Assembly: GCA_037447605.1 (NCBI GenBank)
Contig: CM074811.1
Location: 992,001-1,056,000, forward strand
DNA length: 64,000 bases
Direction: 5' to 3'
From: Zygnema circumcarinatum SAG 698-1b
Taxonomy: Eukaryota > Plantae > Zygnematophyceae
Position 1 is the first letter of the stretch; the number at the start of each line of letters is the position of its first letter. Below, in pieces: positions 1-64,000 of the stretch. The notes under the pieces are model-generated. The model was not told where the DNA came from. It made no database searches and saw only the letters and a list, made by a program, of their open reading frames with translations. A program made the translations under genes and the position numbers.

Positions 1-114
1 AAAAAGATTCCCTCCCGAAATATTCAAAACAGGGGGGATAACCAAAACGGGCAGGTAATATTTTCAAAAGAGGGAGTACGAAAGCCAAAATAGGGGGGTG
101 CAGTAGAATTCTCC
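1..114. mobile_element. Right terminal inverted repeat (diverged) of the same family as the element at 31013-32062; the rest lies upstream of the window
   Basis: 1-114 (aaaaagatt..cccgaaatattcaaaac.gggggg.ta.ccaaaacgggcagg..aa.attttcaaa...gtgcagtagaattctcc) aligns colinearly with 31952-32062, which ends gtgcagtagagttaccc. Confidence 0.8.
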
Positions 115-1893
115 TTGTCGGATTTGATAAGATTTTTTTTGGGCAGAAGAGCGATCGCACGCACAAGCAGAAATCTTCAAACCGGTTTTCTCGCCTCGGG
201 GGGACAGCAATAAGGATCTTTTCAGAAACTGACCGCGCTAATGACGACAGCCTACGTCACCAAGTTCGCAACTTCCCCCAACCGTGCAAACCGGCAAAGG
301 CGGCCGTCGGTAAATTCCAATCATGGAGGGCGACAGCGCGCCAAGAATACAAGTATCGTATCGTTTCGGTCGCGGGCCCGCCGCCATGGCGGACATATCG
401 CGCGTTGCCGTCCTATCTTCTCTAATTGACTACTGGCTTTTTCTCCATAACAAATAATGAAAACGCAATTCGTTCTAAACCCCTATCACACATTCCCTCA
501 CCCTCCTCTCTTCCTCTCTACTCCCTCCCCCAGTAGCACTCCTACTTCCAGGTCGCATATTCTTCGGCATCCTTATTTACAACACATCGACTGTTCGATA
601 GCCCCCCTCTCCGATTGCACTCTCTCTTCCTATCGCCCATCTCCATCTCCCTCTCCGCCTCCCTCTCCCTCTCCCTCCCCTTGCCGCTGCACACATTCGA
701 CATGCACATGGATGCTACCGAAATGGGCTGCTCCATGAAGCGGCGGGCCATGAGCATGGAGAGCCCCCCCGCACAGAGGCGCGCACGGGCCACCCCGCGC
801 CTCCTCCGCTTGCGGTCCCGCTCAAGCTCAAGCTCAGCTCTAATTTCCGCCCTCTCTGCTTCTGCACGCGAACACTCGTAGTCCAGCACCTACCAAAAAA
901 GAGCCAAAAAAGAAATGTTTCGAAAAAATCAACTCCACATTTCTGGTTATTCCCAAAGATTCAAATAAACTCAATTTTCACACTTTCCACTCGATTTTAC
1001 CACGTTGCGTTCGATGTCTTTTCATCCAATCAGAGAAGAAGGTCAGATTCAACACAGAAAGAGGCCGTGGATCGCCTTTTCGGGCGGTTCACGGCCTCTT
1101 CAAAATTAGTTTGCGGAGTTGTCCCACGGAGTTGGTACAGCCTGCCTGGGCAAGGCTGGAAGCGGAGGGAGCAGGAGCAGGGGAGAGCACCAAGGAGAGA
1201 GGGTGAGAGGGAGAGATAGCACAAACAAGGCACAAAATCCCACCCTGCAAACACGGCAATAGCCTCACGATCAAGTCTACAAAAGACCTGATTTCGATCG
1301 CTACTGCCACCTAGCACTGCTGTACCTACACACTGTAAAGCTTTCCCTCCCTTCCGTGACGGGTAACGTAGAACAAACCTACGTAATACTGACCCCCCAC
1401 TACATGCTGACACAGATTGCCGCCCTCCATAACATGAAAAACAGTAACTCTGAACCTCGGGAGCCAATGAGCTACAGCCGAAGCGGCCCTGAATCTCTCT
1501 CCTATAGCCAGGAAAGCATGTCTATGGCAGAAGAAAAAACCGATTTACGGAATCCGTTTCTTAGGGAAGATATATGGTCTGCTAATGGGTCATAAGGGAC
1601 GTCTGCCCAGCAGCTTCCCATCCCCTCTGCTGGACAGCAGCAAAAGTGGCCAGACCTCCATTCCGGGCAGAAATTTCTGCTTCCTCAATGACCGACTACA
1701 CTATCGAGCTTCTGCCAAATATTCCATCCATTCCGGTTTAACGGAGCATAGAGCTTCAGAGTCATCTATGAGCCGAAGCGGATTGGTCTCTCCCTCAGCG
1801 GGCAGCGAAGGAGGTGGAGTGACGGAAGACTGCACAAATGAATTCAAGAAACTACCTCCATAAAATATCATTTTCCCTTTCCGGACAGAAAGC

Positions 1894-4700
1894 TCATAAG
1901 GGCTTCACCTTCGGCCCCCTGTACACGCCCCTCTGAACCACAAAGTCATCAGGGGGTCTGAACTCCTCCAGCCATGCAGTGGCAGTGGTTGAAGGCACCC
2001 CCTTCTCCCCCGCCAAACCATTCTCGTGCGATTTTTCTGAAGGGCAATCACCTGCCCATGCCCAGAAAAATTACTTTTTTTGTCAGCCAGAGTTGAAGAC
2101 ATCCTTCAAGTCGATGTGGACAAGGAAGGACGACCCGGCAGTGTTGATTGATAAAAGGGAGAGAAGAAAGGAGGGTCGAAGGGTGAAGGGAAGGAGAGGA
2201 GCGAGCGGAAAGGTAAAGAGGAGGCATGTGTGTAGAGAGACGAGGAGAGGAATGAAAATAAATATATGAGCTCCGAATAACAAGACGGTAACATTAATTC
2301 TGAACAAACTTCTCCAGCCTCTCAACTCTTCAAGAAACCGTGGATCACTTTACCCTGATAAGACACACAGCAAGTGGCCAATCCCTCAGCCACTTCCCAT
2401 GCCAGCCACTCCTCAATTCCCAACTTCCTCCTGCCCCTCGTCATTAAACGCCCTTCCTCACAAGACCACGCTACTCACCTTCTATCCCATCGGAAGGCAC
2501 CTCGCGGAAATATGTGCAGTGCCGGCCCTTGCTCGCATCATAGGGGGGAGCCAACACATCCAGAACTGCGCAGGCAGTGACTGCTCGGAAAGCGTGGATG
2601 TTGCAACTGAGGGGGTAAAGGACTTCCGTGTCACAGGGAGATGTCAGCACTTGGTCTTCAACAAGCTTGGCCAATCTGGCTGCAAGAATCATACAAGACA
2701 TTGTGAAGTGAGCATCTCAGAGTTTCATACTTCGCGTTTGCGTCCTGGATCCCTCGATGAACTTCTAGTCGTCTTGGGACAACAAGATCGTTACAACTTA
2801 CGTTGAGGGTGTTGGCCATTCCGTTTTTCTTCAACAGGATTGACCCAATCGTATGACTTCACGTGCATGGAGCCGTAGAGGACTTTACTGAAAACTGTCA
2901 TTCCCGGATGGTTATGCAAAGGAAGCGCTGCAGATACGGGGAGACAGAAAATTCCCATCTGCAGTACCAACAAACCCTCAAACACCACCTTTAGCTTTCC
3001 TCCTCCAAGATTGTGTCCCTCCATCTCCCTCCTTTAAACGATACACATTCACCATGAATAAAGTTCACTTCAAACATTCGGCTCCATCTCTGCTTGTATC
3101 CATATGATACGCATATACTCTGATTCAGTTCAGAGCTGGGATTCGCAGTCGAAGGAGCTTCTCAAAATAATTCTTCGACGGACGACTATGAGCCTACTCA
3201 GTGAGCTGGGCTCCTAAACCGGCAGTGCGCCATACCTAGCCCTATCTAGTTTCTGCATACATGCTCTATGTAATCCACAAGTAACTGGAAGGACGGACAA
3301 AGCTAGTTAACATCATCAAACTAACCTCGAAGGACATGAAGACATCTCTCCTCACCAACCCATATCCTTCCTTTTCCAGTGGCGCTGCTCACATACAAAC
3401 GCTTCCCTGTCCCATGCCTATCCAATTCGAGACTCTTGCACTACATGGTAGTCTCCAAACCTTGCAGCCGACATGAAAAAAGCTGCAATTGCTAAGGCCC
3501 ACCATCTTACCGAAAAATCATCACAATCATAGAGTTCCAAATACGTTATTGGTGGAGACAGGCGCGGGACAACAGGCGCGGGTTTCTTTTTCCGACCATT
3601 CACCCCCAGCATGCCAATTCCCCGCTCAATCTCTCCCGCAGCATCCGCATTGTCTTCTAAACCAACGTCTGAAGCTTTCATACGGTCTGCATGACATAAT
3701 AACTTCGGTGTCAATACTGAAGCAATGGAAAATAAACACCGACATACCGGATGACCCCAAACTTTGACAGGGACCCAGTAACCGCCTTCAAGACCTAGAA
3801 AACACAGGCTGACAATACGCTCCCAGAATGTCAAAAGACATATGGTCCGCCCGGAATCTTCTGTCATTTCAATCCGAACAATTTTAAAACGATAAACATA
3901 CCATTCTGCTCCATGCAGAGCCAACAGCAGTTGCATTATGTAAACCGGACTTTGCAAGAAGAGACCGTTTAGAGAAGCTCTTGGACCAGGAGTTAATAAC
4001 GGATACAGCAAAAAAAGCTGAGGAAGCAGATCATCCAAAAGCAGGGAGCTGAGACGCTTCTGCAGTCAGTGTATCCAGAGTCTAAGAACCAATATAGACT
4101 TCTCCAGCTATCAAACGGTTTACCAATTCACAGAGCAGGCAAGCACTTAATTCTTCAGTTAAATTAACGACAACAACTCCTTCAGATCCTGAAGACCAGC
4201 CAATGCAAGACTAAAACTCTTCCCTGCGCATCTCCAGTGAAATATAGGTTGAGTAACAACTCAAAATAAGAACGAAAAAGCATAAAAAATCGATAATGTT
4301 ACATGAACAGCACAGCAGAGTTGAAAATCGCGGTTCATGTGCGCAGGCAGCCTCCTTTGCTCCCCTCACCTAGTATTGTTCGCACTCGTTCCAAGGCCTG
4401 CGGAGTCGGCGTCCCTCCCCCTCCAAATGCTTTCTTACAAGCGTCATAGAGCTTTTGAACGGCAGGCATGAATTGCTCCCTGCTTGCGGCACCGTACTCC
4501 GTATACCGCTCTCCTGCAGACACTCCTGGATGCAATATTTTCTGATCTCCTGAAAGCGCCGCTCTTGAAGGAGCGCTGCAAACCTTTTTCTTCGACCCAA
4601 ACCCACTAAAAAAGGAAGACCCGGCGATGGACGAAAAATTCATTGCACCTGCTGCAACATCCATTCCACCATGCTTTGCCTGTGCAGCGCTGTCGCTCAC
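1894..4700 (-). CDS. PCO: Plant cysteine oxidase / cysteamine dioxygenase family (cupin thiol dioxygenase), 5 exons, ~340 aa
   Basis: Exons 4700-4370, 3686-3511, 2958-2802, 2679-2479, 2051-1894 (sum 1023 nt, GT-AG, in frame). Motifs: [79 protein letters not shown]. The start could also be a downstream Met (4664 or 4643). Confidence 0.92.
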
Positions 4701-6285
4701 TTCTCAGGAAGCTTTATCCCGCACAAAATACCACCCTGCCGCTCCCCCTTCCTCACACTGATTCCAATATCCCCTTTCCCCCGACCAGAAACCATAGACT
4801 CCCGCCTCCCTCCTCTCGCCCACCCTCCCGATGCCTGTCACCTGCCCCTGGGGCAAAATCAAATCAGCAAATCTATGGCAGAAAAATGATCAAAAAGTAA
4901 ACGAAATCCTCGTGGTGATGAAGACACGCGCAAAGCTGCCCTTCGAGCCAGCCGTCCTGCAGCTCTTGTTCAAGCCCTATCTATCCTTTTCCGCCATGGC
5001 TTCTTCTGCTCGGAGGGGATGGCAAGCAGCCCTTTCACTCCCACAGGTAAACCGTACAATTCGTACGTCACGTACAGTTCGTACAGTGTGTGGTCGCGTG
5101 GCCACATGTACAAGGGACGTTCTCCGTTTAACATGCCCCATTCTGTGTTGGCCGTACAAATAACGGAGGGTTCCACGTGCGACCGCCAGCACAGCAAGGG
5201 GAGAGTGCCAGCGTGCCAGGCCAGCGCCGCATTTCCGGCTCTCCGTGCGGACACGGACGGTTGACAGTACGGAAAGATGTACAGACATCAGGGGGGAAAT
5301 AAATGCCCGCCCAGCGAAGTGCGCCCGCTTGTCCACAAAAAGACAAGACAGTGGACACGTGTCGCCCGATGCGCAATGGCCGGCGGGATTCTGCGGTCCC
5401 TATGAGTTGCCACGTTGCAGCGCTGGCTAAAGGACGGTGCCACGTCGCCTCCGTGAGGGGTTACAGCCAATGGAAGGGCGTCGTCAAGCGTGTGACGGGG
5501 CCGGCCGCCAGCGCGGCGAGGGGGCGGGGGGGCTGCAACGGCGAGCGTTCGGGGGGCCGTGGTCGGTGGCCGCTTGGGTAGGCATACGGACAGCGCTCTG
5601 AGGGTTAAGTCCGTGGACAAAAGTCAAAAAGCGCGGGAGCGAAAAAAATAAGGGAATCATCAACGACCCGTACAGTGCGGTACGGTGCGGTACGGCGGCT
5701 GGGACGGGCTGGGACGAGGGGTTTTAGGGTTTGGAGGGTTTTAACAATATGGAGTTCGGTTGGTTCAACTTTATTCAACTTTGTCAGTTTTGCTGACGTG
5801 GTTCAACCTGGATGACGTAATCTTGGCACTGGCGGACCGGTCAGAAAGTATTTGGCCCCGCGGGCAGGCCCCTGTTTCGTGCCCCATGACGTCAACAATC
5901 AAAGTGTGCACCAAATTTTTTTTTGAATACGGTAAGAAAGGAGGTACAGAAAATACGAACACTACGGACATGGCGGACAGTACTGTACGAACAGTGCGGA
6001 CAGTGTGCATCCACGCGTGAGTCACGTGTCACCCGCCGCCATCCCGGCGCCAGCCGTGACGGGGCACGCTGGCGTGGCAGTGGCATGGGCCTGGCACGTG
6101 CGATCGCGTGCCCGGGCGCTGTCCAGCACTCGATGCCCTAGACGCCACATGGCGCATTTTCATTCGCGCTAACTGCGCGGCGGCGCCCCGCCTTTCTTGT
6201 GCCAACCGTATCGCACGTGCGAACGGGGGAAGGGCAGCCTCTGAAAAACTTCGTTCCGGAGGTTGCAAACTTACAGGTCGGGCGA

Positions 6286-6540
6286 TTGGACCAACCATTC
6301 GACTGGTTGCCAACCATTAGATGTCCAACTATTGGCGAACCATGGGATGGCAATGGTTGGACGTCTAATGTTTGCCAACCATTCGATTGGTTACAACCAT
6401 TGGCTCAAGATCGAAACTACCATTCGAATGGTTCGGAACCAGTGAATGCCAATGCTTGCCAACCATTCGAATGGTTGCCAAGCATTGGCTTCCAACCATT
6501 GCTATCCAATGGTTGTCCAATGGTTGCCGTCCAGTGGTCC
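6286..6540. repeat. Degenerate array of AACCATT/AATGGTT half-palindromes
   Basis: Repeated ccaaccatt(c/g) and (c/g)aatggtt. Perfect 18-bp palindrome CAACCATTCGAATGGTTG at 6460-6477, inside a 42-bp palindrome (6448-6489) with one mismatch. Confidence 0.85.
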
Positions 6541-7460
6541 GACCCGTGAAACTTTCCACGTCCGCTTGACAACTCCAACCGGTCGAAGGAAGGAGCTTGG
6601 CCCGTCAGGACGCGCCCTAAAAACAGAAGCAGAAAAAAAACAAAAAACCATTCCCCCGGGCAGCCCGCCGGAGATATTTCGCCGTGTTTTCGCTTTCTGA
6701 CAGGCAAGAGTGCCGTACCGTACGGTAGCTTTCCTGAACCCTCCGCGCAGCCGACAAAAGCCGGTTTCGTGGCGGGACGGGCAGGGTTCAGGGACCACGC
6801 GAACCGCCGCGGGACGGCGCCGGCGGTGCAATGATTGGTTTGTGGCCCGCGGGCGGGCGTCGCTGGCGAGTGGGCCCGGGGCTCGGGGACAGCGGTCATT
6901 ACAAAGAATATTTTTGCAAAAGTTCAAGTAGAACGGATGTTTGTTTGAACTCACGATGGCTCACGACTCGCGTTCGGATAAAAAAGAACCATTCAAAATT
7001 GAAATCTCCCGCCCGAGCGGCGCTGAGCACGGCCGCATTTCCCTTTTTGCAGCGCATCTTGGAGGGATTTTGGTTTGGATTTCGGCCATTCCGCCTCCGT
7101 ACACGAACTGTACCATGGAGAATCCATGTCAACAACTGTGCCTTCGCGCGTGCGAGGGTTCGAACTCCGCCCCCTCCAAAGTCCAAGCCGGCACGCGCCG
7201 CAACGACTGCGACGCACGGTAGGGGCACTGATCAGCAACGCCACGTGGCAGACCTGCATGGAAGGCCGCGTGGCAGCTATGTGGCCGTCCCGCGATCCGC
7301 GCTGCCGGTCCTTCGCCGACTGCGCCGGAAATCAGTCCGTACAGGTTTGCCAATCACGTGGCAGCACATGGCCACGTGTCGCGTGGCTAGTGGTTGGCAC
7401 GAGCAAGATGTGCTCTAGAAAGCTCGATTTGGTCTGTGCAAGGGCAGTGGCCGGATCGTG

Positions 7461-7970
7461 ATCTTGGATTCTTGGAATATTTTGGATTTTCTGAATATCT
7501 TAGATTAATAGGGGGAGTCAGACCTTGACCAGCGCCAAACCAATTCCGCGAGCCCGTCGGGCCAATTCCGCGTTGTACGGCAGGCCTTTTTCGCCAAAAG
7601 TGCACGTTCGACGCCCGAGCCTGTATCTCATTTTTGTAACCTATTTCGAAGTACGGACAAACCTATTTCGAAGTACGGACGGGACAGACAGGTTCGGGGG
7701 GAGCCGCGGTTTCCGATCCGAATTCTGCAATCGAAATCAATACCTTTCCGCCGGTGGAATCTTTCAATTCCGCGGGCGATGGTCAAGGTCTGACTCCCCC
7801 TAATGTAAGATATCGGATTCCAGAAAGAAATCTAGGATTTTCAGGAAGTCTGGAATACTGGGAAGATCTTGGATTTCATGAAGATCTTGGATTCTTGTAA
7901 GATCTCAGATTCCAGAAAGATCTTGCATTCTGAGAAGATCTTGGATTCTATGAAGATATTGAATCCTGAG
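7461..7970 (+). repeat. 18-bp minisatellite (consensus aagatcttggattcnnnn), interrupted by a MITE at 7510-7801
   Basis: Six clean 18-bp units at 7863-7970. More degenerate units at 7461-7509 and 7802-7862. Confidence 0.85.
7510..7801. mobile_element. MITE, 292 bp, TIR AGGGGGAGTCAGACCTTGACCA(G/T)CGC, 3-bp TSD AAT
   Basis: The left end agggggagtcagaccttgaccagcgc and right end gcgatggtcaaggtctgactccccct are reverse complements (1 mismatch in 26). AAT lies at 7507-7509 and 7802-7804. Removing the element plus one AAT restores an exact 18-bp minisatellite unit. Confidence 0.88.
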
Positions 7971-8471
7971 ACGATCCATGATCCGCTTCCAGGCCTACCC
8001 CATGTTGAGGCCATCACCCGCCAGCCGCCGCCGGCCCCATTCCCCAATCATCCAGTTCAACATTGTTCCCTTGGCCCATTCCACCCACCGACCAGGTCCA
8101 TGCTCGCGCTGAGCCACGCATGGTGCCATGGCATGGCATCACATGGCACGGCCACATCTCCGCAACCCTAAAACGATCTCAAGCTTATAAAGAGGCTGAC
8201 AATGCAAATAAAAATTTGTTCTCTTATAAATAAATCATAAGAATAAAAATATAAACATTTACAAAATACCTACACCGAAGCCATATTCCTCGCCCCCTTT
8301 CCCTCGTGACACCGCCTCTCCTCTCCTTCCCCATTCCCCACCTTCCCCACTCACACCCGTCCAACCTCCCCAGGGAGCCTTCACCCCCCCCCCCCCTCCC
8401 TCCCTCCCTCTCCCCCTCCCCCTCTCCCTCCCCACCTCCCTCCCTTCTCCCTCCCTCTCTCCCCCCCTCTC

Positions 8472-11400
8472 TCACCGCCCGCTTCCCCACTCATCACTCC
8501 CCACCCCTCTCCCACTCGCCGCGGACTGCATGTGAGTCAGCCGCAGCTTCCCCGAGCCGGGCCCGTCCAGCACGTTCGTGAGCATGTCCACGATGTCGCC
8601 CATCTCCGGCCTCATCTTGGCGTCCCCCCGGATGCAGTGCTTGGCCGCCAAGGCGAGCTTTTTGGCCACTTTCTCGGGGAAGGGGTCCGCGAGGTTGGGG
8701 TCCGCGAGCCGCTTCACGTCGAGGATGCCTTTTGAGAGGAGGGGTTTGGCCCAGCTCGTGAGGGAGACGGGTTCGCCGCTCTTGCTGCTGCCCATGGCGC
8801 GCCGCCCTGTGAGCAGCTCAAGGAGGAGGACTCCGTACGCGTAGACATCGCTCTTCTTTGTCAGGCGGCCTGGGACGGGAAGGAGGGGGAGAGAGGGAGA
8901 GAGGGAGGGGGAGGAAGGGAGAGAGGGAGGTAGGGAGGGAGAGAGGGAGGGAGGGAGAGGGGGAGAGAGAGGTGGAGAGAGTGGGAGGCAGAGGGAGAGA
9001 GAGGGAGGGAGGGACAGAGAGAGGGAGAGAGGGAGAGAGAGGGAGGCAGCGAGAGAGAGGGAGGGAGGGAGAGAGAGAGAAGGGTCTCTCGAGCTTTGAG
9101 TTTTCGATTATCGATCTCCAACACTGATGTATGAGTCTCATTTGTCATCACAAGACAAATGACTTGTTTTGAACAGTTTCAATTAACATGTTTGTGGATA
9201 TGGACACCATCAGCGGTCCTGCGAAGTGATTAGTCCAAATTTTTTTAAGAGAGAGGGAGGTGAGCGAGACAGAGAAGGTGGGGAATAAAGGAGAGAGCGA
9301 GAAGTGAGAGGAAGGGAGAGAATGGAGAGACGGGGAGAGAAGACAAGGGAGAAATTAACCATCAAAGCTTTCCTCCTCTTTACACTCCTCAAATGTGAAC
9401 AACTTTCCACTTTCCCTCCCTCCCTCCCTCCTCCCCCTTTCCGCCCCCCTCCCCACTTCCCCCATCCTCCCCTTCCCCCTCCCCTCCCTCTCCCCCTCTC
9501 CTCCCCTTCCCCCTCCCCCTCCCCTCTCCCCCTCTCCTCCCCTTCCCCCTCCCCCTCCCCTCTCCCCCTCTCCTCCCCCTCCCCCATCCTCCCTCCCCAC
9601 TCCCCCTCTCCCCCTCCCCTTCCCCCTCCCCCCTCCCCCCTCCCCTGCAAAGTTGTGGTGTTCAAGGATTTTAGGGTTGGACCTGTCTCTGCGTAGCGAG
9701 GGTCGAGGTATCCCATGGTGCCCATAATCGCTGTGGTCACATGGGTCTTTCCCATTTGCGGCCCTTCCTTGGCCAGACCAAAGTCAGTCAGTTTTGCGAA
9801 AAAGCTCTGCACTCACAAACCAAGTTCTGACTAAGCTTCCTGGAACTTCCAAACTTCCAAAACCAAGGCAGAACAGCCGCCTCTCTTTGAACCCTCCTCT
9901 GCAGGCACAAAGGCAAGCATCAATCAGCTTTTGCAGGTTAACCAAAGGGCTAACCAGCATAAGCTTGCTGCAATATCGGCAGCTGCAGCTTCTCTGACAT
10001 AGTTTCAGACCAAAAAGCTGACCGCGATTTAGTCGTATCGGTCTGGTGAGCTACCGAAAGATTTGTCAAAGCTGTCTGAAATTTATGCTCTCGAAGGATA
10101 AGCTGCTCAAACTCACTAAGATTTGTAGGAGGAAAGTGTGAGCGGATCGGTTTTTAAGGGCAACAAAAAGTGTTACATTCACTTTGTATGCTCTTTTCAT
10201 TCACGTTGTCTAACCTTGGGAAGCTGCTCATGTTCTACTGCAAGATGATGTGGAGAATGGACAGAAACAGTAAAAAATATAACAAAGCCACAAGTCGTGT
10301 CGTGTTTTTGGTTTATTATAGCATTCCCAAAGCCTTTCTTGTAGTACTTCATATTCCACTTCTTCTTCCGACTGTTTATATATCGTGTCCAGAAGTTTAT
10401 TAAAATTTTGTGGTACTGCTTCTATGACATTTTTTTATCTCATATCCTGCGCGAGACAGCCCCAAAAGGGCCCCCTCCCATAGTGTAGCGACCCACAGGA
10501 CTGCTGCGAGCCAATGAATGATCCATCGCCACATGGATTCAAGGGATAGTCGTGCCCGAAAAGCAGAAAGTTCAAGGATTGGTTTGGCTTGGCTCTCTCT
10601 CTCCCTCTCCTCTCTCTCTCTCTCTCTCTCTCGAACGCTGAGGTAGAGTCCGGACCAGAGCCCAGCAATCGAAACAGAGAGAAGAGTACGATTGGGAGTT
10701 TCATGCTTTACTGTCTAAAAGCGATTTGGACTACTGACCTGTCATCATCTATCTATACCCCCATGGTTCAATCCCTGGAGTATAGAAAGCTGGCAGTAGT
10801 TCCACCAAAGATTCTCTTCAAAATCTGCATGTTTTCCTTAAAACGCTTCACTGTCCCGTTCTGAAGCTCGTGCCAGCTTCCTTCCATAAGCAGTAATCCG
10901 TCAGAAAAAACAGACTGTACGAACTGCTCGGACTGTACGGACTCACCTCATCCAGCAAGATATTCGGTGCTTTAAAGTCGCGATGAATGACGTTTCTACT
11001 ATGGAGGTGAGCCAATCCGCGGGCTGCATCGATGGCAATCCCCACTCTCTGCCTCCAAGTGAGGGGTTGAGCATCGCTTGGGTCTGCACAAAGGTCTCCA
11101 AAGGGTTCAGGTTTCTCTACCATCTGAATAAGTAGGTGAAGAGCTGATGGAGTCATATAGAAGGCACTGTTTTGGCATACATAATGAGGAAAAGGGACTC
11201 AGAGAGTGCAGCCCACCTGACATTTTCTGTGAAGTTCAATTCAGGAAGTCTGAAGAGACGAAGGGTGGGGGAGAATTTGCAGCTTTTAAGGAAAGACCCC
11301 TTTTTGTGTGCTAGTATAGGACCGTTTCTTTCACTTACAATACAAAACTGACACATTAGCTCTGCCCGCAGGGCTAACCATTGACCCCAATGATCTTGTG

Positions 11401-13279
11401 AACTAGAAACCAAGTTTTTTTTGTCACCGACATAATAATGCTCATAATGCTGAAGATGATGATTTCACCTGCTTGGGCTTCAAGATTCGTATACCTGCAA
11501 ATAGGTGGTAGTCCAAACTCCCGAGGGGCACAAATTCATAGACGAGAAGCCGCTCTGCTTCGTGGATGCAGTAACCAAGTAATTGAACTAAATTGGGGTG
11601 CACTACATTCCCCAAAACCAAAATTTCTCGCTGTCAAAAAGAATGTGCCCACTCCCTCGCCCAACAACACCTTTGGTCAGTCAATTGACTAACACTCTGC
11701 ATGGCAGCTCCTCTACAAAATCTTTCCTTGCATTAAGTACCTTACCACCTTACCCCCTCCCTCCTCGTCCTCACTTATTCACTCTCTCATCTACTTCGCT
11801 TATCCAAGCTAGTCTTCTTCGGAGATTGGACTTACCAGCCATTCTTGATGCCCTTGATAGCTATCGGCATTCAGCTTCTTTACCGCCACTGGAAGTACGC
11901 TAACTTTCTCTTCCTCCATGACTGGGAGAAATCCTTTGAATACCATCCCAAACCCGCCCTCCCCGAGAACATAGTTCGGACTGAACGAATTCGTAGCATC
12001 CGAAAGCTGCTGATAAGTGAACACATCAAGGTTTGAAACGCTTGGAAATCGATCCAAGGGAGAACAGAGAGGGTCCGGGAGTGGTGGGAGAGGGACAGGA
12101 CTGGGAGGGGTCTCCGGGGGAGGTACAACTGGAGGATCTCTGAAGGATCTGTAAGTTTTTTTCAGAGGGGATGTGCCTGAAATAGGTGGGAAAAAGGGCA
12201 GGGGAGGAGTCGGTTGATAAGGGGGGAACAAAACATGGGTTGAGATGTGAAGTAGGAGGACACTCATCTATGAAATTTAAGGTGAGAGATTTCCATAAAG
12301 TGTGCAGAGAATATGAGTAGTCAGCACGACGAGTGTATCCTACTAGTGGTGTGATAGTAGTCGGAGGAAGCAATGGTCGGCTTTGCGCTAGATTTTCAGA
12401 AAAAAAACGCAGCTTTTGAAATACATGAAACATGAGCAAATTGTCAGGAAAAGACAAAGACGACCTTCAAACGATCAAGATAAGAGTTTTCTAGCTTAAT
12501 AGACATTAAAAATATGAGTGTTTAACAAAGTACACGAGAGGATAGACTATAGAAAATGTCAGATAGCACGTAAATAAGGCAGCATAATTAAGTACTAAGA
12601 ACGCTATCAAACTAAAAAAGAAATACTATGATCACATTCAGCCCCTGTACCTTTAATTTTATTACACTTCATGGAGAAACTTGCTATAACCAAACAAATG
12701 TTTGGGCTCCAAACGTGATCATCTGTCTTGAGCTTGCTTGCTTCTTCTCCCTCTCCCTTTCGCTCGCTCTCCCCCCTCCCCCTCACTCTCCCCGTCTCCC
12801 CCCACACCCCCCCCCCCGTTCCCCCTCCTTCTCCCTCTCTCTCACTCTCTCTGTTATTCTTGTGAGCGCGCACGAGAGCTTGCGGCTCTTGCAGCTACCT
12901 TAACCATCCGGCAATATTTGTATTAAGGACCACTAAGCCGCGAATCTGCGGGGCCCAACTCCGTTCTATAACTAACTTAAACAGCGCATCCTCCATGCAA
13001 CATTCAGAACCGGAGCCACTGAACAGGAAGAGAATATCAATGGCACAGGACGCCCTAATGATGGCTTTTGAAAGCATACTGAGCTTCCAACTTTAGGGTT
13101 TCTTGAATCAAACCCATGCTATCATAGTGTCCGAACTTAGGTAACGAGGCCACCTTGTCAGATTGACCACACAAGGGCAAGAAAAGCAAAGCCGACATGT
13201 TAAATAAATTATGCCAAATCTCACCGTGTTTGCCTTCAACGGGGGCATTACCGCCCATAAAGGACGAACAGGCGCCCAT
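8472..13279 (-). CDS. Receptor-like cytoplasmic kinase, RLCK-VII/PBL-like (copy A), 6 exons, 396 aa
   Basis: Exons 13279-13225 (MGACSS...), 12176-11836, 11630-11495, 11083-10947, 9806-9683, 8869-8472 (sum 1191 nt, in frame). Motifs: [42 protein letters not shown]. Confidence 0.9.
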
Positions 13280-13756
13280 TGAGAGTGGGGACGTGTCCCG
13301 CAATGTCTGAAAGTGCCGTTCAAGAAGAGCATGTGGTAACCCTAAAGCGCAGGCACTGAAGAATCTATCTGAGGTCAGACGGAATCCTGGAAGGAGCGCC
13401 CTTGCCCGGATGCTCTCCTGCCTCCATTCATTTATACGTTAACGAAACAGCGCTAAATTAGCTCCTGCAACCCTTTCTCTGTTACTTCTCTCTCCTTTCT
13501 CTCCCCTGTCTCCCCTCTCACGCACTCTTGAATCAAGATTCCTGCTCGTTAAACTTTCCAATTGGTTCTCTTTCCCATTACTGGTGTATGCATGGTCTCC
13601 CCTTCCTCTTTCCTTCTCCTTTCCTTCCCTGCTTCTACGATCTCCCCTCCTGCTGCCTCTCCCTCCCCGCCCTCACCCTCCTATCCTCCCACGCTCCCTC
13701 CCCCTCCTGCCTCCTCCCTCTCCCTCCAACGGTGTCTTCCTTCCGCCCCCTCACCT

Positions 13757-14909
13757 CTCTCCCAAACCCAGGCCTCTACATTTAAGGGAATCAGTGTACG
13801 GAATCCCTTAAAATCCCATATGCAAATCCTTGACCCCCCTTAATTTATTTTTTAGGGACGATAAGGGATTGTCGGAGTTGACAGAATCGTACAAAAAATA
13901 GACTATCACTGTTACGGGTTACGGCTGAAACCTCAGTCGCGGTCGGTCAACGCCATGGCGCGAGAAATGGATGTGGCATTGGTCTCTCGATGGCGAGATG
14001 CATGCCATCACATGTGCATGGACAACATCATCATGGGGAACCACGAGGAACTGGTCGCAAAGGAGCCGAAGACAAGGAAAAAGCTAGGAAAATTCTATTC
14101 TCACACCTTTTTTGTTTACACACAGACCTTTTTTCGCCGGGTGGATCTCAAAATAGTAAAAAAAGGATTAACAACAGAAAATGCTCCTTTTACATTTTTT
14201 TGGAATCGAAACACACACGTTTTCCGTCGGGCAGAGTTTTTTTGAGCGGAAGATCCGTCCGCAACGAGTTCGGTCGCGGGTGTGCGTCCTTCGCACGTGC
14301 GGTAAATTCAGCCGTCGATTTTATCTTAGATCGCACCACGGCAGATCACCGTTCGATCTGAAGCCGGGCTCGGTCTTAGCGAATGGCACGCGGCCACGTG
14401 TCACACAGCGCCAGCTTAAAGGTCCTCGTGTGTGACACGTGGGCGCGTGCCATTCGTTGGGACCGAGCCCGGCTGCAGATCGAACGGTGATCTGCCATGG
14501 TGCGATCAGAGATACAATCGACGGCTGAGATGAACCAAACGTGTGAGGGACGCACACCCGCGACCGATCTCGTGGCGGACGGATCTTCCGCTCCGAGCGG
14601 ATTGTAAAAAACTCTGCCCGACGGAAAACGGGTGTGTGTCGATTCCAAAAAAAGCGTGAAAAGAGCATTTTCTGTTGTTAATCCTTTTTTTACTATTTTG
14701 AGATCTGCCCGGCGAAAAAAGGTCTGTGTGTAGACAAAAAAGGTGTGAGAATAGAATTTTCCAAAAGCTAGGGTAGGTTTTGTACGATTAGGTCATCCCC
14801 TACAATCCCTTATTCATCCCTTAAAACAAGGGACACGCAAGAATTTATCTATGGGATTTAAGGGATTTCATACACGTGTTCCCTTAAATGTTGGGGCCTG
14901 TCTGGGAGA
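13757..14909. mobile_element. Older non-autonomous TIR element (~140-bp diverged TIRs) hosting a nested foldback element and a dispersed-repeat copy
   Basis: 13769-13900 (caggcctctacatttaagggaa..aatcccttaaaatcccata..taagggattgt..aatcgtacaaaa) is the imperfect reverse complement of 14771-14900. No TSD is recognisable, so the exact ends are uncertain. Confidence 0.65.
14087..14762. mobile_element. Foldback element, 676 bp, ~320-bp arms, 21-nt loop, GG...CC ends, 8-bp TSD AAAAGCTA
   Basis: It starts ggaaaattctattctcacacc and ends ggtgtgagaatagaattttcc, and the arms pair along almost their whole length. aaaagcta lies at 14079-14086 and 14763-14770. Confidence 0.93.
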
Positions 14910-15864
14910 CTTCCATTTTTTTCCTCGTTGTACGGACAAGTACTGTTGCCGGCGGGCATTTTCGTTGAAATCTCGGGCTGGTCGTCGTTTATGATTGGCG
15001 AAGGTGCCGCGAACATTGAACAGAAAATATGAATATTTAAATATGTCCAACTTCAAGAATAAAAATGTTTTCGGCATCGATCTCATTTTATGGCGCGGCC
15101 GCCAGCGTGGACGGACAAAGGGAAAATGTCAAAACCGATTTGAATGAATAATCAGAGGCAACCCAGGACCAATGAACGAAGTCGTCGTCCGTACCTCCCA
15201 ATCTCACCAGTCCCCTTTTCATTGGACCATTGACCTAGCCATAAATTATTGGCCTTAATTGCGGGGCCGAGTTTAGCTCGTTTCCAACTTAACTCGCGTC
15301 GAGCTACTTTCGAGCCCCTTTATTTTTTACAGTCTGTCTCAACCAATGCGTAGGCGCCACGTGTACGTTTTCTGGGCGCCGCCATTTGCCGCGAGTGCTC
15401 TGATTCTCGTGACTTGGCCTGCCACGTGACTGGCGTTCATTGGTCCTCCATGAGTGCAGGGATATTGGGCGAGTGGAAACTAGAATCTGAGGACGCATCA
15501 AATGACGGACGCCACATCAGCGCAATGGGTTAGCTCCCAGGAGGGTCGAGCGGAGCTGACGTGGCCTCAAGTTGGCCCGGCACACTTGCTCCCGCGGCCG
15601 AGCTGGCAGTTTCGCGATATCCTATTTGGCTGCGCGTTGGCTGACGTGTCACCTGCCGGCGGTGTAAACATCACGACGAGTCGAGTCGAGTCAAGACGAG
15701 TCAAGTCAAGTCAAGTCGAGTTGAGTTAAGTACAGCCTTAATTCAACTCGAGGATTTTTGCGATAAACCAATGGAAAGTCGCTGCCTGCACGCTGACGTG
15801 GACGCGTCGACCGACAAGGCAGCTCTCGTGAGTCCTGGCTTGAGCGATGCTTTGCGAATCGCGA

Positions 15865-15980
15865 TTCGCGACCCTAAATTCTAAACCGTAAAACCCTACA
15901 AACTCTATTAGACCACCTTGAAAAACCTTAACCCTGAAGCCCTACATCCTGCAAACCCTAAGCCCTAAAACCCTAATCCT
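15865..15980 (+). repeat. Degenerate interstitial telomere-like (A/G)CCCTA repeats
   Basis: accctaaa, aaaaccctac, aaccctga, gccctac, aaaccctaagccctaaaaccctaat within ~115 bp. Confidence 0.6.
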
Positions 15981-16853
15981 TCGCCTTTGGCTCAGCCTTC
16001 ATTGAGACAAAGTCAGTGAGAGAGCATGGAACCGAGAGAGGGCGCGTGGCAGTGCCCGCGGGAGGAGGAAGAGAGAGGCCGAGAACGACCCCCATTGACG
16101 AACGGCAAGATTTGTCTCAGGCCCGAGGAAGGCAAAGGCGAGCCAAAGCCAGCTCACCGCGCGGCCCCAACTTGACTCGCCAGCCGGCCCTCGGGCGGGC
16201 GGGCGGGGACGCACGAGTCCATCCGAGCGAACGGCAACTGTACGGCCGGAACTTTTGAAAAGCGACAAAACGGCCGTAATTATTGCCCGCCGGAAACCGG
16301 TCGCTATGCCGGACGGCAGTGGCCTCTGGCGGGCGAGATCCAACGGCTGAGACTGCGCCACGTCATCCCTCTCTTTGCGCCACGTGGCACGTGTCGGAAC
16401 TCCAGCGCGCCGGTCAGCAAATTTCGGCGCCTTTCTTTTTTTACGGCAATCTGCCGCGGAGGGCCGTCGATTCGGGGCGGGATTTTGGCCGATGCCTTTC
16501 GGAAGGAAATTCTGCTTTCGAGGTTTGACTGCTCCACCCTCTCTGTACGGCGGGAGAACATTGGGTGCCAACCATTGGCTCTCTGCCAATGGTTTTTAGT
16601 TTGAGCTACAGTACTGTATTGCTTCCAGAATACTTAACGCTTAACGCTTTATCTATACACCAAACTTCGTCTACGGAGAAACAGACGGAGCGTGTGTCTA
16701 AGCGGTGTCCCTTCCCTATGTCTCGAGCTGCTGCTCTGAGAGCCCCTTCCTTTCTTCCCCTCTATCCAGCACCACTGCAAGCCATAATAATGTCTTCCTA
16801 ACCATCTGAACCCTAAAAACTAGCCAATATCCAACATAGTGTCTCCCCCTCCA

Positions 16854-17336
16854 TCAGGACTCCCCATCAGCTGCTTTCTTCTTAGACTCCATGAGACCAA
16901 GAAGAGGCTCGAGATTCTCCACCACCATTTGCATGGCGGGGCGAGCCTTGGGGTCCTCCCTTAGACAGTGCTTCGCTAACGTGGCAAGCAGGCGGACCAC
17001 GGGGCGGGGGAAAGGTTCGAGCAGTCTCTTGTCAACAATAGCCATCATGTCCTGAGTTCGCCTCTCTATGAAGGGCATGGCCCATGTTGTGAGAGCGAGA
17101 GTCTCGCTGTTCTCCCCGATGCCGACTGCTCTTTTTCCGGTAATCAACTCCAACAGCAGCACTCCGTACGCATAGACATCGCTCTTTTTGGTGAGTCGAC
17201 CTGTTCCCCAAACAGCCACACTCACACAGTGGTTGGTTTTTTCAGCATATGAGAACTCTCTGACAGTCTGATGAACCCTAATCACCTGTGGTCCTCTCAA
17301 GACTGGCAGAAGGGATACGCATATGCGCCCTACTTC

Positions 17337-17392
<56 letters not shown>

Positions 17393-17986
17393 GCTCTCTC
17401 TGCGAGAGGCTCCTATAGGCAGCAGAATAGCCCCATGTGCGGAGCAGAAAGGGAGAGGCCTCTCTCTCTACATCTTTTCGCTCCTCAACCCCTCAACCTG
17501 TCCACACGTCTGCCTAGCCAAAAGCTTTCAATAGACAATTAGAAGAAGGTAGTCGGAAGTTGTTTCTCGGTTCGAGTTATTAGTGTTCTCAGGATGATTT
17601 TTACCTGTCTCTGCATAGCAGGGGTCCAGATACCCCAAAGTGCCCATTATGACAGTGGTCACATGAGTCTTTCCCAGTTGTGGCCCCTCTTTGGCCAGAC
17701 CAAAGTCAGTCAGCTTTACTGAGAAGTTCTGCATGCACCCACAGACTAAGTTTTCCTCATTAAGCTTCGAAGGAACCTTTCAAAAGCCAAAAACCCAGCC
17801 AGGTAGCCGGTCCCTAAAAACTCAGAGAGCAGGTTTAGGGAGTTTTCTCCACACTCTAGGCTTTACATCTTCCCTTCGTTTTACCGGTATCCCAACTTAT
17901 CTCATGTCCGGCTTGTTGCTAACAGTCAGATAAGACATAGGGCAAGGTACAGCTACCAGAAGAAGAAGAAGAAGAAGAAGAAGAAG

Positions 17987-18017
<31 letters not shown>

Positions 18018-20181
18018 CGACATGTGCAGCTCCTGCTTGCAATATGCTGCTGCAGTTCATGGGAGGGACAGCCATGGAATCCTCACCTCATCAAGAAGGA
18101 TATTTGCCGCTTTGAAATCGCGGTGAATAACATTCCGCTTATGGAGATAAGCAAGTCCTCGAGCTGCGCCTAAGGCAATGCACACTCTCTGCTTCCAGGA
18201 CAAAGGTTGCTGCCCTTCACCAGGATCTGCACCATATATGTAGGGCCGTTTAGGGTTTCTAAGCTTATAAGTTCTCCATGTATCCTAGAGAGAGGAGTAC
18301 TGCTCCTGTTGTTTGAGATAGACAGAATTCTGAATTACGACACGGGACTGCTTTACAGGAGTGCGTCGTCCATGGAAACTCTTGACATGTAAACAGTACT
18401 TTAAGCTTGTGTCGAGTAATCTCCCCTAGGAACACCAAAACAAACTTGCAGACCTTCATGGAAGACAGTTCGTGCGAATGGCATCCTCTCCACTCAAAAC
18501 GTTTCGTTAAAGCAGTGGCCTATTCTGCAGGGCCAAAGATTTGACCCTATGAACCTCGTAAACAGCTCGTAAACCATCCACATAATGCTCGACACGAATA
18601 CATCGGCAGTAAAAGCTAGGGCTTCGACAGTCAACATACCTTCAAAAAGGTGGTAATCTAGACTACCAAGACCGACAAACTCATATACGAGAAGTCGCTC
18701 CGCTTCATGGACGCAGTAGCCGAAGAGCTGAACGAGGCTGGGATGGACTACGTTTCCCAAGATCACAATTTCACGCTGTTTGAATAAAGGAAGCCATTCC
18801 CCACCCACCCACACATATTGAGTCTATCGAAGAATGAACTTTCTCGGCTAAACATACAAAAAACAACCTTTGCGGTCCACTCTAATCGCCCTCAACGTAC
18901 CCCTTTCCCTCACTCGCTCCTCCCCTTTCCCTTTTCAAGCCCTCCCATGCGAAGCTGAGTTTGTAAAATTACCAGCCATTCTTGATGCCCTTGATAACCT
19001 TCAGCATTCAGCTTTTTTATGGCCACAGGATAAGGCTTTACAGCCTCTCCCTCCGTCATTGGGAGAAAGCCCTTATAGACCATTCCGAAGCCTCCTTCAC
19101 CGAGAACATATGAAGGGTCGAAATTGTTTGTGGCATCCATCAGTTGCTTGTAGGAAAAGACTTCAAGGCTTGAAACCGGAGAGAGGAGGTGGGTGAAGGT
19201 CGGGGAGTCGGGAGGGGATGGCAAAAGGGCCCCTTCATGTGGCGGAGCGGAACTTTGTCGGATCGAGTGGTGAACCCTTTTAAGAGGTGTACTGACTAAA
19301 AAGTTCAGAAAAAAAAGTGAAAAAAAAAGGCAAGGCGGGGTGAGAAGGGTCAAGGAGCGGCCACGCGCTGATCATAGGAACAGAGAGAGAGTCGGAGTAT
19401 TTGCCAGCAAATGTGGACTGGGGTAATAGCACACGATTTCAAAGTGAATGCACAGCTCTGGCTTCAAAACCTTGAATAGTTTCGCTTTGAAAGAAGGCAA
19501 TCAAGTCTGCTGGACTCTTCAATGCCACCACGAATGCAGGGCATGCCGCACCCCTGTATGGTATGTATCGTACTCTCTTACTTGGCTTCTCTCTCTCTCT
19601 CTTCCCTTCTCTCTTTCTCCCTTTCAACCTTTTGTTCCCGACAAACCTCCACTGGCTGCTCCGCATAAGAAAGCGTAGACTCTTCATAAACTCTTCACTC
19701 TTCTTTCCACCTTTCATTTATAACATCCTCAATCATAAAAAGCCGCGATTTTAGCTGCCGACTCACTTAGCCGAAGCTGAAAAGGAGAGGGGACTCAGGA
19801 ACAAAATTCAGCATTAAAAAAAAAGGGAAATTACAGTTTGTGCAGCTGAAGCAGGAGACACAGTGCGCAGGAAGCCTACAGAAGAGCCAGGACACAGAGA
19901 GGAAGGGGAAAAAAATGATGCTTGACAGATAACTGTTCGCGGAGCACCATTGGACTTGGCCGAGCCAGTCGACGCAATCATTCAAATGCATTTAGTTGCT
20001 GAAACTCGGGTTGAGATTTGACTTTGGGAACACATTCAGCAAACGCTTGCCTTCCTTCCTGCCTGTACCCTTCGCAAAGACGTGCTTTTCTGCGTCAAAG
20101 TGAATCAAAATGGGAGCAAGCCTCACCGTATTTGTCTGCAACAGCTCCAGCGCTGTTCAAACAAGACGGTCCGGTCCCCAT
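16854..20181 (-). CDS. RLCK-VII/PBL-like kinase (copy B), 6 exons, 374 aa
   Basis: Exons 20181-20127 (MGTGPSC...), 19295-18973, 18775-18640, 18226-18087, 17728-17605, 17200-16854 (sum 1125 nt). Motifs: [39 protein letters not shown]. Intron positions are identical to copy A. Confidence 0.9.
17958..18015 (+). repeat. (AGA)n microsatellite in a kinase B intron
   Basis: About 19 uninterrupted AGA units. Confidence 0.95.
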
Positions 20182-22449
20182 TGAGCGCTCCTGGCAGGGC
20201 GTTGAAAGCTGCCTCCAAACAAAGCATGAGAAAAAACCCTAAGGATGGACGCAGAAGGCGATGTCTGGATTCAAGTACCCTCTTCCGGACAGCCTGCTTG
20301 CCGGGTGCTACCCGCCTCCATGCGCTGCCGCTCTTGGATGCAATCTGCTAGTGATGAGGACTCCTCTTTCCCGACTCTCTCTCTCTCTACGGCTCTCTTC
20401 GCCTTCGCTCGCCGCTGTCCAAGAACGCCAGTTCAGTTCCTGCACCTCTGCCGCCTCCCCCCTCCCTCTCACTCTCTCTCTCCCTCTCCCTCCCTCTCCC
20501 TCTCTCTCTTCCTCTCACGCTCCGCCACCCCCCCTCCAACGTCTTAGGGCGGGTCGCCATTTGGAAAAAGTTAAGCCAGCTACCCTCAGCCAATCACGGG
20601 TCGCCATGTCACGTGACACACTGATTGGCCCAATGTCTCCCGTACGGTACCCCAAGTGCAGTCCCGCCCGCCCCCGCTCGCTGGCAAATTTGAAATCGTC
20701 ACCGTACGCCAAATCCAGCCTGTTCGTACAGTGTTCGTACCATTCCACAGTATTTATTTCGCGAATTTTCGCAAATGTTCGTACGAATATGTACAAGTAT
20801 TCATTCTGATACTTGTATGGGACCACGATACGGACGGGCATACCGTACGATCGCAGGTTTAGGGGCAGGTGAATTTTTTTTGTTGGTACGAATATGTCGG
20901 TGGCACGTTCCTTGGACTCACATTCAGCATTCAGAATTGGGTGAAATGCCCTACTGCAGCTGACGTGGCGCAGAAAAGACAAATTTTTTTATTCTGGCCT
21001 TGGCGAGAAAATCAGAAAAATAAACGATACCCGAATATCAAAAAATCTAATCTAAATCCGAATCACCGCTATATGTCAGACCTTTGCTCGAAAAAACTCG
21101 TCCGTAGAACTGACGACAAAACTGGAAACTAAAAAAGAGTAAGTACCGCTTTTCGCTTTTTTTATCGCATAATTATACTTATTCTACATCACGACATAAT
21201 TTATAACTGGAGAAAAACCTCCAGTTCGATTTTTGCGAGGTCTGACAGCCCTCGGACTTGCCCAGCCCTGTCGGCAAATCAAAATAAGTTTTGAATTATT
21301 CCGCGGATGTGCCGCCAGCTGGCCCGCTAACCGCCAAACCGTTCAGTGACTGCCGTTTGTCTTATTTGGGGGGACCGCCGAGTGGCACGTGGATTTTGCC
21401 GCTGCCGGCTACCGTACGTCCGTACATACCCTCGCAGGGCGGCCCATCCGGCCAAGATGGCTGGCGATCGGCCGCAGCCAAGCCTTGGTCTGGTTCGTTC
21501 GTACAGTATTTGTACGGACTGGCTTCTAGTTGTGGTACTACCGGAGATGGGGTGGAAAATGGAGAGGCCTTTGGAGGGAAGGAACTGATCTCTAGAGAGG
21601 GACGGAGAGGAGAGGGCGAGGAGCTTTTAAAATATGAGCGCATCCACAAATTAAGGTGAGAGAGAGAAAGGTGATGCGAACCTCCTCCGTCGATCCAGGC
21701 TCGTATCTAAAGTTTGGAAAGCGAGCGGGCGAGAGGAAATGAGAACCACTTGCTTGGATTCTGGTGCGCACCCTAAGGGACGCATCCAGAATATGCAATG
21801 CTCGTGAAATTGATCGTCGACAAGGATCACCTGAACCTTGTGTATATGACGCTGTTTCTATTAGTCAAATGTTGACTGACCTGCTAAAAACTGGCTAAAG
21901 GACCCTACGACGCTCTTCACTGTTTTGGCAACAGGATGCGATTGTTACCAAGGTGACTGTGGAACCGTAAGGGACACCAATTGCTGCTCGCACACTACAA
22001 GGGAGGGCAAGGGAGAGGGGAGAGCGACAGGAAGATTTCCCTGCCGCAAAAGAAGGGTAGAATCAAAAGCCTTTGTTTCTACCATGCAGTACTTTTTGTA
22101 AGCTAATTCCTATAAAGAATTCCCCGTCTAAGATGATAACTAGGGCAGAAAGACTCCACACCCTCGCTCTCCTCTCTTAAAAAGGAAAAATCTGGCGCTC
22201 GACAAGAAATAAAACCGTTGCATCTACATCTTCGTTCTACGGAAAAATATTGCACATGGACCACATGAACACCCATACATAAACTGTAAGCTCCCGTTTC
22301 TATCTATATAGCCTATAGCCAATACTTCTTAAAAGGTCTAAGAACTCTTCAAGAGTTTAAAAAAAGCGAATTCCGCACATTGCTAATCCCAGAATACAAC
22401 ATAAACAAGTTGGAGCAGAGCAACCCCTCCCTATCTCCCTCTCCAGTCC

Positions 22450-25400
22450 CTACCTATCTCCCTCCCATCCCTCTTTCCGTTCCTCCCTCGAGCTGCGTAT
22501 CCGAAGTGCCCGCGATTTCAAAAGGGGCTCTAAGTTATCTACCATCACCTGCATGTCGGGACGGACCTTGGGATCCAATTGGAGGCAGTACCTTGCTGAC
22601 GTGGCAATTACCCGGGCCACGGATCTGGGAAAAGGCTGCGGCAATTTCTTGTCGAGAATTACATTCACATCTTGTCTCCGGTTTTCTATGAAGGGCTGCG
22701 CCCACTTAGCGAGTGAGATAGGTCTTCCATCTTCCCCAAGTCCCATTGCCTTCCTCCCCGTAATCAACTCCAGAAGCACCACACCGTATGCATACACGTC
22801 GCTCCTTTTGGTCAGTTGACCTGTTCATCAAGACACGCCCCCACCCGCCCTCCACCCAAAACACTTCCCTCACAGTTACATCGAACTCTAGGATGTAAGA
22901 AACAGTAAACTCCACATCAGTTATTCAGACACCTTCAAGTCCCAATTGGTCGTCCTCGCCCATACAGCAGCACTGATGCGGACCACGCTTCTTCTCCCTC
23001 TCTCTCCCTCTCTCTCCCCCTCCCTCCCCCATCCCCCTCTCTCCACTGTTTCTCTCTCGCGCGCGGGCATATCCTTTCCTTTCCGTTTGCTGCTCCTGTA
23101 CGTCTCTTTCCCCCGTTCACTTACCCCATCTCCCACCCTATGCAAAAACAAATTACACCTGACTACAAAATCATTTCTGTGTACATCATCGCAAGGGGCT
23201 GTATGATCCAGAGATTCAGACATGCACGACACAACATGATTCTAAACCTTCCTATACAGTGTACCAAGTGATGCGGTTTCACGAACCCTGCAACTATATT
23301 GAAAGGCAGTACAAAAGACCCCAAAAGAAGGACAAGCGCAAGTCCTCTCCAACTTGTTGCATCTCACCTGTTTGAGCATAGCAAGGGTCCAAGTATCCCA
23401 GAGTGCCCATAATAGCCGTGGAGACATGAGTCTTTCCCCCACTATCCTTCGCTAACCCGAAGTCTGCAAGCTTTGCATCATAGTCCTGCACCCTCCGTCA
23501 ACATTCTGTCAAAACTAGACTCCGTGTTCCGCTTCTTAAAGGTCGAACTACACAAGTTAGAAGAAATAGCACGCTACTTTCAGGTTAACCGAGGATCTGA
23601 CTATCGTTTGATCTTTGTGATCTAGACAAGCAAAGGTAGAAGCAAAGGTAGTAAGTGTAAGTCCATGATTTATGTTCCAGGTTTTGAGAAAGCTTGATAC
23701 GAAAGTAATTGGTTGTGTAGCTATCCAATTCACTTCTAACGTTTGAGCAACACCTCAGCATACGATAGACACTTGAATGGTCTTATGAAGATGGAGGAGG
23801 ATTGACTTTTCGGTGTGTTCAGGAGGAGTACAGCTGACAGAAATATGAGTCTTTACAAAACAGACAAATTCTCAAACGACTTGCCTTGTAATATGTGCAC
23901 TGGACACAACTAGGAACAATTTGAACAGCGACCATGAGAGCGTGACAAGGCGAATACCAAGGGATAGGGGCACAACCTCGGTCAGCAAAATGTTGGCCGC
24001 CTTAAAGTCACGGTGAATGACGTCATTCTGGTGAAGGAATGCAAGGCCTCGCGCAGCCCCGACTGCAATGCTGAGTCGTTCCTCCCAGTGCAAAATTGGA
24101 ATTTTTTCAGGATCTGCAAAAGGAGCAGTATCTTGAGGTCATCAGCATGATGCAGCGATCACTTTTGTTTGGATTAACTCTCGGTCGCCGGAGCCATCAC
24201 CGAGTTGAAGTCACCACTTCAATCCCAGACATCAAACTCTCAGCAATATGTTTCAATGTGCTGTTATTTCACCGTAGAAATGACAACAAATCTAACAGTA
24301 CATACATAGCGCATTATCTGACACATCACCATAAGCCGAGTCACCGTGTGCAATATCACTGGTGTGATTCTCATTGCCATGACTGCAGCTGGATATTCCA
24401 TTCTCGTTCGTAGGATGCACGGATGACTACAGAAAATGGCAGGCAGAAAGCAGAAAGGTAACCTTCACTCACCTTTGGTGAACAGGTGGTAGTCAAGTGA
24501 CCGCAAGGGCACATATTCGTACACAAGTGAGCCCTCTCCCTCCTTACAGTAGCCAAGAAGTCGGACCAAGTTAGGGTGGAGTAGTCTTCCAAGGAAAACA
24601 ATTTCTGTCTGTACAGCCAATTCAAGGATGCTCCAGAAAGTTATGTTCATTTCAATCTGCAGACAGATACACTGTTTAATTGTTGAAATTACTTAGACGA
24701 TACCGATTTCTCGAATCGCTGTTCAGTTATTCCAATCAAACTGACTGTGTCCCTACCGATGAGAAAGTTGGAGAAGTCACCATATTGCCTTCTTACCACA
24801 GAAAAGAAATGATCGTTTCTCTCGCCTCAACTTGAAGAAACACACTATGCATCTCTCGTTTACACTTTTAGTAAGGCTCTTTCTCGGCAATTCCTCATTC
24901 TGAAAACAGGGTGTGCTGAGCAAACGAGGCAAGATAAGCATTATCAGCAGGATTTCTAGATCACTTCCTTCCACACTTACCAGCCATTCATGAGTACCCT
25001 GAACAGCCTCTGGCGACAGATTCTTCACCGCCACAGACACCAAATCACCATCATTATCCCTCATCTTTCCGTGGTACACCTTTCCAAAACCACCTTCTCC
25101 CAACACAGTCTTGTCACTGAAGTTCTGTGTAGCTTCTGACAGCTCCCTTTCTGTGAAGATGCGAAGTCCAGTTTCTGGCATGTTCAACAGTGGAGGTTGA
25201 AGCTCGGCCCTGCCGTCTCCAAAGAATCCGGAGGAGCGATTGGTTGGAGTTCTGGGTGGAGTGAGTAGATTTGGATTCCAACGATGGGAGGGGGTTCGGG
25301 GTGGTGTGATAGGCATAGGACTCTTGTTGTGGGAGGGAGTTCGAGGTGGAGTGAGAGGAGTGGGACTTCCAGGACGGGGAGAGGTTGGAGGAAAGGTCGC

Positions 25401-26784
25401 ATGGGCAGGATTAACGCCACCTTTGCTCTCGTCTCCATTAGCAGACTCGTCGAGGTCAGTGTGTGCCCCTATGATGCAAAGCAGGACAATAAGTCATGTC
25501 GACGAATGCCTGGGCGTACGGGCGCACTCTAAATCAGGGGATGATGCTATGAAGGTACAATGGATGTGTGAAAGTGTCTGTTATTATGTAGATACGTGAA
25601 AGAAAAAGGCACACAGTAAAGTGACATTAGCGGCTAACAGTCTAACTCGTCAACATTTGAATCAAAGTGGTCGTGACGGGCTTTTGCTAACATTCATGCG
25701 ATCGACACATTCGACAGTTGATGACTGCTCTGCGTTCTGTTTCACGCGGTATATGCCTAATGGCAGAAGGACGAGCACAATGGAATTCCATGAATTGCCA
25801 CGTTACGACGATGCGACAGGGGAAAACAGAGAGCAGCGTCGTGGAGTAAGGAGCAACAAAACCAAGATAAAAAGAAAAGGACTACTGATGATTTTCATGA
25901 ATGACAGCTTAGAGCAAAGTTTGCGCAAATTGCTGTCACGAGCCTATATACTAAGAAATTATACAGAAGGAAAGCCAAAAATATATGCAGGTACACCACG
26001 GAGTCGGTTTGGTGTACGCAAGAGAAAAAAGCCTGCGAGACCTTGGGCAATAACCAGTCGCACTTTGCTCTTGGCCTGGCAGCGATTGCATGCAGGGTGG
26101 TCATCCTTAAGAATAAGCACATACGACGACCATAGGGCCAATAACTACAGTCCTAAAATAATTGAACGTGACTTGAGAGGGAGAAATGCGAGATGCCAGC
26201 AAACAGGAATAGATAATTGAACAAACTATCCAACAGCTGTGCATTCAACCTTAGAACTCGTCGACTAGGAAAAACAGAGAGATATCTTTGTTGAGGTTCG
26301 AGAAAAGCCTAAAATCTGCCAAGCAAATAAAAAAGCACACGACCCAGGCAGAGAACGAGCTGATTCTTATTCGAAAAAAATCATTAATTGACTCGAACAT
26401 TTGAACAATGCGTACTCTGACAAGAGAAATGTCCTCTACGAATGGAGTATCACACTACTCTGCATCTAAAGACATTACAAGTTCTTAACCTATATAACAA
26501 AGGGGTTCTATGGAGGGAAAAGTCAGTAAATGCCAGTTGAGGTCCTTCGTCGTCGTTATCCTTCCAGGAGAAACCGAAAGAAAAATTCTCTACTATTAAT
26601 CAAACGAAAGCATGAGCAGCGCGTGCACTTGTAGCCTTCAACAGCATGCTGGAAAACACAAAACTTCACTTCTTTTCAACAGATCTCATTCTGCACAAAC
26701 CCAAATGAGGTATAAAACAGTACCTCCTTTACTGGCCTGCCGAGCATCATCTTGGAAGCTTTCTAATGAGACACAGGCCCCCAT
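22450..26784 (-). CDS. RLCK-VII/PBL-like kinase (copy C), 6 exons, 436 aa, with a Pro/Thr-rich N-terminal extension
   Basis: Exons 26784-26724 (MGACVS...), 25468-24981, 24608-24473, 24113-23977, 23485-23368, 22820-22450 (sum 1311 nt). Motifs: [34 protein letters not shown]. Confidence 0.9.
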
Positions 26785-27299
26785 TCCCTCGGCCAGGGAG
26801 CCACCTTCTGAAACAATCTCAATATGCACGAAGCAAAGAATGCGGCTACAGTACTCAATTCTTACTCAGAAAAAAAAAAGATTGTTGAATTACTATCGCA
26901 TAAGACTACTATCCATCAGTGGACTGCAATCGTATCTCTGCTTTTACTATTTTTAATTCTGAAATATGGACGCTTCAAGCAAGAGCTGTCTGTCAGCCTG
27001 CTGCAGGCAGGCAGCCACTGCGGCAGCGCCGCTGACTCTCAGAGAAGAACGCGGACAACCAAGTCAACCCAACCGTCCGTCGTACGAAGTAGCGTCAGAA
27101 CGTACTTTACTGTACATAATACGTACGATTCGTACGCTAGTTTATGTACGATCGACGGGAAGTGACGAAATATAAGTGAGAATGACGCCATCCTCAGTCA
27201 ATGTCCGTATGATTCCTTTAGTCGAACGCGCTTGGCCTCTGCGGCTTCGAGAAAAGGGAATTGCATTAAAACGGTGCCGTACGGTACTGTATGGGTCGC

Positions 27300-27530
27300 A
27301 GCCAACCGTTGGCGTTGGTAGCCAGCCATTGGTTACCAGCCATTGGCTGTCAGCCATTGGGTCAATTGTCATTGGCAAATGATGTCAACCATTGGTGTCC
27401 CACCAATGGCCATCGCCAAATGGTTCGAACCAAACTGGTCTCGAGCCCAGCCAACCATTGAAAATGGTTTGCACCACTAGTGTCCTACCCGGCCAACCAT
27501 TGCCAATGGTTTGAGCCATCAAGGTCGGAT
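27300..27530. repeat. Second AACCATT/AATGGTT half-palindrome array
   Basis: Repeated ccagccattgg, caaccattgg, ccaaccattgaaaatggtt, ccaaccattgccaatggtt. Confidence 0.75.
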
Positions 27531-27559
27531 CTAGGCACCCAGTGCAAATGGCTCGAACA

Positions 27560-27790
27560 ACAAAGGATGTGGCATCAATCTCACGATGGCGATGACGATG
27601 CTATCAAATGTACATGGACAAAATCAGCACGGGGAACCACGAGGAACTGGTTGCAAAGAACCTAGGACAAACGGAAAAAACTCGAAGCGGAAAGCTACGC
27701 CTAGGCTCAACAAGCCAGCCCTCCCTCGAAGCAGCCACAAAGGTCGCCGATGTGCGGCACATCGCGCTGAGGGAAGGAGGGAGAGAGGGA
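27560..27790 (+). repeat. Copy of the dispersed ~230-bp repeat family. Other copies: 13965-14086+, 28660-28760+, 28785-28845-, 28965-29125-, 29669-29746+, 49386-49462-, 49988-50180+
   Basis: Shared core ggcattga.ctcacgatggcg..gccatcaaatgt(a/g)catggacaaa...ca(t/c)ggggaaccacgaggaact..., with a distal ...ctaggctcaacaa in the longer copies. Confidence 0.85.
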
Positions 27791-29789
27791 GCGGCGGAAG
27801 GCCACCGACACGGCCACCAACAACCGCGGCTTCACGTTGAAGGAGCGGAGAAGCGAGGAAGAGGCTCACGCTGAAGGGCGGAAAATGGAAATGCGTTGTT
27901 GATAAAAAGTAGCGAGGATCGCCGGAGGAGGAGAGGAGGGGCCGTGCGCGCATCTCAAAGGAGCGATGGGCGCACGCGCGCAGGCACGCACGCACTGGCG
28001 GAGGAAATGGACTGACGGACGGACGGCTTCCAAACGGGCCTCCTCGAGGCGACCTCAAATTAACAGCAACAGCCGTAGGACCAAACTCGTCGGCCGCGTC
28101 ACGTCACGTCACGTCGCGTCACGTCACGTCGTGTCACGTCACGTCACGGTGGACATGTGCGCGCTGGCTCCTTGCAGAGGGAGGGAGGGAGGGAGCGCGC
28201 AGGCCCGCCCTCCCTCATGCTGCGCTGCAAGCGACAGTACAGTACATCGCGACATGTCGGATCGGCCTGCCAGCACAGGCGGGCCTCTGGCGCAACTCGC
28301 CGAAGCCCGAGGAGGGCCTCTGGGATTGCCAGGCTTTTCCTCCACGCCACGTGGCGCCTGCCTTGTGCCACACGCGTGCCAGGGCCGGAGATCGCTTGCA
28401 ACGTGGCGGGTGCGAAGGGCCTACTATACTGTACTGGCGCCGTACGGCGCGCTGGGCTGGCGGCGCGGCCGTACGGATGGTGGCGGCTGACCAGCCAGCG
28501 CGTGGGCGGGCGCCGGCTGCGATCCGTTCGTTCGCCCAAAAGTTCGCCCTACGCACTGGGCGGGCAGACGACCGCCCAGTCAGCGGCCGCCGCGCAGGCA
28601 GCAGTGGCGCCGTTGCAATCGAAGCAAAAGGGGCCAGCTGGAAGGAAACATAAAATTGGTATTTGTCTCACGGTGGCGATGCCAACAAACAACAGCAACA
28701 ACAACATGGGGAGCCACGAGGAACCAACCGCTCACAAAGGACCCAAAGACAAGAAATGAAAAATGCTAAATGCCTAATTGCCTTCGCGGTTGCTTCTAGG
28801 GCCGCCCGCGTTGTTTAGCTCAGAAGTAGATTTTTGCGAGCTTTAGTGAGCCTTCCTTCCCTCAATGCCACATCCCTTCCCTTCCCTTCCTCCCTCCGTC
28901 GACCGTACAGGTGCCCCTGACCCAATGACGAGGGATGGATATAGAACGCAAAAAGGGAAGAGAAAAACCTGGGCGTTGTTGAGCCTAGGCGTAGGTTTCC
29001 GCTCGTAGCTTTTTTCTTTTGTCCTTAGGTCCTTTGCGACGAATTCCTCGTGCCCAGGCTGACTTTGTCCATGCACATTTGATGGCATCATCATCGCCAT
29101 CGTGAGATCAATGCCATTTTCCCTCAAAAAAGGGAAGAGGAACTCTGAAGTCGCTTGTACGGACTTGTCCCTACAGTAGGGGGTCCTCGTATTTACCGCC
29201 TAGGGAGTGCGTCCTCAAGAAATTCTCCCCTATTTTGCCGAAACCACCTTTTTGTACGGTAACTTGGTGTTAGCCGTACTATTCGTACTATTTTTACTGT
29301 CCGTACTAGCTGTACTAGCCGTTACTGGCTCACGCAAAACTCACCTAATCTCCCCGCACGAGCCGCCGTAAGAGGCGCTCGCAGTTCTCCCCTTCTTCTT
29401 GGCTTCAATACGATACAATACGATACGATACGACACGGTACAATACGAAACGCCCCGATACGGTACTATCCGTACTAGCCGTATGAGCTGTAGTAGCCGA
29501 TACAGTACGATAAGGTACAATATGATACGGTACGATACGTACGGTCCAACATGAACTCTAACATAATACCGCCCTTCTATTGGTAACACGAACCTTATTT
29601 ATGCAAAATCAATATTTTCGCCTCATATTGGCCAAAACCAGGGTGGAAAATATGAGGACTAGGGATGGGGAACTTTCATTGAACTCGCGATGGCGAGGCC
29701 ATCAAATGTACATGGACAAAGGCAAAATGTGGAACCACGAAGGACTGGACTAGGGATGGATTAGTTACGATTATATATTATATATTATA

Positions 29790-30827
29790 GGAAAATGATA
29801 CAGCGGCCCCACTTTTTGAATATCGGCGCCCCCTTTTGGGAAAAATTGTACTTTTTTTTTTGGCTAATCACCCCCCTTGGATCTTTCGGGAGGAGAGATC
29901 TTGTAGACAATCGGACCCCGCGCCTCGCGCGCAGGATCCGACCGTGCACCGACGTACGGCGCCGCGCATCGCGGCGTGGCCCGCGAGATGCGGCGAGCCT
30001 ACGGAAAAGTTGTCCTCACCTAACCCGTTTGGGTCAGAGGTTGCCACGTGGCAGTCTGCCATTGGACAGCCCTACTGCCGGTCCCCCATGCCGATGCAGT
30101 GGACCCCCATAATATTTTCCACCTTGTACAGTGCGTCCCCAAGAAATTCGCCCCGATTTTGCCGAAACCACCTTTTTGTACGGTAACTCAATGTTAACGT
30201 ATTAGGGGTGTTAACCTAACCTGACCTATTCTCCAATACAAAATCTGTTAATAGAAACGGATTTCAAACATGGGTCACGCTTTTATGCTGTACGGTAAGT
30301 ACGAATATAATCTCTAAGTCATACGGTATACGTACGGCACCAATAGGAGCTCGTGTATCTAAATCAAGGTACGATACGATACGATACGTACGAACAGACA
30401 TGAACTCTAACATAATACCGCTCGCCTATTGGTAACACGGACCTTATATTTGCAAATTACAATATTTCCGCCCAGTATTTGCCGAAACCATGGCGAAAAT
30501 ATTATGGGGGTCCACTGTATCGGCATGGGGGACAGGCAGCAGGGCTGTCCAATGGCAGACTGCCACGTGGCAACCTCTGACCCAAAAGGGTCAGGTGAGG
30601 ACAACGTTTCCGTAGGCTCGCCGCATCTCGCGGGCCACGCCGCGATGCGCGGCGCCGTACGTCGGTGCACGGTCGGATCCTGCGCGCGAGGCGCGGGGAC
30701 CGATTGTCGACAAGATCTCTCCTCCCGAAAGATCCAAGGGGGGGGATGATTAGCCAAAAAAAAAAGTACAATTTTTCCCAAAAGGGGGCGCCGATATCCA
30801 AAGAGTGGGGCCGCTGTATCATTTTCC
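29790..30827. mobile_element. Foldback element (~305-bp arms), GG...CC ends, 8-bp TSD ATATTATA
   Basis: ggaaaatgatacagcggcccc ... ggggccgctgtatcattttcc. atattata lies at 29782-29789 and 30828-30835. The arms meet at a central TA occupied by a later insertion. Confidence 0.92.
30097..30517. mobile_element. Tc1/mariner (pogo-like) MITE, 421 bp, 23-bp perfect TIR CAGTGGACCCCCATAATATTTTC
   Basis: Flanked by TG (mutated TA) and TA. Internal segments 30131-30195 and 30365-30500 are homologous to 29211-29275 and 29525-29655 of the outer MITE. Confidence 0.87.
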
Positions 30828-31012
30828 ATATTATATTATACAACTGTGACGAATAGATAACGGCTGATATATATTAATTTACAACGCCTTTACAACATGT
30901 ACGGTCGTACGGTCGTACGACTGTACGGTATTATGCGGCCCGAGCACGAGCAGACAGAAAACCAGACGAACGTATTTCGCAACGCCAACGCCAAAACGAC
31001 CTAATTTTGGTA

Positions 31013-32062
31013 GGGTAACTCTACTGCACCCCCGCGTTTTGTCTTTCGCACCCCCCTTTTGAAAATTTTGCCTGCCCGTTTTGGTACCCCCCAGTTTTGA
31101 ATATTTCGGGAAAAAATCTTTTTCCCGCCCCTTCCCCCCTCCGCCCCTCCCCTCCTTATTTGATGGCCTCACCATATTGAGACTAATGCAAATCCCCTTT
31201 TCTTTTGTCGCACATTGTTGGAAGTCAATAGTGAAAAGGAGAAAACGAGGGGGGTGGAATGTCCAGAAAAAGACGAGGGGAGGGAGGGAGGGAGGGGAGG
31301 GAAGGGAGGGGAGGGAGGGAGGGAGGGGAGGGGAGGGGAGGGGGAGGGAGGGAGGGGAGGGAGGGGAGGGGAGGGGAGGGGGAGGGGGAGGGAGGGAGGG
31401 AGGGGAGGGCTGGGGAGGGGAGGAGGGGAGGGGAGGGGAGCGGGCGGGAGGGGAGGGCCGGGGAGGACATGGCAGGGGAGGGGAGCGGAGGGGAAGGGAA
31501 GGGAGGGGAGGGGAGGGGAGGGGAGGGGAGGGGGAGGGCCGAGGAGGGGAGGGGAGGGAAGGGAGGGGAGGGAGGGAGGGGAGGGAGGGGAGGGAGGGAG
31601 GGAGGGGAGGGAGGGAGGGGAGGGGAGGGAGGGGAGGGGAGGGAGGGGAGGGAGGGGAGGAGGGAGGGAGGGGAGGGAGGGGAGGGAGGGGAGGAGGGCC
31701 GGGGAGGGGAGGAGGGAGGAGGGAGGAGGGAGGGGAGGAGGGAGGGAGGGAGGGAGGGGAGGGGAGGGGAGGGAGGGGAGGGGAGGGAGGGAGGGGGAGG
31801 GGGAGGGGAGGGGAGGGGAGGGGAGCGGGCGGGAGGGGAGGGCCGGGGAGGACATGGCAGGGGAGGGGAGCGGAGGGGAAGGGAAGGGAGGGGAGGGGAG
31901 GGGAGGAGAGGGCAGGGGAGGGGGTGTAGCGGAGGTTTACGGGAGGGGCGGGAAAAAGATTTTTCCCGAAATATTCAAAACTGGGGGGTACCAAAACGGG
32001 CAGGCAAAATTTTCAAATGGGGGGTGCGAAAGACAAAACGCGGGGGTGCAGTAGAGTTACCC
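31013..32062. mobile_element. Non-autonomous element, 1050 bp, ~120-bp near-perfect TIRs (GGGTAACTCTACTGCACCCCC...), 8-bp TSD TTTTGGTA, with an internal ~650-bp G/A-rich tract
   Basis: 31013-31131 is the reverse complement of 31944-32062 except for one substitution and one indel. ttttggta lies at 31005-31012 and 32063-32070. Confidence 0.95.
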
Positions 32063-32388
32063 TTTTGGTATGATACGACCGTACGGTCGTACGGTCGTAC
32101 GGTCGTTAATTGTTCAAAACGAGTGGGTATAATATATGCAATAAAGTGTTTTACTTCGTAATATATTACTAATGTTAAACCCGTTGTAAATTATATAATA
32201 TATTCGGAATTTATAACGCGGGCCATCCCTAATGAGGACCCCCTACTGTACCAGTGACCCGCCCTCGCAACCACGTAGGATTCACTGTACGGCCAACAGC
32301 AAACGGTAGAAATGCAACAGTCGAGCCAGTTCGCAGTTCTGTTACAGTTCTTGCTGTGGCTCCAGTCCTTGTTGCCTTTTTGCGCATT

Positions 32389-32590
32389 AGGGGGATTCAG
32401 ACCTTGACCATCGCCAAATCAATTTCGTAAGCCTGTCGGGCGAATTAAGCATTGGCTAGGTACGTATTTCGGTACGGCTGGGCTCGGTGGAGCCGCGGAT
32501 CCCGATCCGGAATTCGTACACGAAAGAAGTGACTTTTAGTAAGAGGAATTCGGGAATTTCGTAAGCGATGGTCAAGGTGTGACTCCCCCT
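32389..32590. mobile_element. Second, shorter copy (202 bp) of the AGGGGG-TIR MITE family
   Basis: agggggattcagaccttgaccatcgcc ... gcgatggtcaaggtgtgactccccct, with flanks ATT/CTT (degenerate TSD). Internal sequence next to the left TIR matches 7530-7565. Confidence 0.8.
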
Positions 32591-32719
32591 CTTCTCGACA
32601 TTTCTCCTTCTCGACATTTGTCCTTCCGAGAGCTTGTGCAGGAGGGCAGGAGAAGGGCAGGAGGGGGGGGTCCGATAGTGTGATGCTCGCTAGCAAGGGC
32701 TGAGGGAAGGGCAAGGGGA

Positions 32720-35700
32720 ATGGATTTGGACGCCATGGCGAGGGAGGACGGGCCGCCTGTGGCTCGGCTTCAGCTAGTGCAGCCGCAGTCAGGCTTTGTT
32801 TGCGGCTCTCTTCCAGTGCCTCTTGACACGGGAAGTTTTCAAGACCTTGTGCGCAACAGCGAGTCTCCAATGATTGTCGTCCGCGACAGGTGCGTAGAAA
32901 TGCCGTCTGCAGAAGATTTGTGCTTTTATTTGGTGAAGATTCTTGCTCACAGAGTTGCTATAACTCTTTTGCTCCAAGGAGTTTTCTTGGTTTTCTTATG
33001 GCAAACATGCCCATTCCCTTGCAGTAATTTGTGGTTAATTTGGAGATTTTCCAGTGGCTCGATTTTCTTGCTGTAAAACATTCGGAGTGCAGATTGATAG
33101 CTTACGCTTTACTCTTTCAAATATTGGTCGGAGTTCACCGGGTGAAGATGCTGCTCCTTTGGTCCGAGTGGTAAATTCCTTTCATAATTTACGCTTTTTC
33201 TAGCCCTCCTTTTGGTCTATGTGACTTCAGGCCAAGCATTCCACGCTACAAGTTTTTGCCGGCTGAGACCGACCTCAATAATCCGCCTACAAATTGGCTT
33301 CAATTCGAAGGGCTTTTGCCGTCTCATCCGTCTGCCCATACTGATGGTATGCTCACATTGTTGAAAGTTTATCAATATCTTGCGTTGAAGGGGTGGTTGC
33401 TGCTTTGAAGCCCTCAAACTTTGCAGGAGTCGATACACGATTACAAGGAGCAAGCTCCGCATGTCTTGTTTGTCCTGCTTTGCAATTTATCGAAAATGTC
33501 ATCGTCAACAGTGAAACCTGTCTTTATCTACTGTCACTCTGAACATGCTGGAGCATCAGTGCAGTGAGGGGTTTCAATCGTTTCTGACATAGGCACGAGA
33601 GCAAAGTTGGGACCAGATATCTCAAACACGTTGTGTCATACAAGTGAATGAGAATTGTACAATTTATTTGTTGCTGTTCAGATCTGCCAGGCAGCCAGCC
33701 AGTGGCTTGGGGAGGTGCATATTTGAGTCACCCCATAGCTAAGAAGGGGGAGGCATTGGCCGTCACTGGTCTTGCTGGTTATGGAGACGAGGTTGATGTA
33801 ATTGCTCCAGCCGACATCCTGAAGCAAATTTTCAAGACGCCGTACAGCAAAGCTCGTCTGTCTGTGGCAGTCCATCGGGTTGGACGCACTCTTATTCTCA
33901 ACAGCGGGTGAGCGGAATAGCTCGTGGTTCCTATGTTCAGCAGCAGCCTGGATGTGTGTGTGACGTAAACTGATGACAATTTGACGATGAATGTACTTAA
34001 GTAGGCTCGTTTTGAACCTGCACAACTTCGACCTGTTTAGCGTCAGGCTTAACACATCCCAATGACTGTCACGGTGACGTGCAAAATAGCTCATTTCGTA
34101 GAATTCTGGTTTGCTGAAACATTACATCAAATTTGCGTTGAACTATCGCGATGTGTATGCAGGCTTGATACAGACCTGGAGAAGGTCAGGGCGAAGCAGA
34201 GAAATCGTAAGCAGATGCCAAGGTCGCTCTTTTCCAAGTTCATTCACTACTCGGTGCAGGATGCTTGCGGTGCTTCTTCATCAACTGAGGAAGCGACGCA
34301 AAGTGAGTCTTCGGAAGGAGTGCCATCATGCTTTGGAATGCCCGATGATGAAGGGCAAGAGGCTTTGGATCAGTCAGAGGTGCCATCAGTCCTTGTGGAT
34401 CATGGCCCCCATATAGTACAAGGCTTTGATGATGAGCAAACAGGCGCAAGGGAGTCTCAAGAAGACGAATCTGTGAGAAGTTACGTTCCGGGGGTGGACT
34501 GTAGAGGAAGCAGAAGTCTGAGACAAAGACTTTACAGTGGCGGGGGGGGACGGAAAGGTAGGGCAAAAGGAAGACGGCAGCGAGACCAGATGATGGGAGC
34601 TGAAGATAGGTCAGATGGGAAAGAAGCTCTGGGCAATGATGCAGAGGATGATGTGCAGCAGGACCCATGTGTGGATGGGGAGGCAGAGAGGCCACGTTCA
34701 TCTCCCGAGGGGTTTTTGCGGGTGCTCTTTTGGCAGTTTCAACACATACGCATGTTGTTGGGGAGTGATTTGCTGCTGTTCAGCAACAAGGAGCACGCGG
34801 CAGTGAGCTTAAGGCTGGTGGAATTGGAAAGGCAGGTCAGTCTTTTGATATTTTTTTTTTTTTTCAGTTTGATGTGCTTGTTTCTATTCTTGAGATGGTC
34901 TCTGGTGAGACATTAGCGAGAAGCGTGCAATTGAATAGTGATTGGACGTTTTTTTTTTGGAGGATTTGCTTGTATGAGTTTCGAAGCAGAGATCCTTGCG
35001 AAAAGCACCAACTCAGTGTTTTCCGACATTTAGTGAATTGATACTGAGCTTGTCGTAGTCTGATTTCTTACGCTTCTCTTTCTTTTTCCTTTGTTATCCT
35101 GCAGACAAGTCCCCTTCACTGGCTAGATGCATGGCTTGATAATGTCATGGCTAGTGTTCCGGAGCTTGCTATCTGCTATCACCGGAACGGCATTGTGCAG
35201 GGCTATGAACTCCTCAAAACTGATGATATAATTCTGCTGAAAGGCTTGTCGGGAGATGGAAATGCCTATTTTCACCCACATGTGGTCCAGAAAAATGCGT
35301 CATCAGTGCTACAGTTCCTGCAGAAGAACTGCATTAGAGATCCGGGAACATACTGGGTGAGCTTTGAGGACTCCGCATATTGAAAGTTAAAGCAGAGGAA
35401 AGCAATGAAACATGCTGTCTTTAGGGCAATGTAAACAACTTTGTACTGCTCTTTAACAACGTCTTGTGATGAGTTGTGATTGCACAACGTGACTGTCTGT
35501 AAATTTCGCGCACTATTTTACATCTTATTTTGACGTAGATCATGGAATTCTGGAATCTGTACAGAGGGCTGTTGATTCTCGGAGCAGACTTTAACGACCC
35601 GAAAGTCAGCAAGCAATGATGATATGCTATAGCTTTGACTTAAGCATGACCGGGCATCTGACGAGTGCTTGTCTTGAAGCTAACGTATGACAGGGAATCT

Positions 35701-38700
35701 GTTTGGGCAGCTGCGCAAGAATACAGGGGAGGATTTGATGCAGCTGTTTGACCTTACACCTGATGCGAGAGGAGAGGAAGCAACAGCAGACGAGTTACCA
35801 GGCATAAGCAGGAGCAGGAAGACACGCTATTCTCTGCCATTGGCTATGCTGCTCTACCGCCTTGCCAATCGGCTGTCTCATTCCCAGGTAAGAGTGAAAA
35901 GAATAGGCTGTTTCTCTTACCTTCTATGGCTGTTTGTTTCCTTATCGACTAGTGTGACGCAGGTTGGTTCATCAGCCGTGGTCTGCGGGCAATTGCATCA
36001 TTTCCTTCTATATAGATGCATGTTTTCCTTCTTCCCAATTGTCTTCTGCTAATTTTCCCTCACACCCTTTACTGCAAACGATGCAGTATGCAAGTGATCG
36101 ACGTCGTTGTGCACAACTTTTTGCCACATGCTTGGACCTGTTGGATGAACAGCACCACCCTGTGAGTGTTACTGCATGCCACATCTAAGCTTTGGTGCTA
36201 AGTATGGCTTATTGTGGAGACGCACAGTATCAGCAGCTAGTTTCTCGTGCATCTTGCATTTAAACTTGTGTTTACGTTTGTATTTCCACCGTAGTTTTCC
36301 CATTGGTTTGAGGAACGTTAGAAGGCTAATGTTTCTTTGTCCTTGCAGGGGGTGAGGGCTAATGCCCACGAACAGGTAGCTCGTGCATTTCTTGAGCACT
36401 GTTGTGCCTTGGGCCCGCATAAGACCCTTCTCCTGGAAGGGAGCAGAAGCAGCTTCTCTCTCCCTCCTTCCGGAGCAGATTCTGTGAAGATTCAAGAAAT
36501 AGGAGATGTAGAAACCACGTCTATTCCTGTTCAGGTCCTAAGTGAAGAGGAGGTTCAGGTCTCTGTACAAAATCTACAAACTATATCGGAGGATGCGGCA
36601 GACATACCAGGTTTCGATATGGCTGATGGTGGAGTTTCTGCCATATATTCCCTAGCAGGCATACAGGACGAAAGAAAATCTTTACCGCCGGTGGAAGGAA
36701 GTGCGGGGATTGAAGAATCCATGAATGTGAAGGAAGCTGAAACACTTAGAGGGGGTGCGGAGGGGGCATACTGGTTGAGTTCAGAAGGTAGGGCAACTAG
36801 TGTTGCCTCGTCTTATCTCGTGGAAGAAAGGGAATTAGAAGAGTCTGGCCCTGTTGTGATAGCAGGTGGTGAGACTGGTGAAGTCCTGCCAAACGCACTT
36901 GATAGTCAGCATTCACATGGGAGGAGTGATCTGATTGGAGCAGAATCAGACAATACGGGAGAAGCAACTCCCGGGAATCTTTCCGCAGCTATGCGAAAGA
37001 GCTTAATTTTGGCTGAATCTGGAAGTCAGATACAGCGGCCCAACATATCCCCATTTCCTGCTCCGGAAGATGCTGTATCAGCTCGTCTTCGTGCAGTCCA
37101 CCATGCATCACAAGCAATTCGATCTTTGAGATGGCAGCGGCATCTTTTTGAAAGCTCTGGAGACTTTCTGAGATCAGAGGGTCTCCTTTCTGACGATCCT
37201 GAATCACTCGCCCTCTGCATTTGCGGAGAAACAAATTGTTTGCAAGCAGATGAGTTTCAGCAAAAGCCTGAAGGGAAAGTAAGGGAGCTTATTGCCCTCC
37301 TTGGAGACTCTTATGTTGCCCTAGGAGAGGCTTACAAGGCTGACGGACAACTTGGAAGGGCACTAAGAGCTGCAGAGTTAGCATGCCTTATTCTCGGCCC
37401 TGTATGGGGCCGTACGGCAGTCCTTGGCAAGAAAGCTGAATCTGCTTCGGTGTCTTGTTCGACTGCATCTGTTAGCATTGTAGGTAGCAAGGATGGGTCA
37501 AAAAGCAAGCCAAGCATGAAATTTAGAGCAAATGAGGTAGAAGATAGAAGTTTGCCGAGAGATGGTGGGGAGGGTTCTGGCGGAGTGGGGTTTAGACGAG
37601 CTGAAGCTGACACGTGTGGAAATGTGAACGAGGGAATTGGGGGTTCAGAAAGCAGTGCGATTGAGAATCGATTTTGGGGAAGACTTTGGTGCTTTGTAGG
37701 GGACATTTACGTGGATTTTCAAAAGCAGCTGGTAGAGGGAGACATTCCGCTTCACCAGGAAGCTACCCGTTGCAAGGAACTTAGAATCTCAGATGATGTT
37801 GTGAAGGAAGTTCGCAGGCTGAAAAAAAAGAGTAGGCAGCCACTTGACAGCTGCAGCAGCTGCAGTTCTGTGAGCTGCACTTGTTTAAGTGATCGGGCCA
37901 ACAGTGGGACGTCGGCAAGCAGCAGTAATGAGGGAGGTACACCTTCTTCAACCTCTGCTGTAGGGGATGGCAGTTTGAGAAGGAAAAGAGCCGGTCAAGG
38001 GACAGCAGGGAAAAAGGATGCTGAGGTGCATTCATCGAGACACAGTTTAGGGAAGAGTGGTGCCAAAGGGGAAGCTTCAGGCAGCCACAGTAGAAAAAAT
38101 TCGAATGCTTTCAGTAATGCAGAAAGGGCTCGTAAAGAAAGGAGTAATAGAGAGGAAATGACAGTCTCGACTGGGATTGCTGTTGGAGCTGTCAGCAGCG
38201 TAGATGGGGACTTAGTTCGGAGTCTTGATAGTAAGGAAGGCAGCAGGAAAGCAGATTGGGTGAGTGGAGAGGAGGAGAAGAATGGAACTGCAGGTATGAA
38301 AGTTTTTCCTACTGATGGAGCAGATCGTACCTGCTCTCCTAAGGATTCTGTAGGAAAACTCAGCAAAGTGAAACCCGAACCGGAGATACATTCAGCTTCT
38401 CCTCACCCTGTTGCCCCTAAGAGCAGTCCTGAGCCTTGTGTAGATACGAGTCTCTTTTGCTTTGGCCGTCCTATGACAGTCGACTGGGAGATGAATCTGA
38501 CTGCAGCAGCTGAGTACTATGCTGCAGCTGCTGCGGCATTTGCTGAAGTGGTGGGATGCACTGAGGAACGAGAGGACGCTCTGCGGAAGAGGGGATGGGT
38601 CTATAATGAACTTGGGAGAAGGAGGTTAGCAAACAAGTCAGTAAGACATGCAGAAGACGCGTTTCAGAGAGCCATATTAGCATTTCGTGAGGTGAAAGAT

Positions 38701-40245
38701 TTCACGAATGTGGTTTTAGTGCACTGCAACTTGGGCCATGGTAGGAGGGCTGCTGCGGAAGCGGTAGTGGCTGAAGTTGGCCTGCCATCGTCATACACTG
38801 AGAAAGGAATAGTGCAGCACAGGCAAAAGGAAGCTGAAAGAATAGTCCGTGAGGTTAGGGTAAAGCAAGCGAAACGGTTATACTTAGAGGCTTTGCACCA
38901 CTACAATGAAGCCCGAAAAGAGCTGTTGGGACTTGGAGAAAACTTGGAAAAGAGCATGTCAGGTCTTTGGACGGAAGTCTTAACTCAGTTTGGGCACACA
39001 TATCTCCGACTTGGAATGCTTCTCGCAGCAGAAGAAGTTGAGGCAGGTTTTGCTAACAATAGTGAGAGCCCCCTAATGGACCACGATGCAGCTTCTTCAT
39101 TCGACATAAGAGATGGGAGTAATGCAGGACCGCAGAGTAAAGGAGGAGGAGAAGATGTCGTGTTTCTGACAGCAAAGGACGCCATGACTAAAGCTCTTGT
39201 TTTGTATGATACACTTGGCAGCATCAGAAGGCAGGAATGTGCTTATGCACATCATCAACTCGCATGTAATCATAGGGATAGAGCTTTGCTCATAGCTGCA
39301 GCTGTAAGGCAGGAGGGTGCAGTGAAGAAGCAGAAAAGGGAGCTGCCGAGATCGCGGAGCAAACGGGAGGCTGCCACGTGGCAGCAACTGAGACGGTATG
39401 CTGCGCTGGCAGAAATTCATTGGCAGAGGGCGTTAGAGGTATATAAGCCCCAATCGCACCCTGACGTTTTCATCAATATAGCGATTGAAAGAGCCGATTT
39501 GTGCCTCGCCACAGCAGCACAGACCCCATCCATGCAGGTAAGCTGAAGGACAAACTTTTCCATGCGATAATATCGAAACATTAGGGTTGGTCGTTGGTCT
39601 AAGCTTTTGTAAGGGGGCAATTGCCTTTTATGCAGAGCTAGGATTGATTGCATAGGTTTGTTGGTCTTGCTAGATTCTGCCTTCGAAAACATCTCCACCT
39701 TCCTGATTTTGAGGGTCTCAAGAGTTAGGAATTGCTTCTTGGTAAAGGCAATAACTAGCTCGTCTTGTTTGTTTTGATGGAGCCACGATTCCTTGGTTAA
39801 GTTATGACTGCTTTCACAGTGGTGGTCTGATACTCTGCCTCCTCAAACTTGTCATTGTCAGGCACTTGAAGCATCCTTCAGTTATCTTTTGGAAAGCCGC
39901 CATGTCTGGATGCACCATTCACCCGATTCAAAGCCTGACCCCCCTATAGAAGAACCTTCCCATATTGAAGGACCAAGGGGTGCCACCGCTTCTCCTGCAA
40001 CCTGCTCCAAGCTCTGCCAGCGCATTCAATACCTTCTAAAGAGCATGCTCTCAGCCGCCATGGCTGCAAGTAGGCATTCGGGATTTGAGAAGAGTGCAGG
40101 CTCCTCCTCGTCCCAGCATTCCAAAGCTGAAGGGCGCCTCACTGTGAAGAATCTGACGGCCATGTATAGGGTGGCCCTTTCCTTGGAGCAGCCTCCACCA
40201 ATGGAGGAACTCTATGCCATGTGGATATTGCAAGAGCTTCCGTGA
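32720..40245 (+). CDS. EDRF1: EDRF1-like (erythroid differentiation-related factor 1 family) large TPR-containing protein, 9 exons including a 3.2-kb exon
   Basis: Exons 32720-32889, 33231-33346, 33682-33907, 34163-34835, 35105-35356, 35711-35887, 36087-36161, 36349-39537, 39862-40245. Conserved blocks: GFVCGSLPVP, DVIAPADILKQIFKTPYSKARLSVAVHRVG, FWQFQHIRMLLGSDLLLF, WLDNVMASVPELAICYH, GWVYNELG. Confidence 0.85.
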
Positions 40246-41309
40246 AGGAAATGAGCTTTTAGGGTTGGGTAGTGTTTTTAGTTGGGAGAAAGGCACAGGA
40301 GGGGGTATCAGACTTGAGCAGTTTCCGACTGGCGTGGTAAAGTTTTTGATGTTGCTTTACTTCTTTTCGATTAGGGACCTGCGATTGGACCAAATTTGAT
40401 CGCAGTCAATCGCCGATTTTTTACCTTGATTCTGACTCCATACAACCACTCGGGTGCCACGGTGATGAGCCTCCACCGAACCGCTGTTCCGATTCCGGTG
40501 AAGGCCTTTTTGACTCACCACGCTTTGTTTCTGACTGGAGTTGTCAAATTTATACCTAAGAGGTGTTTTCCGCATGTAAATTTCCACGTGGGGTCGGCTT
40601 GTGGCTGTAGATTGAGCTCTCTAGTGCAGTTTTTCATTTTTTGTTAGCCGACATGTTACTCCTCTCTAATACAGATTTTCCATCAGTCTTTGTCCAGTTG
40701 CCGTTAGATCAAACTGCAACTGAAATTATTCGACATGGGTGTATCACGAAACATCTTTGCCGTATTGAGGAATGCTTTCATCTACACTAGCTACTGCATG
40801 TCAGCGGTTGCAGGTTACTTGCATTAAGGTAAATCTTGCATGGGGCATGTTTTCTTCATGGCACGCCATTTGCCTCCTTTTAAGTTATGCACTTTGAAGC
40901 AAAAACATTTCACGGTCGCTTGAACACACCACAAACAAACATACATCGCATTCTTCCGAGCACCAAACCGAAAAAACAAAAGTGAACAAGTGGCAAAAGC
41001 ACCAGACTTCATTCCAAACAGAATCTTATTCGCCTAATCACATCTACAACCTTGTACATTTCTGGACAGCTGTCGCTACACACTACGGATCCCTGCGAGA
41101 AAGCTTCGGCTCCAGTTTCAATTTCAGTTGAAACGGATTCATGTGAACGCATCAGACTAAGCTACACGACTAAAGAGGTTCAGAGGGAAGAGGAAACATG
41201 TGGTCGAACCAAGGCGCGAGGGCGATCAGCTTACAAAACAAAAATAAGGGTTTCTAAGCAAAGGCATAGGTCCATAGGGAGCGCTTTCAGGCTCATTCAA
41301 TAATATCGC

Positions 41310-43692
41310 TCAGTCGTCGTCCGAGTCTGCTCATCCAAACCATTCAAAAGTTACAAAAATCACACTTTCCCGCCCGCAGAAAAACCTCAGGCTTTGCTTT
41401 GTATCACAGTTTTATGCAGATTGAAACCATCTTTTACAGCAAGTTCCTGTCTTTGCAATTAAGTAAGGAGCTTAGGAGTCTAAGGAGCCAACACACGCTG
41501 TAAGGGGAAAAGAAGCATACCTGATCTCACATCATCTCCCACTTTTCCGGAGTTCTGGAGCTGACGAACAATCATTCGGAAAATGAGGATCCACCAGTAG
41601 AGATGTATTACAAGGAGAATGATCAACAATGTGTTGAATGCATAGTACTGTTGATGCCAGTCAGGCCGAGTAAGGTCGATGTACTGCAAACACTCGACAC
41701 TGCCCCACACAAAAACAAGAGAAACATAGACTAAGTGCCGGCGCAAAAATCTCCGTCAACAGGAGGGGGAGGGGGAGGGGGAGGGGGAGGGGGAGACGAC
41801 AGCCTCCCTTGTACCTCTGACAATATCAGACGAATGCAAGCTATATCTTAGCTAACCTTAATCTCATACATTGATATAGTAAAGGTATAGATGTCACCTA
41901 ATACATAAGATTATAGATCCGAGTTGCATCAGGGGACAGAATGGAACTAAAAAGAAAGTTCAGTTGGAGAAAAAGGAGAGAAGCTGTAAAGTGCAACTTC
42001 CTCTGTTTCAACTCTTGCTCTGCTCTTAAGATGCTTGATTTGAATCAGATTATGACGACTCACCTTGTGCTCCATATGATCCAAAACGGAAAGTAAACAA
42101 GGCGGAGGAGAAACCAGGAGAGAGCGAAGAGTCCGAACAGCACACTGGCGAAAATTTCATTGCCGGAATACTTGAAAAGCTTTGCAGCTTCCATAAATAT
42201 GTCACTGATGTCATGTAAACCGAGAACTATGGAACCCACTCGGAAGTTTCTGCGCATGCCAACGATTGGAATAATTAAAGAAAAAACCTTCGTTAAGAAT
42301 GGCAGGGCCTCCACCGACAAGTACAACAATTGACAATCAAATAGAAATCATATTTTATTCTTCGCTTAAAGACATGCCGCCATATCCGCTACATCTGCCC
42401 CTCACCCAGTCACATAAGAGTAGCCGACCAGCGCAAAAGTGACTACATGATGAGTCATCATCACTGCAAAGTCCTTTCTCCTCGTCTCCCAAAACAAGAG
42501 AGCCGCCACACTATAGATGTAGAACCCAAACTGACCCGTATAGTACAGCTTCAGCTTATACCTGAAGCCCCCCTCAATTGAATCTGCTGAGAAATTCCAG
42601 GAAAAAATCAGAAAAAAGCGAGGAGAGGAAGGGAAAGGAGGGGAGGGGAAGGGTTGGGACACTGAACTGAAGATATCCATCACTCTTTCAAAAAGTGGCG
42701 CCTTTGCAACGTGAGAAGTAGTAGTCAGCAAGTAACGCATTCGGAAGTGACAAAATATGCAATTCGAAGAAGAACCAAAACGTGATGCAATTTGAATAAG
42801 GAGAGCTAAAAAACATGATGGAATCGGAACGAAGCGAACACAAGACACTTATCGGATATGCGCCCACAGCAACCAGCAGGAACTGATGCAGTTTTTTGCC
42901 TTTTTTCTGCCTTAAATGTGAGGGACACACTTGAGGGTTTGCGTTGGCCAGCCGTCCCAAAATGCCGCAGTGTTGTAAGCCCAGGGCTCATCCCTTGTGA
43001 TTGCGATGACGTAGGCTTCCAGGGCGCCATAGTACGCCAGCTTCCAGCACGACTCTGTGAACTTGGTCAGAGTTTTCTCCTTTGCCTCCACCTCCTCCTT
43101 CCTCAGCGCTTTCTTTCCGCGCGGGAAGAGGATGCGGTAGCCAAAGGTCTGCGCTTGTTGGGAGAGAGAGAGGGAGGAGGTCAGAGAGGAAGGGGAGTCT
43201 TGCTTTCTCTCTCTCAGGAAGAGGAGAGGGTGGAGGAGGGTGGGAGGGAGGGAAGGGAAGGGCGTGGGAGGTGAGAATTGGAGCTCATGTGGAGCATGTG
43301 AGAAGAGCGAGTTTAGGGAGGAGAGGTGAAGTCTGAAGTTTGAGGGATGAACGGATTGGATAAAGGATACAGTTTTGGAAATGCAACATTGTGAAATTAA
43401 GATCAAATCTTTCAATGTGCTTGCAACAAACGCGCTCCTCCCCCCCCCCCTCTCTCTCTCTCTCTGTCTCTCCCTCCCTCTCTATGTGTCATGTCTGCAT
43501 TACGCCCACCTGGAACAGCTGGCGGTCGAGCAGAAACCGCGCCAGAGGCCATATCGTGCAGAAAAGCACCACGAGTAGCGCATCATGCCACGTGGCAGTG
43601 CTCTGCTGTTCCAAGAACGAGGCCATGGCTCTCCTCCACCGCCAGCTCTCGACGACATGTCCGGGAAACCCTCCCGCAGCGCCTGCGAACAT
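41310..43692 (-). CDS. LOH2: Ceramide synthase (LAG1/TLC domain), LOH2-like, 6 exons, ~312 aa
   Basis: Exons 43692-43510, 43148-42931, 42561-42406, 42249-42064, 41699-41521, 41326-41310 (sum 939 nt). LAG1 motif RRKDFAVMMTHH...LHDISDIFMEAAK and C-terminus DVRSDSDDD. The LOH2 subclass call is from recalled motif similarity. Confidence 0.9.
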
Positions 43693-43884
43693 GTGCAGGC
43701 AGACGGAACTCAGCTCCCACTCTTCTCCCGCCTCTCCTCCGCCATGGCTGCCTCCTCTCTCCCTCCCTCTCCCTCCCTCTCCCTCCCTCCCTCCCCTGCA
43801 AGGCAGGAGAATGGGCTTTGGGGAAATTTCCAGGAAGGACAGGCCCGGGTTCAGACTCCCAGTTGCCCTTAGCCCTAACCTGCC

Positions 43885-44028
43885 GTACGCCTCCTGCGAC
43901 CGTCCAAAAAATGTACGATATCGTACGCTTCTGTAGTACAGTACTGTACTGTACTGTACTGTACAGTACATGAACGTACGACATTATGTACGGTATACGT
44001 ACGGCACTTTCGAACGAAAGTACTGTAC
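43885..44028. promoter_or_regulatory. Dense GTAC cluster (15 cores, including a (GTACT)n run) in the divergent ceramide synthase/ADK promoter
   Basis: Counted directly. GTAC is the established SBP-box (SPL/CRR1) core; function at this site is not shown. Confidence 0.45.
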
Positions 44029-44421
44029 TGAAAGTTTTCAGTTTTAAAGACGGAGGGTGGAGGCCGAATTGGCGGCGGGACGCACCGCCGACACCTGCGC
44101 ATCTGAGTGCGCGAACTTGTGCGCGTCAGGTTTACAATATGGGGGCTTCGCAAAATATACTCCGCCAATGGGTACACACCACGTATGTACCCGATACACG
44201 TGGCGAATGTTAATTGGTTTTTTCGACTCCTACCGAGAAAATAAGAGCAGCATGCGAGTACGGTACGCCATTTCCAAGCGAACTGGGCGCCACCGACACG
44301 CGAACTTCAGCGCGAACTGTTCCAGGGACGAAGTCGTTCGCGCACTGCGGCTGGTCCAGGTTTTGCAGGAGCGCTTGCAGGGAGAGGTGTGGGATCTTCT
44401 GTCTGCTTCAGGAGGGCATAG

Positions 44422-49071
<4,650 letters not shown>

Positions 49072-50224
49072 TAGGCCTTGCATTCGCAGCAGCACGTTTT
49101 GGCGTGAAGAGATGGCGAGGATGGCAATGGTAGCGGATGACTTTGTGTTCCATCATTTCTCAATCGTTATGCAATAGAATTTTTCCAGCCGCTGTACGCC
49201 GTGGCGCATGGCGCTGTTCATGCACCCATGAGTCATGCATGCATCATGATGTGCTTGATGCACTGCTTCCACACTGCATGATACATGGCATGGAACGGAG
49301 GGAGGGATTGAAGGGAGTGGGACTGTGGAAGGGAGTGGCGTCCTTGCATTATTAGGCCTTGTCACACTTGGTGCGCTTTCATTCTTTCCTCGTGGTTCCC
49401 CATGACGATTTTGTCCATGTACATTTGGTGGCCTCGCCATCGTGAGTTCAATGCCACTTCCCTTTCCTCCATCCTTCAACCTTTTCCAACTTTGCTGACG
49501 TGGTCACGGTTGAACTATTTGGAGACGAGCGACGTTGAACCTCGTGAAATTAGGGTTGTCTTCGTACCGGATGAAAAATGGGGTAAACTAATTAAATCCA
49601 AATTACCGACTTAAACAGTGACACGCGGCAGACCTGCTCACACGTTCTTTGATGTACCGCAAGGTGCCACGTAGGCGACAGGTGGCGTGTTGCTGTTGGT
49701 GGGTAGCTGGGCAAAAAGCGACGCCCCTCTGGCATGCAATGATGCAACCGGCTGTCGCGTGCAGGCGGTTTCCATTCAACTGGTTGAAGCGAGTTGAAAA
49801 ACGTCATTTCAGAGGTTTACAAAACGAAACGCTCCGCCTCAGTTTCCAACTCCGGAGCACCAACCAGTTGAATGAAGTTGGATCATGAAAAACGCACCCT
49901 AAAAGTGAAAACGTTGGGCTCGATAACCCTTACAGAATATTGCAAATTAGTATGGATAATCTAATGCCACAACATTTTCTCCATAAAAAATGGAATCGGC
50001 ATTGACGTCGTGATGGCAATGCCATCGAAGGTACATGGACAAAGACAACATGGGGAACCACGAGGAACTGTTGACAAAGGAGCTAAGAACAATAGAAAAA
50101 AGTTACGAGCTGAAATCTGCTTCTAGGCTCAACAACATGGCCCTACAAACAGCCGCGAAGGTTGCAATGTGTGGCAAATCGCGGGGAGGGAGGGAACCTA
50201 AACATAATATCAAAACTACCTAAC

Positions 50225-50340
50225 AAATGGTTCGAATCACTGGCAATGGTTGCGAATCCAATGGTTGGAACCAACCATTGCCAACGGTTGCTTGGCTCGC
50301 GAATCCACGCTTGGCAACCATTGCCAACGGTTGGTTGACG
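50225..50340. repeat. Third AACCATT/AATGGTT array
   Basis: caatggttg, ccaatggttgg, ccaaccattgccaacggttg (twice). Confidence 0.7.
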
Positions 50341-51811
50341 GTCTGCCCAGTGTTCTATGCCATTGCACATACCATGCATGCCTATGCCCATGCCCACCCC
50401 CCCCCCATGACCGAAATGGGGGATGCCATGGCACGCATGGCTGCCCATGCGCTCGCTCGGTCCCGTCCCGCGGCGGGACCAACATCCCGCCCGTCCCCTT
50501 GTCGCTGTCCGCCGCCGCCCGACGTCCCCCGGAGACTCGGCAGACCTGGCATCGGTGTTACCACGTGGCAGATTCTGACTGGCCATCAGGGCCTACCTGT
50601 CAGAGTACGGCAGCCCTGCCACGCTTTATCGTGGCCAGTCAGAAGGCGCCACGTGTTCCACGGCGTTCCCTCTCCCTTCCCACCGCGCGCACGCCGCCCG
50701 CCGCTAACCGCGCCGCCCTCGCAGCCTCCGCCCGTCCGTACACCCTCCGTATATTGTCCGTATAGGACCCGCGGGCCCGCCTCGCGGGCTCGCACGTACC
50801 CACGTCACGGCGCCCATGCTGCCACGATTGACGTCATTATCCTCGTCATCGAATCTTTCACAAAATCTATATCGTGGCTGGAAAGCGCCGCCTACCTGCC
50901 ACGTGGCCCTGCCTGCCAGCTGGCACCATATCTCGGCCGCCTCTGCGGGTTCCCCGCCGCCGCCTCCACGTCGGGCTATTTTGTCCGTACGCGCATTATC
51001 CGCCGCACGTCGCCCGAGCGCCCCCGCAATTCGCGCTCCTCCAAGGAAAATATTTCGGCCCAAGGGGCCTCCGCCACGTGGCGCAATATCCTGGATCGCA
51101 CGTGCGATGACCCGAACTTTGCGGTTCGCAGGTGCCGGCCGCTCCTAGCCACATCAAATTTTCTGCGCGTCACGTGACGCGCTGCCGCCCGCCAGCTCGC
51201 ATTGAATGACCGCCCACGCGGCAGGCACGGCTCGGCCCGCCCGTCTACACGTTTGTCCGTACCCATACAGTCAAACTTATCCGTACGGAATATCGAGGTT
51301 TTGGACTTTTCTGAATGCTGCGTCATTGCCGGCCAGCAGCTGACCGGCGGCGGCCGGGCGGCAGCCGCCCAAGGGCGGGATGTTCGAGGGCAGATCGGCG
51401 GCGGAGAGGCGCCGAAGGAGGATCGGACGGCGGGCAAGCGCGCACGCGCGCCGCGCGGCTCCACGTTGGCGGAGGGGCGTGGGGGCACGACGTGGAGGCC
51501 GCGGGGGCGAGAGCGCGAGGCACGGCGCCACGTGGCGGGGGGGGAGAGGGCGAGGGCGCGTGGAGCCCCTAGAAGGCGCGGGAGCGCGAGGGGCAGATCT
51601 TGCTGCGAGAGGGAGAGGGGTCGGGAGAGGGAGGGAGAGAGGGCGGGAGTGAGAGGGAGGGAGGGAGTGGGAGAGAGGGAGGAAGGGTGAGAAGAAAGGA
51701 GACACTAGAGGAGGGAGAGAAGAAGGGAAAGGGAGAAGAGACAGAGAGGGGGAGAAGCATAGGAGAGGGAGAGAAGAAGGCAGACGGACAGAGGAGGCGG
51801 TGCAGGCGCGG

Positions 51812-52395
51812 ATGCAGAGGGCGGGGATGGAAGGGAGCTCCTTCCAGCAGCTGCCGGTACGCAGTGATGTGCGCTGACTTTGAGTCATCATGGAGGGGCG
51901 AGAATGGAGAAGAGAAGGGAATGGAGCGGCAGTGTGTGTGGGAGAGAGGGAGAGAGAGAGAGTGAGAGAGAGAGGAAGTGAGAGGCAAAGTGTGGGAGGA
52001 CGAATCTTAAACTAGGATGAGAGAAATGCATTAAAATGAGGAGAGAGAGATTAAGCGCGATGCAGAGAGAGCGAGAGTAGTGTGAGAGAGGGAGAGGGAT
52101 AGAGTCTGATTGCCTGCATTTGGGTTCTGGAAGCAGGACGAAATAATATGGAAAATCGCCTCGCACGTGTGCTCCACGGCCGCCTCTCCCGCGGACTTCC
52201 TCGTCCTCCCTTTTGTGTACGACCCCTGTGCCTCTCTGGGCTCTGTTTGCAGCGCTGACCGCGGTCCATGGGCGGCAGTTCTGTCGGCCGTAGAAAGGCT
52301 GCATGTAGCGCACGGGGAGAGCGTAGATGGCCGTGGGGATGCATGAGAGGCGACGGCGGAGAGAACAAGGGATGAAGAGAGTCAGAGAGGCATGC

Positions 52396-52427
<32 letters not shown>

Positions 52428-55400
52428 GAAAAGGACGAGAGGGAGACGAGGGGAGACAGGAAGAGAGGTACGGGACTGAGAGAGGTGGAGGGGGGGGTGG
52501 GTGAAGAGAGGTGGCAAAAGAGACAGACAAACGGAGATAGGGGGAGGGAGATAGACAAAATGGGGGAGAGAGAGAGAAAGTAAAAGGGTGAGAGAGTTGG
52601 AGAAATAAAAAACAACAGTAGGTGGCTGGATGGATGCAACACAAGTAGCCTTGGTAGCTTTGGCACGCACCCTCCCCCTCCCCCTCCCCCTCCCTTTCCT
52701 CATCCTCCTCCCTCCCTCCCCTTCCCCCCCCTCACCCTCCCTCCCTCTCCCTCTCCCTCTCCCTCCCCCTTCCAGGTGCCGGCAGTGGCGCCACGTGGCG
52801 CGCGATCCTGCCCTGCTGGCGGGCGCGTCCCTTGGGGCCGTCGCCGTCCGCGCGGGGCAGTGGGAGGGAGGCCGCGCCTTCCTGCGGAGGGCGGCGGAGG
52901 GCGGCTCGCTGCACGCGGCATGCATGCTCGGCGTGGTGGGTCTCTGTCCATCCTTTCTCTCTCGCTCTCGCTCTCGCTGGCCCGCTCTCTCTTCTTCCCA
53001 CTCTGATTCTTTCTTATTTCCGTCAGTCTGGTCGCTGTCTTACTTTGATCTCCCTCTCTCTGTGCTCTCTTTTCTTTCCTCCTTCGCTCTCAATCTCATG
53101 CCCCTCGCCTACAATCCAACCCAACTTGTCCTCCTGCACTCCCTTGCCTCTTCATTCTCTTGCTCTCCTTCCTCCTCTCCCCTCCCCCTCCCATCATCCT
53201 TGTCTTGTCATTCTCCCACCCTCAGTTCTGCCCTCTCCTTCCCCCTCTCCCCTCATACCCCCCCTCCCATCCCTCCCTCCCTCCCCCCCCTCCCTCCCTC
53301 CCTCCCCCCCCTCCCTACCTCCCTCCCTCCCCCCCTCCTTTCCCTCCCCTCCCTCCCTCCCTCCCCCCTCCCTCCCTCCCTCCCTCCCTCCTCCTCCCTC
53401 CCTCCCCTCCCTCCCTCCCTCCCTCCCTCCCTCCCTCCCCTCCCTCCCCTCCCTCCCTCCCTCATCTTCTACAATCTCCACCCCCTAACCCATTCCTCGT
53501 GGTTTCCTCCCACTTCCAGATCCTCTTCTACTGCGTCCCTGAAGCCCGCTCTGAGGGAGGCCGCCTCCTTGTATCGGCCGGGAGGGCGGGCCACGCGGCC
53601 GCCCTCTTCGCCGCCGCGATCATGAGCTTCAATGGGAGCGGGTGGGGGCGGGCCACTAAGGACCTCAGGATGGGGGTCGCCCTCTGCGCGAGGAGTGCCG
53701 CTCTGGGGAATGTGGAGGCCATGAGGGAGCTCGGACACTGCCTGTTGGACGGGTTTGGGACAAAGCAGGATCAAGGGGAGGGGTGGAGACTGCTGTTGCA
53801 GGCGCATCTGATGGAGATTATGGGGACGGGAGGGAGGGAGAGGGGGAGGGAGAGGGGGAGGGGGAGGGGGGAGGGGGAGGGGGGGGAGGGGGGCCGGCGA
53901 TGAAGAGGAGGAAGGTGGAGGGAGGAGGAGAGGGAGGGAGGGGTGGGAGAGAGATGGGTTGTGTGGATCTGTTTGGCAATGGGAGGCCCATGGCTCCTGC
54001 AGAGCAGCAGGCGGTTCTGCAGGAGCTTCTGCAGAGGAGGCAGACACGTGTGAGCAGAGCAGCAATCGCTTCCTTTGTGAAGAGTAGGACGCCTGCAATG
54101 AAGGATGACTGTGGTGGGGAGATGGGAGGGGTGGCGGTAGAGGGAGGGGAAGGACAGGAGCAGGAGGAGGGGTGCAGTGTGTGTCATGGAGGGAGGGAGA
54201 GAGAAACAGACAGTCACGTGGGGCTGGGAGTGAGCGGAGATTGTATTCCAGAAAGTTCTGAAACAGTTACTGCAAGTGGGGTCCACGACATCCCATCACG
54301 CCACGTGTCACTGCAAGGGAGCTTGAGAGAGGGGCACCCTATGGAGAGGGAGGCGGAGGAACGAGGGATGAGGGGAGTAGGAGAGAGAGCGAGAGAAAGG
54401 GTGCAGCCGAGGTCTATAGCAGCTCGATCGATCACTGCTGCGGGAGCTTCCTCTGCGGCAGCCATGGCTGGAAGATCATCTTTCTCAGCTCCTCGATCTG
54501 CAGCTGCGAGAGCAGCCATGGCTGCCATTTCTGGGCGCCACGTGGCAGGAGGAGATGAGTCTTCGGCTTCAAGTATTGGTTTGCCGTTTTCGGCAAAGCG
54601 GGCCGGGGTTCCCGGACGAAGGGGGGGCAGAGAGGGAGAGGGAGAGGGTGAGGGAGTCGGGGAGGGAGAGGGAGATGTCTCTACTTCTGCTGCAGCAGAG
54701 GAAGAGAGAGTGAAGATAGTGCAGATGCTGGCGGCAGGAGTGGTTCCCGATATATCGACAAAAGGGCTAAAGAATATTTTGGGGTGTCTTCAAACATCCG
54801 TTACAAGGCGGCCCCCCCATCCGGCAAATGTGTTTTTGATGGAGTGGTTTGGAGGGAAGGAGGGAGAGGGGAGGGAGGGGGCGCTGGGGAAGATAGAAGA
54901 GGGGCTCGAGTTCTGCGGGAGGGAGGCGTGTGGGAGGCCGGAGACTCGCAAAATGGAGTTTTGGAGGTGCTCATGCTGCTGGTCTGCAAGGTGAGAGACC
55001 CCACCTTCTCTCTCTACCACCCCCCATCCCTCTTGTCAACCTCACCGTTTTTTTTCTCCCTCGCTGTGTCCATTTCCTTCGTTTCGTCAGTCTCTCTCCT
55101 CCACATTTGCTTTTTCCCTCCCCACCCCCCTTTCCCCTCTTCCCCTCCCCCTCCACCTCCCCTCCCCTCTCCTCCCCTCTCCTCCCCTCTCCTCCCCCTC
55201 TCCTCCCCTCTCCTCCCCTCTCCTCCCCCTCTCCTCCCCCTCTCCTCCCCTCTCCTCCCCTCTCCTCCCCTCTCCTCCCCTCTCCTCCCTCTCCTCCCCC
55301 TCTCCTCCCCCTCTCCTCCTCCCCTCTCCTCCCCCTCTCTTCCCTCTCCCCCTCTCTTCCCTCTCCCCCTTCCCCCCTCTCACCTTTCCTGCAGTCCGGG

Positions 55401-55509
55401 CCCCTGCGCGTTCAGGTACTGCAGCCGCTCCTGTCAGCTCCACGATTGGCGGCTCCGCCACAGCGCCGTCTGCCGCCCCTCCGCCTTCCGCGCGCCGGAC
55501 CAAGAATAG
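51812..55509 (+). CDS. F-box protein with Sel1-like repeats and a C-terminal MYND zinc finger (At1g67340-like), carrying a long low-complexity insert and an apparent frameshift
   Basis: Exons 51812-51856, 52137-52216, 52776-52935, 53520-54990, 55416-55509. F-box FQQLPDEIIWKI; ALFAAAIMSFNGSG...DLRMGVALCARSAALGNVEAMRELGHCLLDGFG; CGREACGRPETRKMEFWRCSCC..RYCSRSCQLHDW..H...C. Exon 4 is one base short of frame. Confidence 0.85.
55140..55380 (+). repeat. C/T-only tandem tract ((ctcctcccct)n-like) in the last F-box intron
   Basis: About 240 bp almost entirely C/T in 9-11-bp units. Confidence 0.9.
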
Positions 55510-56757
55510 GGCCAACACAACATGGGTTCTCTTTTCCATTTCTTTCTTTTTTTCTTTCTTGGGGGTTCTTTTTTCAGTTGTATTCGCAAAAATAAAGGCT
55601 TCTAGAGAGCCATTTCATTTGAGTGAGGATGGGTTTTTCCCTTTTTAATTGGATGCAGTTAATTGGTGAGCAGTCGTTACTGCATTCGGATCTCAGAGTA
55701 GGGACTGGCTCGTTTAGTTTAGGGGGCTGGAGGCACACCATTGGGAGGGAGAGCGAAAGGTTCTATCTTCACTGTTGTCTGTAAAGAAGCGTCAGGTTTT
55801 TGTGTATATGCAGCGCTTGCCTTTCTGTATCGCTTCTTTTTTATTGGAAGGGGACACAACCAAACAGAAAATGTGTACCCATCACTACAAAGAAGCTTTT
55901 GAGCTTTTTTTTAGGCATGTCGATGGGAATGTTCTCATATGCTTCTCACAGGAGGGACCAAGGAGAGGAGAAACGAGAGAGGGGGCGAGGGAGAGATGGC
56001 GAGAGCGGGAGGGGCAGAGGGAGAGGGGGGACTTGTAATATGGAAGGAGAGGAGGACCGGGAGAGGAGTGGGGGAGGGAGACTTGATCTAAAAGTGAGAG
56101 AGCGGGAGAAGAGAGGAAGAGAGGGGGACGGACCGAAGGAGGCCAAGGGAGGATGGGGAGAGAACACACAGGTCAAACAATGACGGCATGAAATTTAATA
56201 CTGTAAATGAACAGTATAAATCTACAATGCAAAATAGAACTGTGGTATAAGGTTTTAACTTAGCTTAATCTGGCACTGAATTAACCGGAAAACAAGACTC
56301 CGTTTTTGCATATTGCAGCAGTTCGCAAACTCTGGCAGCTTGAAGTCTCTCTGAGAGAAGATCAAGATTAAAAAAGAGCAAATTACAACCTTGTCCTGTT
56401 CCAGACTCTGTACACGATCGTCCTCTCTCTTCCATATATCTCTCTACCCTCTCACTCTCCCCCTTCTCTCTCTCCTCCCTCTCTTCCTCCCTCTCGTTTC
56501 TGTACATTCCCGCAGTTCACCGAAGCCAGAATCCATAGAAATCCCACCCACGCCGCTTTCCTGCAACATCCCCATCCTCAAGAAAAGAAGTGTCAGTGAC
56601 ACAAAGAAACTCACAACTTCAATTATATACTCTTTGTGATGACAATATTCCCAAGACACGTTACTTTGAATACAAGGGACAAAATGGGTCTGATTCTCGT
56701 ACTGCAAACCGCTGATCCCCGTTCCCTCGCTATCGTTCCCGCTTCGGCTCCACTCAT

Positions 56758-59700
56758 TTAGCTCGCCTCAACAAATACCTGTATGAGCAAATCACATAGA
56801 AACAACTCTCCTCCGTTTCAATCAACTTTACGGAACTTCACAGTTTTTCCAAGTACAAGATTTCTGCATGCATATCTGACTGACTTAATGTATCACTAAG
56901 GATGACTGCGTGTTTCCTCGAGGCTTCTAAAACTTCATTTCGGTGTGCACGCTCTGAACTGTTCTATGCTACATACAAATTTCCGTCACGTACGGTTAAA
57001 CTGCATTGGCTACATGGAAACAGTTGCACTGCATAGTAAGAGATCTGACATAATAACCCACCTCTGCCGCTGGAAGTGTGTCGTACGGTTTTCCCTCTCT
57101 CACATCCTGAACACCAATTCCGGTAATTCGCTGAACTCCAGGAGCGAGGGCCACCAGACACTGTTCCCCTCCAGAAATTTTACCAGATAACAAATTATGA
57201 AAGGGAAAGAAAAAAAGAGGAGGGGTGGGGGGAGGCAGAGGGGGGGGGGGGGGGGGGGGGGGGGGNNNNNNNNNNGGGGGTCATTCTGTGTACATGAAAA
57301 AGCACCTTATTACTCAAAAAAGTTTACTTCACGATATTCCGGGATTAAAGAGGACATACCAGACTGAATTCAGTACTAGAATGAGGCTCCAAGCCGGGCA
57401 CAACCTGCACAGCCAGAATAATTATAATTTGAAGACCCCAATCAAAATCTTTTCAGTACATATTCACATTTTGTACATGGATACAAGCGGACATAAGACT
57501 GCTCCCTCTCTCTTCCTCGCCATGTCTAAAAGGCAGATCGCCACAGTGTGGGCAAACACAAGACAACCAATGAACGCTGATAGTAGAGGCAAAAGTGCTG
57601 AAATACTAACCAGAGCTTTGGGCCCACTAACTATGACTGCCCTCCCTTGCAGGTCTTCTCCCGCCATACTAATCCGGAGAGGGCCAACACTGCGATCTGT
57701 GCAGTTCGCAAGGCGGCATTGGACCTGTTCCAGAATCCGTTCCACTGTCACCGTTTGCTCTCAGCACGCATAGGACACGTGATCAGGAAGAAGCTTAGAA
57801 GCTATAGAAGCTTCTGCTACGATAGATAGAGAGGAGAGGAGAGAGGGACAACAGGGTGTTCAGGGTGAACAAAATACGAGTTTCAAAGACTTTGAAGGGC
57901 CAAAATCCTATATATTTCCTATTAGTCCTTTGATGTAAGCAGTAAAGAGTGCCTATACATATTGAGCCCAATTACTGTCCCACCCAATGGACAATAAAGC
58001 AGTGTTGTATGATGAGAGGTCCGAATGAACAAAAAGCTTATGCACGATGAGAACTGAGCGTGAGGGAGAGTGTGAGAGAGAGAGAGTGGGAGTGGGAAGA
58101 CACTCTACCAAGAAGGGCTTCTCAAGGACCACTCGTTTGGGCAGCTCAACAAAGCGTAGTTCCACCTCCTTCCGGGGCATAGGCTGCCCTCCCCCATACA
58201 CAAAAATCCATATCACCACACAAACTCACTTTCCAACTACACCACCATGAGCCCCAAAGTCTCTATCACATTCGAAACTCCTAAGAAGCTCATTCTCAGC
58301 CACTCACGTTCCCCAGAATCTGTTGTGTCTGAAGCCTCCCGGGTTCCCCTAGAGTTGTGCGCCACATCATTTCCAGCTTCCCCAAAGCGTTCCCTCCCTC
58401 TCCCCCCTCCTGCGGGACCCTCTCCAGCGAGTAGAGGAAGTTGCGGGACCCCCCATTGGCTGCAACGAGGTTCACTTTCTTGAAAATTCCACTGCTTCAC
58501 AAAAGACACAGGTTCACATTTCTTAACGTTTAGGGTTTCGAGGTCGTTTAGGGTTTCGAAAACGTTTTGGGAACACGGGGATTTCACAAATTTAGGGTCC
58601 TTAGGGGTTGGTGTGTGGATGTGGTAAAATACTCACAAACGACTGGACTCATCTAAAATTGCTCACTAGCTGCATTGCTGATTTCAAGTTTTCAAGTTAT
58701 AGTATTTACTATACTGATATCGAACTAACGAAACATGGCACAGATTGCGCAGTACTGAGTTTGTGGGGCCCACCCGAAGACGTCATCTTCCGCCACGTGG
58801 CGGTCCTGGGGGTCGAGGAGGTCGGCCCGCCAGCTGGCAGCGGGGTCGAAGCGCACGTGGTCGAGCAGGAGGGGCAGCTTCGTGCTGTTCTCGACACATG
58901 CCTCGAGAAAGGTCGACTCCTGCAACAAGCCACATCACATCACATCACATCACATCTATACATCACATCACATCACATCTATACATCACATCACATCTAT
59001 ACATCACATCACATCTATACATCACATCTATACATCACATCACATCACATCACATCACATCACACCGTACAGCGTATATTATAGACACTGTTGTGAACTG
59101 CAACAGATCACGGCCAAAGAGAACTGAATTCAGGATCGACACGAACAGACTTCCGTCGTGAATAAGAAGTTCCGTGATGAAACATTGCAACATGCTTTCT
59201 GTTTATATGACAACATTAAAACTCCTGCATGTAGACGCCGCTATATTTCCGCAACTTGCTGCACAGTTTATGCTGCAATGAAGCGGCCGACCAACATTTG
59301 ACCCCACGTGGGAAATTGTGAATAAGGAATGCCATTCTCTATGACCTGACAACGAAAAAACTTCCGACGCGGTAGGGGTGCAATGTGGGCGATGATGAGC
59401 AGCTTCTATGGGTAATGTTATGCTATTACATATGGAAGGAAACAAGGGGTGGAGTTATTAGTTGCCTCTTAAGGTTTCGCAAAACACATTATTTCAAACA
59501 TAAGTTGAAACAATGTTTCTTCATTTGCTTTGGTCAATGACACTGCGAAAGTGGAAAAAAAAAAAAGTTATTTGAAAGGCAGCCAATGGTTAGGGAGTTG
59601 GTCACCAACTCACTCCGAACAAAAAAGAAGGGACTCCTCCACAGCTACGCAGTTACTGCGACTTGACGTCAAAGAATATCACCTCTAGGAGGTAAAGGAA

Positions 59701-61682
59701 GATAATCTTCATTGGAATGTAGACTCAAGCATGCTTTAAGAGGATAGATATAGCAATGGTTATTCACCGGTGGAGAAATAGGTACGCGGAGTGAGAATCG
59801 GTTACTTGTTTTTAAGAAAAGATTCCTGTCGGCTCAATACATGCTCAGATTCATTAGTGCTGATTCAGAACGGGTGAATTTGAAACAGCCTTCTCCTGTT
59901 TCAAATTCGAGGAAGGACCCAATCCTACTTCATCTTGTGACTGTGTCATTTGGTTCTGCGTTAATGAAGGGGACAAGGGGGCAGCCTACTTTGAATTGAA
60001 GGTCCTGTAGAAGACTGAATAACAGAAGGGTAGAGTGGGCGCACCTTGACAGTGCGGACCTGAAGAAAACCATGGAAAATGAAAAAAAAAACAGCAAATT
60101 AGATCGTAACATGTAACAAAGAGCTTATCCATAAGCAATTCTATGATAAGAAGTTTAATTTTGAACATGAATTCCAATTGCGAAGCCTTACAATTTCAAG
60201 TATCTTGGTCTGTTACATTGAGGATGAGGAGAGAGGCGGAGGGGAAAAAGGAGGTTGTGAAGTGCGTGAACAAGAACGAAAAGACTGTTATTCAAAGGAT
60301 GGAGAAGCACCTTTGTCCGCACGGAAAGTGGGTTTGAGGCAACGAATTTGAAGTACTGAGGGAGGAACTTTTGTTCTCCATTAGGATCAACATAGGTTGC
60401 TGAACATACGAGTCTGCAAGGTCCCAACACCATAACCAACTGATGATGCGTCACGCTGACATAAATGATGGAAATAGCTGCTAGAAATGGCACTCTTGTG
60501 AGAGAACTTAATGCCTTGTTATCACGGAAAGTGAACCGGCCATCGTGAAGATTAATCAGAGCGACTGGTTTAGAGAGGGGATTGGAACTACGCTGAGATT
60601 CGAACTAGGATAAGGTTAGGGTTAGCGGTAGGGGTGGGCTAGAGTTAGCATGCATAACTTTACGAATACAGCAACTCCTGAAATGAAGCATAGTGGTGAA
60701 AAGGGCTGAAACTGTGCAGTGCTCATTCGTCTTTTCATTAGTATGAAAAAAGGAAGAAAAGGAGAAGGCTTTCTCACGTGTGGCTGCCCAGCTCTTTAAT
60801 ATCATGTTCTATTAGGAAGTCGTGCCGTCCTCCGGCTGCAAGTGTATTGATGGGTGACTTGGAGTTGTCTGCCAAAACAAGGCGTTGCCGCTCGGTTTGT
60901 AGCTCTGCCTGCAAAAGTTGTGAAGTACTGTCTAGGCTGAAATAAGAAAGTGAATGTACTGCAACAAATGCACCACAAGGAAAATAAAATACGAGAGGTA
61001 GCAACCACACTCCAGCACAGCATTCACGCCAGCCCTAATACGCCACGCTTGCCGACTGGATAAGACTGCCATTTTCACGAGACTGAAGGCATGTACCAAA
61101 GCCAGCTTAAAGGGAGAGGTTTTTGCTCATAACTCTATGGACAAATCAACTTAAGGATGACAAAATCTACCTTCACAATCACGCGCGCAACCTCGTGGCT
61201 CGAGTGATTGCCAACACTGATGTAGCTACAGAATGTTTCGCCAAGATAAATGGATCTGAAACGAAGCTCAGAAGTGAAAAAAAATGATCTTCTGGCTAAA
61301 ATATGGAAGATAGGAAAGAACCACACCCAATGCACGTACAGCCTCATCGCTCGTTTGCTGAAACTAAGAAAAATGAGAAGAAATCCAGCTCAACAAGTAC
61401 AAGAAAAGGTGCGTACCCAAAGGCTTGAGGCAACACCATCATGCCGTTCACACCGAACGCATCGACCGGCTCTGTCAGCTCACACCGCGCTGCGAAAAGC
61501 TCGTCTTCAAGCACTCTTGGAGGCGGAGCATCAACATCATCATCTTCCCCGTACCAGAGATCTTCCACATCATGCTTCAAGGGCAGATCCACCTGCAGAG
61601 CAGGCCTGCAGAGACGCATTACTCTGAAGGCGAGAGAGTGACCCGAGCCATCCTTCATGGCTCCCTCCCGAATGGAGCTCAT
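56758..61682 (-). CDS. TRAPPC13: Trafficking protein particle complex subunit 13, 12 exons including a 15-nt micro-exon, ~427 aa
   Basis: Exons 61682-61417, 61255-61171, 60908-60778, 60413-60311, 60059-60045, 58919-58774, 58491-58308, 58183-58109, 57724-57611, 57404-57360, 57160-57062, 56778-56758 (sum 1284 nt). Motifs: HSLAFRVMRLCRP, LPQAFGSIYLGETFCSYI, WRTTLGEPGRLQTQ. The start may instead be 61658. Confidence 0.92.
57266..57275. other. Assembly gap (10 N) inside a poly-G run in a TRAPPC13 intron
   Basis: N characters flanked by G homopolymer. Confidence 0.99.
58931..59064 (+). repeat. (CACAT)n pentanucleotide microsatellite with CTATA interruptions
   Basis: Directly visible; it abuts a TRAPPC13 3' splice site. 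Confidence 0.95.
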
Positions 61683-61704
61683 TCTCCGTCTCTTATAAAC
61701 AAAC

Positions 61705-61910
61705 AATCCCTAATGCCAAACCTAACCCTAGCGAGCTCTAACCCTAATACTGACCTAATCTTCACCCTAATCTGCAATTTCTGGCGAAAAAAACACCCTC
61801 TCAGCTCGACCTTTCTAACCCTAATCTTCGCCCTGGCTGGCGTCCTCCCCAACCCTAATCGGCATCCAAAAAGGGAATCCAAACCCTATCTCCATGTCCT
61901 AGCCCTAACT
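61705..61910 (+). promoter_or_regulatory. Cluster of telo-box-like ACCCTAA motifs just upstream of the TRAPPC13 start
   Basis: About six (a/t/g)ccctaa hits (aaccctaa, accctaat, gccctaac), plus aaccctag and aaaccctat, within 200 bp. Confidence 0.5.
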
Positions 61911-62684
61911 GCGAACTAGTTCAACAGAACCCGGCAAACTGTGCAGCATGTGCATACCCTGTATATGCGCTGAACATTTTATGCTCCCCTTCTCCATGGA
62001 ACAGCGTTAAACTTTCGAACTGTACGGATCTAGCAGAAAATATCACACGCTGTACGGATGCATTCAAAATTTCACAAAAAAACTGTACGCCCGCCCGCCC
62101 GCCTCTGCCGTCTTCCCGCGTTAAAAGAAAAAATTTAAAAAATCTGAAAATTTCGAGAAACTCAATTTTTTCTGAACCCCTACTCGCCGCAGTTCCGTGC
62201 CGGCCAACACCAACCTCCCATATAAACTTCCACGACCCGAGCCTCCCCCGAACCTCCCCCGAACCTCCTCCGGACTTCCAATCCATCCCCACCGTCCGTC
62301 CTCCCCGCCAAAACTATCTCCCCGAATCGACGCCCCTCCATTCGCCACGTCACCTATCCTCCCTCCCCAACCAATCCCCCGCCTCCCTCACCCGATCCCT
62401 GCCTCATCCACACCTCCCCCTTACCAAATTTCCAATCTCCCCCGATACTCCCCCGAGCCTCTCCCGGGCCAGGCTTCGGCTCGGGCTAGGCTCGCAGGGG
62501 CGCGGCGGCGAGGAGACGCGATAGAGGTGGGGCAGCGATCGCAGGGCTGCGCTTGGTCGCGGGCGCAGAGGGGGGTGGGAGGGCGTGCCAAGTGGCTGCT
62601 CGCGATTGCAGGGCAGAGGGGCGGCGATCTGCGGCTGAGAGAGGGAGGGAGAAAGGGAGGGAGGGAGTATAAGAGGGGGAGGCC

Positions 62685-63578
62685 ATGGCCCAGCAACAGA
62701 TGATGCTGGGAGGGGGAGGGCAGCCCGGGATGCAATACCCGGGCATGGGGGGGGGGCCGCAGATGGCGCCCTCCATGGCGGGGGCGTATGGAGGGGGAGG
62801 GGGAGGAGGGGGAGGGGGAGGGCAGGGGGGGTCGCAGGCAGGGCAGAGTCCGGGGGCTGGAGGGGGAGGGGGAGGGCAGCAGGGAGGGGCGGGGATGCCG
62901 GCGGGATATCAGCAGCAGAGTGCGATGCAGCAGCAGATGCAGTACCAGCACCTGCAGCAGCAGCACCAGCAGCAGTTGCAGCTGTTTTGGTCGCAGCAGA
63001 TGCAGGAGGTGGAGCAGGCGAACGACTTTAAGAACCACCAGCTGCCACTGGCCCGGATAAAGAAGATCATGAAGGCGGACGAGGACGTGCGGATGATCAG
63101 CGCGGAGGCGCCTGTGGTTTTCTCCAAGGCGTGTGAGATGTTCATTCTGGAGCTCACGCTGCGCTCGTGGATCCACACGGAGGAAAACAAGAGGCGGACT
63201 CTGCAGAAGAACGACATTGCAGGCGCTATCACCAGGACGGACATTTTTGACTTTCTTGTTGATATTGTGCCACGTGACGAGTTGAAGGAGGAGGGCCTGG
63301 GGATTCCCAGAGCGCCCGTAGCCATTCCTGGCGCTGACATGCAGTATCCGGGAATGTATTATGTGCCTCAAGCCACTCCTGGCCCCGCTCCCATGGCGCA
63401 GCCGGGCATGATGGCTCCTCAGATGATGGTGGGAAGGCCTGCCATGGCCATGGACCCCGGCATGTACACTCCGCAGGCCCGCGCTCCCTTGCAATATATG
63501 CAGCAGCCCATGCAGCAGCCCATGTGGTCGGGGCAGCAGGTGCCGCCTCCTTCAGGAAGTCTTCCTCAGCAGGGCTAA
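62685..63578 (+). CDS. NF-YC: Nuclear transcription factor Y subunit C (histone-fold), intronless, 297 aa, with G/Q/P-rich termini
   Basis: [83 protein letters not shown]. Confidence 0.97.
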
Positions 63579-64000
63579 CAGGAGGGAAGAGAGCTAAGCA
63601 CAGGGTTGTCAGTTGGGATATTAGGGTTATTGAAGCCTGCTTTTGGCTCGGGGGAAGAGGGGAAGCTCGCACAAACATTTTAACGTAGAATCTTCCTGAG
63701 GAGAGCCGATTCTGTCTGGTTGGCTACTGCAAACCGGGATGCAATAAGGCGTATGGGGAGAAATTTGATAGGTTGCAGCAGTCTACTTTTGGGAGGGGAT
63801 GACGAGAGAGCCATGAAAGAGGGAGTTGTTTGAAGAATCATCTGTACAGGAGTTTCCATCGAGTCGCGAGGCTTGGAGCGTTTCCGTCGACTCTGTAGGG
63901 TAGCTGAGTTGAAGTCTCTGCAGTTTCAACGAATCCATTGGAGCGGGCAGCCTATCTCTTGCTGTATGTCTGATGCTTCGTAGGAGGATTGTATGATGTT

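Follow-up and report, generated by a model that had tools for sequence, protein, structure and literature searches.

Why should one 10-bp palindrome, GCCACGTGGC, recur both between genes and inside exons of genes that are otherwise unrelated? In the 64,000-nt stretch of Zygnema circumcarinatum SAG 698-1b DNA analyzed here (the window), the word has 13 exact copies (Table 1), each of them precisely where a sequence-only reading had located it. This density of one copy per 4.9 kb corresponds to an enrichment of ~150-fold over chance. Across all null models run, 0.03-0.64 copies are expected. This is the range of Markov models of order 0 to 7, which were fitted after the GCCACGTGGC copies had been taken out, whereas dinucleotide shuffles of the window gave a mean of 0.08 (maximum 2) and local-composition models (1-2 kb) a sum of 0.04-0.06 over the window. 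The huge over-representation claimed earlier thus holds under every null, including Markov models up to order 7. No copy is present in four loci (64 kb in total) taken from other organisms for comparison, and literature searches produced no report of GCCACGTGGC, or of hyper-abundance of the G-box, in streptophyte algae. A comparable density has previously been described only for bacterial iterated palindromes.

Three copies reside in homology-proven exons, two in probable exons, two in the arms of a foldback transposon and six in non-coding DNA. A sequencing or assembly artefact was ruled out, because the exonic copies keep the reading frame within protein that can be aligned. At 57266-57275 the assembly has a gap within a poly-G run; it touches no copy, and the nearest GCCACGTGGC is 1.5 kb away.

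Table 1. Exact GCCACGTGGC copies and the foldback transposon that carries two further copies, in window coordinates.
Feature	Position	Strand	Context
GCCACGTGGC	7240..7249		Non-coding; CpG-rich stretch at 5.0-7.5 kb
GCCACGTGGC	16379..16388		Non-coding; overlaps a second G-box (GCCACGTGGCACGTGTC)
GCCACGTGGC	28346..28355		Non-coding; most CpG- and ACGT-rich stretch of the window
Foldback transposon	29776..30840		Arms of 347 nt, 95% alike; 8-bp target duplication ATATTATA
GCCACGTGGC	39373..39382	+	1074-codon exon (36322-39543) of EDRF1-like gene; reads A-T-W
GCCACGTGGC	43587..43596	-	Inferred first exon of ceramide synthase (TLC) gene; A11-T12-W13
GCCACGTGGC	50898..50907		Non-coding; CpG- and ACGT-rich; 0.9 kb upstream of inferred ATG (51806) of F-box-like gene
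GCCACGTGGC	51073..51082		Non-coding; same stretch as 50898
GCCACGTGGC	51527..51536		~280 bp upstream of inferred ATG of F-box/Sel1/zf-MYND gene; start and exon 1 inferred by reading
GCCACGTGGC	52790..52799	+	Exon 3 (52777-52935) of F-box/Sel1/zf-MYND gene; reads R-H-V-A
GCCACGTGGC	54537..54546	+	444-codon open frame (53660-54991) of F-box/Sel1/zf-MYND gene; reads R-H-V-A
GCCACGTGGC	58792..58801	-	TRAPPC13 middle-domain (TRAPPC13_M) exon (58728-58934); reads R-H-V-A

The word extends to a 12-bp dyad, YGCCACGTGGCR, which is perfect at nine of the 13 copies, and ACGTGGCR is formed at 25 of the 26 positions that flank them. Among 370 ACGT half-sites in the window, ACGTGGC is the most frequent (48), followed by ACGTGAC (19) and ACGTGTC (14); GC..GC flanks surround 13 of 47 CACGTG cores. 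A general GCCA...TGGC dyad was considered and rejected, as 13 such dyads have a CG center, three a GC center and other centers occur at most once. The word therefore has the CACGTG core and the bZIP-type flanks (ACGTGGC half-sites) of the plant G-box/ABRE, the element recognized by bZIP factors of the GBF, ABF/AREB and HY5 classes as well as by certain bHLH proteins. It is identical to that element in sequence and also shares its half-site preference, ACGTGGC > ACGTGAC > ACGTGTC.

As a perfect palindromic G-box/ABRE, GCCACGTGGC would be a high-affinity site for a dimeric bZIP protein of the GBF, ABF or HY5 class; a bHLH binder seems less likely. If each monomer contacts one ACGTGGC(R) half-site, the functional unit would be the 12-bp dyad. 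A de novo promoter motif from peach that includes the GCCACGTGGC 10-mer, core and flanks, was matched to bZIP factors (PMC8133646), and it is known that the specificity of G-box-binding factors depends on the flanks (PMC6419578; bioRxiv 10.1101/128371). Plant regulatory elements, including the G-box hexamer, can also work from within transcribed regions (PMC11525189). The half-site hierarchy, the dyad extension and the neighboring cis-elements described below are compatible with a bZIP-type binder. We therefore lean toward the view that the copies are sites under selection for a dimeric G-box factor of the bZIP type, which uses them in promoters and in gene bodies alike. This view infers bZIP binding, selection for that binding and a transcriptional role of the intragenic copies.

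The sequence-only reading had attributed the intergenic copies to carriage by transposons, and this proved correct for one pair only. Each arm of the foldback element holds one exact copy (30043 and 30562) within a CCAAT-N9-CCACGTGGC module, accompanied by a GGNCCCAC site. These two are the only copies with shared extended flanks; the flanks of the other 11, which include all six non-coding copies outside the element, are unique. Transposons thus account for only two of the 13 copies. Small foldback or MITE-like elements might nonetheless have spread the word, with the remaining copies being relics or coincidences, and a repeat family does border the stretches that hold 28346 and 50898/51073. 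However, the interiors of these stretches are not homologous to each other. Moreover, a 10-bp insertion would disrupt the reading frame, whereas the frame is intact through the exonic copies and the protein around them can be aligned, so the earlier judgement that transposons do not explain them stands. We regard dispersal plus chance as very improbable. Under the bZIP reading, the element would carry a mobile promoter-like module in which selection for binding has retained the word.

Five of the six non-coding copies outside the foldback element have CpG-rich, ACGT-rich surroundings. Copy 7240 lies between the start of the PCO gene (~4.6 kb, minus strand) and the 3' end of a kinase gene, with near-copies at 5409, 5439, 6144, 7265 and 7371 and a CGCACGTGCG at 6212. 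Copy 16379, with CCACGTCA 19 bp upstream, resides in a local 500-bp segment with a GC content of 0.63 and 59 CpGs. Upstream of copy 28346, by ~200 bp, is a (CACGT)n array, and two CCGTACGG elements follow ~100 bp downstream; members of the 120-230 bp repeat family border this stretch at 27552-27778, 28646-28768 and 28975-29122. TGACGTCA occurs 68 bp upstream of copy 50898, and the 12-mer palindrome TCGCACGTGCGA is 24 bp downstream of copy 51073. Copy 51527 would, on the gene model, be situated in the proximal promoter or 5' UTR of the F-box/Sel1/zf-MYND gene. As in plant G-box/ABRE promoters, copies in CpG-rich promoter-like DNA stand beside CCAAT, GACGTC and GGNCCCAC elements, and it is in such stretches that selection for binding could retain the exact word. 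ORFs spanning 7240 and 16379 have no Pfam match. Teloboxes are present near 16379 (15892-15969 and 16809), but telobox co-occurrence was ruled out as a general feature: a telobox lies within 300 bp of two of 13 copies, compared with ~2.7 expected.

The exonic copies occupy unrelated genes, both strands and two reading frames, as had been claimed. The count of five such copies is secure for 39373, 52790 and 58792, which are homology-proven, whereas 43587 and 54537 are in probable or inferred exons. Copy 39373 is 6.6 kb from the start of the EDRF1-like gene, in a segment that is variable among orthologues. Copy 52790 begins 14 nt past the acceptor ...ttccag|G. Copy 58792 is 2.9 kb from the TRAPPC13 gene start; Pfam profile positions 14-61 fall in its exon and positions 61-120 in the next (58299-58496). 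A GACGTC is 13 bp from this copy and an overlapping GGNCCCAC pair is 26-29 bp away, whereas companion elements are few or absent around 39373, 52790 and 54537. The first exon of the ceramide synthase gene was assigned because of its frame, its start context (GCCATGGC) and the downstream TLC exons, and copy 43587 lies 30 nt past its ATG (43626-43624, minus strand); searches of PDB, NCBIfam and Atlas with this exon returned no homologue. The open frame around 54537 is probably an exon, in which the copy falls within a 227-codon lineage-specific linker between two blocks homologous to an orthologue. Of the words of 49900-55800, 41-53% are present in six runs from the same organism whose type is uncertain (five are unlabelled and one is guessed to be RNA). 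This fits, without proving, a transcript in which exon 5 is long.

For spliced gene models, each exon was queried separately; training a codon-usage score on the EDRF1-like exon gave too weak a signal for calling exons. The TRAPPC13 exons had no match in PDB, NCBIfam and Atlas, ten ORFs spanning GCCACGTGGC sites had none in Pfam, and no match came from word searches using fragments of the F-box-like gene or from an exact-product look-up of the NF-YC ORF. The proteins of Z. circumcarinatum itself seem to be absent from the searched collections.

Comparison with a codon-shuffled null, which the sequence-only reading had called for, upholds the coding enrichment. In the 15.3 kb of supported coding DNA of the window, four copies are present and 0.017 are expected from codon-order shuffling; synonymous shuffling predicts 0.90, and none of 2000 shuffles reaches four. 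The encoded peptides are themselves in excess in this DNA, with ATW[LPHQR] seen twice (0.07 expected) and [SRGC]HVA three times (0.19 expected). At 52790, the histidine of R-H-V-A, with which the word becomes complete, is found in none of nine aligned relatives, and the four closest have RRVA, KRAS, RRAS and RQTA. GCCACGTGGC is missing from the equivalent site of a relative's transcript, and generally from the available orthologues, whose protein identity of 41-72% marks them as distant. Within exons, the DNA word prevails over the protein and has altered it. A bZIP-type factor could impose this outcome if selection for binding retains the word at protein segments that tolerate A-T-W or R-H-V-A.

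When encoded by GC-rich codons, the orthologue peptide W-R-R-V-A is a single step away from the word. This is what would be expected if GCCACGTGGC were a mutational or repair by-product without selected function, in which a context-biased process turns near-words that arise from GC-rich codon usage (for example, GCCGCGTGGC) into the exact word, by biased gene conversion or by a bound factor that protects the CpG against methylation and decay. The overall CpG observed/expected ratio of the window is 0.73, which implies that CpG decay acts in this DNA, and only one of 13 one-mismatch variants is of the CpG-transition type. However, shielding concerns two of 10 positions and would raise the equilibrium frequency by a few-fold at most, not ~150-fold, and a context specificity of 10-12 bp would still require a sequence-specific protein. 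Also, a relative's GC-rich locus (58.6%) has nine ACGTGGC half-sites but no exact copy. These points make a by-product very improbable.

A more serious alternative is suggested by how sharply the word is defined. The window contains 13 additional one-mismatch copies of GCCACGTGGC (1.2 expected), so exact copies equal the sum over all 30 one-mismatch neighbors; in coding DNA, exact copies outnumber them five to three. The commonest variants are GCCACGTGTC (three) and GCCACGTGAC (two). Of the near-variants listed previously, 54300 and 63269 do have one mismatch, those given as 7376 and 14394 actually begin at 7371 and 14393, and 50648 has two mismatches. Cyanobacterial HIP1 (GCGATCGC) is likewise a short perfect palindrome that occurs in coding and non-coding DNA alike. 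HIP1 is over-represented 15-300-fold, is under selection and occurs about once per gene or more often (PMC5861425, PMC4390886). In the window, GCCACGTGGC falls in this range of over-representation against composition and Markov nulls, and its presence in coding and non-coding DNA exceeds codon expectation.

The sequence-only reading had suggested that a genome-wide mechanism may maintain the word (methylation or repair bias, protection from CpG decay, or a chromatin-organizing binder), where within the window ordinary selection for transcription-factor binding may act instead. It is conceivable, though in our estimation unlikely, that the palindrome is kept genome-wide regardless of annotation for a role other than transcription. 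A DNA methyltransferase or a sequence-specific binder would then mark it for use in repair, recombination, replication or chromatin organization. In a eukaryotic counterpart of HIP, YGCCACGTGGCR might possibly be kept at about one copy per gene genome-wide regardless of coding status, overriding protein. A sequence-specific system with the G-box binder, or a partnered methylation or repair activity, at its center might then serve chromatin organization, recombination or self-marking of DNA, a scheme we likewise hold to be doubtful. The word is at least as dense in supported coding DNA (4-5 per 15.3 kb) as in the remainder (8 per 48.7 kb), some exonic copies are deep and solitary, and short perfect palindromes are in general excess in the window (10-mers, 117 compared with 63; 12-mers, 45 compared with 16). 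Nevertheless, the word is identical to a known transcription-factor site and its variants track the bZIP half-site hierarchy. The non-coding copies are unevenly spread, clustering in CpG-rich stretches with cis-elements, and literature searches found no eukaryotic precedent. Unlike HIP1, which has 8 bp, the Zygnema word is 10-12 bp long, eukaryotic and less dense, and no cognate methyltransferase or binder is known for it. The role of HIP1 itself is debated, and its function is unsettled after three decades.

Some observations do weigh against the bZIP reading. The equality of exact and one-mismatch copies is sharper than is usual for transcription-factor sites and resembles HIP1. Gene starts in the window were inferred from homology and reading, and most of them are without an exact copy; only two to four copies are near one (43587 and 51527; perhaps 51073 and 50898), and three of the exonic copies lie at a depth of 1-6.6 kb in their genes. 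The Arabidopsis G-box, in contrast, is enriched <500 bp from the transcription start (bioRxiv 10.1101/128371). Unlike the plant G-box/ABRE, the exact 10-12-mer in the Zygnema window is as common as all its one-mismatch neighbors together, amounts to about one copy per gene and has more than one third of its copies in coding exons, some of them kilobases from the gene start.

Should the exonic copies function as binding sites, they would indicate the extent to which regulatory code is loaded onto coding sequence in a compact genome of the plant lineage, with amino acids chosen to spell a transcription-factor site, and would offer a tractable system for intragenic G-boxes. Retention of the word for a genome-level purpose would instead make it the first HIP1 analogue in a eukaryote. 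On either reading, gene finders, motif-enrichment tools and codon models for the Zygnema genome must allow for GCCACGTGGC.

Two other systems bear comparison. Vertebrate CpG-island words (NRF1 GCGCATGCGC, TCTCGCGAGA and USF-type GTCACGTGAC) are dimer-binding, CpG-centered palindromes that are among the most over-represented words and reach into 5' UTRs and first exons. They are tied to transcription starts, whereas several Zygnema copies are deep in gene bodies. The two transposon-borne copies form the CCACG part of a module that resembles the ER stress element, CCAAT-N9-CCACG; the other 11 exact copies differ from that module in lacking a CCAAT at this distance. A mirror-image pair of the CCAAT-N9-CCACG module is also present at 44165/44199.

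An exact search of the whole 64-kb window recovers 13 copies of GCCACGTGGC, a 10-bp palindromic word with a CACGTG core, and both the count and the coordinates agree with the sequence-only reading. Dinucleotide shuffles of the window contain a mean of 0.08 copies (maximum of 2). For Markov models of orders 0-7, trained with the 13 copies removed, the expectation is 0.03 to 0.64 copies; the proposed excess persists against a high-order null. Summed over windows of 1-2 kb, local order-1 and order-2 models expect only 0.04-0.06 copies, so the count is not a product of GC-rich stretches. In the window, GC..GC flanks are present on 13 of the 47 CACGTG cores, and the full 10-mer makes up 13 of the 16 occurrences of CCACGTGG. 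Copies with one mismatch also number 13 (1.2 expected), so the exact word is as frequent as its 30 neighbors combined. The word extends outward, as ACGTGGCR is formed at 25 of the 26 positions flanking the copies, and nine of the 13 are perfect 12-mers (CGCCACGTGGCG, n = 5; TGCCACGTGGCA, n = 4). An assembly gap (57266-57275) within a poly-G run is 1.5 kb from the closest copy and has no bearing on the count.

Genes were annotated via single-exon homology (see table), and the top protein matches of the window are liverwort and Spirogloea proteins with 41-45% identity. At least three inferred start codons (EDRF1-like, ceramide synthase, and NF-YC) bear GCCATGGC, which occurs 13 times in the window, including at 32732, 43622, and 62682, versus 1.1 expected. 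Rather than a second iterated palindrome, this word is probably the start-codon context of this alga. Microsatellites of the (CCCT)n/(GA)n type fill the introns of the three kinase genes and are the most frequent words in the window; a TCCCCTCTCC-type microsatellite occupies 55146-55323, within the final intron of the F-box-like gene.

Genes, exact GCCACGTGGC copies in exons or candidate exons, and repeated elements of the window
Feature	Position	Strand	Basis or remark
PCO gene	~2.4-4.7 kb	-	exon homology
Three receptor-like cytoplasmic kinase genes (tandem paralogues)	~8.7-12.3, 16.9-19.4, 22.4-25.3 kb	-	exon homology
EDRF1-like gene	32.7 to ~40.5 kb	+	exon homology
Ceramide synthase (TLC) gene	41.5-43.6 kb	-	exon homology
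Adenosine-kinase-like pfkB gene	~44.5-49.1 kb	+	exon homology
F-box/Sel1/zf-MYND (F-box-like) gene	~51.8-55.5 kb	+	exon homology
TRAPPC13	57.4-61.7 kb	-	exon homology
NF-YC	from 62.7 kb	+	exon homology
Exact copy, 1074-codon EDRF1-like exon	39373	+	reads A-T-W
Exact copy, inferred first exon of ceramide synthase gene	43587	-	reads A11-T12-W13
Exact copy, 53-codon exon 3 of F-box-like gene	52790	+	14 nt past polypyrimidine-AG acceptor
Exact copy, 444-codon open frame of F-box-like gene (probable exon)	54537	+	in 227-codon lineage-specific linker
Exact copy, TRAPPC13 exon	58792	-	translation matches Pfam TRAPPC13_M positions 14-61
Foldback element	29776-30840		carries 30043 and 30562, one per arm
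120-230 bp repeat family	13964, 27552, 28646, 28975, 29667, 49386, 49979	both	
CCGTACGG palindrome	6718, 20640, 27277, 28440, 28469, 32079, 37410, 51281		

Five copies had been assigned to coding exons of four genes. Homology upholds this placement for 39373, 58792, and 52790. The first of these resides in a variable stretch immediately ahead of a conserved block, and A-T-W is absent at its position from all eight aligned EDRF1-like orthologues. The exon downstream of that carrying 58792 picks up TRAPPC13_M positions 61-120. The exon that follows that of 52790 (53520-53825) is a Sel1 repeat, for which a full HMMER search returned orthologues in a single stretch at 65-72% identity, among them an F-box-like/Sel1/zf-MYND transcript. 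Nine of these relatives can be aligned to exon 3 itself, with identities of 25-45%. Its W-R-H-V-A-R-D corresponds to W-R-R-V-A-R-D, W-K-R-A-S-Q-D, W-R-R-A-S-R-D, and W-R-Q-T-A-S-E in the four closest. Because none of the nine has His at this site, the residue seems to be specific to this alga, and the CAC codon that encodes it completes the word. In the orthologous transcript this stretch is spelled TGG AGA AGG GTA GCA, which lacks the word.

The remaining two assignments are less firm. The 54537 copy probably lies in an exon: its open frame shows homology to an orthologue at the start (residues 83-124) and at the end (residues 351-444, running into the MYND finger), the linker that holds the copy is located between these blocks, and the other frames are closed about every 100 codons. 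The 43587 copy is downstream of an ATG in GCCATGGC context; its reading frame terminates in a GT and precedes the TLC exons. No homologue of this short exon was found by any tool, and the copy is therefore a candidate exonic one.

Coding DNA constitutes ~24% of the window and holds four or five of the 13 copies; with five, exact copies there outnumber the three one-mismatch neighbors (53590, 54300, and 63269). Homology-supported coding pieces were pooled into a 15.3-kb set (5,085 codons; 54537 excluded) that holds four exact copies. Shuffling codon order within each piece yields 0.017 copies, which bears out the predicted excess over a codon-shuffled null for this part of the window's coding DNA. 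When synonymous codons are shuffled and the protein is kept, 0.90 copies result, and none of 2000 shuffles reaches four. The peptides themselves are over-represented in this set, since ATW[LPHQR] (2 seen, both spelled by the word; 0.07 expected) and [SRGC]HVA (3 seen, 2 spelled by the word; 0.19 expected) both exceed the expectation from amino-acid composition. In the coding copies, the protein is shaped by DNA-level constraint.

Most of the gene starts inferred for the window lack an exact copy. The copies are only weakly tied to such starts, solitary copies are situated 1-6.6 kb within genes, and the exact word dominates its neighbors. These traits, which are sharper than expected of ordinary transcription-factor sites, resemble those of the cyanobacterial palindrome HIP1 (PMC5861425, PMC4390886). 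It is possible, though doubtful, that the word is similarly kept for a non-transcriptional role.

Outside exons, the foldback element has 347-nt arms that are 95% alike and an 8-bp target duplication, ATATTATA; each arm contains CCAAT-N9-CCACGTGGC and a GGNCCCAC site. Dispersal by transposons accounts for the two copies in this element (30043 and 30562). No flanks common to any other copies were found in the window, and the proposal that transposon carriage explains the intergenic copies therefore fails beyond these two; as the main cause of the 13, dispersal is highly improbable. Members of the 120-230 bp repeat family, probably the ends of small transposons, adjoin the stretches with 28346 and with 50898/51073, whose interiors share no homology. 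Five of the six non-coding copies outside the foldback element (7240, 16379, 28346, 50898, and 51073) reside in 500-bp bins with 48-73 CpG (mean 24), which also hold up to eight further ACGT cores. The 51527 copy precedes the ATG inferred for the F-box-like gene by ~280 bp.

Judged by its sequence, GCCACGTGGC is a perfect palindromic G-box/ABRE. ACGT half-sites in the window follow the bZIP hierarchy (ACGTGGC, 48; ACGTGAC, 19; ACGTGTC, 14), and among one-mismatch variants the ABRE-type words GCCACGTGTC and GCCACGTGAC are the most frequent. The identical 10-mer was found de novo as a motif of co-expressed promoters in peach and matched to bZIP factors (PMC8133646). Factor choice at the G-box is set by its flanks (PMC6419578; bioRxiv 10.1101/128371). 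Moreover, plant regulatory elements work from inside transcribed regions, in an assay whose 6-mers included the G-box hexamer (PMC11525189). Half-site hierarchy, ABRE-type variants, the peach match, companion cis-elements, and this intragenic precedent lead us to favor, by a modest degree, the reading that a dimeric bZIP-type binder uses the copies as selected sites in promoters, a mobile promoter-like module, and genes. Such a factor would bind GCCACGTGGC, selection would keep the exact word in promoters, in the foldback-borne module, and in gene interiors, and the intragenic copies would be functional. A purely mutational by-product appears quite unlikely: shielding of the central CpG would cover just two of the ten positions, and a specificity of 10-12 bp would presumably call for a sequence-specific protein anyway. 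We found no report of this phenomenon in the literature, and all our results concern one 64-kb window.

No exact copy is present in four comparator loci of other organisms (64.4 kb in total), namely an EDRF1-like locus on a metagenome contig (14 kb), the Riccia EDRF1 locus (26 kb), an F-box-like transcript (2 kb), and a 22-kb locus, GC-rich (58.6%), from the genome of a relative. The last has 10 CACGTG cores and nine ACGTGGC half-sites. Thus, hyper-abundance at these genes is not a general feature of streptophytes.

Besides GCCACGTGGC, the non-repetitive words that rank highest in the window, namely TCGCACGTGCGA, CCGTACGG, teloboxes, and CCAAT-containing words, are plant cis-elements or their dyads. 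The CCGTACGG palindrome (8 copies versus 0.33 expected) has a GTAC core and resembles a dyad of the SBP-box site; its 37410 copy is within the EDRF1-like exon, and two others are ~100 bp away from the GCCACGTGGC copy at 28346. Another perfect G-box dyad, CGCACGTGCG, is present three times (6212, 14292, and 51097) versus ~0.02 expected under an order-3 model, and two of the three form the 12-mer TCGCACGTGCGA. Perfect palindromes exceed an order-3 Markov null both as 10-mers (117 versus 63 ± 7) and as 12-mers (45 versus 16 ± 3.4), and this excess persists in the window with the G-box copies removed.

About 200 bp away from the GCCACGTGGC copy at 28346, a tandem array of the CACGT pentamer (gtcacgtcacgtcacgtcgcgtcacg...; ~28090-28145) forms a series of overlapping TGACGT/ACGT cores. 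The interval that separates the start of the ceramide synthase gene from the pfkB kinase gene contains two CCAAT-N9-CCACG modules in mirror image (44165 and 44199). The divergent TRAPPC13/NF-YC promoter contains five teloboxes (AACCCTA; 61724-61882) and no exact G-box copy; another three teloboxes (15892-15969) are ~400 bp away from the GCCACGTGGC copy at 16379.
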